Part shown: positions 1 to 64,000 of the stretch, one piece after another | Layout: every line of letters starts with the position of its first letter | How positions within the stretch are numbered: the first letter of the stretch is position 1 | IMG/VR virus record: IMGVR_UViG_3300025121_000023 | Location: 32,001-96,000 of that record | Source of the DNA: a virus | Reading direction: 5' to 3' (one strand) | DNA: 64,000 nt | Program-made: the position numbers and the translations under genes | The notes under the pieces: generated by a model | Told to the model about the DNA's origin: nothing | The model's input: only the letters and a program-made list of their open reading frames with translations | Database searches by the model: none

Positions 1-381
1 CATAGTGTCAAATATTGAGTATCCAGCTACAATCGAACCTCCTCCTGAGTTAATATACAAGTCAATTGGTTTTTCGCTATCTTGAGATGCTAGGAACAAT
101 AATTGAGCAGTAACGATATTACTAACAGTATCATCTATTCCTGTTCCAAGGAAAATTATACGGTCTATCATCAATCTACTGAACACATCCAACTGTGTTA
201 TGTTCATTGGTCTTTCCTCGATAATTGAAGGGTTAATATGACCAGAAACTCTAGCTCTATTCTGTATATCTAGGTGGTCATATGCTTTATTTTGGAAATC
301 TATATAATCACCCATAGCTATTCCACTAATACCTTTATCTTTACGAAAAAGGTTAAAGTCGTGTTCGAAATTTTCTCTCAT
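1..381 (-). CDS. clpP: ATP-dependent Clp protease proteolytic subunit (5' part; runs off the window)
   Basis: Manual translation from ATG at 381: ...IIEERPMNITQLDVFSRLMIDRIIFLGTGIDD...AQLLFL...LYINSGGGS..AG.SIFDTM. Absent from the ORF track because it has no stop in the window. Confidence 0.93.
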   Translation of the reverse strand, partial: MRENFEHDFNLFRKDKGISGIAMGDYIDFQNKAYDHLDIQNRARVSGHINPSIIEERPMNITQLDVFSRLMIDRIIFLGTGIDDTVSNIVTAQLLFLASQDSEKPIDLYINSGGGSIVAGYSIFDTM

Positions 382-479
382 AATTAGTTTAATTTAAGTT
401 AATACTGTTATTTGTCTATTTTAATAATTAACATCTAAGATAGTAATTTTTTTTTAATTTACAAAAAAAATCACTTTAT

Positions 480-1565
480 TTAACATTTAAAATTATTTTG
501 TTTAGATAATTTTTCTAATAATTCTTTTTCTTTATCTGTTATTTCATTAGGAACACCAACACTTATATAGATTAATTCATCACCTAATGTTCCTCCTTGA
601 TCTGATAAACCTTTTTTCTTTAATCTTAATACTTCACCATTTTTAGTATGAGGTTTAATATTTATTATAGCCTCATTATCTAATGTTGGAATATTAATTT
701 TTCCACCTAAGATAATTTTAGTTATTGGTAATTCTAATTTATAAATTATATTATTACCACTTCTTTCAAAATGTTTATGTTTAATTACATTTACAAATAC
801 TATTAAATCACCGTTAATACCGTTATTTCCTGGTCGTTCAGGTGCATGTCCTTTATTATGAACTTGAAATTTACTTCCATCTTCAACACCTTTTGGTATT
901 TTAATAACTAATTCTGTTTCAGAATTTTCAACTCCATTTCCATTGCATTTTTTACAAGAATTTATTATAATTATTCCTAATCCTTTACATTGATCACAAG
1001 TAGTTGTAGTTGACATAGTTCCTATTGGTGTATGTCTAGTTACCTGTATAATACCGTTTCCATTACATTTAGAACATTGTTTAGTATCACCACCAAATCC
1101 ATCACAACTTGAACAACCGATATTTCTATTATATTTAACAGTTTTTTCTAAACCATCTCTGACATTTATTAAAGTCAAATCTATTTTAATTTGAATATTT
1201 TGTCCTTTAAATTTTCTTTGACCACTTCTATTATTTCCACCAAACCCACCAAATGTATTAAATATATCATTTATATTAAATCCACCACCAAATGGTTGAC
1301 TACCAAATCCACTAAACCCACCGAATCCACCACTACCAAAAGGATTTCCTTCTGCTGTTCCGTATTGATCAAAATTACTTCGTTTATTATCATCTGATAA
1401 TATTTCATATGCTTCTGATACTTCTTTGAATTTTTCTTCTGCTTCTGGATTATTTGGATTTTTATCAGGATGATATTGAACAGCTTTTTTTCTATAAGCT
1501 TTTTTTATTTCATCTTTAGTTGCAGTTTTATCTATATCTAGTATATTGTAATAATCTTTTGCCAT
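480..1565 (-). CDS. dnaJ: DnaJ chaperone
   Basis: J domain with HPD, G/F-rich linker, four CxxCxGxG repeats, C-terminal domain. Confidence 0.96.
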
Positions 1566-1589
1566 TGTTTATATTGTTTTAAAAAAATT

Positions 1590-1697
1590 GGTAGATAAAA
1601 AATAATCCCGATAATATTCTCCATTAAGAAGTTTGACCGTTGCAATTGCGGTATTTATCATGTTATACTTCTAAACAACTTTTCTTTTTTATCTACC
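1590..1697 (-). ncRNA. Structured 5' leader or small RNA upstream of dnaJ
   Basis: 13-bp IR GGTAGATAAAAAA (1590-1602)/TTTTTTATCTACC (1685-1697) enclosing nested stems AGAAGT/ACTTCT and ACCG/CGGT; TAnnTTTG element at 1713-1720. Confidence 0.45.
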
Positions 1698-1777
1698 TTA
1701 CTTTTGGTATGTCAAATATAATACCAATTTACATTATATGCTATTTTGTCAGTTTTGTTTATAATTTTTAATATATA

Positions 1778-2068
1778 TTAATTGTATTTAAGTATTTCTT
1801 TTATATCTTCAGGATATTTATTTTCAGCAATAATATATTTATTAAATGCATTTAAACTAGTTACACCTAACATTTCATCATTATCACTATAAACAGTAAT
1901 TTCAAAACAAGTTATAATATATTTTACACCTTTATAACTAAGATCATATTGTAATTTTGTACAATCATCATATAAATTTTCAAAGGTAGTTATTTTACCT
2001 TTTCTCATAGTTATTATACTATTAGGTATATTTTTTGTTTCACCGACTATTTTTAATAAATAATACAT
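1778..2068 (-). CDS. hypothetical protein
   Basis: 96-aa ORF co-oriented with neighbours. Confidence 0.6.
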   Translation of the reverse strand: MYYLLKIVGETKNIPNSIITMRKGKITTFENLYDDCTKLQYDLSYKGVKYIITCFEITVYSDNDEMLGVTSLNAFNKYIIAENKYPEDIKEILKYN

Positions 2069-2080
2069 TTCATATTTTTT

Positions 2081-2096
2081 TGTTCCACGTGGAACA
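2081..2096. promoter_or_regulatory. parS site (ParB binding palindrome)
   Basis: Perfect palindrome TGTTCCACGTGGAACA, intergenic, matching the bacterial parS consensus. Confidence 0.8.
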
Positions 2097-2097
2097 A

Positions 2098-2409
2098 TTA
2101 ACTAAAAATTTCAAGTTTTTCATCTACCCAAGAACGTCTCCATCTTAACCAAGGATTTTCGAATGATAAATTATCATTAAATTTAACTATACGTTTAAAT
2201 TGAAGCCTAGATGTTACTACATATTTATTTAACCAACAAAAATGTTTCATAATAACAACAGGTATAATAGGAAATATTGTTCTTCTATATATACGACTAG
2301 TTATTTTAATTTCATAATGTCGATGTGGATGAATATTAATATCATTTGAATCTATTGTTTCTATAATAGTAAATTCTTCTCCACCTATTCTAAATTTTTC
2401 TTTTGCCAT
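2098..2409 (-). CDS. hypothetical protein, paralog of 2450..2749
   Basis: Shared EKF, IIE, EI/VK.T, P(I)xP and Trp-rich C-terminus. Confidence 0.65.
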   Translation of the reverse strand: MAKEKFRIGGEEFTIIETIDSNDINIHPHRHYEIKITSRIYRRTIFPIIPVVIMKHFCWLNKYVVTSRLQFKRIVKFNDNLSFENPWLRWRRSWVDEKLEIFS

Positions 2410-2449
2410 ATTAGTAATTTATAAATAATTGATATGATCTATCCATATC

Positions 2450-2749
2450 TTAAATCATATCAATTATTTCTTCTGATAACCATTCATATTTCCACTTACC
2501 CCAATATTTACGATATGTCCACTCATCATTGAAATATTGTTTACGTAATATATAAAGTCTATAAACAATTATGCATTTTTTAAACCAACGAAATTTTCCA
2601 CCTATATGTATTGGAAAAATAGGATATACTTCTTTTTTGATAATTTTATTAGTTTTTTTAACTTCAAATTCATTATCTCCTTCTATATCATTAGAAACAA
2701 AAGATTCAATTATATCAAATATATATCCATTAAATTTAAATTTTTCCAT
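2450..2749 (-). CDS. hypothetical protein, paralog of 2098..2409
   Basis: Same shared motifs as 2098..2409. Confidence 0.65.
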   Translation of the reverse strand: MEKFKFNGYIFDIIESFVSNDIEGDNEFEVKKTNKIIKKEVYPIFPIHIGGKFRWFKKCIIVYRLYILRKQYFNDEWTYRKYWGKWKYEWLSEEIIDMI

Positions 2750-2770
2750 CAGTATATTTTTAAATTTGTT

Positions 2771-3373
2771 TTACATTCCACCAAACATTATTGCATAAGC
2801 AATTCCAAATTGTCCAACAAATAATAACATATATAGAAATTTAACAAAAGCATCACCATCATAATCAACAGGTTTAATTATTTCATATTCTATATTTGTA
2901 TCCCATAATCTTCGTATTAGTGGTACTTTTGTTTTAGCTATTTTTTTAATACCAAATTGGTTTTTATAAAAAATTGGAAGAGATATTGAACATATTATTA
3001 TGAGTAAAATACCTATTATAATTCTAACAGCATCCTTACCCATTACTTTCCAGGCTATTAAATACATTGTGAATTTTCCTACATTTGTACCACTGAATTC
3101 AACAGCAACATCTTTAACTGCAAATAATCCTTCTCTGATTACTGAACCAATTTCACTACCAACACCTACCCATTTACCATAATGTGATATTTTATCTTCC
3201 AACATTTTCAATTCTTTTTCAGCTTTAATTTTAGCTAATTGATCAGGTGTTAAATCACTTTCATTTACAGTAATTGTTTTTTCGGGAACCACTGTTGTTT
3301 GTGCATTTGCACTTGGACAACAAGATAATGCAATCATTAAAATTGCAAATAAAATAAATCCTAATTTTTTCAT
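2771..3373 (-). CDS. membrane protein with signal peptide
   Basis: N-terminal signal ending ANA-Q, two hydrophobic segments. Confidence 0.65.
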   Translation of the reverse strand: MKKLGFILFAILMIALSCCPSANAQTTVVPEKTITVNESDLTPDQLAKIKAEKELKMLEDKISHYGKWVGVGSEIGSVIREGLFAVKDVAVEFSGTNVGKFTMYLIAWKVMGKDAVRIIIGILLIIICSISLPIFYKNQFGIKKIAKTKVPLIRRLWDTNIEYEIIKPVDYDGDAFVKFLYMLLFVGQFGIAYAIMFGGM

Positions 3374-3418
3374 TTTGTGTTTAATTTAAGTTAATATAAG
3401 TATTTAAAAATTATTATA

Positions 3419-3426
3419 CAAAGATA
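3419..3426 (-). promoter_or_regulatory. Bacteroidota-type -7 promoter element (TATCTTTG); equivalents at 1713, 10669, 14572, 20437, 22491, 23217, 28404, 37891
   Basis: TAnnTTTG recurs in intergenic gaps just upstream of minus-strand genes. Confidence 0.7.
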
Positions 3427-3460
3427 TAATAAAATATTTTATAAACCAAATTAAAAAATA

Positions 3461-4675
3461 TCAAATTTGATATATTGGACAAGCAATCCCACAAGTTTTA
3501 TTATTAATAGTTATATTAGCAAAATCCCTTGTTTTTTTAGCTAACCAAACATCTTTCATAAAATTATCAATTTCTAAAACATTTATTCCTTCAGACCAAT
3601 CTCCTGGTGCATTTTTTACATTTTCTGAAAAGCTACATGGATAAAAAAAACCTAATGAGTTGATATATAATGAGTTTAATGTACTTTCACAACTCTCTGT
3701 ATATTTTTCTATATTTTTTGCATTTGGTCTTGATTGTATCACTTTTACGAATTTTGGTTGAGTGCAAGAGTCAAATCCAATAGGAATATTATTATTTAAT
3801 GCATAATCTACAATATTTTTAAATTTTTCATTACTTAATATCGAATATGCATTATCAACTGATCGACCTTTTTTCTTAAGACTTAAAAATACCAGGGCGT
3901 TAAGTGATTTTAATCTTGAATCAGTTTTTATATCTTTCATTAATTTAAATGCATTATCATATGTTTCTGTTGATAACATATAATGAATATTGCATTGTTT
4001 CATTCCTCTATTTGTCAATTCTTTTATAGCATTGTATGTTAAATTTTTATTATAAAAACTAACAGCGACTGCACCCATTGTAGATGCTAATTTATCAAAT
4101 AATTCAGGTGCCATACGATCACCATTTATTGTTACATTAGGAATTACACCATTATTTCTACAATAATTAAATATTTCCCACATATCAGGGTTTGCATCTA
4201 TATCCGTAATTCCAAAAGCAATCTGAGTTATAGTTGGAATTAATTTATTAAATAATTTTTTAAATGTATCTAATGACATATTACCTTCACCATTTATTTG
4301 AGGATGGTTAGATTTATAACAAAAAGAACAAGGTCCTATTCCTTTTACCCCATGACAAGATGTACTCAACTCTATATCAGCAATTTCTGGTAAAAATTGA
4401 TACATATTTCCATCGGTTTCTAAGTCCATTAAAAATTCTTTTAAATCGATCTTACCAAAAAAATCAGTCCAAATTTTATAAATCATTAAACTTGCACCAC
4501 TTACTATTTTTGGTTTTTCTGTACCTTTTCTATTTCCCCATCTAACAAAAAATCCGTCTTTCTTATTAAAAAAAAAATTATAATCATCTGATTTAAATAG
4601 TTTATATTTATCAGTATCTATAACTATACCGACAGAACCATCTATCATAGTTATTTCGTTTGTTATAATTTTCAT
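3461..4675 (-). CDS. radical SAM protein with C-terminal SPASM/twitch-like Cys cluster
   Basis: CHGVKGIGPCSFC (expanded CxxxCxxC), NVTING, SCES..YPCSF..C...CP. Confidence 0.85.
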   Translation of the reverse strand: MKIITNEITMIDGSVGIVIDTDKYKLFKSDDYNFFFNKKDGFFVRWGNRKGTEKPKIVSGASLMIYKIWTDFFGKIDLKEFLMDLETDGNMYQFLPEIADIELSTSCHGVKGIGPCSFCYKSNHPQINGEGNMSLDTFKKLFNKLIPTITQIAFGITDIDANPDMWEIFNYCRNNGVIPNVTINGDRMAPELFDKLASTMGAVAVSFYNKNLTYNAIKELTNRGMKQCNIHYMLSTETYDNAFKLMKDIKTDSRLKSLNALVFLSLKKKGRSVDNAYSILSNEKFKNIVDYALNNNIPIGFDSCTQPKFVKVIQSRPNAKNIEKYTESCESTLNSLYINSLGFFYPCSFSENVKNAPGDWSEGINVLEIDNFMKDVWLAKKTRDFANITINNKTCGIACPIYQI

Positions 4676-4676
4676 T

Positions 4677-4982
4677 TTAATATCCTAAATATGGTAAACT
4701 TAAAATTCGTTTAATATTATAACCATTAAAAGGCCATTCTTCATTACAATGTGTTTGTATGAAATAATTTTTTTCCTGATTTGGAAATGTGCCATTTTCA
4801 TATTTATGAATAAAAGATGTAATTTTATCTGCTATTTCCCAATCATACCCATCAACTCCTCTAGGATTAGCAAATGCTTCATTTATTGTAGTTATTATAA
4901 AATCATAATGACACATATCTAATAATACAAAATGAATTTCATCACCCGATTCGTGCCAAGTTACTAAAAAATATTCTTTCAT
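4677..4982 (-). CDS. hypothetical protein
   Basis: ORF in operon. Confidence 0.6.
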   Translation of the reverse strand: MKEYFLVTWHESGDEIHFVLLDMCHYDFIITTINEAFANPRGVDGYDWEIADKITSFIHKYENGTFPNQEKNYFIQTHCNEEWPFNGYNIKRILSLPYLGY

Positions 4983-5004
4983 AATTTTTTTTTTACAAAT
5001 TTAA

Positions 5005-5199
5005 TTAAATATATTCTATTTTTTCAATAATAGTAAAATTTGCAGGATATAAACTTATGGTTTCTCCATCTTCATCTAAAAATATAATTGATGAATTTTC
5101 AATAATATAATTATATGCTTCTAACATATCAATGTAATATTGACGTTCATATTCATCACTATTACTAGGGTATAATATTTTTAAATGATATTTTTTCAT
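5005..5199 (-). CDS. hypothetical protein
   Basis: ORF in operon. Confidence 0.55.
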   Translation of the reverse strand: MKKYHLKILYPSNSDEYERQYYIDMLEAYNYIIENSSIIFLDEDGETISLYPANFTIIEKIEYI

Positions 5200-5210
5200 A
5201 TATATAAATT

Positions 5211-6155
5211 TTACATTGCACCAAAAATATCTCTACTAATAGATTGCCCACTTGCAATTCTTTTAATTGCTTGTGCAAGTAATTCATCAGTAGATAATAC
5301 TATTATTTTTTTACTTAGTTCTGATTGAATAGGAATAGTATCAGTAACTATCAATTCATCTAATTTAGAATTATTAATATTATCATAAGCATTTCCTGAT
5401 AATATAGGATGTGTTATAAGAGCCCTAACTGATTTAGCACCACTATTCATAACTAAATCAGCAGCTTTACAAATTGTTCCAGCAGAATCAATGATATCAT
5501 CAATAAAGAAAACATCTTTGCCTTTTACATCACCGATAAGTTTCATTTTAGATACATCTCCATTAGTACCTCTTTCTTTATGAACAAGTACTAAATCAGT
5601 ATCAAATGCATTTGAATAACGACTTGCTCTTTTTGAACCTCCTACATCTGGTGATGCAAAAACCATATTATCAATAGAAAAATTTTCTCTAAGATAAGGA
5701 ATAAATATAAAACTTGAACTTAAATGATCTACTGGAATATCAAAAAATCCTTGAATTTGATCAACATGTAAATCAATTGTTATAACTCTATCAGCACCAG
5801 AAGCAGTTATTAAATTGGTCATTAATTTAGCTGATACCGGAACACGTGGTTCGTCTTTTCTATCTTGTCTAGCGTATCCAAAATAAGGAATAACGGCACA
5901 AATTTTTCTTGCAGATGCTCTTTTAGCAGCATCTAACATTAAAAATAATTCAATCAGATTATCACTACTTGGATTAGTAGATTGAATTATAAATATTTTT
6001 TTCTCTCTTACTGTTTCACCAAAACGAACTTTAATTTCACCATCACTAAATTTTTTAATACTGATATTATTTAATGTTTTTTTATCAGAATATTTTTCTA
6101 CTACTTTTTTAGCTAGTTTTTTAGATGCTGTTCCAGAAAAAATTTTTATACTCAT
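5211..6155 (-). CDS. prs: ribose-phosphate pyrophosphokinase
   Basis: FSDGE, PYFGYARQDRK, DLH, SPDVGG, DDIIDSAGT motifs. Confidence 0.96.
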   Translation of the reverse strand: MSIKIFSGTASKKLAKKVVEKYSDKKTLNNISIKKFSDGEIKVRFGETVREKKIFIIQSTNPSSDNLIELFLMLDAAKRASARKICAVIPYFGYARQDRKDEPRVPVSAKLMTNLITASGADRVITIDLHVDQIQGFFDIPVDHLSSSFIFIPYLRENFSIDNMVFASPDVGGSKRASRYSNAFDTDLVLVHKERGTNGDVSKMKLIGDVKGKDVFFIDDIIDSAGTICKAADLVMNSGAKSVRALITHPILSGNAYDNINNSKLDELIVTDTIPIQSELSKKIIVLSTDELLAQAIKRIASGQSISRDIFGAM

Positions 6156-6168
6156 AGTTTTTATTTAT

Positions 6169-6435
6169 TTATTTATATTTATTAATTCTTCTTGGTGTAT
6201 AATCAGGTGCTATTGGTTTATTTTCTGTTAACATATCCCAAGATATTCCCCAATTATCTAATCTTGGTAATAATTTATTTTTATCAACATAATAAGGATA
6301 TGGTGTACCAATGTATTTATTCATACGTATATTCCAACCAGCTTGTATTTTGTGAAACCCCAACCCCCAATCTTCACCAAATTCTTTTATAAATTCAGTT
6401 TCAGTTTTAAATCTATATGGATAATGTTCTGTCAT
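6169..6435 (-). CDS. array paralog
   Basis: MTEHYPYRFKTE...PDYTPRR. Confidence 0.75.
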   Translation of the reverse strand: MTEHYPYRFKTETEFIKEFGEDWGLGFHKIQAGWNIRMNKYIGTPYPYYVDKNKLLPRLDNWGISWDMLTENKPIAPDYTPRRINKYK

Positions 6436-6704
6436 TTCTTTCTTCTTGGTGTATAATCAGGTGTAATTGGTTTATTTTCTGTTAACATATCCCATGATAT
6501 TGACCAACCATCAAAACTTGGTAATCTTGTAAATGGTATTTCTAATCTATCGACATAATAATAAGGATATGGAATGCCAAATAAATAATTCATTTTTGGT
6601 ATTGCCCAATCAACAGTACCTCTTCTACCAATATTCCAATTTTCACCAAATTCTTCTATAAATTCAGCTTCAGTTTTAAATCTATATGGATAATGTTCTG
6701 TCAT
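6432..6704 (-). CDS. array paralog
   Basis: MTEHYPYRFKTE...PDYTPRRKK; ATGA overlap with next copy. Confidence 0.75.
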   Translation of the reverse strand: MTEHYPYRFKTEAEFIEEFGENWNIGRRGTVDWAIPKMNYLFGIPYPYYYVDRLEIPFTRLPSFDGWSISWDMLTENKPITPDYTPRRKK

Positions 6705-6803
6705 TTTATTATATTATCTAAGTTTTTAAAATAATTTTGTAAAGATACAAATTTATTATTATTATTACAAATATAACCTATATTATGTATAATTACGTGT
6801 TCT

Positions 6804-7229
6804 TTATATCCAGTTTTCACCAAATTCTTTTATAAATTCAGCTTTAGTTTTAAATCTATATTGATAATGTTCTTTTATTTTTTTTCTTCTTGGTGTATAA
6901 TCAGGTATATTTGGTAGAATAGTAATATCTAAAAAAAACATTTCAAAACCCATATCATCTCTTAACAATGACCACCAAGGTTCATTTATATTATGTTTAT
7001 ATTTTTCTATAATAGTTAAAGATTTATCTATATTTCTATATAGAAAAGTATTTGAATCTCGTTGCCAAGCAAACTTATAAACTTTAAAATAGTAAGTGCT
7101 TTTAACTAAACTTTCAGCATTTTTAAATAATCTAACTTTGTCTCCTACAAAATATTTAGGTAATTCCCAACCATTTATATCAACTAATTGTCTTATTTTT
7201 TCGTTATCTCTATCTCGTAAATTTAACAT
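6804..7229 (-). CDS. unrelated protein with PDYTPRRK tail fused to a truncated array copy; 5' end probably frameshifted
   Basis: ...PDYTPRRKKIKEHYQYRFKTKAEFIKEFGENWI*; frame is open upstream to about 7310. Confidence 0.55.
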   Translation of the reverse strand: MLNLRDRDNEKIRQLVDINGWELPKYFVGDKVRLFKNAESLVKSTYYFKVYKFAWQRDSNTFLYRNIDKSLTIIEKYKHNINEPWWSLLRDDMGFEMFFLDITILPNIPDYTPRRKKIKEHYQYRFKTKAEFIKEFGENWI

Positions 7230-7327
7230 TTTATTTTTGGGTTTATAATATAGTACTCTTTCTTTTACACCATATTTTAAAATATTTTCTATTATATCTA
7301 ATTCATTAATATATCATATTATCAAAT

Positions 7328-7621
7328 CTAATAACTATATTCTTGATAATATGATGTATTATGTTTATCATTTCTTTTTCTTCTTGGTGTATAATCAGGT
7401 GCTATTGGTTTATTTTCTGTTAACATATCCCAAGATATTGTCCAATAACTTAAACTCTGTAATAATTTATTTTCATCAACATAATAAGGATATGGAATGC
7501 CAAATAAATAATCCATATCGTTATTCCAACCAGATCTTATTTTTTGAAATCTCCAGCGTTCACCAAATTCTTTTATGAATTCAGCTTCAGTCTTAAATCT
7601 ATATGGATAATGTTCTGTCAT
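7328..7621 (-). CDS. array paralog with altered C-terminus
   Basis: One A fewer in the terminal A-tract extends the frame past the usual TGA. Confidence 0.72.
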   Translation of the reverse strand: MTEHYPYRFKTEAEFIKEFGERWRFQKIRSGWNNDMDYLFGIPYPYYVDENKLLQSLSYWTISWDMLTENKPIAPDYTPRRKRNDKHNTSYYQEYSY

Positions 7622-7872
7622 TTCTTTTTTCTTCTTGGTGTATAATCAGGTTTAATTTCTGTTAACATATTCCAAGATATTGACCAACCATCTAATCTTG
7701 ATAACATTTTATTATTTTTATTAACAAAATAAGGATATGGTGTACCAAAAAGATTATTCATTTTTGGTATTGCCCAATCAACACGACCACCTTTATTGAT
7801 ATTCCAATTTTTACCAAATTCTTTTATGAATTCAGCTTCAGTCTTAAATCTATATGGATAATGTTCTGTCAT
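7618..7872 (-). CDS. array paralog
   Basis: MTEHYPYRFKTE...PDYTPRRKKK. Confidence 0.75.
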   Translation of the reverse strand: MTEHYPYRFKTEAEFIKEFGKNWNINKGGRVDWAIPKMNNLFGTPYPYFVNKNNKMLSRLDGWSISWNMLTEIKPDYTPRRKKK

Positions 7873-8144
7873 TTCTTTTTTCTTCTTGGTGTATAATCAG
7901 GTTCAGTTGGTTTATTTTCTGTTAACATATCCCAAGATATTGACCAACCATTTAATTTTGGTAATAATTTATTTTTATCAACAAAATAAGGATATGAAAT
8001 GCCAAATAAATAATCCATACTTGATATCCAATCAACACGACCACCTTTATTGATATTCCAATTTTTACCAAATTCTTTTATGAATTCAGCTTCAGTTTTA
8101 AATCTATATGGATAAGGTTCTTTCATATTTAGTATAATGTCCAA
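7869..8144 (-). CDS. array paralog (likely start at MKEPYPY)
   Basis: MKEPYPYRFKTE...PDYTPRRKKK. Confidence 0.75.
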   Translation of the reverse strand: MDIILNMKEPYPYRFKTEAEFIKEFGKNWNINKGGRVDWISSMDYLFGISYPYFVDKNKLLPKLNGWSISWDMLTENKPTEPDYTPRRKKK

Positions 8145-8515
8145 TTATTTTTATAATACAATAATGTATTATCTTTGAAATTAATATTTTCATAATAAAA
8201 ATGACTAGAAAGTGAAAGTTCTTTTAATGTTTTACTAAATTTTAAAAGTGTTTTATATCTTTCTTTTTCATTTCTAAATACATATGAACATACATTGTTT
8301 CCTTCTGGTTTTTTAGGAAAAATAAATGCATTTGGTGTAAATACTGGCCAAAGACCTTTTTTAATACTAAAAAAATTTTTATAACTATAAAAAATAATAT
8401 CATTATAATAATCAATCAATTTATTATGTGCTTTTATGAATGTAATTTTAATAGCTAATTCACCAATTAATTCTACTTTAATAGATAATTTTATATTTGA
8501 AGATAAATCAGGCAT
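8129..8515 (-). CDS. hypothetical protein, family with 8517..8909 and 19666..20076
   Basis: Shared IKIxF.K and FRNExERYxxLxK. Confidence 0.65.
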   Translation of the reverse strand: MPDLSSNIKLSIKVELIGELAIKITFIKAHNKLIDYYNDIIFYSYKNFFSIKKGLWPVFTPNAFIFPKKPEGNNVCSYVFRNEKERYKTLLKFSKTLKELSLSSHFYYENINFKDNTLLYYKNNWTLY

Positions 8516-8516
8516 A

Positions 8517-8909
8517 TTAATATACTATCCAATTATTATTTAAATATTTAATTTTGTTATTATCATATACTTTATTAATCAATTTAAAATGATCAGAATA
8601 TGAAAATTCTAATAATGCTTTATTTAATCTTACAAGTGTTCTATATCTTTCATCTTCATTTCTAAATACATATGATGATACTCTATTACTATTATTATAA
8701 GATGGTATTGTAAGTCTAGTTGGAGTTATTAACGTTAAATATGAGCTTTTTGTAAAAGTAAATATTTGTTCTTTACTATAAAAAAATGAATCATCAACAC
8801 AACTCAATATATTAGGATGAACTTTGACAAATTTTAATTTTATACTTTTTTGACCGATAAGTTTTATTCTTAAAATCATTTTAATATTTTTATATTCACT
8901 ACCAATCAT
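8517..8909 (-). CDS. hypothetical protein, same family
   Basis: SYVFRNEDERYRTL, NNWxxY end. Confidence 0.65.
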   Translation of the reverse strand: MIGSEYKNIKMILRIKLIGQKSIKLKFVKVHPNILSCVDDSFFYSKEQIFTFTKSSYLTLITPTRLTIPSYNNSNRVSSYVFRNEDERYRTLVRLNKALLEFSYSDHFKLINKVYDNNKIKYLNNNWIVY

Positions 8910-8924
8910 ATCACTTATTTATAA

Positions 8925-9260
8925 TTATTTTAAATTATCAATTTTTTTAAAATCTTTTTCATCAACTTCACTTGACCAAACACTATGTAAATACCAAAAA
9001 GGTTTACATAAATGAATTATATTATCACATTTATCATCCATAAAAAATATTTCTTTTTTTACTAGACTTTCAACAACTTTTTCGGATTTATTTTTAGATA
9101 TTTGTATTTTATCAGCAATGTCAACAATACTTATATTACTTGTTCCAGGATCACCATATAATTCAGATATTAAGGCAAATAGAACTTCTTTTTCTATTTT
9201 AGATATTTCTAATGATTTTATATAAGGTTTACTTATATTTCCGTCGTATCCTATTGGCAT
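8925..9260 (-). CDS. winged-helix DNA-binding protein, paralog of 9264..9560
   Basis: EKxxLFxLIxxLY, IAxxLxxSxxxxxxVIxSLxKK, FWYLH. Confidence 0.6.
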   Translation of the reverse strand: MPIGYDGNISKPYIKSLEISKIEKEVLFALISELYGDPGTSNISIVDIADKIQISKNKSEKVVESLVKKEIFFMDDKCDNIIHLCKPFWYLHSVWSSEVDEKDFKKIDNLK

Positions 9261-9263
9261 AAT

Positions 9264-9560
9264 TTATAAATTTGTAATTATTATTTTATCTTCTTCTATC
9301 ATTTCATTTTTCCATTCTGGATGCAAATACCAAAAAGAATTATTTAAATATATGCAATCTTGATATTCATTTTCACCCACTACTATTACTTCTTTTTTAC
9401 ATAACGAACCAATTACACCTTTAACTTGATTATTAGACATATCTAATTCATTAGCTATTTCTTTAACACCTACATCACTAAATCCAGGTTCAGCATATAA
9501 ATTATTAATTAAAGAAAATAATATCTTTTTTTCTAAATCAGTTAATGTTATGTTTTTCAT
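9264..9560 (-). CDS. winged-helix DNA-binding protein
   Basis: VKEIANELDMSNNQVKGVIGSLCKK HTH. Confidence 0.65.
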   Translation of the reverse strand: MKNITLTDLEKKILFSLINNLYAEPGFSDVGVKEIANELDMSNNQVKGVIGSLCKKEVIVVGENEYQDCIYLNNSFWYLHPEWKNEMIEEDKIIITNL

Positions 9561-10060
9561 TATAAATTATCTATTTGATTTTGTATATTTTTTAATTTTT
9601 CTATAAATTCATTTAATACGTCATATATTAGTTGATATGCATCTTTATTAACTTTCATTAATTCTTTAACTTTTTCTATTTCTTTATATTTTGCTTCTAA
9701 TGAAGTGTGTATATAAAGTCCTAAATCGTTTTTTCTTTTTCTGTTTTGAAATTTAGTATTATAGAAATGTTTACAATATTCTAAACAATTACTTGGTAAA
9801 ATAAATTCATTAAACTTATGTCCAAGATATAATCTACTACAAAAATCAGAATGACTATTTGATGTTATTTGCGTTCCTTCTTGTTCAAGAAGATTATATT
9901 TTTCTTTTAATTTTAAAAATTTAACACTATAATTTTGTTGTCTATTATAAGCAAGTCCAACATGTATTTCTTTAACAGGATAAGGAGTATAATTAGAAAG
10001 TTTGTATATGACATAAACTTTATCAGTTATTCTATAAAAATATAATGGTTTGGTTCTCAT
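9560..10060 (-). CDS. hypothetical protein
   Basis: 166-aa ORF in operon. Confidence 0.6.
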   Translation of the reverse strand: MRTKPLYFYRITDKVYVIYKLSNYTPYPVKEIHVGLAYNRQQNYSVKFLKLKEKYNLLEQEGTQITSNSHSDFCSRLYLGHKFNEFILPSNCLEYCKHFYNTKFQNRKRKNDLGLYIHTSLEAKYKEIEKVKELMKVNKDAYQLIYDVLNEFIEKLKNIQNQIDNL

Positions 10061-10073
10061 AATTTAAATATTT

Positions 10074-10346
10074 TTATTGTGATTGTCTTATTTCGGTTTG
10101 AAAAATAGTTTCTAATTCTGGTACAGGTGCGCCGTTATTTAACATTCCATTATCGTCACCCCATCCCATCGGCTTACTATAATATTCCAACGGTCCGCCA
10201 ATTCTATGATCATCTGGATAAGTATTCCAACTAATTGTATGAAAATCTGTATACATAATACATTCTTTTCTTATATAATCTATTCCATTATGATTGATTA
10301 TATCAATCCATTCTGTTTTGAAATATTCTATACCGTTTCTTATCAT
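10074..10346 (-). CDS. hypothetical protein
   Basis: ORF in operon. Confidence 0.55.
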   Translation of the reverse strand: MIRNGIEYFKTEWIDIINHNGIDYIRKECIMYTDFHTISWNTYPDDHRIGGPLEYYSKPMGWGDDNGMLNNGAPVPELETIFQTEIRQSQ

Positions 10347-10348
10347 AA

Positions 10349-10651
10349 TTATATAGTTTCTAGTTCTTGTAATTGTTTATTAAATTCATAATATTTATCA
10401 ATTGCTTCTTTAGATTGAATAATAGATACTGTTAAAAATCCTTTTTTAATTCCACCTATTCCAAAATACTTTAATCTTGGAATTTCCCAATATCCTTCTG
10501 CGCCAACTGGAATATAACTATTTCTTACAATTTCAAATCCTCTATATTCAATAACTCTGTCATAAGCTTTAATTTCAGTACGTCTTGAACCTTCGTAACG
10601 ATCAAAATCTTTAAGTTTTTCTATGTTTTTAAGATCAAATCTTTTTATCAT
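10349..10651 (-). CDS. hypothetical protein
   Basis: ORF downstream of a TAnnTTTG element. Confidence 0.6.
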   Translation of the reverse strand: MIKRFDLKNIEKLKDFDRYEGSRRTEIKAYDRVIEYRGFEIVRNSYIPVGAEGYWEIPRLKYFGIGGIKKGFLTVSIIQSKEAIDKYYEFNKQLQELETI

Positions 10652-10683
10652 ATCTGTATAATTTGATACAAAGATACGAAAAA

Positions 10684-10893
10684 TTATTTATTTGACAAAA
10701 TTTTAATTTTTTTAGTTCTTAAACATTGTGAACAATATAAATAATTTTTTTCTGTTATATACCAACCATCAGGTATTGGAATAGAATTATTAAATATATC
10801 TATTTCACTAATATGTTTAAAATCAGCAAAATTTTCAAATAAAACAATAATATTACAATTATCACATACAACTGATCTTAAATTAAATCCCAT
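10684..10893 (-). CDS. small Zn-finger protein
   Basis: CDNC...GW...CSQC, basic RxxKIxxL tail. Confidence 0.6.
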   Translation of the reverse strand: MGFNLRSVVCDNCNIIVLFENFADFKHISEIDIFNNSIPIPDGWYITEKNYLYCSQCLRTKKIKILSNK

Positions 10894-11203
10894 TGTTATT
10901 AATATTTTTAATTACATGATTTAATTTTTTTCTTCTAAAATATTCATCACTATAAATATATATATTGAATGTTTTACCATCTTCTATTTCTATAAAGTCT
11001 GATATATATAAATTAAATTTTTTAAATAGCTCTACCTTGAATGCATCAAATTTTAATAAATCCATAGAATTACCTAAAATAAATACTGATATACATCTAA
11101 ATTCAGTATCTGTTATAAAATGAGTTTTAACAATATATTTAGTTTTTTCAATATGATCATTTATTAATTTATTTATATCATATATAATATATTCTATATC
11201 CAT
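10883..11203 (-). CDS. hypothetical protein
   Basis: ORF with RRKKLNHV tail. Confidence 0.55.
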   Translation of the reverse strand: MDIEYIIYDINKLINDHIEKTKYIVKTHFITDTEFRCISVFILGNSMDLLKFDAFKVELFKKFNLYISDFIEIEDGKTFNIYIYSDEYFRRKKLNHVIKNINNNGI

Positions 11204-11206
11204 AAA

Positions 11207-11743
11207 TTATTCAAATTTAATATATTCAGAAGGAATATAATCAGTTAACCAAACTTTATTTTCTGAAATGTAAAACTTATAACCGTCTTGATACATTTTT
11301 TCAGTATCAATAATTAATATAATAGGTTCTTCATTTTTAGAATGTCTTAAACCAACATTACGTGCTGTAGATTTATTATCAGACAAATGAATATATTTTC
11401 TACTCATCTTCTTTAATCCTTTAAGATAAATGTCTTTAATATTTTCTTTTTTTGTACCATGAAATAAAATTTTTGGAGGAATAGATTCCGGAAAATCTAT
11501 ATTAACAAATTCTAAAGAATGTCCTTGATTCGCTCTTATTTTTGAACCATCTTCGTTATAAACAAATCTTTGTTTATCATTCGTTAAAACTATTTCATTT
11601 AATGTTAATTTATCTATTTTTAATTTAATTAGTAATGTTTTTACATCAACCCAACCCTGGGCATCCATTTCTAAATTTTCGTTATTGTGTCGTAATAAGT
11701 AAGATATCTTTCTTCCTATATTTAATAAATTTTGTTCTTTCAT
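11207..11743 (-). CDS. kptA: RNA 2'-phosphotransferase (Tpt1/KptA)
   Basis: LLRH, DKQRF, IRANQGHS, FHGT, YIHLS, N.VWL. Confidence 0.94.
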   Translation of the reverse strand: MKEQNLLNIGRKISYLLRHNNENLEMDAQGWVDVKTLLIKLKIDKLTLNEIVLTNDKQRFVYNEDGSKIRANQGHSLEFVNIDFPESIPPKILFHGTKKENIKDIYLKGLKKMSRKYIHLSDNKSTARNVGLRHSKNEEPIILIIDTEKMYQDGYKFYISENKVWLTDYIPSEYIKFE

Positions 11744-11756
11744 AATGCAAATTTAA

Positions 11757-12416
11757 TTAAAATTTTTCTAATTCAACTTTGAAATCTTTTATATTCAGGT
11801 TGTTATTTGAATTGTCATATGTTTCTTCATCTAATATTTCTGTCCATTCTGAACCTAAATTTTTTATTCTTTGTATAACTCTTTTGGAATCATACATTAT
11901 TCCATTTGGGTAAATTTTATATTTTTTGTTTTGGCAATGTATAATAGAATTAGGTTTACTTTCATATAAATTTTTACCGTTAAAAAATACTCCACTCGAT
12001 GATAAATCTACATTTACTAATAAATTAAAAAATGCTTTAATCATTCTATCTTGTCTTAGTTTTTCATCTTTACAAAATGGTATATATGGTGTTATAAGTT
12101 GAACAATGTGACTATTTTTATTAATATAATTTAAAGGTTGAAAAATAAATTTAATATCTTTATACATTTTATATATATGTGGATTAAAAAAAGGTATTTG
12201 TCTATATCCTTGTCTTTCAAGAATAATCATAGCAGCTTTTTTAGATTGTGGTAAACATAATATATCAACATCATTTATTTTATAAGGTTGTCCAGAAATA
12301 ATATCTCTTAATGCACCACCAAATACTACTAAATAATCGGTACAAAAAAATAAATAAGAACTATTAAATTCTAAATATTCATCTAAATTTTTTTGTATAA
12401 ATTCTGTAGTTATCAT
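11757..12416 (-). CDS. nucleotidyltransferase (CCA/poly(A) polymerase head-like)
   Basis: VFGGALRD...NDVDI motif. Confidence 0.65.
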   Translation of the reverse strand: MITTEFIQKNLDEYLEFNSSYLFFCTDYLVVFGGALRDIISGQPYKINDVDILCLPQSKKAAMIILERQGYRQIPFFNPHIYKMYKDIKFIFQPLNYINKNSHIVQLITPYIPFCKDEKLRQDRMIKAFFNLLVNVDLSSSGVFFNGKNLYESKPNSIIHCQNKKYKIYPNGIMYDSKRVIQRIKNLGSEWTEILDEETYDNSNNNLNIKDFKVELEKF

Positions 12417-12886
12417 TTATTTATTAATTTATCAATTTTTAATCTTCGTAAATAACCTGACATAAAGTCATCTTTATTAATGATATTATCATCTATATGA
12501 ATTATACATTCCATCTTAGGTTTACAAATATTTATGTATCCTGTTCCTAATTTACAAGCATCGTAATAATCTCTATCGTCTATTAGTTTTTCTTTATTAG
12601 GGCAATTTTTTTTACAAAATTCTTCTAATTTATATTTTTCTTGTCTTTTAATATGTAAAACTTTGGATTCTCGATGTGTTATATTCAATGATATATCAGT
12701 ACATTGAATATTTTTAACAACTATATCATTTTCGATATCTTTCATTATATAACCATAACCATCTTCTCCATCAATTATAAATAAATGACCTTTTGTAAAT
12801 ATACCGTAAGATATTCCAATATCTTTTAATAATATTACAACATCATTTTTTTTATATGTATTTAGATAATCATTAGGAATAAACAT
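12413..12886 (-). CDS. hypothetical Cys-containing protein
   Basis: ORF with LRRLKIDKL tail. Confidence 0.6.
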   Translation of the reverse strand: MFIPNDYLNTYKKNDVVILLKDIGISYGIFTKGHLFIIDGEDGYGYIMKDIENDIVVKNIQCTDISLNITHRESKVLHIKRQEKYKLEEFCKKNCPNKEKLIDDRDYYDACKLGTGYINICKPKMECIIHIDDNIINKDDFMSGYLRRLKIDKLINK

Positions 12887-13296
12887 TATTTTAAATTTTT
12901 AATAATTATATTTATTTTCTTTTTGCGTAAATAATTAAGTTTAAATTTCTGATAATCTTTAGGTTTAGGTGTTCCCCAAAAATGACCATCTTCTTCAAAT
13001 ATAATTTTATCAATATTAAATTTAACTTCATTTTCTAAAAAAGCTTTCATATCAAAATTATCCATAAATGTATATAAATGTAGTGAAATTTCATCTTCAA
13101 TTACATTCCAATCTTCATAGTATTCATATAAAAATACATCAAAATCTTTACTATTTTTTATAGATTCTTTATCAACTTTTTTAGCAATTTCAATATGATT
13201 TTTAATCATATCTATTTGTAAATCAGTTAAATATTCTTTTAAAATAATAAAACTACTTGAACTACTATTACTTACAAATCCACTTCTAATTTTCAT
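12886..13296 (-). CDS. MKIRxGFVSNSSSSSF-family phage protein
   Basis: Characteristic N-terminus. Confidence 0.7.
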   Translation of the reverse strand: MKIRSGFVSNSSSSSFIILKEYLTDLQIDMIKNHIEIAKKVDKESIKNSKDFDVFLYEYYEDWNVIEDEISLHLYTFMDNFDMKAFLENEVKFNIDKIIFEEDGHFWGTPKPKDYQKFKLNYLRKKKINIIIKNLK

Positions 13297-13584
13297 TTTT
13301 TTCTTCTATTGTAAAATATTCTTGTATAGAATCATCTTCTAATATCAAATATGATTGCATTGTTAAATAATTCCAGGAAAATTTTTCTGTTTCTCGTTTA
13401 GTATCTTCCATGCAAAGATGTTCATCATCTTCTGTATATTTTAATTTATAATTTATTTTCATATTTTTATATATTTATTTAATGGTTGTTAACTTTTACT
13501 ATAGTTATTTTATCTAATCAATTTGTCTTTTTATTCTTAGTTTAGCTGATTCGGAATTTATTGGTAATAATTTATATTTTATAT

Positions 13585-13824
13585 CTACCATGAAATTGTT
13601 GAACGATATTCATCGTCATCTATTTTGTATCCACGTTCGATAAGAATATTATAAATAGCTGGAAATCGGGATATTAAAATATAAAAACAAGTATATGAAA
13701 AATGACCTTCATCCGCTCTTGATTTAATATTGTTAATTATGGATTTAAAATAGAATTTTTCTAATTTTTTTTGCACAATTGGTTGTTTTTTTTCTGCCAA
13801 TTTTCTTGCTTCTTTTGCATTCAT
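13585..13824 (-). CDS. hypothetical protein
   Basis: MNAKEAR...RGY..ISW small phage-type ORF. Confidence 0.6.
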   Translation of the reverse strand: MNAKEARKLAEKKQPIVQKKLEKFYFKSIINNIKSRADEGHFSYTCFYILISRFPAIYNILIERGYKIDDDEYRSTISW

Positions 13825-14048
13825 TATTCAAAAATTTTATTAGTTAATAATTCGTATGTATCTTTTAAGTCATTAATATCATTTAATGTTTTAATATATT
13901 CAGTATCACCATATACTTCATAAAATGATGAAAGTATACATAATTTTTGATAAAATTTAACTTCATATTCAAAATATCCATCATACCAAGTATTTTCATC
14001 ATATTTAAAAAATGTATTTTGATTATTTAATTCTATTTTTTTTAACAT
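13824..14048 (-). CDS. hypothetical protein
   Basis: ORF in operon. Confidence 0.5.
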   Translation of the reverse strand: MLKKIELNNQNTFFKYDENTWYDGYFEYEVKFYQKLCILSSFYEVYGDTEYIKTLNDINDLKDTYELLTNKIFE

Positions 14049-14084
14049 CGATTTTTTATTTTTTTATTATAGAAATTATTAAAT

Positions 14085-14333
14085 TTACCACCCCAAACAG
14101 TGTTCTTTTCTATTTAAATATTTTGAATATAAATCTAAAATTTCATTTAATTCGTTTTCATCTATGCCTTTGTCTAATAATTTATTTTTGAACATTAAAT
14201 ATTTATATTCTTCAGGATACATAGTTTTTTCAAATTGTTCTCCAGTTGATTTTTCAACAATAACTCTTAAAAACCCATATTTTGTGGGGGTTTTAAGTTC
14301 TTTTTCACCTTCTAATATTTTTATTATTTTCAT
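14085..14333 (-). CDS. hypothetical protein
   Basis: ORF in operon. Confidence 0.55.
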   Translation of the reverse strand: MKIIKILEGEKELKTPTKYGFLRVIVEKSTGEQFEKTMYPEEYKYLMFKNKLLDKGIDENELNEILDLYSKYLNRKEHCLGW

Positions 14334-14539
14334 AAATATAAAATGCTTAATGTTGATATTAATAACGTTAAACTAATTGATAATAATACACTTATTACAA
14401 TAATTTTATCAATTTGTTTATTAAAATAATATTCTGAATTATCTGTTTTAATTTCTTTTTTAATTGTATTTATTGACTTATTGTACAACAATATTGTTAA
14501 TATCATGATTATTATACTTATTGATACTATGAAAATCAT
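14330..14539 (-). CDS. small two-TM membrane protein
   Basis: Two hydrophobic segments. Confidence 0.55.
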   Translation of the reverse strand: MIFIVSISIIIMILTILLYNKSINTIKKEIKTDNSEYYFNKQIDKIIVISVLLSISLTLLISTLSILYL

Positions 14540-14609
14540 AATTTATATTTTTTGGTTAAAATTATCACTTACAAATATAGTAAATAAAAATTATTTTTCA
14601 AAATATTAT

Positions 14610-15887
14610 TCATCTATATTTTTCTTTTAATATTATTTTACCGTTTATTTTTTCGGTTTTTTCTTCTAACTCTGAATTAGGAATCCAACCATGAAAATCA
14701 TCATTCTTATTAATATATGTGCAGTCATCTTTAAGTCTATATTTATCACCATTTCTCCAATCACGTGTTCCAACACTACAATATATAAAATTAGTATCGA
14801 TATCTGATATCCATCTTTTATAAAAATCTGACCATTTAGCATTTGATGTACCACCACCAGCATCATTTAATAATATATCTTCACCATTTTCACCATTTTT
14901 ATAATTAGACAATTTATTTAATGTGTAATTATAATATTTTAATGTATCTAAATACGGGAAATATGTATGTGGTTTTATTCCTATAACTTCTAAACGCGGA
15001 TATTTATCTTTTAAACCTTTTCCACTAATTTCATTTTCTCCTGTACTTTGATGTTTTTTCCAAAACCAATCATTTTGTTTAGCATATTCAATAAATAAAT
15101 CGATTATGTGTGGTTTTTGATAATAAATTCTATCTAAAAAAAATCTTCCATTAAATTGACCACTAAGTTCCCAAACTAATGCCCTAGCTACTATTCTTTC
15201 TCTATTTTCATTTTCAAATAAAATTAATAATCGAACTTTAGGTGAATTTATAGCATAAAATTCTAAGTAATCATTGCAACCATAAGACATACATGACTGA
15301 TTTAATACTGTTTTATTACCGTTAAGTGCATAATGTTTTTGATCATACCACTTTATTATATCTTTACCTGATACTATTTCAAATAAATTATCTGTATTAT
15401 TTAACATTAAAGTATAATTAGATTTATAAAGATTAACAAAAGTTTCAATAGAGTCATATGATCCATTATCTGGGAATCTATCTTTATATAATTTTTTAAC
15501 TAATTTTCCAATTTTCATTTTTGATCTATATTTATCCCATAATTTATTTTTATCATCACGAATAATTTCATAAAAATCTTCGTCATATATTGTTTTAGTT
15601 TTATCTTCATTTTCATAATAATTATTAATATAATCAATTAATTTTGGCGAACTAGTAAAACTAATCATATCATTTTCATCGGTTATATCAATTAAAGTAA
15701 ATGGTTGATTAGAATATGTAGAAATTATCATTCTACTAGCAATTGGATGATCAATACTTTCAATTAAATATCTAAATTTAGCACTAAAAACAAGTTGTAA
15801 ATTTCCTGTATTATTAACCAATAATTCAAATAATTTATCTATGATAAATTCGTTATGTGTTTTTATTAATTTCATTATATTTGTCAA
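14610..15887 (-). CDS. SCM-RALxW-DRIY-PYxD family protein (paralog 1 of 4)
   Basis: HPI, KIGKL, SCM, ARALVW, DRIY, FPYLDT. Confidence 0.75.
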   Translation of the reverse strand: MTNIMKLIKTHNEFIIDKLFELLVNNTGNLQLVFSAKFRYLIESIDHPIASRMIISTYSNQPFTLIDITDENDMISFTSSPKLIDYINNYYENEDKTKTIYDEDFYEIIRDDKNKLWDKYRSKMKIGKLVKKLYKDRFPDNGSYDSIETFVNLYKSNYTLMLNNTDNLFEIVSGKDIIKWYDQKHYALNGNKTVLNQSCMSYGCNDYLEFYAINSPKVRLLILFENENRERIVARALVWELSGQFNGRFFLDRIYYQKPHIIDLFIEYAKQNDWFWKKHQSTGENEISGKGLKDKYPRLEVIGIKPHTYFPYLDTLKYYNYTLNKLSNYKNGENGEDILLNDAGGGTSNAKWSDFYKRWISDIDTNFIYCSVGTRDWRNGDKYRLKDDCTYINKNDDFHGWIPNSELEEKTEKINGKIILKEKYR

Positions 15888-17430
15888 TATCTTCTTTTTT
15901 TACATCATTAAAGTAATAATCACCTTTATATTTATAATAATCATCAGTTGGATCATCCTCATAACTAACTATAAATTTTTGTTTACTATAATCTTTATAG
16001 ATTTTAATATGATTTTTTATATCTACATAAGTAAACAATCTATCTGAATATATACTATCTTCTATTTTAAGCCATTCGTCTGAGAAATTATTATAAACCC
16101 AACCATGATATGGATGTAATCTAACTTTTAATACCCAATCTTTATATTTTTCTATATATTCTGATTCGTTTTTTTGTATCCAAGAATCATGATATTTTGA
16201 TTTAACAAAATATTTATCTATATTATCTTTATGTGTATATCTATGATTAATACTAATATGAACTGCATCTATTTTTTTAATCCATTCATTATTTATAAAA
16301 TCTATAATCCATTCTTTATCAGTCGTTACAAAAACTTGGTTATATCTCTTAGAATATCTTATATTACTTTGACCATATGTATCCCATAATGGTGTATATT
16401 TATTAGATTGTATATGGTTATTATTGTTTGTTAATATCCCGTCATATGGATTATAATTATATAATGTATCTAGAAATGGAAATTGTAATTCATCTGGTTT
16501 AGGGCATTTAATACCTTTAACGACCATTTTAATTTCTACTGATTTATCTTTTTCATAACCATATATAGGACAATCTTCATCACTATTTTGTCTACTTTTA
16601 TGTAAATATCCATTTGATTTAATATATGATAAAAATTTAATTAAATGATTATTTGAATTATAATATATTCTATCTACAAAATATTTATTTTTAACTTGTT
16701 TATCATTTATTTCAGAAAGTTTCCATATTAAAGCTCTACCATCTATTTTACTTTTATCTTTTTCATTATGTAAAATTATCAGTCGTACTGTAGGTGAATT
16801 TATAGCATAAAATTTTAAAAATCCACTACACATAGCTTTATTCATACAAGAATTTGTTAATGGTGTATTTATATCAAAATATGCAATTTGATTTTTATTA
16901 TAATAATGCACAATATCATCACCTTGTACTATTTCGAATAAATCATAATCTTTTGTTAATACAGTGGCATACATGTCCATAAATGATTGTATATCATTAT
17001 CTGGATATCCGTTTGGTTTAAATTCATTAGGAAATAATTTATTTATTAATTTACCTATTTTTATTTTTATTTTATATTTTTTTAATTCATTTTCATAGAA
17101 ATTGATATAGCTTTTAATAGTATAATTATTATAATTATTAATTTTATTAATATCATTGTGTATAATATCTATAATTTTATTAGATGTAATAAAAGATAAT
17201 TTATCTTTTTCGTCATAAATAACATCTAACATCGTTTCTTTTTTATATTCTTCTTCTTTTGATGTTTTTAATAATTTATATGCAATTGGATGTATTATTT
17301 CTTTTAAAATTGCTTTTAAATTATCTGATAAATAAAAAGGTAAAGCACCATCTTTTATTGATAAATCATCAGAATAATATTCTAATATTTTATCTATTCT
17401 ATAATCATCAAAATATTTTATTATTTTCAT
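15853..17430 (-). CDS. SCM-RALxW-DRIY family protein (paralog 2 of 4)
   Basis: HPI, KIGKL, NSCM, GRALIW, DRIY, FPFLDT. Confidence 0.75.
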   Translation of the reverse strand: MKIIKYFDDYRIDKILEYYSDDLSIKDGALPFYLSDNLKAILKEIIHPIAYKLLKTSKEEEYKKETMLDVIYDEKDKLSFITSNKIIDIIHNDINKINNYNNYTIKSYINFYENELKKYKIKIKIGKLINKLFPNEFKPNGYPDNDIQSFMDMYATVLTKDYDLFEIVQGDDIVHYYNKNQIAYFDINTPLTNSCMNKAMCSGFLKFYAINSPTVRLIILHNEKDKSKIDGRALIWKLSEINDKQVKNKYFVDRIYYNSNNHLIKFLSYIKSNGYLHKSRQNSDEDCPIYGYEKDKSVEIKMVVKGIKCPKPDELQFPFLDTLYNYNPYDGILTNNNNHIQSNKYTPLWDTYGQSNIRYSKRYNQVFVTTDKEWIIDFINNEWIKKIDAVHISINHRYTHKDNIDKYFVKSKYHDSWIQKNESEYIEKYKDWVLKVRLHPYHGWVYNNFSDEWLKIEDSIYSDRLFTYVDIKNHIKIYKDYSKQKFIVSYEDDPTDDYYKYKGDYYFNDVKKEDIDKYNEINKNT

Positions 17431-17468
17431 TAATGAAATTCATTTTTTTTTATATTATAAATTATTTT

Positions 17469-18905
17469 TTAGTCACTTGTTTTTACTCTTGGTACCATTT
17501 GTTTTGCAACTTCTGCACCTAATAAATCATATAATATTGATGTTTCGTTTGCTTGTCCTTTTTTACCTTCTCCACCAGCTTGATTAATAAATACTTCTGG
17601 CCATTTTGTATTTGCTAAGTTTTTAGAAACAGCATTTTGAATATCAAATGTCCATTTCATTTTTTCTTGAGGTGTTAAACCAGCACTTACAAGTTTTTGA
17701 TTTTCATAAGCTTGTGCGTCAGCAGCAACTTTTTTAGATTTTGCATCAATAACTGCTTTATCAAATAGTGTTTTTGATTCAGTTAAAGCGAATATGGCAA
17801 CTTTAGCATTTGTTTCCGCAGTAATAGTTTTTTCTATTTGTAGTTTTTCTAATCTAGCTTGTTCTCCTGCTTTATTAGCTTCACCTTCTTCATATAAACG
17901 TTTTCTATTATATACCGCTTTTTCTGCCATTTGTTTTTCTAATTGTGTAGCAGCAACTTGCTCTTTTTGTTTATCTAAACGTTCATCAAATTTATCTTCC
18001 CAATCAATTTTATTAACAACGGCAAGAATAACTTTTAATCCATATACATCTCTTAATGATTCACCAGTTCTAACAGGTTCTAAAACTCCTTGTGAATTTT
18101 TAGCATATTTAATTTTATATTTTTTTCTTTCTCCGTTAGAATTATCATTTACTGTTCGTGTTTTACCAAGTTTACCAATAGTATCAGCATCTTGATGATT
18201 TGACACTTCTTCTAATTCATACATACCATTTTCTAATTGATCTGCAAATGCTCTATCAAATTCAGCAGAAGCACCAGCAATATAATCTTGAGCTGACATA
18301 AGTTTAGCAGTATTTTTTAAAACAGCATCTCTAAATGGTATAATACGAGAATATACAAGATTACGTTCAGAACGATTATCTGTTGCAACTTTTAAGAATT
18401 TAGATTCGTGTTCAATGTTTATACTAATAACAACTGTATTAGCTACATCACCTTTTACAGCATCATTAAATTCTCGTTCAGTAGATTTAACAATATAAGT
18501 ATATTCTGATTCTTGTTTTATTTCTGTTTCAGGTAAAACATCTTTAATAGATATTTGATGTGAAATATCAATCAATCTACCCCACCATTTTGTTTTAATA
18601 CCTTGTGACATAACAGGTTTAGCAGTACCCCATAAGTATTGAACAGCATAAGCTTTTCCAGGTTGTGCATAAAAGAAAGCACCAGGTATTGCTAGAACAA
18701 ACAATCCAATTAGAAATATACCTAGTGATTTTTTCCAAGTAAAATTTAACAAAAAATCAGGAGATTTGCGAGCTACTAATTTATTAATCATTTGATTGTT
18801 TCTACCTAAAGATTGTTGTACAACATCTTCTCGATGTAAAAAGGGTTTCATAACTAATGTTGCAATAGATAAAAGCAACAAAATAATTCCAATAAGTGTA
18901 ATCAT
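17469..18905 (-). CDS. SPFH/band-7-like membrane protein
   Basis: Two N-terminal TM segments, SPFH-like core, Ala/Glu-rich coiled coil. Confidence 0.7.
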   Translation of the reverse strand: MITLIGIILLLLSIATLVMKPFLHREDVVQQSLGRNNQMINKLVARKSPDFLLNFTWKKSLGIFLIGLFVLAIPGAFFYAQPGKAYAVQYLWGTAKPVMSQGIKTKWWGRLIDISHQISIKDVLPETEIKQESEYTYIVKSTEREFNDAVKGDVANTVVISINIEHESKFLKVATDNRSERNLVYSRIIPFRDAVLKNTAKLMSAQDYIAGASAEFDRAFADQLENGMYELEEVSNHQDADTIGKLGKTRTVNDNSNGERKKYKIKYAKNSQGVLEPVRTGESLRDVYGLKVILAVVNKIDWEDKFDERLDKQKEQVAATQLEKQMAEKAVYNRKRLYEEGEANKAGEQARLEKLQIEKTITAETNAKVAIFALTESKTLFDKAVIDAKSKKVAADAQAYENQKLVSAGLTPQEKMKWTFDIQNAVSKNLANTKWPEVFINQAGGEGKKGQANETSILYDLLGAEVAKQMVPRVKTSD

Positions 18906-19014
18906 AATTTTTATTTGTTTTTAATTAATACTAATTTAATGTTTTTTATTTTATAATTTAATAGATATTAATCTATTAAGGAGAATCTTTATTTCTATAT
19001 TTTTTCGGCATATA

Positions 19015-19377
19015 TTAATGTTTAAATTTATTAAAATTGGCAATTCTTTGTATTTGTTCACCAGTAAAACCAGCTTTTACTAATGCTTTTCTAAATGGTT
19101 TCCATACATTTTGTATTTGTGGTTCACCATTAGAAAAACCAGTATAATCAAATGTTCCCCATCGTTGAACTACAGCTTTAGTTCTTCTGACTAATTTTTC
19201 ATTATCCTGAATTAATTTAGCCATTGATGTAGCACTTGATTCAAATGGTGATCCATTTCCAAAAGAAGTACTTTTTTGCCAAGCTAACCCTTCAGCTCTT
19301 TCAATATCTTTATTAGTTGGCACCAAAATATCAACATCTATATCACAAGCTTTAAGCTTTACTTTTGTTGTAGACAT
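19015..19377 (-). CDS. hypothetical protein
   Basis: ORF; AKLIxDxxK motif resembles 22534..23193. Confidence 0.6.
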   Translation of the reverse strand: MSTTKVKLKACDIDVDILVPTNKDIERAEGLAWQKSTSFGNGSPFESSATSMAKLIQDNEKLVRRTKAVVQRWGTFDYTGFSNGEPQIQNVWKPFRKALVKAGFTGEQIQRIANFNKFKH

Positions 19378-19381
19378 AATT

Positions 19382-19662
19382 TTAATATTTAAGTTGTTCT
19401 ATTTTCTTTTGAATATGTTTTATTTTTTTTGCTTTATTTCTATAAAAATCAGATACATATTGTTTATAAAACCTTTGTTCATCTGAATTATTTGATATAG
19501 CTAAATAAGATATATGATTAGGTATTTCCTCATCTTGTGTATTATAAAGTTGTTTTTTATAATACTTTATTGATTTACGTAATCTCCAATAACGTTTTGT
19601 AAATACTTTATTGATTTACGTAATCTCCAATAACGTTTTGTAAATATTCTAAATATTTTCAT
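19382..19662 (-). pseudogene. small gene frameshifted by a 41-bp tandem duplication
   Basis: Exact 41-bp repeat at 19561-19601/19602-19642; removing one copy restores a 79-aa ORF MKIFRIF...KKIEQLKY. Confidence 0.6.
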
Positions 19663-19665
19663 TTT

Positions 19666-20076
19666 TTATAAATTTCCAATTATCCATTCATCACCAATCA
19701 TTTCTAAACATGATTCTCTATCATCATTAAACCCATGCCAATTATTTGCCCATTCTTTTAATGATAGATATAATTTTTTTAAATAATCATATCTATCATC
19801 ATCATTTTTAAATTTTTTTTCTACTTCACTTCCCATATTATCAAAAGTAGGAATATAAAAATAATCTACTCTATTAATAATACTTCCAGATACATAGAAT
19901 TTACTTACAGCAATATTTAACCTTTCTTTCGATGTGTATTTTTCTTCATAATTACTATCAAAATCATATTCAAATCTTTTATCTTTTTCTATAAATTTAA
20001 TTTTAATTAAATTTACAACATCTCCGTTATTGATTATATTAAGTAATCTTATTTTTAATTTTAATTTTATTTTCAT
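19666..20076 (-). CDS. hypothetical protein, family with 8129 and 8517
   Basis: IKIKF, FKNDDDRYDYLKKL. Confidence 0.6.
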   Translation of the reverse strand: MKIKLKLKIRLLNIINNGDVVNLIKIKFIEKDKRFEYDFDSNYEEKYTSKERLNIAVSKFYVSGSIINRVDYFYIPTFDNMGSEVEKKFKNDDDRYDYLKKLYLSLKEWANNWHGFNDDRESCLEMIGDEWIIGNL

Positions 20077-20121
20077 AATAGTTTGTAAATGTATAAATTA
20101 TTTTTTATATTTCCTAATTTA

Positions 20122-20403
20122 TCATTTTTTTTCTAAATATCCTAATTTCATTAGTTTTATAACACCATCATTAATTTCAGATTTTGTTAAAGTAAATCCA
20201 GAATATTCAAATTCGTTTTCGATTGCATCATATAAAATATCATCTAATTGAAAACGTTCAGCTATATTTCCATCAATCCATCCACATAATAATGATAATA
20301 ATTTAATGTGATTTTTTGTTCTTTTATTCCAATTATCTAAATCATCACTTAGTGGGAACAAATCATTATGTTCTTCATATTTATCTGTTAATCCAAAATA
20401 CAT
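20122..20403 (-). CDS. hypothetical protein
   Basis: ORF downstream of a TAnnTTTG element. Confidence 0.55.
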   Translation of the reverse strand: MYFGLTDKYEEHNDLFPLSDDLDNWNKRTKNHIKLLSLLCGWIDGNIAERFQLDDILYDAIENEFEYSGFTLTKSEINDGVIKLMKLGYLEKK

Positions 20404-20481
20404 ATAATAATTTTAATTTTATTTTAAAATCAGATACAAAGATATAATTAATATTTTAAACCACCAAATCTTTTTACCTTT

Positions 20482-21270
20482 TTGACCATCAAATTTTTAT
20501 ATATAGATAATATGGTAGTTAGTGAAACAGTTGAAATAAATATTGAACGTAGAAATATAACTTTTTATAGAAAATTAGGCTATGAGTTAAAAGTTGGAAC
20601 AAAATTAGTAATTCCAGTTAATCAATTAATGATAGGCGCTAAAAATAAAATAAAAATATTTTGTGATATATGTAATATACATTTTTATGTAGTATATAAA
20701 GATTATTTAAATTCTAATAAAAACCATAATTTTGATGTGTGTAATAAATGTAAATTTGAAAAAATTAAAATAACTAATAATAAAAAATATGGGTGTGATT
20801 CACCATTACAAAATAATAAAATATTACAAAAATTTATTGAAACTAATAATAAAAAATATGGTGGAAATTCTTCTAGTAATAGCCAAAAAGTATTAGATAA
20901 ACAAAGAAAAACTAGAATTAAAAATAAAATAGAAATACCATCTGATATACCTATTGGAGAATTTAAAAAATATAGAAACAGAGTAGATACATTTACTAAT
21001 AAAAATAAAAAAGAATTATTTAATAGTTGGAATGGTTATGATTTTTATGATGGAGAATATATTAAAGATAATCTTAAATTACATTTTAATGGTAAAAATT
21101 ATCCTACAATAGAACATAAAACATCTGTATTTTATGGATTTATGAATAAAATATCTGAAGAAGAAATATCCAAATTAGAAAATCTGGCTATTACTAAAAA
21201 AAGTATAAATAGTTCAAGAGGAAATAAAAATTTTGATTTATTCAGAGAAAGTTTTAATAAAATTATTTAA
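20482..21270 (+). CDS. putative HNH-like free-standing endonuclease (likely ATG at 20512)
   Basis: CxxC pairs, KKYG repeats, YPTIEHK...NLAITK.SINS; paralog of 47791..48708. Confidence 0.65.
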   Translation: MTIKFLYIDNMVVSETVEINIERRNITFYRKLGYELKVGTKLVIPVNQLMIGAKNKIKIFCDICNIHFYVVYKDYLNSNKNHNFDVCNKCKFEKIKITNNKKYGCDSPLQNNKILQKFIETNNKKYGGNSSSNSQKVLDKQRKTRIKNKIEIPSDIPIGEFKKYRNRVDTFTNKNKKELFNSWNGYDFYDGEYIKDNLKLHFNGKNYPTIEHKTSVFYGFMNKISEEEISKLENLAITKKSINSSRGNKNFDLFRESFNKII

Positions 21271-22464
21271 GTATTCTTGATATTCTAACTCATTTGGAGA
21301 TTTTGTAATTACCCGAATTAATTGTGGAATAATTTCTCCCTTCTTCGCTATTTCTACTGTACAACCAGGATATACTTTATTTTCTATAATCCAACCTAAA
21401 TTATGTAAACTTGCTCTTTTAACTATTGTGCCATCTAATTCAGTTGGATGAAATAAAGCTATAGGGGTAAGTTCACCATCTTTACCTAAATTCCATATAA
21501 TATCATTTATAACTGTTTCTACTTTATTAGGTACAAATTTAACTGCACAAGCCCAATGAGGATGATGATTATTTTCACCTAATTCTTTCCAATATTTAGG
21601 TGGAAAATTTAATACTATACCATCTAAAGCATATTCACAATTAGCTCTATATTCTTTAAATTTAGGATAAATTTCATTAAAAAAATGATTAAAATTGGTA
21701 GTTTCTAATGAAAATATATCACCAAATCCAATACTTTTAAGAGTATCTAATTGATTTTCTGGTCTAATAATTGTATCACCATCAAATATATCCATTCTAA
21801 AAGCAACAAAGCTCATATCATTAATAATTTCGGTAGGAACACCATCTGGTGTATTTAAAATTCCAGCTAACCAATTACGAGGATTATCAACTTTATTTGG
21901 GTTTGAATATTTTTCTTCCCATATAGCAGTAGGTATAATTACTTCACCTCTAATAACTACTTTTTTAAATACTTTGTATTTATCAGGTAATGTATTAGGA
22001 ACTAATAATTTGATTTTTTCTGTTCGGTCTAAACCGCCACCTTCTTCTTCATTACCACGTGTTAAGGCAATATATAAGCATCCATAGTGGTAATTAATTT
22101 CCATAGAGTTTCCATCAAGTTTAGGTGTGCAAGTTATTATAGGATTTACTACTTTATTAAAAAAGTTTTTAATATCAATAGGATATAATTCTTCATCAAC
22201 AGGTTGAGTAACCTGATATTTTTTTAATGATTGCATTGGAAAGGTATGATGAAAACGTAATTCACGTTCACCTATTTTTAATTCTTCTACTAAATTATAT
22301 TTTGCAAGAATTTCAAGAGATGGACAATCTATAATATTAGGTATTAAAGAACCCATTTCTCGAAGTTCGTTTTCTAATGTATCATAAACAGAATCAGATA
22401 CTTCTGTTTTACCATTGTAATACAGATATTTCCATTTTAATAGAATTTTTTCCTTTTCGTACAT
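21238..22464 (-). CDS. ligA: NAD-dependent DNA ligase (adenylation and OB domains only)
   Basis: YY.G...SD..YD, KLDG, TRG, RGE, NPRN, DGIV, A.KF, ASLHN, GEIIP. Confidence 0.9.
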   Translation of the reverse strand: MYEKEKILLKWKYLYYNGKTEVSDSVYDTLENELREMGSLIPNIIDCPSLEILAKYNLVEELKIGERELRFHHTFPMQSLKKYQVTQPVDEELYPIDIKNFFNKVVNPIITCTPKLDGNSMEINYHYGCLYIALTRGNEEEGGGLDRTEKIKLLVPNTLPDKYKVFKKVVIRGEVIIPTAIWEEKYSNPNKVDNPRNWLAGILNTPDGVPTEIINDMSFVAFRMDIFDGDTIIRPENQLDTLKSIGFGDIFSLETTNFNHFFNEIYPKFKEYRANCEYALDGIVLNFPPKYWKELGENNHHPHWACAVKFVPNKVETVINDIIWNLGKDGELTPIALFHPTELDGTIVKRASLHNLGWIIENKVYPGCTVEIAKKGEIIPQLIRVITKSPNELEYQEYLNNFIKTFSE

Positions 22465-22488
22465 TATTTAATTGATTAAAAATTATTT

Positions 22489-22536
22489 TACAAAGATATA
22501 ATAAATTTCTTAAACAACAAGATTATTGAAGTTTTA
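22489..22536. repeat. 48-bp promoter-containing direct repeat (second copy 23215-23262)
   Basis: TACAAAGATATAATAAATTTCTTAAACAACAA[G/A]ATTATTGAAGTTTTA, one mismatch. Confidence 0.9.
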
Positions 22537-23193
22537 TGAATTTTTTTTTAATAGCTGATTAGTTATAATATTTATGAATTTTTTTATACCAACTGGTTCA
22601 TATTGATAAATATCATTAAATATATCACTAGAATCATTAATATCTATAAGATAAAAAGTAGGACCACCACCTTCATCGGTAATTGCATCAAAATTAAATT
22701 TAACTGTTTTATCACCTAAATCGATTTCAGTTTTATATCCAATAGTCCATTTTATGCCATTACGATTCATAACATCTTTACCTTCTAACGTAATTGCATT
22801 ACCATTATGAGGAAGATAATTAATATCAAAACCAGCATCCAAAATAGATTTTGAAATAGAACCAACAAATCTATTATCGAGTTTTTTATTACAAAGATAA
22901 GATAATTTATCAGAAAATTTATTTGGGACAGAATTTTCATCAAAAGTTATTTGAATTTCTTCTGTAGTTGCACCTAAAGTTAAAGCTTTATTTCCAAAAT
23001 CAGAAAAAGAACCACTATATTTTTTCCATTTTTCATTATAATTAAGATTAAGACTATTAAGTTTTAATCCACTAACAAATCTAGCAATAGCTTTGTTTTT
23101 GTCTTTTATCATTTTTGCAACTAATTCACCATTTTCATTTTTTAATGATAAATTCAACATACGGTTCCAATCTTTATCTATTATTTTCACCAT
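22534..23193 (-). CDS. hypothetical protein flanked by direct repeats
   Basis: 219-aa ORF. Confidence 0.65.
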   Translation of the reverse strand: MVKIIDKDWNRMLNLSLKNENGELVAKMIKDKNKAIARFVSGLKLNSLNLNYNEKWKKYSGSFSDFGNKALTLGATTEEIQITFDENSVPNKFSDKLSYLCNKKLDNRFVGSISKSILDAGFDINYLPHNGNAITLEGKDVMNRNGIKWTIGYKTEIDLGDKTVKFNFDAITDEGGGPTFYLIDINDSSDIFNDIYQYEPVGIKKFINIITNQLLKKNS

Positions 23194-23326
23194 AATATAA
23201 TATTTTAATTTGAGTACAAAGATATAATAAATTTCTTAAACAACAAAATTATTGAAGTTTTAAATTATTTTTAAATGTTGTATATCAAGAACAGGGACTA
23301 TACATAAAAGTATTATAAGTTAATAT

Positions 23327-24460
23327 TTAATTAATTCCGAAATATCCTTTTAAAGCTTTTTTACCTTCTTCTTCCATAATATTTATAATTCTTCTATTAT
23401 TTTCTAATATTATAATATTTAAATAATAAAGAATTTTAATAAATTTATCTAATTCACTTGTAGTTATTTTTGCACCACTTAATTCAGATAATTCTACAAT
23501 TGTATTTGTAGTAGGAATTCTATCACCTTTTTGTTTAACTTTACCATAAATTAATTCTAATAAGAAATTAAATTTATGCCATTTTCTAAATTCGGGAGTA
23601 CTAATAATAGTATCTTCATATTCTAATATGACTTTATAATCATAAAATTTATCAAAATAAATACCTAACATAATTATAATTTCTATTGCACTTGAAATTA
23701 AAATTAATGCCCAAATATTTGTTTTATTTTCTTCTACACTTGATTCTAATTTAGTAGTTTCAGTTTGAATAATTCTGTTAGCATCAGAATCTCTTCTATC
23801 TTCGTAACTTCTGATTAATGCATTGTTATTATCTATTTTAATATTATTAGCACTTATTAAATTGGTATATTTAGTTTTATAATTAGTTTTAGATGCTTGA
23901 TTTGAATAATCAGTATTTTGTTCATTTAATAATTTATTTTCATCCATTAAAGGTTTAATATATTGTTCAAAATAAAATGTATTTATTGAATCTACTTTCG
24001 TATTTATTTTATTTTCTGTTGTAGTTTTAAATACTTCTTGATTATCAACAAATCGTTTAGCACCATTTAAACTAAAATAAAAAGAACCTAATACAAGTAT
24101 TGATACACCTATTAAAAACCCTACCATAGAAGATTTAAATAAATCAAATCCTCGTTTAATAAATTCAAGACTAAACATCCCAAATACAAATCTTTTTAAT
24201 AATTCAAACATTGTTAAAAAAAATATTATTCCAAATGTTATAAAAATACTATTACTAATATCATTAAATGAACTAAAAAATATGGCTTGTAAAAAGAAAA
24301 AAGCAAGAAATACAGATACACCGTTACCAAACCAAGAAAACCAATATAAAAATTTATCTACCCATTTAAATCTTTCTGAATAACTCTTTACTAACGTTCT
24401 ACTTTTTAACTCGATATATTTATCGAAATTTATTTTTGATTTGTTTATATTGTCAAACAT
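23327..24460 (-). CDS. multi-pass membrane protein with coiled coil
   Basis: Four hydrophobic segments. Confidence 0.65.
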   Translation of the reverse strand: MFDNINKSKINFDKYIELKSRTLVKSYSERFKWVDKFLYWFSWFGNGVSVFLAFFFLQAIFFSSFNDISNSIFITFGIIFFLTMFELLKRFVFGMFSLEFIKRGFDLFKSSMVGFLIGVSILVLGSFYFSLNGAKRFVDNQEVFKTTTENKINTKVDSINTFYFEQYIKPLMDENKLLNEQNTDYSNQASKTNYKTKYTNLISANNIKIDNNNALIRSYEDRRDSDANRIIQTETTKLESSVEENKTNIWALILISSAIEIIIMLGIYFDKFYDYKVILEYEDTIISTPEFRKWHKFNFLLELIYGKVKQKGDRIPTTNTIVELSELSGAKITTSELDKFIKILYYLNIIILENNRRIINIMEEEGKKALKGYFGIN

Positions 24461-24499
24461 ATGTATTTTTATTTTATTTTAATTATGTATTTTATATAG

Positions 24500-24612
24500 T
24501 TCTGTATTTTGATGACAAATAATGACATCTGATACATTTTTTTCCTAATTCAACGACAAAACTATTGTTTCATCTCCAAAGGCGTTAATTTGGGTGAACT
24601 CGACCCTATTTA
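24500..24612 (-). ncRNA. putative omegaRNA overlapping the tnpB 3' end
   Basis: Position plus GC-richer stems (GGGTCGAGTTCACCC, AACG...CGTT); boundaries uncertain. Confidence 0.5.
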
Positions 24613-25744
24613 TTTTATCATCTTTAATTGATTTCAATCTTATACCTTCATTTTTAATGTTTATTGCTGCGTTTAAATCCCTGTTTAGTACAGAATTGCA
24701 TTTTGAACAAGTCCATTCTCTATCTTTCATAGTTAATTTATCATTTTTAACTCCACAACAACTACATTTTTTTGATGATGGAAAAAATCTATCAATTTGT
24801 ATTACTTCTCTATCATACCATATAGCTTTGTATTCTAAAATTGTTTTAAATTTATTTAATGATAATTCTTGAATTGATTTAGCTAAATGATGATTTTTTA
24901 ACATTCCACTTACATTTAAGTCTTCAATAACTATAGTTTGGTTTTCTCTAAGTAATTGATTAACTACACTATGTAAATAGTTTTCTTTTATATTTGTTAT
25001 TTTTTCATGATATTTTGATAATTTTATCCTTATTTTTTGTTTATTTTTTGAACCTTTTTGTTTTCGTGAAAGCAACTGATTTAACCTTTTAAGTTTTTTT
25101 TCATTATTTCTAGTTGATTTTATATTTTTAAATACTTGGTTATCAGATGATACGATAAAATCTTTTATACCTAAATCAATACCTATAATATTATTTTTAG
25201 GTTTTTGTAATATTTTATTTGGCTTATCAATTAAAATGCTAAAATAATATTTATTTGATTTAGTTTTAGTTAATGTACCAGATTTAATTAAATATTTATT
25301 TTTATTTAAATAAATTTCATCTTGTCTTGAACATTTAAAATGAATATCTTTTAATGGTCTAATTATATTTATTCGATTTCCATTGATTTTACCGATGGCA
25401 TCAACAGGAAATCTACAAGATTGTTTGTTGTGTTTTGATTTAAATTTTGGAAATCCATTACCATTACTAAAAAATGATTTATAAGCAATATCTAAATTAA
25501 CTAAACTCTGTTGTAAAACCTTTGAATGGCTATCTTTTAACCAATTAAATTCTTCGATTGCTTTTAAATTAGTTAAATATTTTCCTGTTTCTACAAAAGA
25601 AACTGATTTTTTATGATTATTATATTGATCAATTTTATGAGCTAAACAATTGTTATAAACAAATCTGGATGATCCAATTAATTTATTCACATAAATTGTT
25701 TGTTCATTATTTAAATATAATCTTGTTTTTATTGCTTTTAACAT
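24545..25744 (-). mobile_element. tnpB: TnpB RNA-guided nuclease (IS200/IS605/IS607 type), no adjacent tnpA
   Basis: N-terminal HTH (RFVYN), RuvC-I GIDLGIK, RuvC-II IEDLNV, CSCC/CSKC Zn ribbon, RuvC-III RDLNAAIN. Confidence 0.93.
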
Positions 25745-25964
25745 TTTTAAATTATTGTTAGTTTTTTACTTACATTATATATTAAATAAAAAATATGATA
25801 TTTTTCCATTTTAAAAAAGTGATTATAATTGACAATATTTTACATTATTTGTCGTTAAAAAATATAAATATACTTAATACTTTTTACTTATATATTTATT
25901 ATAATAAATAGTTTATTTAAAAACAATTTTTTTATATATAATTAATATAAAACTAAATATATAG

Positions 25965-26483
25965 ATGAAAAAATTTAAGGAATTTATTAACGAAAATATA
26001 AAAAGTATACTAAAAGGTAAATCTGATGAAGATGTTATTGAACAATTAAAAAAATTAGATAATAATGAAAGAATTCAAAAAATAATTGAATTACAGTCAT
26101 ATTGGGAATTATTACCAAGAGATTTAAAAGGAGTTTGTATTTTTTTTGGAGATTTAATATTAAATGGTGATGAAGGTCATAATAAATTAGAATTTTTACC
26201 ACCCGATTTTATTGTTACTGGTGATTTAGATGTTAGTTATAATGAAATTAGATATTTACCAAAAAACTTGATAGTTAAGGGTGATTTGGATTGTACAGAT
26301 AATCAATTAACTGAAATACCAAAAGATTTAATTGTTGGTGGTATTTTATATATAGAATATAATTATATAAAGGAAATACCAGAAACTATAAATGCTAGTG
26401 CAATTATATGTAGTAGACAAGACTTAGTACCTAAAAAAAAGGTAAAAAAACCAAAAAATTTTACAGGAAAATTTATTAATTAA
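25965..26483 (+). CDS. LRR protein with CTS-like leader
   Basis: 20-aa LPxNLxVxGDLDxSxNxL repeats; MKKFKEFINE. Confidence 0.75.
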   Translation: MKKFKEFINENIKSILKGKSDEDVIEQLKKLDNNERIQKIIELQSYWELLPRDLKGVCIFFGDLILNGDEGHNKLEFLPPDFIVTGDLDVSYNEIRYLPKNLIVKGDLDCTDNQLTEIPKDLIVGGILYIEYNYIKEIPETINASAIICSRQDLVPKKKVKKPKNFTGKFIN

Positions 26484-26485
26484 TT

Positions 26486-27082
26486 ATGAAAAATTACAAA
26501 CAATTCAACGAAAACAAATTGCCTAAAATAAAAAAAGGTATTAAAGAAATATTAAAACCATTTAAAGAAAATGAAATTGATATATTTGATACATTTAATT
26601 TAGATAAACAAAATTTTAATATAAAAGATTATATAGAAAATCTGTATAATAATGCCGATTTTAATCATAAAATAGAAAAAAAAGGTTTAAAAAAAGGAAA
26701 ACTTCAAGATACTAAATATAATGAAGTATTACTATATGATAGATATGTTCTTAGATTTTTCTTTATTTATAAAAAAGATGCAATCGAAATTGAAGAACCT
26801 AAATTTATTTTAGTTCAATATTATGATAAGAAAAAAAATATATTAAGTTCAATTAAATTATATAAAAATAAAAACAATACCCAAGATTTCTATGAAGATT
26901 TAACTGATGCTACTATCGAAATTGAAAAAGGTGATGATAATTTTATTTATAAAACATCTAATTCTGGAAATAATTGGGAATTAAAAAATCCAAAAGATGT
27001 CCAAGGTGATTTTAAAGACTCATTAGATAAAACAGAAATTAAAAAAATATTAAAAGACAAAAATACAAAAGTGAGTAAATGA
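26486..27082 (+). CDS. hypothetical protein with CTS-like leader
   Basis: MKNYKQFNE. Confidence 0.65.
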   Translation: MKNYKQFNENKLPKIKKGIKEILKPFKENEIDIFDTFNLDKQNFNIKDYIENLYNNADFNHKIEKKGLKKGKLQDTKYNEVLLYDRYVLRFFFIYKKDAIEIEEPKFILVQYYDKKKNILSSIKLYKNKNNTQDFYEDLTDATIEIEKGDDNFIYKTSNSGNNWELKNPKDVQGDFKDSLDKTEIKKILKDKNTKVSK

Positions 27083-27137
27083 AAAAAAAATTTAAATTCA
27101 TTTTAATATAAATTAAAAAACAAAAAAAGATAAATAG

Positions 27138-27581
27138 ATGGAATCCAAAAATAATTATAAATATATTGTTATAAATATACCTACAGTAAATTTTGAAAAT
27201 CGTTTATATACAACAAATAAATTAGTTAAAATAATTCGAATGTTATATAAAAACAATATTCTAATATGGAATTTTAATGAAAATACTAATGTTGATAATT
27301 GGGTAAGACTTTCTTTAATTGATTTGGATGAAGATAGATATATTATAGATGAAATGAATATAAAAAATACAGATGATATAGCATTTTTTGAAAAATATCC
27401 CGTTTATATATATATTAACTTATATATAAATGATTTGTGGTATGATTATGATTATGACTATCAAAGGGAGGATGATCCACACGTTTATTCAAATGTAGAT
27501 ATAAGAGATTTTAAAAGTATAATAGAAACTGGTAAAATACCAATTAAACCCGATTATTCACCAAGGAAATATAGGGTTTAA
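27138..27581 (+). CDS. hypothetical protein with PDYSPRK tail
   Basis: C-terminal KPDYSPRKY. Confidence 0.6.
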   Translation: MESKNNYKYIVINIPTVNFENRLYTTNKLVKIIRMLYKNNILIWNFNENTNVDNWVRLSLIDLDEDRYIIDEMNIKNTDDIAFFEKYPVYIYINLYINDLWYDYDYDYQREDDPHVYSNVDIRDFKSIIETGKIPIKPDYSPRKYRV

Positions 27582-27589
27582 TTGTTAGT

Positions 27590-28045
27590 TCATCCAGTAA
27601 TATCTTTAATTTCTTTTTTAGAATCTCTATCTTTGATATAATTTCTTTTATCTGCAACCTTTCTACCTTTTGCTAATGCTATTTCCATTTTAAAAAACCC
27701 TTTATCGTTAGTATAAAGTTTCAATGGAACAATAGATAAACCTTTTTCTTCAATTTCAATTTTTAGTTTAAGCAATTGCTTTTTATGTAATAATAATTTT
27801 CTATCCCTTATAGGATCAACATTATTATAAGAACCTTCTTCTAATATAGATATATTCATACCTTTAATAAATAATTCATTATCGATAAAAATACAATATG
27901 TACCGTTTATGTTAACTTTATTATCTCTTACTGATTTAACTTCTGTGCCTGTTAAAACAATACCAGCTTCGATTTTATTTATAATTTCAAAATCAAAATA
28001 TGCTCGTTTATTTTTAAATGTACTTGTTAATTTTTTCTTTTTCAT
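27590..28045 (-). CDS. smpB: SsrA-binding protein
   Basis: NKRA.FD, EAGIVLTGTEVKS, RKLLLHK, VPL, GRK..DKR. Confidence 0.95.
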   Translation of the reverse strand: MKKKKLTSTFKNKRAYFDFEIINKIEAGIVLTGTEVKSVRDNKVNINGTYCIFIDNELFIKGMNISILEEGSYNNVDPIRDRKLLLHKKQLLKLKIEIEEKGLSIVPLKLYTNDKGFFKMEIALAKGRKVADKRNYIKDRDSKKEIKDITG

Positions 28046-28380
28046 TATTTTCCTGGGATTACATAAAGTTCAATAGTGGATACTTGTTTTAATAAATTGA
28101 AAAATTCTTCTCTATATTCATAACTAATACTTTCTAAAGTAGAAGGTAATTCATTACCATTAAGAGGAATATATACATATCCTTTTGTAAATGGTTTATC
28201 TTTAATATTTACAGAATATACTATGACACCTATCGCATCTGTATTATATTTAGCACTTACACCATTAACAGTAAAGGTTAGTGATTTTTCAGTCTTTACT
28301 ACTATTATAGTATCTAATATATTTACTTCATTATGATCAATTACGTGTTCATGTGGTTTATTAAAAATTATCTTTTTCAT
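28045..28380 (-). CDS. hypothetical protein
   Basis: ORF coupled to smpB. Confidence 0.6.
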   Translation of the reverse strand: MKKIIFNKPHEHVIDHNEVNILDTIIVVKTEKSLTFTVNGVSAKYNTDAIGVIVYSVNIKDKPFTKGYVYIPLNGNELPSTLESISYEYREEFFNLLKQVSTIELYVIPGK

Positions 28381-28466
28381 TCTTGTTTATTATTTTTTAA
28401 TTACAAATATAATAAATATATTGTAATTTACTATATTTGTTTATATAATTTTATATATATTATATT

Positions 28467-29303
28467 ATGAGTGTAAAAAGTTTTAAAAATTTTGTAAATG
28501 AAAATATTAAAGATCTACTAGTTGGTAAATCATCAGAAGATATTAAAAATCAACTTAAAGGTAAATCTTTTTCAGAAATATTGAATTTAACAAAGAAGTA
28601 TAATATTTATTTTATGGATTTTTTTACAAAAAAAGAACTTAAAGATATTTTTAAAGATTGTTCATTTAAAGAAATTTATGATCAAATAAGATTTAATGGT
28701 GATATAGAAAATATATTTACAAGAGATGAAATAAAAGAATTATTAAAAAAAGATGTACTTAGTAGCACTACTACATATCTTCATAATTACGATTTAAAAT
28801 TAAATAATTTATTTACAAAAGAAGAAGTAAGAGAATTATTAAAAAAAAATAAATGGTATGATGTATTTAAATTTTTAAAAGATAATGATAAATCGTACAA
28901 AGAATATTTATCAAAAAATGATATAATTGAATTAGCTGAAAACCGTTTTGGCAAAAAAATACATAATATATTTGATTTAATCAATATTATGTTTTATAAC
29001 GGAAATATAAATATATTTGACATATTCACAAAAGAAGAAATAAAAAAAGAGTTAGATAAAATATATTTTTATTATCATAATGATATTATAAAAATGTATA
29101 AATTGCCGTTTGATTTAGTATATCCTACAAAAGAACAATTAATTGATTTAATACAAAGATTTTATTATGAAGAAAAAAATATAAGTCGTAATCAAATTAA
29201 CAATTATTTAAATCAATTTAATATTGATTTAGATAATCCAAAGTATTTAAATATATCTAAATTAGAAAAAGATGTACAAAAAAATCGTAATGAAGTTAAA
29301 TAA
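28467..29303 (+). CDS. helical repeat protein (FTKEEIKE repeats) with CTS-like leader
   Basis: KSFKNFVNE-NIKDLLVGKS; repeated FTKxE[IL]K. Confidence 0.65.
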   Translation: MSVKSFKNFVNENIKDLLVGKSSEDIKNQLKGKSFSEILNLTKKYNIYFMDFFTKKELKDIFKDCSFKEIYDQIRFNGDIENIFTRDEIKELLKKDVLSSTTTYLHNYDLKLNNLFTKEEVRELLKKNKWYDVFKFLKDNDKSYKEYLSKNDIIELAENRFGKKIHNIFDLINIMFYNGNINIFDIFTKEEIKKELDKIYFYYHNDIIKMYKLPFDLVYPTKEQLIDLIQRFYYEEKNISRNQINNYLNQFNIDLDNPKYLNISKLEKDVQKNRNEVK

Positions 29304-29388
29304 GAATTAGTATAAGGTGCTGTTATGAAAGGAAATTTTGTAAATTAAGAAAATTTATATATAGTTATAGAAATAAATAAAATTAGAT

Positions 29389-30249
29389 ATGAAAAGATTA
29401 AAAAAATTCAAACAATTTATAACAGAAGATGTAGATATTACAGCACAAGATTTAAAACATCCAGTTGATGAACCTATACAACAAGGTATTCCAACATCTC
29501 AAATGCAAGTACAAGGTCAACCAATACAAAATCAACCACAAGTACAACCACAAATGCCTATACAACCTAAAAAATTAACATTGGATAAATATCGTAATAT
29601 GATAGATTATACATTGTTAAAGGATAATGTAAGTAAAGAATTATTACAAAATTTTATAGAAGAAGCAATTCGACAAAAATTTTATGCTATTTGTATATTA
29701 CCTAAGTATGTGGCTGATGCTGAATTTATTATTGATGATAGAAATTTAAAAATAGTCACTGTTATAGATTATCCAAATGGAACAGCAACAGCAAACGAAA
29801 AATTAGTAGAAACTACTGAAGCATTAGCAGATGGTGCAACCGAAATTGATATGGTTATGGATTTTAAAGCATTGAAAGATGCTTATTTAGATGAAAATGA
29901 AGAATCACAAGAATCTACATATCAAATATTACAAAAAGAAATAAAAACTGTCGGTGATGAATGTCATAGAAACGGTGCCATATTAAAAGTTATTGTAGAA
30001 GCAGAATTATTAACATTAGAAGAATTAGCAAAAGCTTGTGAATTAGTTACCAATGGTGGTGCTGATTTTATAAAAACATCAACAGGAACTAATAATAAAC
30101 CAGTAGAATTAGTTAAAGTAAAAGAAATGAGAAGATTATTACCTGATTATGTTAAAATTAAAATATCGGGTGGTGTAAGGACATTACAACAATGTGAAGA
30201 TTTTTATCAATATATTGATAGAATAGGTACATCTATTATTTTAAAGTAG
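29389..30249 (+). CDS. deoC: deoxyribose-phosphate aldolase with N-terminal extension
   Basis: IDYTLL, GATEIDMV, LKVIVE, ADFIKTSTG, KISGGVR, RIGTS. Confidence 0.92.
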   Translation: MKRLKKFKQFITEDVDITAQDLKHPVDEPIQQGIPTSQMQVQGQPIQNQPQVQPQMPIQPKKLTLDKYRNMIDYTLLKDNVSKELLQNFIEEAIRQKFYAICILPKYVADAEFIIDDRNLKIVTVIDYPNGTATANEKLVETTEALADGATEIDMVMDFKALKDAYLDENEESQESTYQILQKEIKTVGDECHRNGAILKVIVEAELLTLEELAKACELVTNGGADFIKTSTGTNNKPVELVKVKEMRRLLPDYVKIKISGGVRTLQQCEDFYQYIDRIGTSIILK

Positions 30250-30290
30250 TTATTAAATTAAATATATATTACAAAATGAATTGTATTTAA

Positions 30291-31406
30291 ATGAGTAGAG
30301 TATTAGTAATTGTTGATGTTCAAAAAGAATTTGATGATTTTATCCAACGTGATTTAGTAGATGAATTATATGATTATGCAGAAAAATTTGAAAAAGTATA
30401 TCAGATATGGGATTCTAATAAAAATCAAATAAAACCAACTTATGAATTTCCTAACCAGGTTAAATCAGTTAAAAAGAAATTCGGTAGAAACCATTTTAAT
30501 AATAAAGTCCAAAAATTTACACAAGATATTGAAGATGTATCTAAAGAAGGTACTACTTTTAAATTAACAAAAGGAAATGGATATATTATTAGAGTAGATA
30601 ACAATCATCAATGGTTTTATGTTAATCCAGAAATTACCGATTTAATTGAAGAATTAAAAGATGATGAAGTTGTTTTAGTTGGTGGTGCTGATGGTGAATG
30701 TCTTGAAGATGTTAAAGTAGCATTTGAAGCTTTTGGATTAAATTATAGAATTAATAAAAAATATGTTTATAGTGCCAAAACAGATAAAAATGATACGATT
30801 AAAGATAATATTAGTGAAGCTAAAAAACAAAAATTTGAATATGATGAAATTTGTTATAAAGTTCAAGATCAAGAAGATGAAGATTTTATTAAATCATATT
30901 TAACAACACAAGGGTATGATTATACAGGACTTAATTCAATACATACAAAACCATATTATTTATTTGTTGATATTAAAAAAGGTAATTTAACACATGATAC
31001 TATACATAGTCTTGATAGGCTTGGTGGTTTAATTAATTATACAAAAGAATATGAATATAGTATATATCCAGTAGTTTTTGATAGATCTAGTTTTAGTACT
31101 TTTAGAGGTATTATAGAATATGGAGAAATAATACCAGATTATAGACCAAGAAGAAAACTTAATGAATCTATAAAAGATATTTTAAAAGGAAAATCAAAAG
31201 AAGATATTGAAAATGCTATGGAAGATTTATTAACTAAAATAACTGATGAAGCAATAGAATTATTTCCGAAAAAATTTACTGAATGGACAGATACATATAA
31301 ATATTTTGAAAAATATAGAGATATAATAAAAAAATACATATTACAAAGTTATACTATTAGTAATGTTATTTATTATATTGTTAATGGATACGCAGAAAAA
31401 AAATAA
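30291..31406 (+). CDS. isochorismatase/cysteine-hydrolase-like domain fused to two extra modules
   Basis: LVIVDVQ..F, VGGADGECL; later PDYRPRRK-LNE-SIKDILKGKS. Confidence 0.6.
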   Translation: MSRVLVIVDVQKEFDDFIQRDLVDELYDYAEKFEKVYQIWDSNKNQIKPTYEFPNQVKSVKKKFGRNHFNNKVQKFTQDIEDVSKEGTTFKLTKGNGYIIRVDNNHQWFYVNPEITDLIEELKDDEVVLVGGADGECLEDVKVAFEAFGLNYRINKKYVYSAKTDKNDTIKDNISEAKKQKFEYDEICYKVQDQEDEDFIKSYLTTQGYDYTGLNSIHTKPYYLFVDIKKGNLTHDTIHSLDRLGGLINYTKEYEYSIYPVVFDRSSFSTFRGIIEYGEIIPDYRPRRKLNESIKDILKGKSKEDIENAMEDLLTKITDEAIELFPKKFTEWTDTYKYFEKYRDIIKKYILQSYTISNVIYYIVNGYAEKK

Positions 31407-31436
31407 ATTTCATTTTGAAAACTTTCTTTGGAATGT

Positions 31437-33143
31437 TTAATTAAAAGTAATATTCGAAAATAAATTTTTCTTTTCTACCGATAATATTCTATCAAATATT
31501 TTAGAATCAACATCTTCTAATCCATGATGCATTAGAATTAAATTTATTTTATTTTCAATTGAAAAGTCTTTTAACAAATCTAATATTAAACTAATATAAT
31601 CTTTATTAATTGAGTTAAATACTTCATCCATAAATAATATATTTATATTTTTAATTTCTCTTACTAATTTAATATAAGATATAGCAATACAAATATTTAC
31701 CATTTTCATTTCACCAGTAGATTCAGTTTCCGGATTTATTAATTCTCCTCTATCATATATATCAGCATCAAAATTATCATTCAAATGAACAGTATAAGGA
31801 AAGTTTATTTTTTCTAATAATTCGGTTAATGTTTTATTGATAGGTGGTATTAAAGAAGCTATAATAGATTTTCTTGCACCATTATCACCTAATATTTTAG
31901 ATAATTCTGTTAATGTATTAATTTCTTTTTTTATTAATTCTAATCTATTTAACTTTTCTTTTTTATTTTCTAATAATTTTTTACCTTTTAATTTTAATTC
32001 TTCCACTATATCAGAATTATCCATATCATATGAATCATATTTATATTTTAATATTTTAGCATCAGTTTTTATATTAGACAAATCATCTATTAATTGTCGT
32101 CTACCTTTATTAATAACATTTAATTGACTACTAATACTTTGATTTTCATCTTTATAATTATTTATTAATGATTCATTTTTTAATATTTTTTCTGTATATT
32201 CTGTTTCTTTTATTTTTAATTCATATAATAATTTAATATGTTCATCAGTATCTAAATTACTATTACAATACGGACATAAACCAGAATCAAATATTTTTAT
32301 TTTATTTCTAACTTCAACTAATTCTGTTCTTCTTCTAACATTTTCATTTTCATTAGAATTAATATGGTTTTTATGTTCTTGTAATTTAACATCAAATTCT
32401 GAAATTTTATTTTCTATGTTTTTAATTTCGGATAATTTTTCATTATATTTTATTTTAATATCTGATATTTTATTTTTTAGATCTTCTTTAGTATAATCTT
32501 TATTAGTTGATTTGCTATTTTTAATTATTTGAATATATTCTTTTAATTCTTTATCAATATTAGTTAATTCTATTGCTATTTTTTCTTTTTCTTTTTTATT
32601 TTGATTTATTAATTCTTTATTAATAGAATAATAATCATCTATTTCTTCCATATTAAATAATCTATTCAATAAATTCCTTTTATCTTCTGGTTTTAATTGA
32701 ATAAAATTTAGAAAATCATTAATACTTAATGATATGAATGATTTAAATGTTTGATAATTAAAACCGATAAAATTTTCTTTTTCAATATCGTTCATTAATT
32801 TATATCGTTCAGTAAAATTTTCATTATTTACTTTGATATTAAAATCGTTTGGTGCAATTTTTCTAACTATATCAATATTATCTCCTTTACTATTTAGAAA
32901 AAATAGTTCTACTTCTAAATTTTTATTTGTCCTATTTGGGAAATCTTTTAATGGAATTTTAGCTGATTTTTTTCCTCTAACTTGATTAAAGATACAAAGG
33001 TCTATGGCAGAAGCAATTACACTCTTACCAGCACCATTGGTTCCGTGGATAAGCCATAATCCACCATCATCATTAAATGTAATTTCCTGGATTTTATTTC
33101 CATAAGAAGCGATATTTTTAAATCTTAATTTTTTTAAATTCAT
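31437..33143 (-). CDS. SbcC/Rad50/gp46-like recombination ATPase
   Basis: Walker A GTNGAGKS, CPYC hook in coiled coil, STGE signature, LFMDE Walker B. Confidence 0.92.
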   Translation of the reverse strand: MNLKKLRFKNIASYGNKIQEITFNDDGGLWLIHGTNGAGKSVIASAIDLCIFNQVRGKKSAKIPLKDFPNRTNKNLEVELFFLNSKGDNIDIVRKIAPNDFNIKVNNENFTERYKLMNDIEKENFIGFNYQTFKSFISLSINDFLNFIQLKPEDKRNLLNRLFNMEEIDDYYSINKELINQNKKEKEKIAIELTNIDKELKEYIQIIKNSKSTNKDYTKEDLKNKISDIKIKYNEKLSEIKNIENKISEFDVKLQEHKNHINSNENENVRRRTELVEVRNKIKIFDSGLCPYCNSNLDTDEHIKLLYELKIKETEYTEKILKNESLINNYKDENQSISSQLNVINKGRRQLIDDLSNIKTDAKILKYKYDSYDMDNSDIVEELKLKGKKLLENKKEKLNRLELIKKEINTLTELSKILGDNGARKSIIASLIPPINKTLTELLEKINFPYTVHLNDNFDADIYDRGELINPETESTGEMKMVNICIAISYIKLVREIKNINILFMDEVFNSINKDYISLILDLLKDFSIENKINLILMHHGLEDVDSKIFDRILSVEKKNLFSNITFN

Positions 33144-33298
33144 TTATTTTTTTCGTCTTCTATTTTTTGTATTTCTTTTTTCACAAAATTTTCTATTAGT
33201 TTAGATTTATTAAATTGTTTATTATCTTCAATATATTCATCTAATACGTTATTAACTTTTTTATCAATAGTAATAGTAATTTTACTTCTTTTTTTCAT
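33140..33298 (-). CDS. ribbon-helix-helix protein (52 aa)
   Basis: Manual translation MKKRSKITITIDKKVNNVLDEY...NKSKLIENFV; TGA overlaps the SbcC ATG. Confidence 0.7.
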   Translation of the reverse strand: MKKRSKITITIDKKVNNVLDEYIEDNKQFNKSKLIENFVKKEIQKIEDEKNK

Positions 33299-33416
33299 AA
33301 AATGTTTTTTTATTTATTATATATTAAAAGGTGTTTAAAGTTTTTTAATAATTTTTACCATTTTTGTCATTTTTGACTTTTAATATTTTATATATACTAT
33401 AAAACAAATATAAATT

Positions 33417-33578
33417 ATGAAAGTAAAAACGAAAACGAAAGTAGAATTATCCATATCATTTGATGATGATTTATTAAAATATATAAAAGAAAATTATGTA
33501 AATAGATCTAAATTTATTGAATATTGTGTTATACAAGAATTATCTAAATTTGATAAATATAAAAATAAATTATCATAA
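33417..33578 (+). CDS. ribbon-helix-helix protein (53 aa)
   Basis: Manual translation MKVKTKTKVELSISFDDDLLKYIKENYVNRSKFIEYCV; TAA overlaps the endonuclease ATG. Confidence 0.7.
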   Translation: MKVKTKTKVELSISFDDDLLKYIKENYVNRSKFIEYCVIQELSKFDKYKNKLS

Positions 33579-34681
33579 TGAAAAGAAAAACTACCGATGA
33601 ATTTATATTAGATGCACAAAAAGTTCACAAAGATAAATATAATTATTCATTAGTTGATTATATAAATACTAAAACTAATGTTAAAATTATATGTAATATA
33701 CACGGAGAATTTGAACAATTACCAGCCAATCATTTGATAGGTAAGGGTTGTTATAAATGTGGAAGAATAACAACAACAAAGAAAAAATCTTTATCTACTG
33801 ACGAATTTATAATACGTTCCAAAAAAATTCACAATAATAAATATGATTATAATTTAGTAAAATATATAAATAATAAAACCAAAGTTAAAATTATATGTCC
33901 TGAACACGGATTATTTGAACAAATACCTAATTATCATATAAACAATGGAAGTGGTTGCCCTAAATGTAAATTTGAAAAAATAGCAAAGTTATATTCCAGA
34001 AGTAATAATGATTTTTTATTACAGGCAAAAAAAATTCACGGGAATATATATGATTATTCGTTAGTAAATTATAAAAATGATATAACAAAAGTAAAATTAA
34101 TATGCTTAATACACGGAGAATTCGAACAAACACCCAATAAACATTTAAAGGGTAGAGGTTGTCAAAAATGTGGAGGAACAAGTCTAAAAACAACAGAACA
34201 ATTTATTATAGATGCTAAAAAAATACATAATAAAAAGTATGATTATAAATTAGTTAATTATAAAGGGAATCGAATTAAAATTAAAATTATTTGTAATGAA
34301 CACGGGATATTTAATATAATTCCAGTTAAACATTTAATAGGTAGAGGTTGTCCTAAATGTAGAGAAACAATAGGAGAAACCAAAGTTAGAACATTATTAG
34401 AAAATAATAATATAAGTTATGAAATACAAAAGACATTTGATGGATGTATATATGAAAAATCTTTAAAATTTGATTTTTATTTACCTGATAAAAATATAGC
34501 AATTGAGTTTGATGGGATACAACATTTTGAACCCATTGAATGGTTTGGGGGAGAAAAAAGATTTAAAATTCAACAAAAAATAGATTTAATTAAAACTAAT
34601 TATTGTAAGGATAATAATATTAAATTAATAAGAATATCGTATTTGGAAAATGTTGATATTAAACTTAATGCTTTCTTTTAA
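33578..34681 (+). CDS. free-standing endonuclease (repeated CxxHG..H..GxGCxxC domains plus PD-(D/E)xK/Vsr-like domain)
   Basis: Four HxxxYDYSxVxY...ICxxHG repeats; FDFYL..IEFDG.QH. Confidence 0.8.
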   Translation: MKRKTTDEFILDAQKVHKDKYNYSLVDYINTKTNVKIICNIHGEFEQLPANHLIGKGCYKCGRITTTKKKSLSTDEFIIRSKKIHNNKYDYNLVKYINNKTKVKIICPEHGLFEQIPNYHINNGSGCPKCKFEKIAKLYSRSNNDFLLQAKKIHGNIYDYSLVNYKNDITKVKLICLIHGEFEQTPNKHLKGRGCQKCGGTSLKTTEQFIIDAKKIHNKKYDYKLVNYKGNRIKIKIICNEHGIFNIIPVKHLIGRGCPKCRETIGETKVRTLLENNNISYEIQKTFDGCIYEKSLKFDFYLPDKNIAIEFDGIQHFEPIEWFGGEKRFKIQQKIDLIKTNYCKDNNIKLIRISYLENVDIKLNAFF

Positions 34682-34951
34682 AAAATTTTTTAATTATCAT
34701 AAATAATATAGATTAAAAATTTAATTTTGTTTTATTAATTTATGAATTCATATGATTAATGAATTATTTAAATGCTTTTAACATATAATTTAATGAAAAC
34801 TTTTTTTTTCTATAAGTATATATTAAAAGAAATAGTGGAATGATATTAAAAATAATATCAAAAAATGATTTTATAAAAAATAGTTTAGGATCTTATAAAT
34901 CATCTTTAAAAAATAAATGGTTAGATGAAATATGTAACTATATATTAAAAA

Positions 34952-35740
34952 TTGAATACAGGATATATGACAAATACTATGATTCAAGGCGATTGTCTTG
35001 TTGAAATGCAAAAAATCGAAGATAAATCTATTGATATGATCTTTGCTGACCTACCTTTTGGAACTACAAACTGCAAATGGGATTCACCAATAGATTTAAA
35101 TTTATTATGGATACAATATAAAAGAATAATCAAAGACAATGGTACTATTTTATTATTTGCTCAAACACCGTTTGATAAAGTGCTAGGATGTTCAAATTTA
35201 GAATGGTTAAGGTATGAATGGATTTGGGAGAAAACACAACCAACAGGTCATCTTAATGCAAAAAAGATGCCGATGAAAGCACATGAAAATATACTAGTAT
35301 TCTATAAACATCTTCCAGTATACAACCCTATTAAAACTTTTGATCATAAAAGAAAAGTATCCACAGCACATCATAAAAGAAATACTAATCAAGGTGAAAT
35401 TTATCACGAACATGGTAAATTTGTAGATTATGATAGTACAGAAAGATACCCAAGAAGCGTATTGAAATTTGCAAGTGATAAACAGAAAGTTAATTTACAT
35501 AGCGCACAAAAACCATTATTATTATGTGAATATATGATTAAAACCTATACTAATGAGGGGGATACAGTATTAGATAATGTTATGGGATCTGGAACGATTG
35601 GAGTTGCGTGTTTTAATTTAAATAGAAATTTTATTGGAATGGAAATATATAAAGATATTTTTGATATTGCTAAAAAAAGAATTCAATTCCATTCACGTAG
35701 AATTAAATTAAAAAAATTATTAAAAAACATAAATCAATAA
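34952..35740 (+). CDS. DNA N6-A/N4-C methyltransferase, beta class (likely ATG at 34967)
   Basis: GDCL, DLPF (motif IV variant), HE.I, H..QKP, VLD..MGSGT. Confidence 0.9.
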   Translation: MNTGYMTNTMIQGDCLVEMQKIEDKSIDMIFADLPFGTTNCKWDSPIDLNLLWIQYKRIIKDNGTILLFAQTPFDKVLGCSNLEWLRYEWIWEKTQPTGHLNAKKMPMKAHENILVFYKHLPVYNPIKTFDHKRKVSTAHHKRNTNQGEIYHEHGKFVDYDSTERYPRSVLKFASDKQKVNLHSAQKPLLLCEYMIKTYTNEGDTVLDNVMGSGTIGVACFNLNRNFIGMEIYKDIFDIAKKRIQFHSRRIKLKKLLKNINQ

Positions 35741-35947
35741 AAAGTTGAATTTATATACAATATTAAATTTTTATGTGTTGATTTTATATACATTGTATAA
35801 AAAATCAACACCACTATAAATATATTATAATCAGCAGTTTATAAATTTAGTGCTGAATTTATATACATAAATCTTTAAAATATTTTTATTTCAGAACTAT
35901 TAATTATCTATCATACAACGTATTGTTTCATTTGGTATTATAATTGT
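35741..35947 (+). promoter_or_regulatory. possible activator sites and degenerate sigma54-like promoter
   Basis: TGA[A/T]TTTATATACA x3, IR GTGTTGATTTT/AAAATCAACAC, TGG-N10-GT at 35933-35947. Confidence 0.35.
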
Positions 35948-35988
35948 TTATAATAACTTAAATTATTAACAAAAAAAATCCAAATAAA

Positions 35989-36678
35989 ATGGCAATATTA
36001 TTATTAATTTCGTTTCTTATAGTTATGTTATCTATAGATGCGATAATTCAGTACAAAAGAAAAAATAAAGAAGATGTATCAGTAAAAAATTATTTTAATA
36101 CAACTGATTTATTAGACGAAAAAAAAATTATTATACCAAGAGGTATACTTTTTGACAAAACACATACTTGGACACATATGAAAAAATATGGTAATGTTAG
36201 AGTAGGTGTTAATGATTTTCTACAACATATTATTGGTGATATAACAAAAGTAATTATGAAAAACAACAATGAATATGTTAAAAGAAATGATTTATTATTA
36301 TCTATTATTCAAAATGGTAAAAAAATTAATTTATATTCACCAGTGAATGGTAAAATTGTTTGTTGTAATAATAATTTATTAAAAAATTCTAATTTAATAA
36401 ATGAATCTCCTTATGAAGATGGGTGGATATATGAAATATCCCCTACTAATTGGGAAAAAGATATAAAAAGTATGTTAATGGATAAAACTGCTTTTGAATG
36501 GATTGAAACAGAATTTGTAAGATTTAAAGATTTTTTAACTAATACACAATTAAAAAATAAAGAAGAATTAATAATATTACAAGATGGCGGAGAAATAAAA
36601 GACAAAATACTATCTAATTTTGGTCCTGAAATGTGGGAAGAATTTCAGTTAAATTTCATCAATAAAAATAAATTATAA
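35989..36678 (+). CDS. membrane-anchored GcvH-like protein
   Basis: N-terminal TM, HTW, VGVNDF, SPVNG, NxxPYxxGW, LQDGG. Confidence 0.8.
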   Translation: MAILLLISFLIVMLSIDAIIQYKRKNKEDVSVKNYFNTTDLLDEKKIIIPRGILFDKTHTWTHMKKYGNVRVGVNDFLQHIIGDITKVIMKNNNEYVKRNDLLLSIIQNGKKINLYSPVNGKIVCCNNNLLKNSNLINESPYEDGWIYEISPTNWEKDIKSMLMDKTAFEWIETEFVRFKDFLTNTQLKNKEELIILQDGGEIKDKILSNFGPEMWEEFQLNFINKNKL

Positions 36679-36682
36679 CAAA

Positions 36683-37384
36683 ATGGATCCAAATACATAT
36701 ATAAATATATTCGAAACAAAAGGTTTAGAATATATTTTAACAATACTATATTTTGCAATTTTAATACCATTTTGGATTGTTTTAAACAATCCAAAAGTGA
36801 GAAAGTATCTTAAAGATAAAATAAAAGTTATAACATTAAGCATATTAAAAATACCACGTGGTATATTTTTCAGTAAGAATTATACGTGGTCATATTTAGA
36901 AAAATCTGGTTTGGCTAATGTTGGTGTTAATGATTTATTTCAACATTTTGTTGGTAATGTGGAAGTAAAACATATTAGAAAGACAGGTGATTTAATAAGA
37001 AAAGGACAAATAATAACATTAATAAGTAAAAATGATAAAATACTTAAAATAAGCTCTCCTATATCTGGGGAAATTGTTAAAATTAATAAATCATTAGAAA
37101 TTAATTCAGAATTATTAAATGATAATCCATATAATAAAGGTTGGTTTTATTCTATTAAACCTAGTGATTGGTCTAATGAAACAAAAAAATATTTTTTATC
37201 AGAAGATTCTGTAAATTGGGTTAATAATCAATTATCTGTTTTTAAAGATTTTTTATCTAATTCTATATCATCAGATAATAATTTAATTTTACAAGATGGT
37301 GGTGAATTATTAGATAATACATTATCTGAATTGCCAATTAATGTATGGAATGATTTTCAAAAAGAATTTTTAAATGATATTTAA
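36683..37384 (+). CDS. membrane-anchored GcvH-like protein
   Basis: FETKGLEY + TM, VGVND, SPISG, NxxPYxxGW, LQDGG. Confidence 0.8.
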   Translation: MDPNTYINIFETKGLEYILTILYFAILIPFWIVLNNPKVRKYLKDKIKVITLSILKIPRGIFFSKNYTWSYLEKSGLANVGVNDLFQHFVGNVEVKHIRKTGDLIRKGQIITLISKNDKILKISSPISGEIVKINKSLEINSELLNDNPYNKGWFYSIKPSDWSNETKKYFLSEDSVNWVNNQLSVFKDFLSNSISSDNNLILQDGGELLDNTLSELPINVWNDFQKEFLNDI

Positions 37385-37400
37385 AAATAAATAATTATTT

Positions 37401-37853
37401 TTATAATAAATTTGAATATGGTTCAATTTTAGTAATTAATTTTAATGCTTGATTTTTTGTTATAGTTGTGTATTTATCTTCATCGAATATATAGATAACT
37501 TTTGAAAATTCATATATCTTTAAATTTCCATAATCATAGTTTATGTTTAACCCACACTTATCTATCATTATCTTTAACCTTTGTATGAACTCAATTAAAT
37601 TATCATGATCAGTTATATACATTGAACCTATATCTGTATTTATACATATTGAACCTATAACTGATACTGATACATATTCCATATTCTGAAAACCAATGTA
37701 TAAAAACATAGTGGTATCTTTATCAGATATTGCTTCATTAAATGACCAATCAATAGTACCTATTTTTCCATTTTGCAATTTTTTATGTTGAGCTTGACAA
37801 AATCCAATTAATGATACCATTATCATTAACATAATTAATTTAGTTTTTATCAT
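37401..37853 (-). CDS. secreted hypothetical protein
   Basis: Signal peptide ending CQA-Q. Confidence 0.6.
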   Translation of the reverse strand: MIKTKLIMLMIMVSLIGFCQAQHKKLQNGKIGTIDWSFNEAISDKDTTMFLYIGFQNMEYVSVSVIGSICINTDIGSMYITDHDNLIEFIQRLKIMIDKCGLNINYDYGNLKIYEFSKVIYIFDEDKYTTITKNQALKLITKIEPYSNLL

Positions 37854-37881
37854 AATTTAATTTTTTAAGTTTATATTTAAA

Positions 37882-37932
37882 ATTAAAGTACAAAGATAAT
37901 AAAAATAATTTTTATTATCTTTGTACTTTAAT
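37882..37932. repeat. perfect 24-bp-arm palindrome containing a TATCTTTG element in each arm
   Basis: ATTAAAGTACAAAGATAATAAAAA-TAA-TTTTTATTATCTTTGTACTTTAAT. Confidence 0.85.
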
Positions 37933-37984
37933 AATATTTTTTTGTGTCTATTTTAATAAATTTTTTATGAATTTAGATTTATTT

Positions 37985-38908
37985 TTATATGTACAGTGCT
38001 TTTGCTTTTCTTCTTTGCCTAGTATTTTTACCAATAGTTAAAAGATTTTTTAATTTCATTGCTCTATGTAATCTTGTAATACCTATACCAGCACCATATC
38101 TTTCAATCATTGGTAATGATAAATATTCTTTTAATTCATCTTCAACTCTTTCTTTTGAAAATTTATCATATAATAATTTAGAGTATTCACCATCTGATAT
38201 TGTATGAAAACTATCTAACATTTGTTTTGTATCACACGATCTTTCAGCGGCACCAAATGTTTCTTGACCACATATAATAAAATCACATTTATTATATAAT
38301 TCATCACCTGTTTTTTCATCTACCCCATGATATGACATATTAAAAAAAGGCGATGTTCTCTTTGGGAAATGTGTTATTGCTACTACATCACCATATTCTT
38401 CCCACATCATATTTTCGTGTTCAGATTCTAAAATATCTACACCATATTTATCACATAATTCATTATAAGTAAAGAATGGTATATCTTCTATACTTTCTAC
38501 AAATCCTAAATGTACACTTAATTCACTCATAGTTCTTATAAGTCCTTGAAAATCACCTTTATGTTCAAACTCAAACATTCCAAAAATTTTTTTGTGTCGA
38601 TTTTCAATAGGGTTTTTTTCATCTCTATATGAAGTAGTTGTACAATATATTCCATCTGCTTCTTCTGGCATAGTTAATAATATCATCTCCAAACTCATTT
38701 GATTTGTCTGTGCCAACGGCCAAGTGTTTCCATCAAATGAAAATGATCTTAATGTAGATGGATCTTCACAAGCTGCTAAAATAGATTTTATTGGTGATGG
38801 AAATACTTCTTTGTAATTTTTTTGGCTAAAAAAAGACCTCATTAATTTAATAATGAGGTCAAAGTCTTGAGGACCAATTACTTCTTGATTAAAAATTTTT
38901 TTCGTCAT
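37985..38908 (-). CDS. AsnRS/AspRS catalytic-domain paralog lacking the anticodon domain (asparagine synthetase AS-AR/AsnS2-like)
   Basis: Class II motif 2 YRDE...RH..IF.MFEFE, E..G.AER, motif 3 GAGIGITRL. Confidence 0.75.
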   Translation of the reverse strand: MTKKIFNQEVIGPQDFDLIIKLMRSFFSQKNYKEVFPSPIKSILAACEDPSTLRSFSFDGNTWPLAQTNQMSLEMILLTMPEEADGIYCTTTSYRDEKNPIENRHKKIFGMFEFEHKGDFQGLIRTMSELSVHLGFVESIEDIPFFTYNELCDKYGVDILESEHENMMWEEYGDVVAITHFPKRTSPFFNMSYHGVDEKTGDELYNKCDFIICGQETFGAAERSCDTKQMLDSFHTISDGEYSKLLYDKFSKERVEDELKEYLSLPMIERYGAGIGITRLHRAMKLKNLLTIGKNTRQRRKAKALYI

Positions 38909-39006
38909 AAATGTTTTTTTTTAAGGGCAAAAAATTACCCAAAAACAGTCTTGTTATATATTAATATTTTATGTTCTATTTTTTCTAAAAATGAATTATA
39001 CAAATT

Positions 39007-39038
39007 AAAAAAGGTGAATAAAATTTATTCACCTTTTT
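39007..39038. terminator. intrinsic terminator (bidirectional)
   Basis: AAAAAAGGTGAATAAA-ATTTATTCACCTTTTT. Confidence 0.75.
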
Positions 39039-39110
39039 GAGCATATCTGTGGAATTTAACCACCCCTAATCACAGGTTTGTGATTTATGCAAACATTACA
39101 CCTTAATAGC
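39039..39110 (-). tRNA. degenerate tRNA-like element (pseudo-tRNA)
   Basis: D-arm-like GTGTAATGTTTGCAT, stem AATCACA/TGTGATT, T-arm-like GTGG-TTAAATT-CCAC; acceptor stem poor. Confidence 0.3.
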
Positions 39111-39206
39111 AATTATTATTTATATATTTAATTTTTAAATTAGTTTAAATTAAATTAATATATAATTATATATTAAAAAAATTATATGATAATTTAAAAG
39201 AAACAA

Positions 39207-40112
39207 ATGAATAAATTAACATTAGAAAAATTTATCGAAAAATCTAAAAAAATACATGGTGATAAATATGATTATAGTTTAATTATTACTTTTGAAAATA
39301 ATAAATCTAAAATAGATATCATTTGTCCAATACACGGTATATTTAAACAAAGATTGTCAAGTCATTTTACATACGGTTGTAGCAAATGTTCATTTGATGA
39401 ACTAAAAACAAAACCAGAAGACTTTTTTATAAAAGTTAATAAAAAATATAATTCGTTTTTTAGTTATAATGAAAATAGTTTTGTAGATATGAATACCCCT
39501 ATGAAAATAATATGCCCTATTCATGGAGAATTTTTGCAAAAACCTAGTAATCACTTATATAGAAAAGGTTGTAAAAAATGTAAAAATGAAAAAATAGGTA
39601 ATTTAAAAAGAAATAAGTTAGATTATTTCATAAACCAATCTAATATTGTTCATAATAGTTTTTTTGATTATACAAACGTAATTTACATAGATAATAAAAC
39701 TAAAGTTAAAATTAATTGTCCAACACATGGTATATTTAAACAAAGACCAGATGATCATATAAGAGGTATTGGTTGCCCTATTTGTAATGAAAGTAAAGGA
39801 GAAAAACAATTAAGAATTATATTAAAAAAATATAATATTGAATTTGAAATACAAAAAATATTTAAAAATTGTAAAAACGTAAGAACATTACCATTTGATT
39901 TTTATTTACCTGAAAAAAATATATGCATTGAATATGACGGAGAACAACATTTCAAAGAAAATACTTTTTGGGGTGGTAAAGATGCTTTTAAAAAACAACA
40001 AATGAGAGATAAAATAAAAACCGATTTTTGCAAAAAAAATAATATAAAATTACTTCGTATAAGATACGATGAAAATATAAAAGAAAAATTATCTAATTAT
40101 TTAAATATTTAA
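39207..40112 (+). CDS. free-standing endonuclease, family of 33578..34681
   Basis: CPIHG repeats, FDFYL..IEYDGEQH. Confidence 0.8.
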   Translation: MNKLTLEKFIEKSKKIHGDKYDYSLIITFENNKSKIDIICPIHGIFKQRLSSHFTYGCSKCSFDELKTKPEDFFIKVNKKYNSFFSYNENSFVDMNTPMKIICPIHGEFLQKPSNHLYRKGCKKCKNEKIGNLKRNKLDYFINQSNIVHNSFFDYTNVIYIDNKTKVKINCPTHGIFKQRPDDHIRGIGCPICNESKGEKQLRIILKKYNIEFEIQKIFKNCKNVRTLPFDFYLPEKNICIEYDGEQHFKENTFWGGKDAFKKQQMRDKIKTDFCKKNNIKLLRIRYDENIKEKLSNYLNI

Positions 40113-40154
40113 CAACAGTATATATCGATTTAATAGAAAAAGATAAAGAAACAA

Positions 40155-41243
40155 ATGGGTAAACGAAAAACAAATAACGAATGGTATGATTTATTTAATA
40201 ATAAACACAATTTTAAATATAAATATATTGATATTATTACAGAAAAAAATAGAAGATTCGTAGTATTTGATTGTGGAAAACATGATATACAAAAACAAAG
40301 AATAGAACAGCATTTAAAAGGGTTTGGCTGTCAAAAATGTTATAATAATGAAAAAAAAATAAATAGTAATCATTTTATAAATGCTATGAATGAAATTCAT
40401 AATAATAAATACTCTTATATCGATGGTTATAAAAATATGAAAACTAAAATAAAAATAAAATGTGAAAAACATGGTATTTTTTATTTATATCCGATTCATC
40501 ATAAAAATGGGCAAGGTTGTAAAAAGTGCAAAATGGATAAACATAACGAATTAAAATTATTTAAATTTATTAATAATGCAAATATTAAACATAATTTTAA
40601 ATTTAGATATGATAAATTTATTTATAACGGGTATAATAAAAAATCTATTATTACTTGTCCTATTCATGGTGATTTTTTAATGAGTTCCTATAGTCATTTA
40701 AAAGGTAGAGAATGTAAAAAATGCAAAATTGACGAACAAACTAAAACAAATAAACAATTCTTATTAGATGCTAATAAAATACATAATAATTTTTATATTT
40801 ATCCAGAAAAATATGTAAATTCTAATAGAAAAATGTTAATTATTTGTCCATTACATGGTTCATTTTATCAATTACCAAAAAATCACACATCAAATAAACA
40901 AGGTTGTCCTAAATGCAATAGAAGTAATGGTGAATTGGAAATAGAAATGTTATTAAATGATTTTAATTTAAAATATATTATTGAATATAAATTCGAAAAA
41001 TGTATAAATAAATTACCATTACCATTTGATTTTTATTTACCAGAACATAATTTGTGTATTGAATATGATGGAGAACAACATTTCAAAGAAAATACTTTTT
41101 GGGGTGGTAAAGATGCTTTTAAAAAACAACAAATAAGAGATAAAATAAAAACCGATTATTGTAAAGAAAATAATATACATTTACTTCGCATAAGATATGA
41201 TGAAAATATATTAGAAAAATTAAATTTTATCTTGACATTATAA
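40155..41243 (+). CDS. free-standing endonuclease, same family
   Basis: CxxHG repeats, FDFYL..IEYDGEQH. Confidence 0.8.
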   Translation: MGKRKTNNEWYDLFNNKHNFKYKYIDIITEKNRRFVVFDCGKHDIQKQRIEQHLKGFGCQKCYNNEKKINSNHFINAMNEIHNNKYSYIDGYKNMKTKIKIKCEKHGIFYLYPIHHKNGQGCKKCKMDKHNELKLFKFINNANIKHNFKFRYDKFIYNGYNKKSIITCPIHGDFLMSSYSHLKGRECKKCKIDEQTKTNKQFLLDANKIHNNFYIYPEKYVNSNRKMLIICPLHGSFYQLPKNHTSNKQGCPKCNRSNGELEIEMLLNDFNLKYIIEYKFEKCINKLPLPFDFYLPEHNLCIEYDGEQHFKENTFWGGKDAFKKQQIRDKIKTDYCKENNIHLLRIRYDENILEKLNFILTL

Positions 41244-42057
41244 AAAACGAATTATTAGGTGAATTATCTTTTATTTCTTTTTCTATTTTTTCTAACTTTG
41301 TTTCACCTTGTGAAATTAAGTCAGTTGCTGAGTATTGAAATCCACCAGGAAGATTAAAGATAAGTCTACCAAGCATTTGTCCTAATCTTATTGTACATAA
41401 TGCAACAATATATTTTTTGAAAAAATTATCTTTGAAAACTTCTTCTTGTTGAATTCTAACATAACAATCTAGCATAAACGAACTTCTGACTTCATCAAGA
41501 ATATTTAATCTTTTATTAACAGGATTAAATGAATATTTAGTAAAATGTCTTGCTAATTTATTTACCTCATCACTGAATGCAGATAGAATCTGACGATAAG
41601 TTGCTAATTCTCCTACGTTAGTTACAAAAGATGTTAAATATGGTTGATTAGTAACACCAAAATTTATTGATAAGTTTGGTGCTTGAATCCCAATTCTGAA
41701 TAACGAAGGATCGTTGATTTCTGATATTTTTACAACATTTTCAACTTCTTCGGGTAATACAATATAACCTACTGCTGTATATTGTTCTGAATTAATAAAA
41801 TCTTTATCTAATCTGTAATATGTCTTCATTACAGCAAATTGATAATTTTTATAAAACCATTCTAATGCATCTTCTTTAATTATTCTTTGAATTTCTATAT
41901 CAGGTAAAACTTTTGGTAACATACCGGAAAATGTTAAATCGGCTTGAACAAAATCGACTAATTCCTCTAATGTCATTCTATCATTATTTAGTTGATAATT
42001 GTCATTATTTAATGCCCAATTATCCATATTCATATCATTAGCATTTCTTATAGCCAT
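41227..42057 (-). CDS. possible neck/head-completion protein (T4 gp13-like)
   Basis: Size, AL.WF, LP.EV..V, KYIVAL...LG..L...LPGG pattern. Confidence 0.45.
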   Translation of the reverse strand: MAIRNANDMNMDNWALNNDNYQLNNDRMTLEELVDFVQADLTFSGMLPKVLPDIEIQRIIKEDALEWFYKNYQFAVMKTYYRLDKDFINSEQYTAVGYIVLPEEVENVVKISEINDPSLFRIGIQAPNLSINFGVTNQPYLTSFVTNVGELATYRQILSAFSDEVNKLARHFTKYSFNPVNKRLNILDEVRSSFMLDCYVRIQQEEVFKDNFFKKYIVALCTIRLGQMLGRLIFNLPGGFQYSATDLISQGETKLEKIEKEIKDNSPNNSFFIMSR

Positions 42058-42153
42058 TTATATTTATTTATTTTTATTTATATATTAAAATTATAAAATC
42101 ATAAAAACTTAGGTGCTTATATTTTAATATATAAGAATAAACATTAAAAAAAT

Positions 42154-43800
42154 ATGATATTAGAAAAAGATAAAGAAATATTTATAAATGGTTCTATGCT
42201 TAATAGATATAAAAATTTAGGATATGATGTAAAAGATATAGGTACATATATTATACATACAAAAGATTTACTAGATAGTAGTCACATATTAGTTAAATGT
42301 AAATGTGATAATTGTGGGAGTATAAAAAATATAAGATATTGTAATTACAAATTAAATATTAATAAAAATATAAAATATTTTTGTAATGATTGTAAATTAG
42401 AAAGAATTGAAAAAACTAATTTAAAAAAGTATGGAGAAAAAAGCACATTATTAGTAGACATATTTAAAAATAAACGAAACGATACTATGATAGAAAAATA
42501 TGGCAATATTATCCCATTAAAAAATAATGTTATTGTAGATAAATTTAAAAAAACAAATATGGAAAAATATGGAAATAATTGTTCATTATTAAATAAAAAT
42601 ATAAAACAAAAATCAATAAAAACAAACATAGAAAAATATGGAGTAGAACATTATTCTAAAACCAATGATTTTAAAGATAAAATTAAAAATACAATTTTAC
42701 AAAAATATGGAGTAGAACATTATTCTAAAACCAATGATTTTAAAGATAAAATTAATGAGTACACAATAAATAGAATTTTAAATAAGCATGATTTAAATAT
42801 AATTAATATAAATGGAGATAATTATAATTGCAAATGTAATAAAAATCATATATTTAATATTAATTATGGTCTATTAAAAAATAGATTAAGATTTAATATT
42901 ACTGTTTGTACTATATGTAATCCTATTAATGATCATATTTCTGATAAAGAAAATAAATTATTAGATTTTATTAAAGAAAATTATAACGGGAAAATAATAG
43001 AAAATGATAGAAATATAATTAAACCTTATGAATTAGATATTTACTTACCTGATTTAAAATTATCATTCGAATTTAACGGAGTTTATTGGCATAACGAATT
43101 ATTTAAATCAAATAACTATCATAAAAATAAATCCGATTTATGTGATGAACAAAATATTCAGCTTATACATATTTATGAGGATGATTGGATTTATAAACAA
43201 GATATAGTTAAATCAATGATATTAAATAAATTAGATAAATCTTTAAATAAAATATATGCAAGAAAAACAGAAGTAAAAGAAGTAACAGATAATAAATTAG
43301 TTAGAGAATTTTTAAATAAAAATCACATTCAGGGATTTGTTGGTTCAAAAATTAAAATAGGATTATTTTATAAAGATGAATTAGTTAGTTTAATGACTTT
43401 TGGTAAATTGAGAAAAGCTATGAATTCGTCTTCAAGTGATGGACAATTTGAAATGCTTAGATATTGTAATAAATTAAATACTAATGTAATTGGAGGTGCT
43501 AGTAAATTGTTTAAATATTTTATTAAGAGTTATGAATTTAAAGAAATAACTACATATGCGGATAGAAGTTATTCTAATGGTAAATTGTATGAAGTATTAG
43601 GATTCAAATTTATACATAAAACTGATCCAAATTATTATTATGTCATTGATAGTATTAGATATCATAGATTTAATTATAGGAAAGATGTTTTAATTAAAGA
43701 AGGATATGATGCTAATAAAACAGAACACCAAATTATGTTAGAAAGAAAGATTTATAGGATTTATAATTCTGGTAATTTAAAATTTGAATTTATAATTTAA
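42154..43800 (+). CDS. free-standing endonuclease with KYG repeats (Hef-like), paralog of 50986..52581
   Basis: TNxEKYG repeats, ELDIY..EFNG.YWH, IYEDDW, NHIQG, YADR. Confidence 0.75.
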   Translation: MILEKDKEIFINGSMLNRYKNLGYDVKDIGTYIIHTKDLLDSSHILVKCKCDNCGSIKNIRYCNYKLNINKNIKYFCNDCKLERIEKTNLKKYGEKSTLLVDIFKNKRNDTMIEKYGNIIPLKNNVIVDKFKKTNMEKYGNNCSLLNKNIKQKSIKTNIEKYGVEHYSKTNDFKDKIKNTILQKYGVEHYSKTNDFKDKINEYTINRILNKHDLNIININGDNYNCKCNKNHIFNINYGLLKNRLRFNITVCTICNPINDHISDKENKLLDFIKENYNGKIIENDRNIIKPYELDIYLPDLKLSFEFNGVYWHNELFKSNNYHKNKSDLCDEQNIQLIHIYEDDWIYKQDIVKSMILNKLDKSLNKIYARKTEVKEVTDNKLVREFLNKNHIQGFVGSKIKIGLFYKDELVSLMTFGKLRKAMNSSSSDGQFEMLRYCNKLNTNVIGGASKLFKYFIKSYEFKEITTYADRSYSNGKLYEVLGFKFIHKTDPNYYYVIDSIRYHRFNYRKDVLIKEGYDANKTEHQIMLERKIYRIYNSGNLKFEFII

Positions 43801-43834
43801 TATATAATATCAAATTATAATTTTAACAATAAAT

Positions 43835-45667
43835 ATGAAACTCATAAATAAATTTAATGATTTTGTAAATTTGATATTAGAAAACGCAAATTCACAAAAA
43901 ATGCCTTTTGTTTTAAGTCAAAGGTTATATAAATTTTTGCAGCAAATTAAACACCCAATATCAGATGAATTATTAGATGCATATTATTATGAAAATGAAA
44001 CACCAGTTACTTTAATAGATTATGACGAAGATAAATTAGGATACTTTAAAGTTATAAAATCTTCTAATTTATTTAATTATATGTCTAAAACACATTATAA
44101 ATATAATAAAGACGCATTAAATAATAGTGTAGATTTACAAAATGATTTAAAAAAATACTTTCTTAGAACTAAATATGAAGATATGTATTGGACACAAAAT
44201 AAAGAAAGTATGAAAATAGGTAAATTAATTAATACAATATTTCCTAATAAGTTTAAAGCAAATGGTGTACATGGTAAAGATATTGAATCATTTATTAATA
44301 TGTTTAAATCAAAATTAGTAGATAGATTCAAAAATATTAAAATTGTTGATGGTGATTTACTTAAAAAATATTATTATGAAGAAAATTATTCAAATATAAA
44401 TTCATCATCGCCTTTATATAATTCTTGTATGAGAACCAAAAGATGTCAATTGTATGTTAATTTTTATGCTATAAATAATGTTAAATTATTAGTTTTAATG
44501 TCTGATAAAGACGATGAACAAGACAAAATTATAGCTAGAGCATTATTATGGCCAATTGTAAAAGTAACAAATCCAGTTGATGAAGAAATTATATTTAATA
44601 AAGAAATGACATTTATGGATAGAATTTATTTTACAAATGATTATGATATAGATACATTAAAAGAATATGCTAATAGAGAAGGTTGGTTACATAAAAAATT
44701 TCAAACTTCATCATATTCTAGTGATATTTATAATCCTGATACAAATGAATATAAAAACTTACAATTATTTACATCTAATAATTTTAAAAATGCAATTAAA
44801 TATCCCTATATGGATACAATGAAATGGTTTAATGAATCTAAAGGTTATTTAACTAATAGAAGAATATATGATAATGATAGTAATGTATTTTTCTTAGAAT
44901 CGACAGATGGTAGCCATGAAATTATTAGTTCATCACATCGTGATAATGTAGAAAATGGAGACGATTTATATTACTCGGAATTTTATGATGATCATATTGA
45001 TATTAATAGTGATATATATGTTTGGTGTGAATTAGGTGAAGATTATAGAACATATGATGATGCAGAAACAATAACAGATTATAATGGTTATAATGTGAGA
45101 TATGCAACCGAAGAGTATGTTGAAAATAATATGGCATATTCTGAGGCGGAAAGAAGATATATTGATAATGATGATGTATTACATTTATCTTTTTATGATG
45201 ACGTAGTTAGTAGAGATTATGCTCAAGAAGAAATATATTATAGTGAAATTGATGATGAATATTATTATGATAACGATTGTGTATATTCTGATTTTCATAA
45301 TACTTATATATATTATGAAGATGCAGTAAGTGTATTATGTGATATTAACTTTAATCCTAAAGATATAGAAGATATTGGATATTATGAATATGATAACAGA
45401 AAAGTTAATGATGGATCATATGATATTGCAATTATAAATGGTATAGATATAGAGGTAGATTCAGATATTTTAGAAGATCATTTTGTTAAAATAATTTATG
45501 ATATAGATAATGAAAGTGGAATAGAATCATATAAATATGGTTTAGACGATGGTAAAGGATATTTTCGTTGGAACGGCAAATATTATGCGAATAAATTTAA
45601 AGATAAATTTACTGGACAATTAAGATTATGGGAAAATAAAATAAGAAGATTTAATGAAAATAATTAA
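43835..45667 (+). CDS. SCM-RALxW-DRIY family protein (paralog 3 of 4) with acidic Tyr-rich tail
   Basis: NSCM, ARALLW, MDRIY, YPYMDT. Confidence 0.75.
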   Translation: MKLINKFNDFVNLILENANSQKMPFVLSQRLYKFLQQIKHPISDELLDAYYYENETPVTLIDYDEDKLGYFKVIKSSNLFNYMSKTHYKYNKDALNNSVDLQNDLKKYFLRTKYEDMYWTQNKESMKIGKLINTIFPNKFKANGVHGKDIESFINMFKSKLVDRFKNIKIVDGDLLKKYYYEENYSNINSSSPLYNSCMRTKRCQLYVNFYAINNVKLLVLMSDKDDEQDKIIARALLWPIVKVTNPVDEEIIFNKEMTFMDRIYFTNDYDIDTLKEYANREGWLHKKFQTSSYSSDIYNPDTNEYKNLQLFTSNNFKNAIKYPYMDTMKWFNESKGYLTNRRIYDNDSNVFFLESTDGSHEIISSSHRDNVENGDDLYYSEFYDDHIDINSDIYVWCELGEDYRTYDDAETITDYNGYNVRYATEEYVENNMAYSEAERRYIDNDDVLHLSFYDDVVSRDYAQEEIYYSEIDDEYYYDNDCVYSDFHNTYIYYEDAVSVLCDINFNPKDIEDIGYYEYDNRKVNDGSYDIAIINGIDIEVDSDILEDHFVKIIYDIDNESGIESYKYGLDDGKGYFRWNGKYYANKFKDKFTGQLRLWENKIRRFNENN

Positions 45668-47237
45668 AAATTATAATGAATATTTATTTGAATTATTATT
45701 TGAACAAATCGATAACGAATTACCTGTTAAAATAAGTGATAGATTGTTAAACATATTGATAGAAATTAAACATCCTATTTCTACATATTTATCTAGTCTT
45801 AATTCAATGAATATTAATAAACCAATTACATTAATTGATTATGATGATGATAATTTAGATAAATTTACATTAGCACAATCTGAAAAAATTTATGATTATA
45901 TCAGAAAATTATTAGGTGATTATAAAAATAAAGAAACACTAAAACACCTTTTTATTTCAAATTATAAAGATAAAGATTTTTGGGATAAAAACAGAACATC
46001 ATATAAAATAGGAAAAGTTATAAATAGATTACAACCAGGTAGATTTTTACCAAACGGAAAACCAGGTGAAGACATTGAATCGTTCATTAATGAAATAAAA
46101 TCAGCAAGAACAAACATTTTCTCAAAATTTAAAATAGTAGAAGGTAATGAATTAAAAAAATACTATAATCAAAACACATACGAATATGGTAAAAATTCAA
46201 CTTTACATAACTCTTGTATGAGATATGATTATTGTTCTGATTATTTTAATTTTCTTATTATAAATAATGTTAAGATGTTAATTTTAATGTCAGATAATAA
46301 TAAAGATAAAATAAAAGGTAGAGCATTAATTTGGAAATTAAGTGAGTTAAATCATAAAGATACTAATAGAATATTTATGGATAGAATTTATACAATAAAT
46401 GATTATGATGTATATAAGTTTAAAAGTTATGCTAAAAAAGAAGGTTGGTTATATAAAGATATCCAAAATAATTCAACAAATCGGATTGTTGATCCGTTAG
46501 ATAATACTATAAAGGAAAGATATATGAAAATTAATAATATAGAATATACGTTTCCATTTCCTTATATGGATTCATTTAAATATTATAATACAGATAAAGA
46601 ATATTTATCAACTACGTTTGATGATGATTATGAATATGAATTAAATTCAACTGATGGTGGTTATATTGATAAAGAAGATAATGAATTCAGTTATTTTACA
46701 AACGAATGGGCATCTTTAAATTACGCAGAAGAACATTGGAATTATTCAGAAAAAGAAAATACTTGGATAAATAAAGAAGATAGTGTTTATGTTGATCATA
46801 TACAAACATATGTTTCTAGATATTATGCATTAGACAATTATGCATATAATAAACACGATGATAAATTTTATGATAGAGATTATTGTGAATATTCTGATAC
46901 AAACTATAATTGGATTCCTAAAAAATATGCTATAGAAGTTTTTGATTATATTGATAGAGAAGATAATGGAATCGAATGGCGAGATATTAGAGATAAAGAT
47001 TATATAAAATTGTTAAATAAAAATGGTAAAATAGAATATTATGATGAACATTTTAAAGATGAATTTGATATAAAATATGATTTTAATAAAAAAATGGATT
47101 ATTATGAAATGAAAAAGAGACTTAAAGTCTCTTTTTTTTATTTTTTAGATTTTTTAGGTTTTTCATCATTAAGAAGATTATCCATACTTACATCAGCAGA
47201 CATACGATATACTTTTGTAGCTCTAGATATATTTTGA
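45654..47237 (+). CDS. SCM-RALxW-DRIY family protein (paralog 4 of 4)
   Basis: NSCM, GRALIW, MDRIY, FPYMDS. Confidence 0.75.
   Translation: MKIIKNYNEYLFELLFEQIDNELPVKISDRLLNILIEIKHPISTYLSSLNSMNINKPITLIDYDDDNLDKFTLAQSEKIYDYIRKLLGDYKNKETLKHLFISNYKDKDFWDKNRTSYKIGKVINRLQPGRFLPNGKPGEDIESFINEIKSARTNIFSKFKIVEGNELKKYYNQNTYEYGKNSTLHNSCMRYDYCSDYFNFLIINNVKMLILMSDNNKDKIKGRALIWKLSELNHKDTNRIFMDRIYTINDYDVYKFKSYAKKEGWLYKDIQNNSTNRIVDPLDNTIKERYMKINNIEYTFPFPYMDSFKYYNTDKEYLSTTFDDDYEYELNSTDGGYIDKEDNEFSYFTNEWASLNYAEEHWNYSEKENTWINKEDSVYVDHIQTYVSRYYALDNYAYNKHDDKFYDRDYCEYSDTNYNWIPKKYAIEVFDYIDREDNGIEWRDIRDKDYIKLLNKNGKIEYYDEHFKDEFDIKYDFNKKMDYYEMKKRLKVSFFYFLDFLGFSSLRRLSILTSADIRYTFVALDIF
47112..47138. terminator. intrinsic terminator between convergent genes
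   Basis: AAAAAGAGAC-TTAAA-GTCTCTTTTTTT. Confidence 0.7.
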
Positions 47238-47779
47238 TAAGCATCAGATAAACCTACACTATTGTTAGCAAAAGCATATGAATTACCTCTTGATATACCG
47301 ATTGATTCTGCGGTAAATGCCGCATTTTCATCAGCCCCCAAAAATATAAATTCCCAATTAAAATCATCTTTCATTTCTTGAACTAATTTTTTTGTTTGCT
47401 CTTTTGAAAATTGTTTACTATTGTTTTCTTGACCATCTGTCAATATTACACAGAGAGTTTTTTCAGGTCTTTTATCTTTTGGTAAATTGCCAAGTTTATT
47501 AATTTCATTGTTAATTGTTTTACATACAGAATCATAAATTTTTGTCATACCACCAGTTACATAATTATTTTTATCAAATAATTTGCATTCTTGAATATCT
47601 TGATCATCATAAAGTGGTTTATAAACATCACTAAATAGTATTGTTGATACTAACGCATTACCATCAACTGATTTTTGTTCTGTTAAGAATTCATTAAATC
47701 CGTTTATTGCCATATCAATCATCGAACTCATCGAACCTGATTTATCTATTATATTTATTATTTTTACATATTTTTTCAT
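47138..47779 (-). CDS. vWA domain protein
   Basis: MIDAS DKSGSM, GMT..YD, ILTDGQEN, FLGA. Confidence 0.88.
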   Translation of the reverse strand: MKKYVKIINIIDKSGSMSSMIDMAINGFNEFLTEQKSVDGNALVSTILFSDVYKPLYDDQDIQECKLFDKNNYVTGGMTKIYDSVCKTINNEINKLGNLPKDKRPEKTLCVILTDGQENNSKQFSKEQTKKLVQEMKDDFNWEFIFLGADENAAFTAESIGISRGNSYAFANNSVGLSDAYQNISRATKVYRMSADVSMDNLLNDEKPKKSKK

Positions 47780-47790
47780 TTTTTCTAATA

Positions 47791-48708
47791 TTATTTTTTA
47801 AAATCGCTATGATTTTTTATTTTCTTTTTACTATTTATTGATCTTTTAGTAATACATAAATTATTTATACTAGCTATTATATGTGGATTTATATTGTTTT
47901 TAAATCCATAAAAAACACTTATTTTATGATCAATTGTTGGGTATAATTTATTACTATAATGTAATTTTAAATAATCTTCTATATATTCATTGTCATAATA
48001 ATCTAAACCATCCCAATTTTCAAATAGTTTATTTTTTAATCTTCTAGTTAATTTATTTATTAAATCTCTATAAACAGTATAATCATTTTTTTGGATATTG
48101 GAACATTGTAGTCCTTTATCTTCTTTTGTTTTTCTTATTTTATTTAATACTTCATCACATTCAAAAATATTATATGTTCCGAATTTATCGAATATAGTTT
48201 TTTTTGATTTTTTCATTATTTCTTCTGATTGTGCTGAACATATATGTCCATATTTATCTAAATTAGTATTATACATTTTTTCTTTAACACTATCTACTTT
48301 CATAACATTATCAACTCCGTATTTTTCAATACAAGTTTTTTTAATATCTATGTTAGCTGAACATTTTTTACAATAATAATGTCCTTTTCTTTTTATAATA
48401 GTATTGTATGCTTTATATGTTTTAATAAATTCTTTTTTACAATTATCACATATAGCTGTTATTTTAATATGAGAAGATTTAGATAATTTATTAATATCAA
48501 TATCAATTAAATCATTTTTATTAAAATCTTTGTTATTGATATAAATGCGATAATGTTTAAGATTTTTAAATCTAATCTTAATAAATTTTTCTTTAATCAT
48601 AAGACATAAATAAGTTTTTAATTTATTAATTAAATAATAAATAGAATTGAAAAACTTATTTATATTTATATCTGCTAATAAAAAATTATCAACAAAACCG
48701 CCTTCCAT
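47791..48708 (-). CDS. putative HNH-like free-standing endonuclease (likely start near 48600)
   Basis: CDNC/CKKC, KYG repeats, YPTIDHK...NLCITK.SINS. Confidence 0.65.
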   Translation of the reverse strand: MEGGFVDNFLLADININKFFNSIYYLINKLKTYLCLMIKEKFIKIRFKNLKHYRIYINNKDFNKNDLIDIDINKLSKSSHIKITAICDNCKKEFIKTYKAYNTIIKRKGHYYCKKCSANIDIKKTCIEKYGVDNVMKVDSVKEKMYNTNLDKYGHICSAQSEEIMKKSKKTIFDKFGTYNIFECDEVLNKIRKTKEDKGLQCSNIQKNDYTVYRDLINKLTRRLKNKLFENWDGLDYYDNEYIEDYLKLHYSNKLYPTIDHKISVFYGFKNNINPHIIASINNLCITKRSINSKKKIKNHSDFKK

Positions 48709-48717
48709 AATTATATA

Positions 48718-49596
48718 TTAAATTTTTTCGCCACATTTTGGGCAATAATTAAATTTACGGTTTCTCAATCTATAACCGCAATCGCTACAATAATCTCGTA
48801 TTTTAAAATCATATTCTTCTTTTTGTGATACTGGTTTAAGTTGGAATTCAACTATATAAAATGGATGATTTTCAAATTCTATTTCTACTTGATGAAAATC
48901 TTGATTAGATTCACTTCCTTTTTCAATTCTTCCGGTTTCTTCTAAACTTTCATTTATTTTAGTAATTTCACTATCAAAATTAACATATATAGGTGAATAA
49001 TATGAAGAAGCTGTTGTTGTAACAAAATCAGTACCAGCAGTAGAATTTATAAGTGCATTATAAGAATAATGATTATATATTCTTGAATTAGAATTCTTAG
49101 AATTAATATCAGTAAAAGTTCCTTTTAATTCTGATTTATCTGTTCTTTTACGTTTACGATTACCTTTTCCTGGTTTTTGACTATTTGTATAGATATACGT
49201 ATTAGAACTCGTATAGGTTTGAACTTGTTTTTCTTTAAAGAATTTAATTTCAATTATACCATTATTTTCGACAGCTTTTTTAGAAGCTTCGTTACCTTTA
49301 TCGTATGTATATGTTTCAAATATCATACGTTTTTTGTCATCTACAAATCGGTCTAATGTAGTGACTTCGCCTGGATTTAAAATTAATAAATTATTAGAAA
49401 ACTTTTTATTTAATCCAATTTGAACACCAACCTTTTCGCTCAATGGATTGAATAAGCGAATTGCAAATTCTTGTCTATTTTCCAAAAAGATAATGTTGTT
49501 TTGATAAGTTTTTGTTTCGTCAAGGGAACTTGTCCTTGCATTTCTTGATAGTATTACCGCAGAGGGCATACTATCGTTTAAACGATAATGTGTCAT
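48718..49596 (-). CDS. hypothetical protein with C-terminal zinc ribbon
   Basis: CSDCG...CPKCG. Confidence 0.7.
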   Translation of the reverse strand: MTHYRLNDSMPSAVILSRNARTSSLDETKTYQNNIIFLENRQEFAIRLFNPLSEKVGVQIGLNKKFSNNLLILNPGEVTTLDRFVDDKKRMIFETYTYDKGNEASKKAVENNGIIEIKFFKEKQVQTYTSSNTYIYTNSQKPGKGNRKRKRTDKSELKGTFTDINSKNSNSRIYNHYSYNALINSTAGTDFVTTTASSYYSPIYVNFDSEITKINESLEETGRIEKGSESNQDFHQVEIEFENHPFYIVEFQLKPVSQKEEYDFKIRDYCSDCGYRLRNRKFNYCPKCGEKI

Positions 49597-49811
49597 TTTA
49601 TAAATTTTATTTTTTGTTTGTGAGTTGCTAGTTTTTTTCTTGCTAAATTAACAAGTTTAAGCCTTTTTACTGACTCAAAACCAACAAAACCAAATTTATC
49701 TTACATATATATATAATTTATATGCCCCGTCAAAGAAAACCGTTAAATCTTTATTTTATGTGATGAATTTGACTTTTTTGGCTTTCATTATTTAATATAT
49801 ATAATAATTAA

Positions 49812-50074
49812 ATAAAAGTTCTTTGAAATGATTTAATGGTTTTGATCTACAAACCTAGATTAAGTAAAATCATTGAGGTTTAAGTATGTAAATACTTGAT
49901 AGTCAAACATTTAACGAAAACCAAGTTAAGTGTCATTAAAAATGTTTAAAAATATTTTTAAACTGTGTGTCAGGGACTGATTTCGCAGTATAAACAAAAA
50001 GACGGTGAGGCGTTGACAATAGTCAAGTCTATGAAACGTTGAAACACATTAATATTTATTTGATGTGTAGTTCA
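49812..50074 (+). ncRNA. stand-alone structured RNA with TnpB omegaRNA/right-end-like 3' half
   Basis: ORF-free; AT-rich promoter-like motif at 49791; multiple hairpins; ends in terminal hairpin followed by TAGTTCA. Confidence 0.55.
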
Positions 50075-50101
50075 TATAATAGTTTAATTATTTTTAATAT
50101 A

Positions 50102-50488
50102 TTAATTCATTTTGCACATTACATCTTTTATTTTTAAATATCTAGTTTCTAAAGGATTTAGGTATCTAAATCTACTATTTTTATATGTTTTTTTTATATC
50201 AAAATCATTTATAATATGTACAACATTTTCATCACCATCTATAACAGTATAGGTTTTACCGATTTTTACCCCAATTACATCTTTAGATCGATGATATTTG
50301 AAAAATGAACCACGAACATCAATACATATTATTATATCGTTTTTTTTAAAAGCCATTTTTATTTCTAATTTTGAGTTAATGAATCCTGGATTACATACTA
50401 AGTCGAATGTTAGTATTTTTTGTATATCTACTGTTCCACGTGGAACATTTTTAAATACCATTTCTAATGAAATTATTTTATTTTTCAA
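50102..50488 (-). CDS. hypothetical protein
   Basis: ORF containing the parS palindrome; RYLKIKDV tail. Confidence 0.55.
   Translation of the reverse strand: MKNKIISLEMVFKNVPRGTVDIQKILTFDLVCNPGFINSKLEIKMAFKKNDIIICIDVRGSFFKYHRSKDVIGVKIGKTYTVIDGDENVVHIINDFDIKKTYKNSRFRYLNPLETRYLKIKDVMCKMN
50432..50447. promoter_or_regulatory. parS site, second copy
   Basis: TGTTCCACGTGGAACA, identical to 2081-2096. Confidence 0.75.
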
Positions 50489-50852
50489 CTTTGTTCATTA
50501 AGTTAATCAATTTTAACTTTCTTTCAAAACCTTTTATGATATTTTTTATATTTTCTTTAAGACTAGGATTAATTTTAGTATTTGCTGATGATAAAATTTT
50601 ATATATTTTTAACAATTCATTTTCTATTATAGTTTTAGAATTACCTATTACATTAGGTGGTGGATAAATACATTCTACTTTTGTTTGTTGGTCACGTACA
50701 GGAAGCCAATACATTTTTACATTCTTATTAGTATCGTTATACATTTGACTATACATACTTATGATTTCATGTATTGTTTGTTTAGCTCGTTGTACTGATA
50801 ATCCATCTATATTAATATAGATTGCTAATATTATTAATTCTTTTTCTTTCAT
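50478..50852 (-). CDS. hypothetical protein
   Basis: ORF with RKLKLINL tail. Confidence 0.6.
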   Translation of the reverse strand: MKEKELIILAIYINIDGLSVQRAKQTIHEIISMYSQMYNDTNKNVKMYWLPVRDQQTKVECIYPPPNVIGNSKTIIENELLKIYKILSSANTKINPSLKENIKNIIKGFERKLKLINLMNKVEK

Positions 50853-50985
50853 ATTATATTCTTTTTTAAAAATCCTAATCTACTATATGTATATTATATG
50901 AACTACATAATCTTAAGTTTAAATTATTTTTAAATTTCTAAATTGTCTGTTTTTATTTTAATATATAAAAATAAAACTTATTGTA

Positions 50986-52581
50986 ATGATTTTGTCTAAG
51001 TATGTTAATATAAAGATTTCTAATAATTTAATTAATTATTATACTATTTTAAATTATGAATTTAATTCTAATGAAATTATAAAAGTATTAGTTAAAGATT
51101 TACCTAAAAACAGTAGTCATAAAGTTAAAGTTAAATGTGATATTTGCAATAATGAAAAAGAAATATCATTAAATAGATATATAATTAATACTAAAAATAA
51201 AACATTACCTTATGCATGTAGTAGAATGTGTGCTGAAATAAAAAATAAAAATACGTGTTTAAAAAAATATGGAGTTGATAATATATCAAAATTGGATTTT
51301 ATTAAAAATAAAAAAGAAAAAACTTGTTTAGATAATTTTGATGTTAAGTATCCACAACAATCTAATGAAATTTTTTTAAAATCAAAAAAAACTAAAAAAG
51401 AAAAATATAATAACGAAAATTATAATAATTCGAAAAAAAGAAAAAAAACTAATATAGATAAATATGGTTTCATATCACCAACACAAAATGAACATATTAT
51501 TAAAAAAATAAAAGATAAACAATTTATATTTTATAAAAATATTATATTAAATAAATATAAACATTTAAATATAATAGATTATGATATTGATGATAAATAT
51601 ATTTTAAAATGTGATTGTGGAAAAAATCATAATTTCAAAATACATTATAAATTAATATGGCATAGATCTAAAAACAATAGTCCTTTATGTACTATATGCA
51701 ATCCGATTAGCAAAAATATATCAGGATTAGAAATATCATTATTAAATTTTATAAAAGAAAACTATAAAGAAGAAATTATTATAAATAATAGAAATATAAT
51801 AAATCCTTATGAATTAGATATTTATTTACCCGATTTAAAATTAGCATTTGAATTTAATGGACTATATTGGCATAATGAATTAAATAAAGATAAAAATTAT
51901 CATAAAAATAAATCTGATTTATGTGAAGAAAAAGGAATTCAATTAATTCATATTTACGAAGACGATTGGATTTATAAACAAGATATAATTAAATCAATGA
52001 TATTAAATAAGTTAGGTAAAACATCAAATAGAATATTTGCAAGAAAAACTGAAATAAAGGAAGTAACAGATAACAATTTAGTTAGAGAATTTTTAGAAGA
52101 AAATCACATTCAAGGATTTGTTGGTTCAAAAGTTAAAGTAGGATTATTTTATAAAGATGAATTAGTTAGTTTAATGACTTTTGGTAAAACCAGAAAACCA
52201 CTCGGGCAAAAAAATAATGATAAATCATATGAAATGTTAAGATTTTGTAATAAACTAAATACAAATGTAATTGGAGGGGCAAGTAAACTATTTGAATATT
52301 TTATTAAAAATTATGAATTTGAAGAAATAATAACATATGCAGATAGAAGTCATTCGAATGGTAAATTATATAAAATATTGGGATTCAAATTTATACATAA
52401 AACCGATTCAAATTATTATTATATTATAGATGGAATAAAACATTATAGATTTGGATTTAGAAAAGATATTTTAGTTAAAGAAGGATATGATGCAAACAAA
52501 ACAGAACACGAAATTATGTTAGAAAGAAATATTTATAGAATTTATAATTCTGGTAATTTAAAATTTAAATATTTAAGATAA
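50986..52581 (+). CDS. free-standing endonuclease (Hef-like), paralog of 42154..43800
   Basis: Highly similar C-terminal half. Confidence 0.75.
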   Translation: MILSKYVNIKISNNLINYYTILNYEFNSNEIIKVLVKDLPKNSSHKVKVKCDICNNEKEISLNRYIINTKNKTLPYACSRMCAEIKNKNTCLKKYGVDNISKLDFIKNKKEKTCLDNFDVKYPQQSNEIFLKSKKTKKEKYNNENYNNSKKRKKTNIDKYGFISPTQNEHIIKKIKDKQFIFYKNIILNKYKHLNIIDYDIDDKYILKCDCGKNHNFKIHYKLIWHRSKNNSPLCTICNPISKNISGLEISLLNFIKENYKEEIIINNRNIINPYELDIYLPDLKLAFEFNGLYWHNELNKDKNYHKNKSDLCEEKGIQLIHIYEDDWIYKQDIIKSMILNKLGKTSNRIFARKTEIKEVTDNNLVREFLEENHIQGFVGSKVKVGLFYKDELVSLMTFGKTRKPLGQKNNDKSYEMLRFCNKLNTNVIGGASKLFEYFIKNYEFEEIITYADRSHSNGKLYKILGFKFIHKTDSNYYYIIDGIKHYRFGFRKDILVKEGYDANKTEHEIMLERNIYRIYNSGNLKFKYLR

Positions 52582-54087
52582 TTCTTTTTCTAATTGTTTT
52601 AGTTCTCTTTCATAATCTTTTAATTCTTCATTAGCATCCATCATCATTTTTTTATATTTTTTACGTTCTTTATAAATTTCAGCCATAACTTGTTTAACTA
52701 CACCATCTTCATTTTTAAATACAGCACCATTTAATGTTATGATATCATCTTTATCTAATTGAATTTTATGACCATTAAATATTGAATATACTGGTTCATC
52801 AGTATTATGTAATTGTTTAATTATATCATAAATTGTTTTGCCTTTATCTTTTAATAATTGTCCTTTATAACTATCAGCACTAATATTAAATTGTCTCATT
52901 GTAGTCGGATACAATGATGCAAAATCGAAACAACAAGTCCAACTATTCATTCCAACAATAGGGTCTTTAACCCAACCACCTTTAACTAATAATTCAACAT
53001 CGTTTGTAACATCACTATGTGTATTATCTTTAACAAATACTACATTTTTTTCATTTCTCATTTTACTTCTTAATATTCCTTCAGTAACGGGTAATGTTTT
53101 AAAAGCATCTGTTATTTTAACTTTTGATAATGTAGATATACCATATAAAACATCAATATATCTTTGTTTATTGTGTATTTGTTGTACTAGAATTGAATCG
53201 ACAGCATTGTATAAAACAAATTTAGTATAATCATTTGCATATAAATATTTTAAATTTCCTTCATAATTAATTTTTTTCACACCTAATATATTTTGAGATA
53301 CAAAATCTAGTGAATTAGACTCCTTGACCTTAATTGTTGAATCCCATTTTGCATATAATTCCATATAATCTACTATTATTCTATGTGCAGGAAGTTCAGA
53401 ATTATCATTTTCTTCCCATGCTTTTCTCAATACACCAGTAAAAGAAGATATTGTCGGATCAATTCCTAAATTTCGTGCTCTATTAACAAGATACACCCAA
53501 TCATAACTAATTACATACCAACCTGTTATAACTGGCATCTTTGGTATAAGAACTTTGAAAAAATTCAGTAACATATCATATTCACTATCATATTGTTTAT
53601 ATAGAAATTCATATTTTGTACCGAATTTTTCAAATTGGTTATTAATGTTACTTTCTACAGAATCAGATTGTGATTTATTAAATTTTTTAGTTCCTATAAC
53701 AAGTACTTTATTTTTATTAACTATTGATATAGTTTGAACTTCCCCGTTTGCTTTTAATGGATTAATTTTTTCATCTAAAATCTCATTTTCTATATCCACA
53801 AAAAATATTTCAGGTTCATTATATTCGAATATCATTTCTTTTTCTTCATTAGGTAATGCATCTAAAAAATCATAAACACTATAACGGTTGGGATATCGGC
53901 TGTAAATTTCTTTCACCGTATTACCATTCCAGGTGACAAATTTACCATGTCTATCTCTATCATCTTCTTCACATATTATAAATTTTGTCGGATTTGGCCA
54001 ATTATAATATTTAAGTTTGATACTACCATGTTTATCTATATAACTTACAATAAGTTTTTGTGATCTAAATTCATAATCTACGAGCAT
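52573..54087 (-). CDS. family B DNA polymerase, exonuclease plus motif A part (split gene)
   Basis: ExoI VDIE, ExoII GW....YD, ExoIII YNAVD, motif A DFASLYP; motifs B and C absent. Confidence 0.85.
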   Translation of the reverse strand: MLVDYEFRSQKLIVSYIDKHGSIKLKYYNWPNPTKFIICEEDDRDRHGKFVTWNGNTVKEIYSRYPNRYSVYDFLDALPNEEKEMIFEYNEPEIFFVDIENEILDEKINPLKANGEVQTISIVNKNKVLVIGTKKFNKSQSDSVESNINNQFEKFGTKYEFLYKQYDSEYDMLLNFFKVLIPKMPVITGWYVISYDWVYLVNRARNLGIDPTISSFTGVLRKAWEENDNSELPAHRIIVDYMELYAKWDSTIKVKESNSLDFVSQNILGVKKINYEGNLKYLYANDYTKFVLYNAVDSILVQQIHNKQRYIDVLYGISTLSKVKITDAFKTLPVTEGILRSKMRNEKNVVFVKDNTHSDVTNDVELLVKGGWVKDPIVGMNSWTCCFDFASLYPTTMRQFNISADSYKGQLLKDKGKTIYDIIKQLHNTDEPVYSIFNGHKIQLDKDDIITLNGAVFKNEDGVVKQVMAEIYKERKKYKKMMMDANEELKDYERELKQLEKELS

Positions 54088-54189
54088 TCTATTTAATGGT
54101 TTTTTTTGTTTATAACCCCATAATCTTTTAACATTTTTTGGGTTTTAAAATTTTATATATGCTTATATAAAAATAATATTATTTAGTTT

Positions 54190-54476
54190 ATGGATAAATA
54201 AGGAAAATTTTTAATAAAAGCATTTAAAAAACATAGTCAAAAATATGATTATAGTTTAGTTAAAAATAAAAATTATAGAATAAAGATTAAAATAATTTGT
54301 TAAGAACACGATGAACTTAATCAAGAACTATTAAATTATTTAAGATGATAAGACTGCCCAAAATATGTAGGTGTTAAAAAAAGTACAAAAGATGATTTTG
54401 TACAAAATGCAAGTATAATTCATAATAATAAATATTATTATTCGAAAATTGTATATAAAAATAACAAAAATGAAAA
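54190..54476 (+). pseudogene. decayed endonuclease of the 33578 family
   Basis: MDK*GKF...KKHSQKYDYSLV...IKIIC*EH...**DCPK...IHNNKY with in-frame stops. Confidence 0.7.
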
Positions 54477-54477
54477 A

Positions 54478-54891
54478 TTATTTACCAAAACCCATTTTCC
54501 TAAAATCTGGTTCAATTGTTGGTATAGGATGACCGTTTCTATCTAAATCACCTGGCATACCATCTTGTAAATACGCACCACTTTCATGTGGGACATCATT
54601 TTCATCATAAGGTGGACGACACACAGTAGGATTATCTTCTTTTGATTCTAGAACATCTTCTTCCCAATCATAATCAAATTCAATTTCATATTTATTTAAT
54701 ATTGATTTTAATCTAGAAGCATCTAAGTCATCTGTTATAACAATTTTAAACGGTTCTTTGACATCTATTGTATGTTTAGTTACTTTTTTACTAGTATCCC
54801 ATGAACGTATAGCTCTACTATTTTCATCGCTAAATAGGTTTTCTATTCCTTCATTAACAAATTTTTTAAAATTGGTTTTTAAATATTTCAT
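54478..54891 (-). CDS. hypothetical protein with CTS-like leader
   Basis: MKYLKTNFKKFVNE. Confidence 0.65.
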   Translation of the reverse strand: MKYLKTNFKKFVNEGIENLFSDENSRAIRSWDTSKKVTKHTIDVKEPFKIVITDDLDASRLKSILNKYEIEFDYDWEEDVLESKEDNPTVCRPPYDENDVPHESGAYLQDGMPGDLDRNGHPIPTIEPDFRKMGFGK

Positions 54892-54924
54892 GTTTTGTTT
54901 TTAATTTTTATTATATATTAAATA

Positions 54925-55716
54925 TTACAATGTATTTTTAAATATATACGCTACTAAATCATTAGCAGCTTTTTGGTCTTTACCACCAATATGCCACATA
55001 ATACTATCTGTTTTAATTTCATTAATAGGTTTATATTCTTTATAATCATAAATATATAAAAGATCACCATTTTCTGATATTACATTCCAATTAAAAATAG
55101 TTCTATAATCTTCTCCGTAATCTGGTTCGCCAAATAATTTTACTAAATCATCATATTGTGCTTCTACTTCACTAAGTTTCCAACCACTATCACTTATTTT
55201 AGTAGATGTAAAAATAACATCTGGATTTCCTGGCAAGTTTTTTAATATTTCTTCTTTTGATTTAGGTTTTAGTATGTTTCTTATATTTTCGTTTAAAGTT
55301 CTATAATAAATATATGCTAATAAATTATTCTTATCTATAGGGTTTGTACCACCAATATGCCATTTAAATGATAACATATTTTTTAATTTTACTGCTAAAT
55401 AACCTGATGTATCGTCATAAATACTAACTGTTCTTCCACTAGTAGTTTTAAGTGTCCATATAAAATTATTACCAGCTCTTCTACTTTTTTTATTTGCCCA
55501 TCTTCTTTCTGGTTCACCAAATAATTTTACTAAATCATCATAAGATGTTTCAATATAACCTAATAAAAATATTCCTGCTAGTCCTTTTAATCTAGTAGGA
55601 ATGAATGATGCATTTGGATCACCTGTAGTTGATATTGCTTTAATCATTTCATCATTAGATTTCGGTTGAAGTAAATCTTTTACACTTTCTTTATATTGTT
55701 TATATGTCTTTATCAA
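54925..55716 (-). CDS. protein with tandemly duplicated domain and CTS-like leader
   Basis: Two copies of YDDLVKLFGEP..W..IYD..WHIGG. Confidence 0.7.
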   Translation of the reverse strand: MIKTYKQYKESVKDLLQPKSNDEMIKAISTTGDPNASFIPTRLKGLAGIFLLGYIETSYDDLVKLFGEPERRWANKKSRRAGNNFIWTLKTTSGRTVSIYDDTSGYLAVKLKNMLSFKWHIGGTNPIDKNNLLAYIYYRTLNENIRNILKPKSKEEILKNLPGNPDVIFTSTKISDSGWKLSEVEAQYDDLVKLFGEPDYGEDYRTIFNWNVISENGDLLYIYDYKEYKPINEIKTDSIMWHIGGKDQKAANDLVAYIFKNTL

Positions 55717-56219
55717 AATAAAAGTCCTCCTTTTACACCTTTTGGTTTTTTTGTATCTTTTGGTAACAGATTATCATGACAATATAAATCACCTTTAACA
55801 ACTAAATTTTCTGGTAATTTTTTTAATTGATTATATCTACAATCTAAATAACCTTTAACAATTAAATTATCAGGTAAACTTTTTAACCTATTAAAACTAC
55901 AATTTAAATCACCTTCAACAACTAAATTTTCAGGTAAATTAGTTAATTTATTATCATAACAATATAAATAACCTTCAACAGTTAAATTATCAGGTAAACT
56001 AGTTAATTGATTATTACTACAATTTAAATTTCCATAATAAGTACAAATACCTTTGTTATTTCTAGGTAGTAAATCGTAATCTAATTGATATTTAATTATT
56101 ATATATTCAATTTTTTTATTATCAGATAATCCTTCTAATGCTTTAATCATTTCATCTTTAGATTTCGGCTGAAGTAAATCTTTTACTGACTCATTATATT
56201 GTTTATATGTTTTTATCAT
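55713..56219 (-). CDS. LRR protein with CTS-like leader
   Basis: 20-aa (60-bp) repeats. Confidence 0.8.
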   Translation of the reverse strand: MIKTYKQYNESVKDLLQPKSKDEMIKALEGLSDNKKIEYIIIKYQLDYDLLPRNNKGICTYYGNLNCSNNQLTSLPDNLTVEGYLYCYDNKLTNLPENLVVEGDLNCSFNRLKSLPDNLIVKGYLDCRYNQLKKLPENLVVKGDLYCHDNLLPKDTKKPKGVKGGLLF

Positions 56220-56779
56220 AATATAAAATCTCCTGTTACTCCTTTTGGTTTTTTAATATCTTTTGGCAATAGATTATCATAACAAATTAAATAACCATCA
56301 ACAACTAAATTTTCAGGCAAACTAGTTAACTTATTATATCTACAATCTAAATCACCATTAACAGTTAAATTTTTTGGTAAAATAGTTAATTCATTAAAAC
56401 TACAATTTAAATAACCATTAACAATTAAATTATCAGGCAAACTAGTTAACTTATTATATCTACAATCTAAATCACCATTAACAACTAAATTTTCTGGTAA
56501 ACTAGTTAATTTATTATCACTACAATTTAAATTACCATTAACAACTAAATTGTCAGGCAAACTAGTTAATTCATAAATACTACAATTTAAATGACCATAA
56601 TAAGTACAAATACCTTCGCTATTTCTAGGTAATAAAGAATAATCTAATTGATATTGAATTATTATATATTCAATTTTTTTATTATCAGATAATCCTTCTA
56701 ATGCTTTTTTTACATCTTCATTAGATTTCGGTTGAAGTAAATCTTTTACTGATTCGTTATATTGTTTAAAAGTTTTCAT
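56216..56779 (-). CDS. LRR protein with CTS-like leader
   Basis: 20-aa repeats, one more than its neighbour. Confidence 0.8.
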   Translation of the reverse strand: MKTFKQYNESVKDLLQPKSNEDVKKALEGLSDNKKIEYIIIQYQLDYSLLPRNSEGICTYYGHLNCSIYELTSLPDNLVVNGNLNCSDNKLTSLPENLVVNGDLDCRYNKLTSLPDNLIVNGYLNCSFNELTILPKNLTVNGDLDCRYNKLTSLPENLVVDGYLICYDNLLPKDIKKPKGVTGDFIL

Positions 56780-56793
56780 ATTTTTTAATTATA

Positions 56794-56994
56794 TTAAATA
56801 AAATAATCAATTTCATCAGATGCTTCATTTATAATAATATCTATAAATTTTTTTTCATTTTCTGATAAGTTATTATACCAATTTGCAATTTCTAATTTTA
56901 TATTATCATCTAATTGTGTTTTAAAAAAAAATAATCCACTATTGTTAATTATTTCATTATCTGATTTTAATTTATTAAATAATTTAATTTTCAT
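56794..56994 (-). CDS. hypothetical protein
   Basis: ORF in operon. Confidence 0.5.
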   Translation of the reverse strand: MKIKLFNKLKSDNEIINNSGLFFFKTQLDDNIKLEIANWYNNLSENEKKFIDIIINEASDEIDYFI

Positions 56995-57003
56995 AATTAT
57001 ATT

Positions 57004-57285
57004 TTATTTTACAGTTATATCATAACTTTCGTGTTGTCCATAATAAATTCCACCAATTGTACCAGAAAAAAATAATCTATAAATACCTGGTTCAGTAAAT
57101 GTTATTGTAAAATTATCATCACAAAAAACTGTTAAATCATCACTTCTTCTACGATATTGACAATTTTCTGGAATTGCACCAGAAATAAGTTTTAATTGAA
57201 TTTTTTCATTAAGAACTATTGGTGAAAGAATAGTTACCAATGCTGACATACTTACACCCATACTTACATTACTTTTATCACTCAT
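57004..57285 (-). CDS. hypothetical beta-rich protein
   Basis: FTEPGIY PKD/Ig-like motif. Confidence 0.5.
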   Translation of the reverse strand: MSDKSNVSMGVSMSALVTILSPIVLNEKIQLKLISGAIPENCQYRRRSDDLTVFCDDNFTITFTEPGIYRLFFSGTIGGIYYGQHESYDITVK

Positions 57286-57290
57286 ATAAT

Positions 57291-58676
57291 TTAATCTTTT
57301 GTTTTTATAAATTTTTGAAGTTCTCTTAACTTATTATAATCTGGTTTATCTTTATCTAATTCGTCATTAATAATATTTTCAAGTTCTCCTTGACTCATAT
57401 TAATATAACTTTTTTCTTTATTAACTTTTTCTTCTTTTGGTTCAATTGATTCTGGTCTTGGCAATCTCTGTGCTCGTTGTAATGGTTCTTCATAAATTTC
57501 TTCTTTGTATGTTTCGGTAGGTTCTTCTAATATTGCTAAAACATTTTCAACAATTTTATATCTTCTCATTAATATATCAGATTGATCTATATCTCCACTT
57601 AATATTATCTTAATTAATTCAACAAAATCTTTATCTTTAAGCATAATTAATTCACCATAAATAAATTCTTTAATTGCTATTCTACTTACTTCTAATGGAA
57701 ATTTTCTTTCTAAATAACTATTAAAATAATCTCTTAAATCAGCAGCAATAAAAGGACCATATTTGATATCTTCTTGTTCATCTTCTAATGAATCAACAGC
57801 ATTTAATAATTTTTTAGCCATTTTTTCGTTTTCTGGTATTGCATTAGCTGCCATTAATTCATAAATTGCTTTAACTGTTTCGTGAATAAGCATAGGTAAA
57901 TCTAGTACTCTTACTTTAATTACTGGTGTCATATCTTCTTGTTCTCCTTCACTTCGATCTTCACTTTGATCTTCGCCTTTATTACTTTTCTTATTTGATT
58001 TTTTCCAATCAATTTCACTCATATTCGCCATTTCTGGCATTTCTTCCATCATATCACTTAAATCTGGCTTATTTGGATCCCAGTCAAATTTTCTATTTAT
58101 ATTTAAAAATTCTGTATAGTCCTGTAATAATCTTGGATCTATTGCATCTACCTTATCTTTTGCAGCAAACATCATACTATGAACATTTTGTGCTTCACCT
58201 TGCATAATATTATTTAAAATTTTTCTTTTACTAATACTTTCCTCCGGCAATTCAAATGTATTTTCTATATCAAAATCAGAATTATAATTAATTTCATTAT
58301 CTTCATCATCTTCATCATTTTCATCATCATCATCTTTTTCTTCTTTTTCTGGTTTATTTATAGCTTTTTGAACCATTTCCATTTTTTCTGAATCATCAGG
58401 TAAAACTATTTTAATATCAAGTTCAACACCATCTAATATAGATCCATAATGGTCTAATATTATTTGTTTTCCGATTTCTGTTAATTCTTCAAGATGTCCT
58501 TGTTGTTTTATCATTATATCTTGTGTTAATCTCATAGCATTCATAAAATCATTACGTTGAGGACCACTACCAAACATTTTTATAGATTTTTCTTCTATAT
58601 TTTTAAGATAATCTTCTGGAAGAGTATCTTTAATATTAGCTTCAAATAATTCATTAAACCTTTTTAATTTTTTCAT
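57291..58676 (-). CDS. hypothetical protein (possible virion protein), CTS-like leader, HExxK motif
   Basis: MKKLKRFNELFE; LIHETVK; acidic linkers. Confidence 0.65.
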   Translation of the reverse strand: MKKLKRFNELFEANIKDTLPEDYLKNIEEKSIKMFGSGPQRNDFMNAMRLTQDIMIKQQGHLEELTEIGKQIILDHYGSILDGVELDIKIVLPDDSEKMEMVQKAINKPEKEEKDDDDENDEDDEDNEINYNSDFDIENTFELPEESISKRKILNNIMQGEAQNVHSMMFAAKDKVDAIDPRLLQDYTEFLNINRKFDWDPNKPDLSDMMEEMPEMANMSEIDWKKSNKKSNKGEDQSEDRSEGEQEDMTPVIKVRVLDLPMLIHETVKAIYELMAANAIPENEKMAKKLLNAVDSLEDEQEDIKYGPFIAADLRDYFNSYLERKFPLEVSRIAIKEFIYGELIMLKDKDFVELIKIILSGDIDQSDILMRRYKIVENVLAILEEPTETYKEEIYEEPLQRAQRLPRPESIEPKEEKVNKEKSYINMSQGELENIINDELDKDKPDYNKLRELQKFIKTKD

Positions 58677-58677
58677 T

Positions 58678-58938
58678 TTATTTAGAATATTTATTTTTTA
58701 AGAAATTTTCTATTTCTTTATCACCTTTAGATAATTCTAAAAACTTATTTGCAACTTCTTTAACAGTTGCTTTTGGTCTAGGATTTATTGAAGGTTTATC
58801 TCTTCTTATAGGTGAAGGTCTACCAGGTACTGTATTAGGTTTAACTCCTGGTTTAGTTATTGGTTTTACTGTTGGTTCAGCTACATCTATTTCTACACCT
58901 TCTTGTAAGAAAATTTTAAACGATTTTATTTTTTTCAT
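58678..58938 (-). CDS. Pro-rich small protein with CTS-like leader
   Basis: MKKIKSFKIFLQE. Confidence 0.65.
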   Translation of the reverse strand: MKKIKSFKIFLQEGVEIDVAEPTVKPITKPGVKPNTVPGRPSPIRRDKPSINPRPKATVKEVANKFLELSKGDKEIENFLKNKYSK

Positions 58939-58957
58939 ATCTTTATTATTATTTTAT

Positions 58958-59284
58958 TTATAATTCAATTTTTGTTAATCCAGTTCCATTCCAATCTGGA
59001 TATAATATATATAATTTTTCAATCCATTTATCATGAGCAAAATCTAAAATATCAGCACCATCACTAATTCTATTATATGCTGAATTAATATTATTTCCAA
59101 ATGTAATAGTAACATAATTATTGTAATCATTAGTATAACTTGTTGAATCTGTATATACTTTAATTCTAGAATATACATAAGTAGAATCTATATTTAATCT
59201 TATATCTTCTATTCTTATATAACATGAATTTAAATTAATTCCACCTTGTATAGTAATTCCACTATTTGAACATTGTATTGCCAT
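58958..59284 (-). CDS. hypothetical protein
   Basis: ORF. Confidence 0.6.
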   Translation of the reverse strand: MAIQCSNSGITIQGGINLNSCYIRIEDIRLNIDSTYVYSRIKVYTDSTSYTNDYNNYVTITFGNNINSAYNRISDGADILDFAHDKWIEKLYILYPDWNGTGLTKIEL

Positions 59285-59359
59285 TTTATTTAAATCATTT
59301 TTGTTTATTTTTATATATTAAATTTTATATATAGAATAAATAAAAATTAATTAATTATT

Positions 59360-60298
59360 ATGGAAAGAAATAATAAAATTAACGAAGCGTTAATGAGAGA
59401 TAGTACTAAAAAACAAATGCAAAATTTGTTAAAAGATATAAATCACCAAGGTGGAGATATAGGCAGCAAAGTCAGAAAAGACGAAAAAACTAAAGAAGAT
59501 AAAATGCCTAATGCAGTATATATGGATAATCCGTTTGATAGCGATAGATTTATAGATACGTGGGAACATTTTTCAACTCATGATGCTCATAATAGAACTA
59601 CTACTGATAAAATGAATGATAGTAAAAGAGGTGGAGTTGTTGAAAGTTTTGAAAAATTTACTAGCATAAAGGAAGATTTTGATGAAGAAGATTTCGATGA
59701 AGAAGATTTCGATGAAGCTGCTGTAAGTCTTATAAATGATTTAAAATATAATTATAATGTTACTGACCAAGAAATTAATCAACTTAGAAATTTATTGGAA
59801 GATGGTAATAAAGAAGAATTTGTTAAAAGATATATTAAAAAAACAGGTAAAACTGTTTCTGAATTACCTGAAGCTATTTTAGCATCTGAATTATTAGAAA
59901 AAGTATCTACTAAAACATCTACTAAAGTATCTACTAAAACATCTACTAAAACTCCAAAAAAAGAAGAAAAAGTCGTATTAGGAATTAATGATTGGATACA
60001 AACATTAGATTCTGATGTTATTGGTAATTGTTGTGATAAAACAAAACCTATGTTTGTAAATAGACCAAATATAACTAATAGATCATCATATGATGTTTTA
60101 AGAACAGGAAAATTTATTGAATTTGAAGGTTATACTGGACAAATAATAGGTATTAAAGGTAATCAAATAGAGTTAGACATCATAGATGAAAATAATAAAC
60201 ACGTTAGTAAAACGTTTCCTTTAAATCAAGTTTTAAAAGCATTAAAAAATAACGAAATAGAAGTAGATAAAGAAAAAAAGAAAAATAAAGAAAAATAA
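59360..60298 (+). CDS. hypothetical protein with low-complexity repeats
   Basis: EDFDE x3, VSTKTSTK x2. Confidence 0.65.
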   Translation: MERNNKINEALMRDSTKKQMQNLLKDINHQGGDIGSKVRKDEKTKEDKMPNAVYMDNPFDSDRFIDTWEHFSTHDAHNRTTTDKMNDSKRGGVVESFEKFTSIKEDFDEEDFDEEDFDEAAVSLINDLKYNYNVTDQEINQLRNLLEDGNKEEFVKRYIKKTGKTVSELPEAILASELLEKVSTKTSTKVSTKTSTKTPKKEEKVVLGINDWIQTLDSDVIGNCCDKTKPMFVNRPNITNRSSYDVLRTGKFIEFEGYTGQIIGIKGNQIELDIIDENNKHVSKTFPLNQVLKALKNNEIEVDKEKKKNKEK

Positions 60299-60399
60299 GA
60301 CGTTTAAGGCTATATTTAATTCTGATAAGGAATTCTATATGAATAATGAAATAATTGATTATAATGAATATATATAGTGTTAAAATGGATATTTAAAAC

Positions 60400-60433
60400 A
60401 AAAAGGGATATAAATAAAATATATCCCTTTTTT
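60400..60433. terminator. intrinsic terminator between convergent genes
   Basis: AAAAAGGGATATA...TATATCCCTTTTTT. Confidence 0.75.
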
Positions 60434-60450
60434 ATAAACGAAAAACTAAA

Positions 60451-61281
60451 TTAACTTAATTTTTCTATTTTATCTTCTAATTCAGAAGCTTTAATAACTT
60501 CTAATTCACCATTTTCTTCTGGATCTTTAGTTTTTAAAACTTCATCTAATGCAGCACCCCATAATTTACAATCTTCTTTAATACGTTCAACAATAACATT
60601 GTAAGCATTAAATAATTTATTAGTTCCTGCTATTTTATAAAGAATAGATCTAAAATGTCTATAATCAGAACCAGAACCTTTAACTTTAAAATTTTTAATT
60701 AAATGATGTAAAATTAAAATCATTTGAATTTTCATGTCAAATACATATTCAGTTTTACTTTTATCTTCATTATACTTTTCTATCGCATCTTTCCAAAATT
60801 CTTCATATAATTTAATATAATTAAAAACATCATCACTATTATATTCAATAGTTTTTGTTAAAATTTTATCTAAAAACTTTATTTCTTCTGATGATAAAAT
60901 AATTTTAAAAAATACTTCATTTAAATAATTTATAAAAGCATTTACTAAATAATTGGATAATGCATAAACTTTATCAACATCACTAATTTGCATTTCTTTT
61001 ACTAAATCTGAATTAGGATCATATTTTCTAAGTAAATTATGAATAGATTCTTTTTTAGCATCAATTGATTTAATAGATTCTTCACTAAGATATTTGCTAG
61101 CATAATCATTTAAAACATTATTAGCTTCGTTATTTTTATGAGCTTTATTTTTATGTGCAATTTCACCAACAGCATTATAATATCCATTGATATCAAAATC
61201 TTTATCAATAATTATATCTAATTCTTCTAATTCTTTAGCTTTATCTAAATATTCTTGAAATTTATCGTCTTTTTCTAACAT
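60451..61281 (-). CDS. hypothetical helical protein
   Basis: 276-aa ORF. Confidence 0.65.
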   Translation of the reverse strand: MLEKDDKFQEYLDKAKELEELDIIIDKDFDINGYYNAVGEIAHKNKAHKNNEANNVLNDYASKYLSEESIKSIDAKKESIHNLLRKYDPNSDLVKEMQISDVDKVYALSNYLVNAFINYLNEVFFKIILSSEEIKFLDKILTKTIEYNSDDVFNYIKLYEEFWKDAIEKYNEDKSKTEYVFDMKIQMILILHHLIKNFKVKGSGSDYRHFRSILYKIAGTNKLFNAYNVIVERIKEDCKLWGAALDEVLKTKDPEENGELEVIKASELEDKIEKLS

Positions 61282-61299
61282 TTTTATTTATTTATTTTT

Positions 61300-61719
61300 T
61301 TAATCTTGTTCTTCTTTATTTTGAACAATTAATCTTTCTGTTTCATTTGCTCTTTCAACTTCTTTATAAGTATATTTATTTACAATACCAAAAGAAGTTT
61401 TTAAAATAGATTGTACAATTTTAAATGTTCCTTTATCTAAATTCATTTCTATTTTATCTAATTCTTGTTCAAATAAAATTCGTCTAATTTTATCATCAAA
61501 CTTATTAAAATAATCTTCATTAATAGTAACTATTACTTCTGCATTTAATAAAACTGCGAAATTATCTGGAATTTTTTTAATTGTAATTAAACATTTTTGT
61601 TTTGTATTTGTCTGAAAAATATATTTCAAATCCATCGCAAATACAAATTCTTGTTCTGTTGTTTTAAAGAAACTTCTTATATCTTCATCTAATTCGTAAT
61701 ATTGATCTGTTTTTAACAT
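61300..61719 (-). CDS. hypothetical protein (possibly degenerate phage metallopeptidase-like)
   Basis: ILFEQELDKI resembles an HEL-type motif lacking His. Confidence 0.4.
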   Translation of the reverse strand: MLKTDQYYELDEDIRSFFKTTEQEFVFAMDLKYIFQTNTKQKCLITIKKIPDNFAVLLNAEVIVTINEDYFNKFDDKIRRILFEQELDKIEMNLDKGTFKIVQSILKTSFGIVNKYTYKEVERANETERLIVQNKEEQD

Positions 61720-61738
61720 TTTTTATTTATTTATTTTT

Positions 61739-62200
61739 TTATATTAATATTTGATTAATTAGATATATTCCCAATATTAATAAAAGTCCAATTCCAATCC
61801 CCCAAAAAGATAATAATAAATAACCAATTACACTAAAAATAGTTATTAATGTCAACCATATTATACGACTTGCTAATTTAGCAGTATTTATATATTTATA
61901 TCTAAATGCTATTCCTACTTGTATATCATTTAATTCAATAACTTCCATAAGCCCTATTAATTCACTTAAACCAATTGATACAAAATATTGATCGATGTTT
62001 TTTATTTCATTTTTTAATAATTTATCAAGATAATTTGGACCTAAATTTTTAATAGCTTCCATTTCTTCTTTAGGTATTGTATATGTTTTATATAATCTCC
62101 AAACCCAATCATATGAAATACCATGTAATTTTTTTAATTCTTTTTTATTTGCTTTAATAATTTTTCTATATATGAAAAAATTTTTTAAATTATTAGCCAT
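61739..62200 (-). CDS. membrane protein
   Basis: Two C-terminal TM segments. Confidence 0.6.
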   Translation of the reverse strand: MANNLKNFFIYRKIIKANKKELKKLHGISYDWVWRLYKTYTIPKEEMEAIKNLGPNYLDKLLKNEIKNIDQYFVSIGLSELIGLMEVIELNDIQVGIAFRYKYINTAKLASRIIWLTLITIFSVIGYLLLSFWGIGIGLLLILGIYLINQILI

Positions 62201-62337
62201 GCTTTTTTAATTTATTTTTTATATGTTCGTTGAATGAATTATGAATTTATAGTTCATTCAATTATACCTTATATTTTAAAAATAATTAAAAGTTTAATTA
62301 TGATTTTCAAAAATGTTTAGTTTTAAACAAAAAAAAA

Positions 62338-64000
62338 TTAACTTTGAATTGTATCGGTAGTATTTACATTTTGTCCACCTTTATCTTGAATTACATATAT
62401 TAATAATTCATCAAATTTTGATAAAACATTATCAAACTTTTCTAATATTTTATCATTAGATATTGTTTGTGATTGGTCTAATGCTGCAATATTTTCTACT
62501 ACTTGTGGAGATACTTGTTTTTGATATGCTTGTCCAGATGAACCTTCTACACTAATAACATTTGATAATTGTTTTTTATTATCATCTAAAACTTTTAATA
62601 CTTTTTTAAGTTGGGCATCATCAACAGCAGACATAATTGTTATACTAGCTGTTAAATTATTTAATTTATCAATACCATCAGTATTTAATTTATCTAATTG
62701 TTTTACTAAATCTTTAATAGAATCTGTAAATTTATCTATAATTTTTACTTTATTTTCATCTAATGTACTGAAACTTTCAGTAAATGCAGATATTGCTGAT
62801 GCAGTATTTTTAGCCCAGGTTTGATCAGGTCCTCCTGCCCAAGTTCCGTTTGCTAATTCTTTGGATACTTTAACCATTGATTTAGCAATATTAACCATAA
62901 AATCTCCAAATTTATCATCTGAACTACCAAACACTTTACCTAATAACGATTGTTTTGCACTCATCGCTTCATATGCATTGACAAATGGCATTATAGACAT
63001 AGATACACCTTCTGCCCATTCTTTTTTAGGATAACCACTATCCCAACCGTCATATCCTCCTAATACTTTTGCAACTTCTATCATTCCGTTAGCTACAGAA
63101 TTCATAAATTTTGTAAATTTTTCTGAATCAACTTCTTTACTAAAGAAACTTGTATCTGTTGATGCATCTAATGCCTGTGCAAATGCACCTAACGCTAATC
63201 CAATTCCTTCTGCCCATTTTTTTGTTGGTCCACCTGTAAAATTACCACCAGCTAACGTTAAAGACGCATCTTTAATAGCTGTTGCTATTGTTGCTACATG
63301 TGGTAGTCCTCTATTTAATAAAAGCCCTACACCTGGGATACCTAATGCCATTGTTCCTATACTAAATGCCGCTAATGCTAATCCAGTGCCTAATGCCCAT
63401 TTTAATGATGGATATTTTCCATAATCACCTGTTGAAAAAATATGAGATGCTGCAACTATTGATGCCGCAACAACTGGAACTAATAAAGCGCCTGCTCCTA
63501 TTGCTAATGCTCCTATACCAGTCATTGCAATTATACCTAAAGCTAATACGGCAGGTGTAAATAATAATACTGCTAATCCTACACCAGCAGACCATTTTAA
63601 TGATGGATAATTGCCATCATATTTTCCATAATTTAATATCCAACTAGAAATCATAATAGCACCCGCAACAGTAATTATACCTAATGATCCTACTAATAAT
63701 TGTTTTATTCCTATTTTTGATAATATAAAAACAGTAGGCGTAAACATTAAAATAGATAGACCAATTATAAATGATCCTATTAGTAATGATATTGGATCTT
63801 TTATTGGCTGAAATAATAAAAATGCCCAAGATGCAGCAACTATACCAGCAGCAATAATTGGTAAAATTAATGTTGTAGCTAATATTTTTTTATAATTTAT
63901 ATTATCACCTAATACCTTCATCACAAACATTATACCAATTGATGCAATACCTAATCCTATACCAACTATAGCTAATGACAATACTTTATCCCAGGATACT
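62338..64000 (-). CDS. tape-measure-like protein, C-terminal part (starts beyond the window)
   Basis: Ala/Gly-rich hydrophobic repeats with periodic P..KWA. Confidence 0.55.
   Translation of the reverse strand, partial: VSWDKVLSLAIVGIGLGIASIGIMFVMKVLGDNINYKKILATTLILPIIAAGIVAASWAFLLFQPIKDPISLLIGSFIIGLSILMFTPTVFILSKIGIKQLLVGSLGIITVAGAIMISSWILNYGKYDGNYPSLKWSAGVGLAVLLFTPAVLALGIIAMTGIGALAIGAGALLVPVVAASIVAASHIFSTGDYGKYPSLKWALGTGLALAAFSIGTMALGIPGVGLLLNRGLPHVATIATAIKDASLTLAGGNFTGGPTKKWAEGIGLALGAFAQALDASTDTSFFSKEVDSEKFTKFMNSVANGMIEVAKVLGGYDGWDSGYPKKEWAEGVSMSIMPFVNAYEAMSAKQSLLGKVFGSSDDKFGDFMVNIAKSMVKVSKELANGTWAGGPDQTWAKNTASAISAFTESFSTLDENKVKIIDKFTDSIKDLVKQLDKLNTDGIDKLNNLTASITIMSAVDDAQLKKVLKVLDDNKKQLSNVISVEGSSGQAYQKQVSPQVVENIAALDQSQTISNDKILEKFDNVLSKFDELLIYVIQDKGGQNVNTTDTIQS

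Follow-up and report, generated by a model that had tools for sequence, protein, structure and literature searches.

Chromosomal ParABS systems such as those of Pseudomonas aeruginosa, Pseudomonas putida and Bacillus subtilis use multiple copies of an identical 16-bp site, parS, which lie within or between genes and cluster near oriC by parAB. Dispersed centromeres or operators are found in the phage-plasmid N15 (SopB sites) and the IncP plasmid RK2 (KorB OB sites). In both, copies of one palindrome are distributed over the mobile element without clustering, and both encode their own binding protein, which acts on private sequences. A third arrangement is found in lytic phages without parA or parB. 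Bacteriophage phi29 carries five parS sites that are used by Spo0J, the ParB of its host (Meijer et al. 2005, as cited in PMC2731898). According to the same source, the Bacillus phages phi29 and Nf both contain several host-type parS copies on which host ParB acts, and in phi29, with a genome of 19 kb and a spore-forming host, the sites serve prespore trapping. Apart from phi29 and Nf, we found no phage in the literature for which natural host-type parS had been described.

Here, we analysed a contig of a far larger phage, the 112,560-bp virus record IMGVR_UViG_3300025121_000023 (IMG/VR). Its bases 32001-96000 constitute the window, i.e. the whole stretch of 64,000 nucleotides that was studied. 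Like phi29 and Nf, the contig represents a phage that is probably lytic, and it contains several parS copies of the chromosomal type with no parA or parB in the 112 kb available; an equivalent action of host ParB on its genome would have to be deduced by analogy. It differs from phi29 in the estimated genome size of ~0.5 Mb, a probably non-sporulating Bacteroidota host and sites ~30 kb apart. Like the chromosomal systems, it contains multiple copies of an identical 16-bp sequence within or between genes, but these extend across 95 kb or more of the phage, and no parAB accompanies them in the available DNA. The scattered layout resembles that of N15 and RK2, whereas no gene for a dedicated binding protein was seen and the sites follow the chromosomal consensus. 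The principle is already known from phi29, and it is the megaphage scale together with the roughly 30-kb spacing that is notable here.

Results

Four palindromes on a fragment of a huge phage

An initial sequence-only reading had reported an identical palindrome at two positions of the window, one intergenic and one inside an ORF, where it is read as NVPRGT. Both are perfect copies of TGTTCCACGTGGAACA with 0 mismatches (Table 1), and scanning beyond the window revealed two further copies on the parent contig. A third perfect copy is located at contig position 100609 inside an ORF of 388 amino acids, and a copy with one mismatch (last base T) at contig position 5131 in a 28-bp gene junction. 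In total, three of the copies on the contig match in 16/16 positions and one in 15/16, with distances of 18-48 kb between them. Site 1 occupies a 29-bp gap, 1 nt past the stop codon of the 103-aa ORF and 12 nt ahead of the ATG (2068) of the 96-aa ORF. The 103-aa ORF has a tandem paralogue at 2450-2749 with 34% identity. Site 2 corresponds to codons 5-10 (N-V-P-R-G-T) of the 119-aa ORF, which starts with M-V-F-K-N-V-P-R-G-T.

Table 1 Features of the window that bear on the palindromes and on the identity of the contig. Coordinates refer to the window.
Feature	Coordinates	Strand	Evidence
Full-length DnaJ, host-lineage marker	480..1565	-	DnaJ, CXXCXGXG and DnaJ_C domains
96-aa ORF, immediately downstream of site 1	1778..2068	-	no Pfam/PHROG match
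Perfect 16-bp parS palindrome, site 1, gene junction	2081..2096	.	exact match
103-aa ORF of unknown function, stop abuts site 1	2098..2409	-	34% identity to the neighbouring ORF
119-aa ORF holding site 2	50102..50461	-	no family match, no IMG/VR relative
Perfect 16-bp parS palindrome, site 2, inside 5' end of small ORF	50432..50447	.	exact match
T4-type family-B DNA polymerase, N-terminal half	52573..54087	-	DNA_pol_B_exo1 and DNA_pol_B

The parent contig has a GC content of 23% and a CheckV completeness of 23%. The GC content is uniform (19-28%) along its whole length, phage genes occur throughout, ~13% of the DNA is non-coding and the GC skew tracks gene orientation. The initial impression of a jumbo-phage-like genome was borne out by T4-like replication genes and by the closest relatives, which are “Mahaphage” genomes of 460-735 kb; the family-B DNA polymerase shows 56% identity to that of the 735-kb phage LR756501. 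When considered as a candidate for host chromosome near oriC, the contig proved to be a fragment of a huge phage. The full phage, known from ~23% of its genome, is probably a virulent megaphage of ~0.5 Mb. The window also encodes a TnpB of the IS605 type, along with a DNA methyltransferase.

The palindrome matches chromosomal parS

The 16-mer is identical in 16/16 positions to the experimentally defined parS2/parS3 of P. aeruginosa and to parS of P. putida (PMC4368675, PMC7022226), and the contig sites fit the 16-bp palindrome consensus TGTTNCACGTGNAACA. In a sample of 301 genomes that all belong to one bacterial phylum, the 16-mer was present in 54, compared to 0 for a reversed control palindrome. 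In those bacterial genomes the copies are tightly clustered, within 0.1-2 kb, whereas the phage sites are neither clustered nor located beside parAB. The identity to the Pseudomonas sites and the clustered occurrence in bacterial genomes agree with the earlier designation as a canonical parS variant and support, at the level of sequence, the assignment of the palindrome to chromosomal-type parS.

The sequence-only reading had also regarded two chance copies as implausible. In line with this, ~1e-5 copies of the 14-bp core would be expected under mono- or dinucleotide models versus 4 observed, and 0 of 100 dinucleotide shuffles gave any match. Furthermore, no other GC-rich palindrome of at least 12 bp is repeated in the contig. 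A comparison between the sites revealed nothing in common beyond the 16 bp, as both the flanks and the flanking ORFs are unrelated. This suggests that selection acts on the 16-mer as such, which would fit recognition by a dimeric protein. For the same reason, we rejected movement of the sites within a mobile cassette. The C at position 5 is kept in 8/8 half-sites despite the 23% GC of the genome, which means that a GC-richer parS variant has been retained in AT-rich DNA. The intragenic copies use the minor Arg codon CGT (11% of Arg codons). VPRGT does not occur outside the two intragenic sites, and this exact codon set has a chance probability of 0.006, which together indicate that the constraint acts on the DNA.

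Search for ParA and ParB

The earlier observation that no parA or parB is visible in the window was extended to the whole 112-kb contig using searches for ParB_N, HTH_ParB, AAA_31 and CbiA, none of which identified a candidate. Bacteroides thetaiotaomicron served as positive control for the ParB search, and ParB_N was detected there. ParA and ParB were likewise not found in five complete related huge phages (ParB_N among the searches), and contig 3300025121_000035, a second parS-bearing megaphage fragment (see below), contains no ParB_N, so that 196 kb are covered for the two contigs. In the available ~23% of the genome, there is no gene of the ParB/KorB family. The absence of a ParB gene from view suggests that the phage probably borrows ParB from its host.

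Patchy distribution among phages

Conservation of the site among related phages is patchy. It is absent from polymerase-defined relatives (151 kb), from ~3.1 Mb of complete huge phages (five genomes) and from three Lak genomes, which shows that it is not clade-wide. Two parS-less relatives contain no GC-rich palindrome of at least 12 bp as an alternative, and a PolB-based metagenome scan yielded 12 loci with at most 73% identity, none with parS. Conservation thus failed in these groups, but it held for two other contigs. The IMG/VR contig 3300025121_000035, an AT-rich megaphage fragment of 84 kb with 22.6% GC, contains a perfect copy at each of two non-homologous gene junctions, which are 29.8 kb apart. 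DUF7487, TnpB and repeat families occur both there and on the contig studied here. A 7.7-kb contig, which also has gene families in common with the study contig, carries one site. In addition, the Chryseobacterium jumbo phage MA9V-2 contains one perfect TGTTTCACGTGAAACA. No relatives of the ORFs next to the sites were found in the polymerase-relative loci or in IMG/VR, and a set of 5.8 billion proteins gave low-complexity hits only, while a DnaJ-anchored IMG/VR search returned only relatives at 25-28%. Across IMG/VR, the exact 16-mer occurs in at least 120 contigs versus 3 and 1 for two composition-matched palindromes, which makes it at least 40-fold commoner than these controls. ParB_N was lacking in 40 of the 42 long carriers (about 95%).

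Host assignment

No Shine-Dalgarno signal was detected in 132 gene starts, and all named cellular top hits of the phage DnaJ came from Bacteroidales (42-45% identity). Based on these two features, the host probably belongs to the Bacteroidota. They also argue against a host from the Firmicutes, so that the role of the sites must differ from spore entrapment. The IS605 TnpB showed a 57% match to a landfill Saccharofermentanales MAG, which we judged to be mobile-gene noise because the phage lacks a Shine-Dalgarno signal. Bacteroidota encode ParB, as seen from the ParB_N match in B. thetaiotaomicron, and consensus-type parS is known from B. caecimuris (PMC10197239), but the exact C/G variant of the phage may not be that of its host.

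Discussion

We assign a probability of roughly 0.55 to the reading that the four palindromes are functional parS loading sites for ParB-CTP clamps of the host. Binding of ParB, its origin from the host and all downstream consequences are what we infer from this pattern. A ParB dimer would recognise two GTTCCAC half-sites, then bind CTP, close as a clamp and slide onto the flanking DNA. Given site distances of 18-48 kb, host ParB could occupy a large part of the phage chromosome. This might link the phage DNA to the ParA gradient of the host, which could position the genome and, in a long infection with division of the infected cell, allow for its inheritance. Alternatively or additionally, ParB-dependent condensin loading may compact and resolve the chromosome-sized genome. 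ParB could also be drawn away from the host origin. The dispersal of the sites, unlike the clustering of chromosomal parS, is a feature that we counted against ParB loading.

The dispersed layout is at the same time reminiscent of N15 centromeres and RK2 KorB operators, and only 23% of the genome is in hand. The sites might therefore serve a ParB-family system of the phage itself, whose genes would lie in the ~77% of the genome that has yet to be sequenced. This system could maintain an episomal state in the manner of the P1/N15 partition modules, or consist of a KorB-like clamp or repressor with dispersed operators. Indeed, 2 of the 42 parS-bearing IMG/VR records encode a ParB_N protein. Still, we consider a system of this kind unlikely, as ParB_N was found neither in the two megaphage contigs with parS (196 kb) nor in the five complete relatives, and as the site is the exact chromosomal consensus and shows no private specificity.

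A role in gene expression appears more improbable still. In this reading, the palindrome would either be bound as an operator by a different dimeric regulator or form a hairpin in the mRNA at gene junctions, with control over how the downstream gene is processed or translated. This would be in line with the position of the sites: five of the seven sites on the three contigs are in junctions, 0-5 nt past a stop codon, three of these junction sites precede the next ATG by 7-14 nt on the coding strand, and a sixth site coincides with codons 5-10 of an ORF. At ~13% non-coding DNA, at least 5/7 sites in junctions corresponds to a binomial P of ~6e-4. This accumulation at gene junctions was counted against ParB loading and could instead point to a function in gene expression, but a junction bias is also expected from selection against coding disruption, and one site is situated ~300 codons inside a gene. 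Moreover, agreement with parS in 16/16 positions is very unlikely to have arisen by chance, and an RNA structure would not require an invariant 16-nt sequence including the loop. The reading as a terminator or RNA hairpin is weak, since the predicted hairpin reaches only -6.3 kcal/mol and is not followed by a U-run on the coding strand. Finally, the presence of TnpB and a DNA methyltransferase in the window and of CACGTG, a known restriction site, could be taken to mean that the palindrome is not a phage feature but a chance repeat, a host-oriC assembly chimera or a mobile-element or restriction-modification target or relic, which is largely refuted by the chance expectation and shuffles, by the uniform GC content, Shine-Dalgarno-free starts and phage genes across the whole contig, by the lack of shared sequence past 16 bp, and by the fact that restriction-modification targets comprise 4-8 bp and are usually avoided rather than enriched.

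If host ParB does load at these palindromes, a virus whose genome equals a small bacterial chromosome in size would manage it with the centromere machinery of the cell. To our knowledge, no megaphage has been cultured so far, which is why replication, persistence and packaging of these phages are obscure; ParB loading would bear on all three. Tentatively, this may be extended to the proposal that megaphages of Bacteroidota carry host parS about every 30 kb, and that host ParB-CTP clamps, with ParA or condensin as intermediaries, keep their genomes in order, place them in the cell or hand them on while a long infection or carrier state lasts. Should this be correct, parS spacing on chromosome-sized phages would exemplify a phage strategy that is widespread but has hardly been described. 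The IMG/VR-wide excess of the 16-mer in ParB-less viral contigs suggests that the strategy of phi29 is general. Furthermore, the retained C/G variant of parS offers a practical clue for host prediction.

A chromosomal-type parS site in four copies

The 16-bp palindrome TGTTCCACGTGGAACA matched exactly at two places in the window (positions 2081-2096 and 50432-50447), as the sequence-only reading had reported, and no further match was found in the window at up to two mismatches. The parent record IMGVR_UViG_3300025121_000023 (IMG/VR, linear, 112,560 bp, 23% complete according to CheckV; the window is its bases 32001-96000) contains two more, a perfect copy at contig position 100609 and one at 5131 whose last base is T. 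The earlier judgement that a chance origin is implausible was upheld: none of 100 dinucleotide-preserving shuffles of the window gave a match, and approximately 1e-5 copies of the 14-bp core are expected in the contig under mono- and dinucleotide models compared to four observed. The parS-type 16-mer is the only GC-rich palindrome of at least 12 bp that is repeated in the contig. Weaker parS look-alikes were not detected in the contig, the six other CACGTG hexamers being 5-9 positions off parS, and the GC-richer GTTCCAC form is kept in all eight half-sites of a genome with 23% GC. That the motif is real and selected can be regarded as practically certain. A lone 14-bp palindrome, ATACCACGTGGTAT (window 36851-36864), has the CCACGTGG core in common with parS; 5 of 16 positions are different, and it is probably unrelated.

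The classification of the palindrome as canonical chromosomal-type parS, the loading site of the partition protein ParB, is likewise correct, as the same 16 bases make up P. aeruginosa parS2 and parS3 and the P. putida parS (PMC4368675, PMC7022226); compared with the M. xanthus consensus, one base is different. In a sample of 301 genomes from the phylum of a Saccharofermentanales MAG, 54 carry the 16-mer, usually clustered within 0.1-2 kb, and none a reversed control palindrome. Consensus-type parS is also present in Bacteroidota (B. caecimuris; PMC10197239), and a Bacteroidota control genome encodes ParB. The 16-mer is therefore a genuine centromere site of bacterial chromosomes in more than one phylum, which is why its sequence alone does not identify the host.

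Candidate binding proteins

We estimate the probability that some ParB-family protein would bind the motif at roughly 0.8. The lack of parA and parB noted for the window holds throughout the 112 kb, in which ParB_N, HTH_ParB, AAA_31 and CbiA gave no match, and a ParB_N domain was found in none of five complete related huge phages. Since no ParB was detected in the contig or in these relatives, the host's ParB is the most economical candidate, with odds slightly better than even. The binder may instead be a phage-encoded ParB, for which the approximately 77% of the phage genome that is unseen leaves room. The original observation is confirmed and extended to four copies, and its interpretation as loading of host or own ParB is supported in part. 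ParB loading could lead to ParA-driven positioning or inheritance; alternatively, it might promote condensin loading, or the phage sites could titrate host ParB.

Conservation and placement of the site

Conservation in related phages, which bears on the sequence-only reading, is patchy: the site is absent from polymerase-defined relatives and Lak phages, and present in two exact copies in IMGVR_UViG_3300025121_000035 and in one in the 7.7-kb contig L018 (28.7% GC). A search that allowed one mismatch detected no parS-type palindrome in three Lak genomes or in the 151 kb of the three IMG/VR relatives whose polymerase is 70% identical; the core had no match in 12 metagenome polymerase loci, and in 3.1 Mb from the five complete huge phages a one-mismatch match turned up once and an exact match not at all. 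An alternative GC-rich palindrome was not found in the relatives without parS.

IMGVR_UViG_3300025121_000035 (84,043 bp, 22.6% GC, 12% complete according to CheckV) encodes DnaK, an intein-bearing ribonucleotide reductase and a UvsX-like RecA, and no ParB_N was detected in it. Its two perfect copies are 29.8 kb apart (contig 41085 and 70873) and intergenic. One is located where two genes converge, downstream of a terminator-like hairpin; the second lies right after a stop codon, in the 30 bp that separate two small ORFs of a tandem paralogous pair, a layout matching two sites on the present contig. In L018, parS abuts the stop of a DUF7487-like ORF. What links the three contigs is multi-copy families and not core genes: IMGVR_UViG_3300025121_000035 and the present contig have DUF7487-type, TnpB and repeat families in common, at 45-93% amino-acid identity. 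The C-terminal part of the DUF7487 family is 74-80% identical to a copy in IMGVR_UViG_3300025121_000035, a similarity suggestive of a mobile or rapidly exchanged family. The three contigs have a common gene pool and presumably a common host range.

The ORF map agrees with the earlier description of one intergenic and one intragenic site, the latter read as NVPRGT. The copies at contig 5131 and window 2081 are situated 1-5 nt past the upstream gene's stop and 7-12 nt ahead of the next ATG. No similarity was found among the sequences flanking the four copies or among their neighbouring ORFs. Across the seven sites of the three contigs the flanking genes are unrelated as well, so different junctions gained or kept parS independently. 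The peptide VPRGT is found at the two intragenic sites only, its encoding in exactly these codons has a chance of 0.006 under this genome's codon usage, and CGT represents only 11% of Arg codons; it is thus the DNA and not the protein that is constrained. Gene junctions harbour five of the seven sites compared to approximately 13% non-coding DNA (binomial P ~6e-4). The simplest reading of this bias is that disruption of coding sequence is avoided; as a minor rival, it also leaves room for an action of the element on gene expression. The RNA form is a weak hairpin (-6.3 kcal/mol), and no U-run was found beside it on the coding strand.

Features of the window and the surrounding contig
Feature	Position	Strand	Remarks
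parS copy	contig 5131		in 28-29 bp gap of minus-strand gene string
parS copy	window 2081		in 28-29 bp gap of minus-strand gene string
parS copy	window 50432		codons 5-10 of 119-aa ORF starting M-V-F-K-N-V-P-R-G-T
parS copy	contig 100609		~300 codons inside 388-aa ORF
DnaJ, full-length	window 480-1565	-	J, zinc-finger, C-terminal domains
DUF7487-containing family, at least 5 copies	window 20482-21270, 42154-43800, 47791-48708, 50986-52581; contig ~104.6-105.4 kb
IS605-type TnpB	window 24545-25744	-	OrfB_IS605, Cas12f-like TNB, HTH domains
N6/N4 DNA methyltransferase	window 34952-35740		adjoins GcvH-like pair
Two adjacent GcvH-like (glycine-cleavage H / lipoyl carrier) paralogues	window 35989-36678, 36683-37384	+
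Family-B DNA polymerase, N-terminal half	window 52573-54087	-	exonuclease and beginning of polymerase domain, 504 aa

Nature of the DNA and probable host

The contig is phage DNA; a host chromosome region near oriC is rejected, as the window carries phage genes such as the T4-type polymerase. Phage replication genes, and complete huge phages as closest relatives, corroborate the jumbo-phage-like character proposed earlier. Besides the T4-type family-B polymerase (N-terminal half), the window encodes a gp46/SbcC-like ATPase, NAD-dependent ligase, PRPP synthetase, DNA methyltransferase, two GcvH-like proteins, DnaJ and an IS605-type TnpB; tRNA or Rfam matches were not found in it. Since the 112 kb contain no second DNA_pol_B match, the enzyme seems to be divided into halves that are encoded far from each other. 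The polymerase and SbcC-like protein are closest to LR756501/3 (735 kb; 56% and 38% identity), followed by LR756502, LR745206, LR756504 and LR756500, and then by Lak Prevotella megaphages. The LR genomes are complete huge phages of the "Mahaphage" clade, and Bacteroidetes hosts were predicted for genomes >634 kb, as for Lak phages (Al-Shayeb et al. 2020).

Two independent indicators agree with this prediction. Over the whole contig, the leaders of 132 predicted genes (25 nt ahead of the start) are strongly enriched in A (0.55-0.68 between -5 and -20) and show no Shine-Dalgarno signal (GGAG in 1 of 132), a pattern typical of Bacteroidota-style translation initiation. Furthermore, every named top match of the phage DnaJ among cellular proteins belongs to Bacteroidales (42-45% identity). 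A non-sporulating Bacteroidota host is therefore probable. The nearest genome match of TnpB, a landfill Saccharofermentanales MAG (57% identity), was set aside as a host signal and is best read as mobile-gene traffic. Two short repeats were also observed, a 14-mer present six times at a spacing of ~250-500 bp in a tandem paralogue/repeat array (window 6194-7888, contig 38194-39888) and another present three times with a 120-bp period (window 56313-56553, contig 88313-88553).

Comparison with other phages

The principle that host ParB acts on phage parS is already established for the Bacillus phage phi29, in which five parS sites lie on a 19-kb genome and host Spo0J assists in the segregation of the infecting genome into the prespore (PMC2731898). 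The literature searched gave no further account of phages that naturally carry host-type parS. In contrast to phi29, the present phage is about 0.5 Mb in size, its parS sites are spaced 18-48 kb apart, and its host is probably a non-sporulating Bacteroidota, so that spore entrapment cannot be the role here.

In IMG/VR, at least 120 contigs carry an exact copy of the 16-mer, compared to three for a composition-matched control palindrome of reversed sequence and one for a second with the same CCACGTGG core and permuted outer bases. Among the matches listed, 42 parS-bearing records exceed 22 kb (15 of them at least 90% complete); the copy number is one in 35 and two in seven, never higher, and a ParB_N domain was present in only two (40 of 42 without). 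Carrying host-type parS but no ParB gene thus seems to be common among phages, and the present contig stands out by copy number and dispersal. A perfect canonical parS, TGTTTCACGTGAAACA, is also found once (130722-130737) in the Chryseobacterium jumbo phage MA9V-2 (OR513085.1, 218 kb), a cultured phage with a Bacteroidota host that could be a tractable experimental system.

Follow-up and report, generated by a model that had tools for sequence, protein, structure and literature searches.

The question raised by this locus is why a DeoC-type aldolase should begin with much the same short sequence as LRR proteins and many products of no assigned function, and whether that sequence directs them into a phage capsid. 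The window, i.e., the whole stretch of DNA analyzed, comprises 64,000 nucleotides (positions 32,001 to 96,000 of IMG/VR record IMGVR_UViG_3300025121_000023) and is part of a 112.6-kb contig of 22% GC. The contig is a fragment of a huge uncultured phage, kin of the 735-kb "Mahaphage" LR756501, and represents about 23% of the whole phage genome. [quoted passage not shown]

RESULTS

Frequency and conservation of the N-terminal motif

The tag has the form M-K-x(0-4)-[FY]-x-x-[FY]-[ILV or none]-N/x-E and stands at the start of twelve ORFs in the window and of about 18 to 20 in the contig. All 10 ORF starts quoted in the earlier note were found at the positions and with the residues given, and its pattern was matched by 19 of the 154 contig ORFs; the set was recovered in the window but is not confined to the range assigned to it, as eight more contig ORFs belong to it. 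A core pattern, [FY]-x-x-[FY]-x(0-3)-E within the first 20 residues, was present in 20/154 contig ORFs, compared with a rate of 4.1% in internal 20-residue windows and a mean of 8.5 (maximum, 17) after 500 shuffles of the N termini, and the tight form occurred in 12 contig ORFs versus 2.3 in shuffles (maximum, 8). When a 10-column matrix trained on LR756501 only was applied to the contig, 14 N termini scored at least 10 bits (0.27 expected from the internal rate) and 11 ORF starts scored at least 14 bits, a value reached at 0 of 30,440 internal positions of the called proteins; when all six frames of the contig were scanned at this threshold, 11/12 matches lay no more than nine codons from the start of a long ORF. 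Together with the verified starts, the enrichment over shuffles and internal positions confirms that the shared motif is real and far above chance.

The tag was counted in 108 of the 1022 LR756501 ORFs and in six ORFs of a cultured Chryseobacterium jumbo phage, and relatives of 32% and 36% GC also carry it; it was not found in AT-rich Lak-C1 or in the PTm1 sample. Codons in the conserved columns are used as in the genome as a whole, and F and Y, like I, L and V, replace one another freely there, showing that the tag is conserved and selected at the amino-acid level and not at the DNA level.

Tagged genes and their kin

Table 1. Tag-bearing ORFs and internal relics in the window, with scores from the LR756501-trained matrix (ORFs are named in the text by their first coordinate)
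Coordinates	Strand	Feature	Candidate leader	Leader end	Score (bits)
14610-15875	-	Loose-tag paralog of 43835/45654 family			3.3
15853-17430	-	Loose-tag paralog of 43835/45654 family			-3.1
25965-26483	+	LRR protein, 172 aa	25965-25994	F-I-N-E (predicted cut after residue 10)	24.2
26486-27082	+	198-aa protein	26486-26512	F-N-E	18.2
28467-29303	+	278-aa protein	28467-28502	F-V-N-E	18.5
29389-30249	+	DeoC/LacD-family aldolase	29389-29427	F-I-T-E	19.0
31131-31190	+	Internal relic in ORF 30291-31406		L-N-E, then S-I-K-D-I-L module	
43835-45667	+	610-aa protein, virus-only paralog family	43835-43882	I-L-E	11.8
45654-47237	+	527-aa paralog of 43835	45654-45692	L-F-E	17.0
54478-54891	-	137-aa protein	54850-54891	F-V-N-E	16.4
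54925-55716	-	263-aa protein	55687-55716		13.0
55267-55305	-	Internal relic in 54925		L-N-E	
55713-56219	-	LRR protein, 168 aa	56190-56219	Y-N-E	16.0
56216-56779	-	LRR protein, 187 aa	56753-56779	Y-N-E	17.1
57291-58676	-	461-aa protein, weaker tag			8.3
58678-58938	-	86-aa protein	58900-58938	F-L-Q-E	15.8

The carriers had been called unrelated, which holds to the extent that the 14 ORFs make up about nine families but not for three LRR paralogs (25965, 55713 and 56216) or for four paralogs of a virus-only family. In that family, which falls into virus-only clusters in the Atlas, the leaders proposed for 43835 (a longer variant) and 45654 stand, whereas those of the remaining pair are loose; both have a longer N terminus with L or I at P3 of a Glu at residue 17, and their membership in the tag set is uncertain. 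Five tagged ORFs have about 20 further residues in common past the tag. Such a module of about 20 residues is shared by 28467 with the LRR trio, and 28467 is 62% identical to 25965 over the N-terminal 29 residues; 55713 and 56216 are 67% identical. The protein of 57291 is strongly acidic (net charge, -43) and has Leu in place of the first aromatic residue, followed by F-N-E, then L-F-E, and then A; no Pfam or PHROG family and no relatives in viral_contigs were found for it.

Between orthologs, the tag is present on both members of a pair or on one alone. The LR756501 homologs of 26486 (476705) and 43835 (65144) are tagged, as is the DeoC ortholog (337628), which is 41% identical to 29389. The BLAST match of 26486, which has no Pfam or PHROG family, begins past the tag, and in 29389 a linker of about 40 residues separates the tag from the enzyme domain (Pfam DeoC, 3.9e-14, residues 81 to 274). 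ORF 30291-31406 has no N-terminal tag, and over its first 165 residues it shares 46% identity with N-terminally tagged LR756501 455943. Tagless kin of 45654, namely, LR756501 439318 and a contig paralog (genome positions 24813 to 27089), align from about 20 residues into the 45654 protein. The product of 54925, which starts at a TTG codon with GGAGG just upstream, consists of two DUF7738-like modules in tandem (DUF7738, 9.2e-5, under the Pfam cutoff), and its relic lies ahead of the second. Close metagenomic homologs of 56216 keep the tag, and distant LRR homologs lack it; its AlphaFold2 model is an LRR solenoid (pLDDT, 91.7) with Foldseek matches to IpaH, SspH1 and Leptospira LRR domains, and the tag is modeled as a low-confidence helix (residues 4 to 14; pLDDT below 50 for residues 1 to 7) set apart from the confident LRR fold. 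Orthologs that differ in the tag, a tagless paralog and relics at fusion joints show that the tag behaves as a portable module, much as the earlier note had proposed, and that orthologs acquire and lose it.

The predicted cargo of LRR proteins and a metabolic enzyme is represented by the LRR trio and the DeoC-family aldolase. Tagged LR756501 proteins include PPK2, CoaE, DeoC, radical SAM enzymes and a kinase, an odd cargo for a capsid, in addition to GNAT and methyltransferase proteins; at about 10% of the proteome, the list is also very large, a second point against a capsid destination. The mean charge of the tagged proteins is acidic (-3.1 per 100 residues), which likewise speaks against that destination, the T4 internal proteins being basic. 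No window gene with a recognizable role in replication, repair or translation is tagged; DnaJ, SmpB, Prs, DNA ligase, DNA polymerase, methylase and TnpB, among others, lack the motif, which is therefore not equally common among replication ORFs.

In LR756501, a promoter-like motif, ATATATAG, lies upstream of 32/108 tagged genes versus 51/914 others (P about 1e-12) and also precedes the tail sheath gene and three tail fiber genes, so that enrichment behind a promoter-like motif common to tail genes is evident there; in the contig, it is weak (3/18 tagged versus 2/136 others). The motif is often just 12 nt from the ATG, and the mRNAs may therefore be nearly leaderless.

Comparison with the T4 capsid-targeting sequence and head genes

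The capsid-targeting sequences of T4 IPI, IPII, IPIII and Alt are removed by gp21 (Mullaney and Black 1996, reviewed in PMC9026906 and PMC7411985), which cuts after L/I-x-E; no more than the first 10 residues of IPIII are required, residues 4 and 7 serving targeting and residues 8 and 10 serving processing (PMC9026906). The four conserved columns of the tag equal these mapped residues (Y, F, I and E), and its end equals the gp21 motif followed by a small residue. P3 of the terminal Glu, which the search pattern left free, is I/L/V in 43/48 and 16/26 LR756501 leaders (background, 23%) and in 7/7 of the main class in the contig, and P1' in LR756501 leaders is mostly A and S. P3 is F or Y, not I/L/V, in 5/12 window tags, which tells against the capsid reading. 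The LR756501-trained matrix placed ipIII second, ipII third and ipI fifth among 271 T4 ORFs, a ranking that is partly circular because the T4 tag had guided the choice of training pattern, leaving only the unconstrained columns as independent evidence; an unselected matrix, drawn from all ORFs, was too weak to rank T4 proteins. First place went to gp61.1, which is not a known virion protein, and the motif alone therefore need not mean packaging.

No head genes or protease are present on the 112.6-kb contig, which covers about 23% of the genome; the source phage would have head machinery like that of its relatives. These encode matches to Portal_T4 (1e-69) and Gp23 (1.8e-25) and an 807-aa protease-scaffold protein that aligns with T4 gp21 (E, 2e-7), retains the G-E-x-x-H-P and V-S-S-R motifs and has I-V-E at residue 9, opposite the gp21 self-cleavage site L-I-E-9; the S77 match in LR756501 is under the Pfam cutoff. 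The DNA polymerases of the relatives through which this link to head machinery runs are at most 56% identical to that of the contig, a further point against the capsid reading. T4 gp23 loses 65 residues on maturation, i.e., is cut after F-L-T-E, and the aligned capsid-protein site reads F-L-N-E then S in the cultured phage MA9V-2 and I-I-N-E then S in PTm1; the tags of MA9V-2 end in the same tetrapeptide as its capsid-protein maturation site. In LR756501, the aligned site is L-N-Q, itself at odds with a capsid role, and M-N-E lies nine residues upstream. MA9V-2 has a tagged 82-aa ORF between its portal and protease genes and another tagged ORF between its head completion and DNA end protector genes.

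DISCUSSION

Each of the computational tests favored the reading of the earlier note. We consider it likely that the shared N terminus serves as a leader for capsid targeting and processing of the T4 type, with a prohead-protease site, and the dozen or so tagged proteins probably enter the virion and reach the host together with the DNA. We infer docking, cleavage, packaging and ejection as follows. The tag would form an amphipathic helix of 9 to 16 residues, with a hydrophobic stripe of [ILV] at residue 2, the aromatics three apart and [ILV] next, which would dock the protein on the scaffold or protease core during prohead assembly; a gp21-family protease would then cut after the final Glu ([ILV or FY]-x-E, then a small residue), the cut peptide would exit the head, and the mature cargo would remain with the DNA and enter the host at infection. 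The tag would mark a variable cargo of LRR proteins, the DeoC-type aldolase and many function-unassigned proteins; a gene could acquire it or lose it, and after gene fusion it could persist as an internal joint.

It is less probable, indeed unlikely, that the helix is a signal that sorts or docks its carriers at a noncapsid destination, for instance a hub protein, a chaperone or a compartment built by the phage, and that it arose from the T4 tag or by convergence with it. The breadth and acidity of the cargo (about 10% of the LR756501 proteome, including PPK2, CoaE, DeoC and a kinase), the motif on T4 gp61.1, the DnaK, DnaJ and ClpB-like chaperones encoded by phages of the group and the major-vault-protein homolog of LR756501 would suit such a signal, but the tag ends in the head protease motif and in the MA9V-2 capsid maturation tetrapeptide, tagged ORFs lie within the MA9V-2 head gene cluster, tagged and tail genes of LR756501 have a promoter-like motif in common, and there are phages that carry the tag but have no vault homolog. 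Common ancestry alone, in which an expanded family or a recombination hot spot conserved a first helix with no targeting role, seems to us decidedly improbable: some carriers are paralogous, five share the additional residues and tagged genes stand in tandem arrays, but past the tag the families, the DeoC aldolase and LRR solenoid of the window among them, have no detectable similarity, the LR756501 carriers span PPK2, CoaE, radical SAM, GNAT and methyltransferase proteins, orthologs differ just in tag presence, and conservation is at the amino-acid level. There is very little to recommend a RiPP-like leader recognized by a modifying enzyme such as a radical SAM maturase; two tagged LR756501 proteins are radical SAM enzymes, but no such enzyme or other maturase is among the 25 of 31 Pfam families listed for the untagged ORFs of the window, the carriers are folded proteins of 86 to 610 residues and not short precursors, and the motif agrees with a T4 tag of known function. 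Scarcely credible is an artifact of AT-rich composition or translation-start preference (Lys, Asn, Phe, Tyr and Ile codons), as might be suspected from the low GC content, the enrichment of Lys at residues 2 to 5 across all ORFs and the closeness of the promoter-like motif to the ATG, since it is contradicted by the N-terminus shuffles, which remove the signal (12 versus 2.3; 90 versus 11.9), by the motif's persistence at 32 to 36% GC and absence from AT-rich Lak-C1 and the PTm1 sample, and by synonymous codons that vary as they do genome-wide.

The putative capsid-targeting leader resembles that of T4 in its N-terminal position, length of about 10 residues, M-K start, aromatics at 4 and 7 and [ILV]-x-E end before a small residue, in being borne by otherwise unrelated proteins, and in the gp20, gp21 and gp23 homologs of the relatives, with a capsid maturation site that has the ending of the tag. 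It differs in scale (about 12% of contig ORFs and 108 LR756501 proteins versus a handful in T4), in carriers that are mostly acidic, are enzymes or LRR proteins and reach 843 residues, whereas those of T4 are small and basic, in a P2 that is usually Asn, in a Met-to-first-aromatic distance that varies by up to 4 residues, in a protease fused, in the relatives, to a long coiled-coil scaffold-like region, and in hosts predicted to be Bacteroidota.

Short amphipathic helices with flexible linkers also guide diverse enzymes into protein shells as encapsulin cargo-loading peptides, which are usually C terminal, and as bacterial microcompartment encapsulation peptides, and encapsulin shells have the HK97 fold in common with phage capsids. 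Their likeness to the proposed role of the tag lies in this guidance, but their sequences are unlike the tag, and we know of no protease removal or delivery to another cell in these systems. Phages phiKZ, 201phi2-1 and SPN3US resemble the present case in having many head-internal proteins cut after Glu by a gp21-related protease and paralogous ejection-protein families with conserved N termini; in contrast, their propeptides are mostly longer than 100 residues with no common short tag, the cut site is S/A/G-x-E, and the processed proteins number eight to about 19, not a hundred (PMC5694885, PMC7411985).

Occurrence of the N-terminal leader

Some 14 ORFs of the window had been described in an earlier note as opening with two aromatic residues followed by Glu, after the manner of a T4 capsid targeting sequence, and the ORF starts that it quoted are all present as stated; 12 of the ORFs bear the leader, with predicted lengths of 9 to 16 residues, and two, at 14610-17430, have a loose version only. 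ORF 54925-55716 has a TTG start codon, preceded by GGAGG. An aromatic core and then Glu were found in the first 20 residues of 20 of the 154 ORFs of the contig, against 4.1% of internal windows and 8.5 ORFs when each N-terminus was shuffled; a composition artefact was rejected on these shuffles. The conserved columns follow genome-wide codon usage; conservation at the nucleotide level was rejected on this ground, and selection is taken to act on the peptide.

Scanning with a 10-column matrix, built solely from the relative LR756501 to keep the window out of training, confined the signal to N-termini: 14 contig N-termini reached at least 10 bits (0.27 expected) and 11 at least 14 bits, compared with 0 of 30,440 internal positions. 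In a six-frame scan of the contig at the higher threshold, 11 of the 12 matches lay no more than nine codons from where a long ORF starts. The only internal tag with a high score (16.9 bits) lies outside the window, from contig position 112396 onward (window-equivalent 80396, plus strand), 359 codons into an ORF running off the contig end; it ends F-I-N-E, followed by S, and may mark either a joint between fused genes or a site of internal processing.

The window spans bases 32001-96000 of a single virus contig of 112,560 bp (22% GC; completeness 23% by CheckV), whose DNA polymerase is 28-43% identical to those of other 460-640-kb phages, of Lak phages and of the Chryseobacterium phage MA9V-2. 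LR756501 is a 735-kb uncultured phage, and genomes of its type are placed in the Mahaphage clade, with hosts predicted to be Bacteroidetes (Al-Shayeb et al. 2020); that paper makes no mention of a shared leader. In LR756501 (32% GC), 90 ORFs fit the tight pattern, against 11.9 in shuffles (maximum, 23), 108 of 1022 ORFs score at least 10 bits, and the combined frequency of Phe and Tyr over all ORFs, unselected, peaks at residues 5 and 8 (17% against 9.9%). MA9V-2 (36% GC) has six tags against 0.27 expected, and variants are present in samples of LR756502 and LR756500. No tag of at least 10 bits was found in a 41-kb sample of the AT-rich Lak-C1 (TAG read as Gln), nor any tag in 29 kb sampled from Tenacibaculum phage PTm1, although its head module is the same; PTm1 is thus unsuitable as a test case.

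Coordinates of the features discussed
Feature	Location	Strand	Evidence or content
DeoC/LacD aldolase	window 29389-30249		PF01791, 53.3 bits against a cut-off of 23.8, residues 81-274
Family-B DNA polymerase	window 52573-54087	minus	56% identical to the LR756501 polymerase
Tagged-gene array	window 54088-58938		unrelated cargo
Tagged-gene array	LR756501 93714-97317		unrelated cargo
Adjacent head genes	LR756501		T4-type portal (1e-69), 807-residue protein, Gp23-type capsid protein (1.8e-25)
Capsid-like ORF	contig 21215-21640, outside window		141 residues; 29% identity over 103 residues to part of the LR756501 major capsid protein, E 1e-9
Predicted vault-like protein	LR756501 17179-19608 (L004)	minus	809 residues; major vault protein shoulder, repeat domains and SPFH/Band 7 (1.2e-28, 4.9e-11, 9.3e-6)
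Tandem paralogues	window 6169-8144	minus	five, of approximately 85-97 residues
Gene 61.1	T4 AF158101 18966-19130		hypothetical 54-residue gp61.1

Anatomy of the leader and comparison with T4

The consensus is M-[ILV]-K-K-[FY]-x-x-[FY]-[ILV]-N-E in LR756501 and M-K-x-[FY]-K-x-[FY]-([ILV])-N-E in the contig; the strongest columns are the two aromatics, three residues apart, the first of which is replaced by Leu in ORF 57291. The position two before Glu (P3) was left free in the search pattern. It is I, L or V in 43 of 48 and 16 of 26 LR756501 leaders of two classes unconstrained at P3 (background, 23%) and in all seven main-class leaders of the contig; at this position F or Y takes its place in five window leaders. 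The residue after Glu (P1') is mostly Ala or Ser in LR756501. Window leaders are amphipathic, carry charges and contain no run of hydrophobic residues; they thus lack the core of at least 10 hydrophobic residues that follows a basic N-region in a Sec, Tat or lipoprotein signal peptide. In the AlphaFold2 model of ORF 56216-56779, from a 27-sequence alignment, residues 1-14 are predicted, at low confidence, as a helix standing apart from the leucine-rich-repeat (LRR) fold.

The capsid targeting sequence of T4, known since 1996, is an N-terminal sequence of roughly 10 residues that a single cleavage removes (PMC8442874). The first 10 residues of IPIII suffice, residues 4 and 7 (Tyr and Phe) serving in targeting and residues 8 and 10 in processing, and the protease gp21 cuts after L/I-x-E (PMC9026906). 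These four IPIII residues are the four conserved columns of the leader described here, which, like the T4 tag, sits at the extreme N-terminus, has a length in keeping with the 10-20 residues expected of such a tag, ends in the gp21 motif and is borne by proteins unrelated beyond it. We consider that the leader is probably a T4-type targeting and processing tag, with packaging, cleavage and ejection predicted for its carriers.

Applied to all 271 T4 ORFs, the LR756501 matrix ranked ipIII second, ipII third and ipI fifth. Its training pattern descends from a T4-inspired one, and agreement is independent only in the unconstrained columns, namely, Lys before the aromatics, I/L/V at P3 and a small P1'; a matrix derived from the complete LR756501 ORF set without selecting for the motif was too diffuse to place the T4 internal proteins in order, and the ranking is therefore partly circular. 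First place went to gp61.1, whose N-terminus fits the tag better than those of the internal proteins and ends I-K-E; gp61.1 may be an unrecognized tagged protein or a sign that the motif does not suffice for packaging.

Cargo and alternative readings

The proposal that the tagged set includes LRR proteins and a metabolic enzyme was borne out: it contains three LRR proteins and, judged by its Pfam domain, a DeoC-family aldolase encoded by ORF 29389-30249. The LRR trio (25965, 55713 and 56216) shares the repeat consensus L-x-x-L-x-x-N-x-L in the 27-sequence alignment, and its Pfam LRR matches fall below the cut-off; ORF 56216-56779 is modeled as a confident LRR solenoid (pLDDT 91.7) that matches the LRR domains of IpaH, SspH1 and Leptospira proteins with Foldseek E values of 3e-4 and weaker. 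The remaining tagged window cargo comprises a protein with a DUF7738-like tandem and proteins that have no family assignment. Pfam and PHROGs yielded almost nothing for the tagged proteins beyond DeoC and the weak LRR matches; the family of ORF 45654 was represented in the Atlas by virus-only unnamed clusters and nothing else, and ORF 57291 had no relatives in viral_contigs. In LR756501, 105 tagged proteins fall into 21 Pfam families, compared with 59 for 105 length-matched untagged proteins, and the tagged families include PPK2, CoaE, DeoC, radical SAM, methyltransferase, GNAT and kinase.

The untagged window ORFs include those for DnaJ, SmpB, Prs, Tpt1, DNA ligase, DNA polymerase, methylase and TnpB; as these recognizable genes lack it, the tag is not distributed evenly across genes for replication and housekeeping. 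The earlier note would have abandoned its reading had the motif been equally common among replication ORFs, but the recognizable DNA ligase, DNA polymerase and methylase are untagged.

The T4 internal proteins IPI-III are small and highly basic, whereas the 12 tagged window carriers range from 86 to 610 residues with net charges of -43 to +10, and LR756501 carriers average -3.1 charges per 100 residues; window carriers and T4 internal proteins have the tag in common but not the protein class. Cargo that is acidic and includes housekeeping-type enzymes counts against loading into the capsid, and to our knowledge a hundred cargo species would be unprecedented. These properties favor a reading in which the same helix directs proteins to a destination other than the capsid, which we regard as unlikely.

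That the N-terminus reflects mere shared ancestry is less probable, given that the 14 window ORFs divide into about nine families. The carriers had been called unrelated; this holds to the extent of those families and their diverse Pfam domains, but the 14 ORFs are not all separate families. A single gene family was rejected on the same count and on the diversity of LR756501 carriers. The aldolase, ORF 26486 and ORF 43835 are tagged in both the contig and LR756501; ORF 45654 and the ORF at window-equivalent 69603 are tagged in the contig only, and the N-terminal domain of ORF 30291 is tagged in LR756501 only. Where orthologues differ in this way, the alignment begins directly after the tag. 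The 43835 family has a fifth paralogue without a tag. Relic tags ending L-N-E or V-N-E occur at internal joints of 30291, 54925 and a metagenomic LRR homologue, which fits gene fusion and possibly internal cutting.

It is more doubtful still that the tag is a RiPP-like leader recognized by a maturase, since no radical SAM or comparable enzyme appears among the Pfam families listed (25 of 31) for the 58 untagged window ORFs. A start-region artefact is scarcely credible, with 12 tight forms in the contig against 2.3 in N-terminal shuffles.

Head machinery and expression of tagged genes

A T4-type targeting and processing tag would be cut by a gp21-like protease. No Peptidase_S77 and no head machinery were found on the 112-kb contig, which is 23% complete by CheckV; a Peptidase_S77-type protease is present in LR756501 and, as annotated, in MA9V-2 and PTm1. 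The first 150 residues of the LR756501 807-residue head protein match Peptidase_S77 weakly, and its N-terminal part is 26% identical to T4 gp21 (pairwise BLAST, E 2e-7); phmmer found no match to the domain among PDB sequences. The motifs G-E-x-x-H-P and V-S-S-R, which we take to be the sites of the catalytic His and Ser, are kept. The protein has I-V-E at residue 9, where T4 gp21 has L-I-E-9, its own self-cleavage site (PMC9026906). T4 gp23 loses 65 residues (PMC9958956), which in its sequence places the cut after F-L-T-E. At the aligned position MA9V-2 has F-L-N-E then S, an ending shared with its own tags, and PTm1 has I-I-N-E then S; LR756501 is more ambiguous there, with L-N-Q and, nine residues upstream of it, M-N-E. 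Of the MA9V-2 tags, one is on an 82-residue ORF that separates the portal gene from the protease gene, where T4 has genes 67 and 68, and a second is on an ORF flanked by the head completion and DNA end protector genes. Virion protein data in the MA9V-1 paper consist of SDS-PAGE only. The contig also has a capsid-like ORF.

Within 80 nt upstream, the LR756501 8-mer ATATATAG precedes 32 of 108 tagged genes, compared with 51 of 914 others (P ~1e-12), usually 12 or ~28 nt before the ATG. The same 8-mer stands before the tail sheath gene and three collagen-like tail fibre genes, and close variants lie upstream of the head genes; in the contig, the 8-mer is upstream of 3 of 18 tagged and 2 of 136 other genes. 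A promoter-like motif of LR756501, T-rich sequence plus AATATATAG, stands upstream of 83 genes at a constant distance of 12 nt or ~28 nt from the ATG, and the 12-nt class would give nearly leaderless mRNAs. In both genomes, a tagged-gene array lies directly upstream of the DNA polymerase gene.

Significance

The genomes of huge phages hold hundreds of genes whose function is unknown, and no member of the Mahaphage clade has been cultured. If the tag marks capsid cargo, about a tenth of the unknown genes would fall into one class, acting in the first moments of infection. We tentatively put forward, at somewhat under even confidence, that phages of the Mahaphage clade, the largest known, bear a T4 tag on a tenth of the proteome and inject more than 100 head-loaded proteins as a ready-made starter proteome. 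Among the injected proteins would be LRR binders, aldolase, polyphosphate kinase, CoA and nucleotide kinases, radical SAM enzymes and acetyl- and methyltransferases, together with dozens whose function is unknown. Were this so, the tag would be a sequence-only readout of injected cargo in uncultured phages, and it suggests very large heads as carriers of enzymes and binding proteins, beyond the small anti-restriction proteins of T4. We found no published description of a T4-type tag in huge phages; new here are its occurrence in the Mahaphage clade, on approximately 10% of ORFs, and a cultured phage for testing. MA9V-2 is in culture and has six clear tags, two of them in the head gene cluster, so that the prediction is directly testable. 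The tag could also be put to use in loading foreign proteins into phages of Bacteroidota, a use that the T4 tag already has in E. coli phages.

Other features of LR756501 and the contig

A motif D-[PE]-[YF]-G-E-E, often followed by x-W, occurs at many positions in 92 of the 1022 LR756501 ORFs (loci L004-L040, whole genome), 28 of which are also N-terminally tagged; it is absent from the contig and MA9V-2. LR756501 also encodes what its domain matches identify as a vault-like protein in a phage. Proteins encoded at window 27590-28045, 5211-6155, 480-1565 and elsewhere include SmpB, ribose-phosphate pyrophosphokinase and DnaJ; further genes specify Tpt1/KptA, an NAD-dependent DNA ligase, two GCV_H-like proteins, a class II aminoacyl-tRNA synthetase-like protein and TnpB. 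The five tandem paralogues are near-identical over their first 23 residues, and this segment recurs at the C-terminus of ORF 6804-7229.

What the first reader, a model, noticed from the sequence alone, without database searches (positions are those of the whole stretch)
49770..50100. Stand-alone ~260-nt ncRNA ending in a TnpB omegaRNA-like scaffold, with no adjacent nuclease
Seen: ORF-free segment after TTTAATATATA, starting with boxA-like AAGTTCTTTGAAA, then hairpins (AAGTAT-GTAA-ATACTT; GGTTTT/AAAACC; TTGAC-AATA-GTCAA; ACACATTAA/TTGATGTGT) and ending TAGTTCA. From pattern recall, 49965-50074 (CAGGGACTGA...TATAAACAAAAA..GTGAGGCGTTG...TCTATGAA...GAA...TAGTTCA) resembles IS200/IS605 tnpB right ends. 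It differs from the 3' end of the tnpB at 24545. Inference: a non-autonomous element or a domesticated trans-acting guide RNA whose guide would be the ~16-20 nt after TTCA.
Basis: partly seen in the sequence, partly recalled or inferred. Interest (0 to 1): 0.7.

Follow-up and report, generated by a model that had tools for sequence, protein, structure and literature searches.

The report
Gene-less transposon carrying a guide RNA
The structured RNA-like segment is a small, protein-less IS200/IS605-type transposon in a large phage genome that has lost its tnpB nuclease gene but kept the promoter and guide-RNA (omegaRNA) scaffold; this kind of element is already described, here found multiplying in phages.

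Summary

**What it is.** Window 49722-50075 (+) is a 354-nt mobile element. It is preceded by TTTAT and ends exactly at ...GTAGTTCAT.

**Evidence that it is mobile.**
- At least 22 homologous copies lie in related phage contigs, in at least 18 different flanking contexts. All lose similarity right after TTCAT, and all complete copies lose it right before TTTAT.
- Both ends carry similar subterminal hairpins in the same orientation. This is the IS200/IS605 arrangement.

**Evidence that the RNA is omegaRNA-like.**
- The last 116 nt fold into four helices. Seven base pairs show compensatory changes.
- A covariance model built from these copies hits the 3' ends of bona fide tnpB genes in related contigs (E 1e-5 to 1e-4).
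- One variant is a clean internal deletion of tnpB.

So this is a tnpB-less, PATE-like derivative: left end, tnpB promoter, omegaRNA scaffold, right end. The guide would be the flank from 50076 onward.

**Novelty.** PATEs that encode omegaRNAs are already described (Meers et al. 2023), so this is a new member of a known kind.

**What is not shown.**
- Transcription.
- Use in trans by a TnpB. The window's own TnpB is only about 40% identical to the TnpBs that carry the related right ends, and its 3' end does not match the model.
- A TnpA transposase. None was found.
- An empty site. None was found.

The window copy's left-end hairpin has decayed.

The parts
49717..49721 (+). TTTAT: conserved pentanucleotide abutting the left end. 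Proposed insertion target and TnpB TAM.
   Evidence: Present immediately left of the point where similarity begins in every complete copy examined: types A, B, C and D, the full tnpB element L072, and the mini relic. Its assignment to the flank rather than the element is by analogy with IS608. No empty site was found.
49722..49777 (+). Left end (LE) of the element, with a decayed subterminal hairpin (about 49738-49763) followed by GATGAATTTGAC.
   Evidence: Homologous to the LE of sister copies (L057, L058) and to the LE of the full tnpB element in G002 (L067). As ssDNA the window LE folds at -2.0 kcal/mol (z about 0). The sister copies fold at -8.3 and -5.7.
49778..49805 (+). Promoter-like site TTGGCT-16-TATAAT, with an alternative TTGACT-18-TAATAT at 49769-49798.
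   Evidence: 10 of 12 consensus match. Conserved in the type A copies. A similar TATATAAT-containing stretch lies between the LE and the tnpB start codon in L067. Function as a promoter is inferred.
49812..49959 (+). About 150-nt structured leader of four hairpins, specific to type A copies.
   Evidence: Consensus fold of 3 type A variants gives 47 pairs, 3 with compensatory changes. It has no counterpart in type B copies, where TATAAT sits directly before the core. Its role is unknown.
49960..50075 (+). OmegaRNA-like scaffold core: four helices plus invariant linkers TAAACAAAAA, CGGTGAGGCGT and AGTCTATGAAACGTTGAAAC.
   Evidence: Model R1 scores 136 bits here. 97% of pair cells are standard pairs, and 7 pairs have changes on both sides, against near zero when the partners are slid. 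R1 hits tnpB 3' ends in L067, L068 and L072.
50045..50075 (+). Right-end subterminal hairpin (50045-50069) plus terminal AGTTCAT. TTCAT at 50071-50075 is the proposed TEM (the motif at the element's own last bases).
   Evidence: Similar to the LE hairpin region in type B. All copies end here, and the flanks differ beyond it. GAA 5' of the hairpin pairs with UUC of TTCAT in the consensus fold.
50076..50095 (+). Predicted guide: the flank transcribed past the right end (ATAATAGTTTAATTAT...).
   Evidence: Inferred from how TnpB omegaRNAs are built. The flank is different in each of 18 or more copies. No second TAM-flanked match exists in the window.
24545..25744 (-). The only tnpB gene found in this 112.6-kb virus record. 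A candidate trans partner, but not the cognate by sequence.
   Evidence: Pfam HTH_OrfB_IS605, OrfB_IS605 and Cas12f1-like_TNB. It is the only TNB match in G000. It is 40-41% identical to the TnpBs whose right ends match the core, and the D/E/D columns are conserved. R1 does not match its own 3' end.

Best explanation
**What it is.** Window 49722-50075 is a non-autonomous, protein-less (PATE-like) derivative of an IS200/IS605-family tnpB-only insertion sequence. It sits in a large AT-rich phage genome. An internal deletion removed tnpB. What remains is the left end, the tnpB promoter and leader, the omegaRNA scaffold that overlapped the 3' end of tnpB, and the right end.

**Shown here.**
- The element boundaries.
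- Multi-copy mobility.
- The end architecture.
- A conserved RNA fold.
- Homology to tnpB right ends.

**Inferred, not shown.**
- The promoter drives a transcript of about 260 nt that runs through the right end into the flank.
- A TnpB encoded elsewhere in the phage or host trims and binds the roughly 116-nt scaffold plus about 16-20 nt of flank.
- The complex cuts DNA reading TTTAT followed by that flank. That is the same site in a genome or sister copy lacking the element.
- Recombinational repair then restores or spreads the element.
- Movement to new sites would need a Y1 TnpA supplied in trans.

The window copy has a decayed left-end hairpin, so it is probably no longer excisable.
For: **Copies and boundaries.** Exact-word scans found 3, then 7, then 22 true homologues.
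- All end at GTAGTTCAT followed by unrelated sequence. There are 18 or more distinct right flanks.
- There are up to 3 copies per 44-kb contig.
- Several copies sit at contig ends.
- Left flanks diverge just before TTTAT.
- The G002 copy shares only 49698-50077 with the window.

**End architecture.** LE and RE carry similar hairpins in the same orientation, preceded by related sequence: ACGTAAAAC at the LE and ACGTTGAAAC at the RE. TAAA and TGAA are exact complements of TTTA and TTCA.

**RNA fold.** 33 pairs, 97% of cells paired, and 7 pairs with compensatory changes. Only 6 of 500 shuffles reach that count. The slid controls give about zero. Folding is strand-asymmetric.

**Link to tnpB.** Model R1 hits three places.
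- The 3' end of a 417-aa TnpB ORF in G002, whose stop codon lies inside the terminal hairpin and whose element also ends GTAGTTCAT.
- A 145-aa TnpB remnant in G005.
- A 387-aa TnpB in L072, whose LE hairpin and adjoining sequence are identical to those of the gene-less types B and D and nearly so to type C.

**Deletion derivatives.**
- Type C equals the LE plus the first 8 tnpB codons fused to the NAAKNI... tail.
- The type D scaffold matches the 3' end of another TnpB lineage.
- The G002 tnpB element's LE is homologous to the window's LE.

Against:
- No Rfam family matches.
- No Y1 TnpA (PF01797) in any held record. All of them are fragments.
- No empty site was found, so the split between TAM and element rests on analogy.
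- The type A/B core was found only as stand-alone copies. Its similarity to tnpB-linked right ends is modest (33-45 bits against about 130).
- The window's own TnpB has an unrelated 3' end, so no cognate nuclease has been identified in this genome, of which only about 23% is sampled.
- The window copy's LE hairpin is decayed.
- Covariation rests on only 7 distinct variants from about 3 lineages.
Confidence: 0.85

Rival explanations
1. Inert relic. The window copy is a dead remnant of an IS200/IS605 element. Any transcript is a by-product of the leftover promoter, and no nuclease uses it.
For: - The LE hairpin is decayed in the window copy only.
- The record holds one copy.
- The only TnpB in the record has a different 3' end.
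- No TnpA was found.
- The guide has no other target.
Against: - The core of the window copy is intact, scoring as high as the best copies (136 bits).
- The family keeps invariant linkers and compensatory pairs outside the hairpin that TnpA would need.
- Eleven type B copies in different contexts are identical over 121 nt. This indicates recent activity of the family.
- A promoter is retained directly in front of the core in type B.
Confidence: 0.3
2. Domesticated, phage-beneficial guide RNA. The RNA is a fixed trans-acting guide that a phage TnpB, or a nuclease-dead TldR-like relative, uses to cut or repress a host or competitor target.
For: - It stands alone with its own promoter.
- The LE is decayed, so the copy is fixed in place.
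- A tnpB is present in the same record.
- TldR precedents exist (bioRxiv 10.1101/2023.11.30.569447, listed).
Against: - The guide is just the local flank, as in every mobile copy.
- No TAM-flanked second match exists in the window.
- The window TnpB keeps the D/E/D catalytic columns.
- Copies are not syntenic between related phages.
Confidence: 0.08
3. DNA-level element only. The conserved core serves TnpA recognition and transposition as single-stranded DNA. The apparent RNA structure is a by-product.
For: - The terminal hairpin and the GAA/TTC pairing are what a Y1 transposase would read.
- A 49-nt LE-RE mini relic exists.
Against: - About 70 nt upstream of the RE hairpin has no LE counterpart. 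This covers helices 1-3 and the invariant linkers. It is nevertheless conserved, with compensatory changes.
- That same region is homologous to the omegaRNA-coding 3' part of tnpB genes.
Confidence: 0.05
4. An unrelated regulatory RNA of the phage, such as a boxA/nut-type antitermination leader, an sRNA, or a 5' UTR element for a neighbouring gene.
For: - It lies between two genes.
- It has strong + strand structure.
Against: - Both neighbouring genes are on the other strand.
- Copies sit in unrelated contexts.
- There is no Rfam match.
- Its homology is to transposon ends.
Confidence: 0.02

Closest known systems
Palindrome-associated transposable elements (PATEs) of the IS200/IS605 family that encode omegaRNAs (Dyall-Smith et al. 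2011, PMC3119063; Meers et al. 2023, PMC10055086)
   Same: - No protein-coding gene.
- LE and RE with subterminal hairpins.
- Multi-copy.
- Retains the omegaRNA region next to the RE, with the guide supplied by the flank.
- Presumed dependence on TnpA and TnpB in trans.
   Different: - Found in large phage genomes from metagenomes rather than bacterial or archaeal chromosomes.
- At least four scaffold types (A-D) share one kind of ends.
- Type A carries an extra 150-nt structured leader.
- No TnpA has been identified.
Canonical tnpB-only IS605-family elements with an overlapping omegaRNA (ISDra2, ISGst; Karvelis 2021, Meers 2023)
   Same: - The scaffold ends exactly at the RE.
- The guide is the adjacent flank.
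- The target motif lies on the other side of the element.
- Full-length relatives with the same ends exist in related contigs (L067, L072).
   Different: - tnpB is deleted.
- The RNA is driven directly by the former tnpB promoter.
- The scaffold sequence matches no Rfam model.
TldR guide RNAs: TnpB-like nuclease-dead repressors (Wiegand et al., bioRxiv 10.1101/2023.11.30.569447)
   Same: An omegaRNA-derived guide acting away from transposition would look like a stand-alone scaffold.
   Different: - TldR guides lie next to their protein gene and match a promoter target.
- Here no protein gene is adjacent, the guide is the insertion flank, and the element is still mobile as a family.
Free-standing homing endonuclease genes of T4-like phages
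   Same: - Selfish elements scattered in intergenic regions of a large phage that also carries several HNH-type endonuclease genes.
- A homing mode during co-infection is conceivable.
   Different: - Targeting would be RNA-guided and would depend on a nuclease encoded elsewhere.
- Homing was not tested.

Membership tests
IS200/IS605 family, non-autonomous (PATE-like) | Subterminal hairpins at both ends in the same orientation, without terminal inverted repeats | tested here: met
   In type B, the LE reads ACACACAAGTCTTTAGCTTGTGTG and the RE reads ACACACAAATCTTTAGTTTGTGTGT, both on the same strand. In the window copy the RE hairpin is intact and the LE hairpin is decayed.
IS200/IS605 family, non-autonomous (PATE-like) | Insertion 3' of a short conserved target, with a related motif as the last bases of the element and no target-site duplication | tested here: inconclusive
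   TTTAT precedes every complete copy, and TTCAT ends every copy but one lineage (TTAAT). No duplication of flanks was seen. No empty site was found to fix the exact junction.
IS200/IS605 family, non-autonomous (PATE-like) | Several copies in unrelated genomic contexts | tested here: met
   18 or more distinct right flanks, and up to 3 copies per contig.
IS200/IS605 family, non-autonomous (PATE-like) | No protein-coding gene inside the element | tested here: met
   No ORF of 60 aa or more in 49597-50101. Type B is only about 205 nt.
IS200/IS605 family, non-autonomous (PATE-like) | A Y1 (HUH) TnpA transposase available in trans | tested here: not met
   PF01797 is absent from G000, G002-G007. 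All are fragments (2-45% complete), and the host genome is unknown, so absence is not established.
TnpB omegaRNA | Derived from, or homologous to, the 3' end of tnpB plus the RE | tested here: met
   R1 hits the 3' ends of TnpB ORFs L067 (E 6e-5), L068 (1e-5) and L072 (7e-6). Type C is a clean internal deletion of tnpB.
TnpB omegaRNA | Scaffold ends at the transposon boundary, and the guide is the adjacent flank | tested here: met
   Similarity ends at 50075 in all copies. Guide use itself is inferred.
TnpB omegaRNA | Conserved secondary structure | tested here: met
   Only 7 distinct variants were available.
TnpB omegaRNA | Transcribed, processed and bound by a TnpB that then cuts a TAM-flanked target | not testable with these tools
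No RNA-protein assay is available.
Rfam-curated RNA families (including IS605-orfB, HEARO and ribozymes) | Score at or above a family's gathering threshold | tested here: not met
   No match at gathering across the whole window. Only noise at E up to 10 on 49400-50400.
TldR-type domesticated guide RNA | Adjacent nuclease-dead TnpB homologue, and a guide matching a distant regulatory target | tested here: not met
   No adjacent protein gene on the + strand. The window TnpB keeps D/E/D. There is no second target in the window.

The most novel reading that the evidence does not exclude
The scattered tnpB-less elements act together as a dispersed set of guide-RNA genes for a single phage-encoded TnpB. 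Each copy would programme cutting of its own empty site in co-infecting relatives. This would give RNA-guided homing and exclusion of competitor phages, a functional analogue of free-standing homing endonucleases and a possible step towards array-like guide organisation.
Probability: 0.15. Interest if true: 0.75.

Novelty: new member of a known kind. Interest (0 to 1): 0.42.

Why it matters
The finding shows that omegaRNA-only IS200/IS605 derivatives proliferate inside large phage genomes. At least four scaffold types share one kind of transposon ends, alongside several TnpB lineages.

This gives a compact natural system for two questions:
- Are PATE omegaRNAs really used in trans?
- Do TnpB/omegaRNA elements home between co-infecting phages in the way homing endonucleases do?

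It also supplies new short scaffolds (about 116 nt) and a candidate TTTAT TAM for biochemical testing. Conceptually it adds an example rather than a new principle.

Tried and rejected
- **Rfam.** Gathering threshold on the whole window, and E up to 10 on 1 kb: nothing.
- **GenBank phages, distant blastn.** No match.
- **Group I intron or split-PolB idea.** The neighbouring PolB and homing-endonuclease genes suggested an intron. I rejected this because the structure is on the opposite strand to polB, there is no Rfam intron hit, and copies lie in unrelated contexts.
- **Empty-site search.** Relatives of both flanking genes were sought in IMG/VR and none was found. Flank BLAST among all held loci gave only self matches.
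- **Synteny with the 292-aa neighbour.** One related contig has a type C copy about 0.4 kb from a homologue, but at a different junction. I treated this as coincidence or a hot spot.
- **Cognate TnpA.** Not found.
- **Other copies of the window TnpB's right end in IMG/VR.** None.
- **Bacterial genomes with the LE hairpin.** One short MAG scaffold, carrying an LE-promoter module only.
- **Guide off-targets in the window.** Not above chance.
- **boxA reading.** No supporting test.

Full report
**Setting**

The window is bases 32001-96000 of a 112,560-bp IMG/VR virus record that CheckV rates about 23% complete. It is 19-28% G+C. It encodes a split family-B DNA polymerase, several HNH-type homing endonuclease-like genes and one TnpB.

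The finding lies in a 505-nt gap (49597-50101) between two minus-strand ORFs. The gap holds no ORF of 60 aa or more.

**Observation**

The + strand of 49800-50100 folds at -70.8 kcal/mol, against -47.4 ± 4.5 for shuffles (z -5.2). The - strand gives z -1.6. Rfam gives nothing at gathering thresholds and only noise at E up to 10. The record holds one copy.

**It is a mobile element**

An exact 17-mer from the core found three true homologues in IMG/VR. All are identical up to ...GATGTGTAGTTCAT and unrelated after it. Further scans raised this to about 22 homologues in viral and metagenome contigs.

- There are 18 or more different right flanks.
- There are up to three copies in one 44-kb contig.
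- Several copies lie at contig ends, as expected for an assembly-breaking repeat.

A related 84-kb contig (G002) carries a full copy at 84% identity. It shares only window 49698-50077 with the window, so the neighbouring genes differ.

On the left, all complete copies lose similarity just before TTTAT followed by A(A/T)G. In the window, TTTAT is 49717-49721, the element is 49722-50075, and the flank starts at 50076.

**Two main forms**

- Type A: about 355-370 nt. Found in the window, G002 and a 233-kb contig.
- Type B: about 205 nt. Eleven copies in different contexts are identical over the last 121 nt.

**The ends are of the IS200/IS605 type**

In type B the left end has the hairpin ACACACAAGTCTTTAGCTTGTGTG about 20 nt inside the boundary. 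The right end has ACACACAAATCTTTAGTTTGTGTGT 7 nt inside. Both are on the same strand. They are preceded by related sequence: ACGTAAAAC at the left end and ACGTTGAAAC at the right end.

The words TAAA and TGAA, which sit 2 nt 5' of the hairpins, are exact complements of TTTA (left flank) and TTCA (last bases of the element). This is the logic by which IS608-type TnpA reads its cleavage sites. That reading is my inference from established knowledge of IS608, not a test. The consensus fold also pairs GAA with the UUC of TTCAT.

In the window copy the right-end hairpin is intact. The left-end hairpin has decayed: -2.0 kcal/mol as ssDNA (z about 0), against -8.3 and -5.7 in the two sister copies.

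**The core is a conserved structure**

Seven distinct variants of the last 116 nt give a consensus of 33 pairs in four helices.

- 97% of pair cells form standard pairs.
- 7 pairs show changes on both sides. Only 6 of 500 shuffles reach this count.
- The covariation score is 0.27. It is 0.06 or less when the partners are slid by 1-3 columns.

The compensatory pairs lie in helices 1 and 3, which have no left-end counterpart, as well as in the terminal hairpin. The linkers TAAACAAAAA, CGGTGAGGCGT and AGTCTATGAAACGTTGAAAC are invariant. The evidence rests on about three lineages, so it is supportive rather than overwhelming.

**Link to TnpB**

A covariance model of the core (R1) scores 136 bits on the window. 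It also hits the 3' ends of tnpB genes in related contigs.

| Locus | TnpB | R1 hit | Element end |
|---|---|---|---|
| G002 / L067 | 417-aa ORF with HTH_OrfB, OrfB_IS605 and TNB domains; stop codon inside the terminal hairpin | E 6e-5 | GTAGTTCAT |
| G005 / L068 | 145-aa C-terminal remnant | E 1e-5 | GTAGTTAAT |
| L072 | intact 387-aa ORF | E 7e-6 | GTAGTTAAT |

In L072 the element begins TTTAT|ATGACGGAACGTAAAAC-hairpin, so its LE hairpin and adjoining sequence are identical to those of the gene-less types B and D and nearly so to type C.

Further links:

- Type C (L069) consists of that left end, the 5' UTR and the first eight tnpB codons, fused to the last codons (NAAKNIRNFG...) and the right end. 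It is a clean internal deletion.
- Type D has the same left end and a related right end. Its internal scaffold is homologous to the 3' end of yet another TnpB lineage, L089.
- A 49-nt element with the left end joined directly to the right end also exists.
- The left end of the G002 tnpB element (CCTAAATCTTCAGTTTAGG, then GATGAATTG) is homologous to the type A left end.

The window element is therefore a tnpB-less derivative that keeps the left end, promoter and leader, omegaRNA scaffold and right end.

**Expression signals**

A TTGGCT-16-TATAAT site lies at 49778-49805. It is conserved in type A copies. In type B a TATAAT sits directly before the core. No terminator is predicted.

Type A also has a 150-nt leader of four hairpins with a few compensatory changes. 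Its role is unknown.

**Partner proteins**

- The record's only TnpB (24545-25744, minus strand) has the three TnpB Pfam domains and conserved D/E/D columns.
- It is 40-41% identical to the TnpBs of L067 and L072. R1 does not recognise its own 3' end.
- The exact type A/B core was found only as stand-alone copies. The nuclease that would load it is therefore not identified.
- No Y1 transposase was found in any held record. All are small fragments.
- The 16-nt predicted guide has no TAM-flanked second match in the window.

**Comparison with what is known**

Meers et al. describe protein-less PATE-like IS200/IS605 elements. [quoted passage not shown] Zedaveinyte et al. show a PATE with IStron ends. 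TnpB genes in phages are also on record.

My literature searches found no description of omegaRNA-only elements expanding inside phage genomes. That is an extension of setting, not of kind.

**Verdict**

Its 'non-autonomous element' reading is supported. The 'domesticated trans-acting guide' reading is not shown.

- Identity as a tnpB-less IS200/IS605 derivative with an omegaRNA scaffold: about 0.85.
- That the RNA is actually used in trans by a TnpB: roughly even odds.
- That the window copy itself is still mobile: unlikely, given its left-end hairpin.

My tests agree on structure and promoter, and replace the boxA idea with the transposon leader.

Noticed in passing
window 50892-50907 (-): A second exact TGTAGTTCATATAATA lies between two divergent genes, without the hairpin or core. 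A similar AGTTCATATATAAT precedes a type B copy in L038. It could be a chance match, a solo right-end scar, or a promoter-like word.
   Followed up: partly
L033 about 3940-4055 (-), L021 about 1450-1560 (-), L082 1560-1660 (-): The left-end-plus-promoter module (TTTAT|ATG..GTCAAAGAAAAC-hairpin-GATGAATTTGAC) occurs on its own or with other downstream sequence in related contigs. It also occurs in a 2.9-kb scaffold binned as a Saccharofermentanales MAG. These may be further cargo variants, or a hint about the host.
   Followed up: partly
L069 726-985 (-) and 1390-2286 (+): In G005 a type C element lies about 0.4 kb upstream of, and divergent from, a 38%-identical homologue of the window's 292-aa gene (48718-49596). 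The orientation matches the window's arrangement, but the junction differs.
   Followed up: partly
L030 about 2940-2990 (-): A 49-nt mini element in which the left-end start (TTTAT|ATGACGGAACG) is joined directly to the right-end hairpin and TAGTTCAT. It looks like recombination between the related sequences 5' of the two hairpins.
   Followed up: no
L042 2047-2543 (-): A distant TnpB-like ORF (29% identical to the window TnpB over 127 aa) ends in a right end identical to type B's. Its upstream 3' coding region is unrelated to the core. At least four TnpB lineages therefore share this kind of ends.
   Followed up: partly
window 24440-24545 (-) and 25745-25880 (-): The window's own tnpB has its own hairpins at both ends (GATGTCATTATTTGTCATC downstream, GACAAATAATGTAAAATATTGTC upstream, with TTTAT nearby). 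No other copy of its right end exists in IMG/VR, so its boundaries are undefined.
   Followed up: partly
L043 about 4000-14600: The right flank of one type B copy belongs to a long array of repeats with units of about 70 nt at 75-87% identity. It is probably a repetitive structural protein gene.
   Followed up: no
window 50986-54087: The N-terminal half of family-B DNA polymerase (52573-54087, minus strand) overlaps the end of a convergent 531-aa HNH-type homing endonuclease gene. No second PolB half lies in the 112-kb record (PF00136 hits once).
   Followed up: partly
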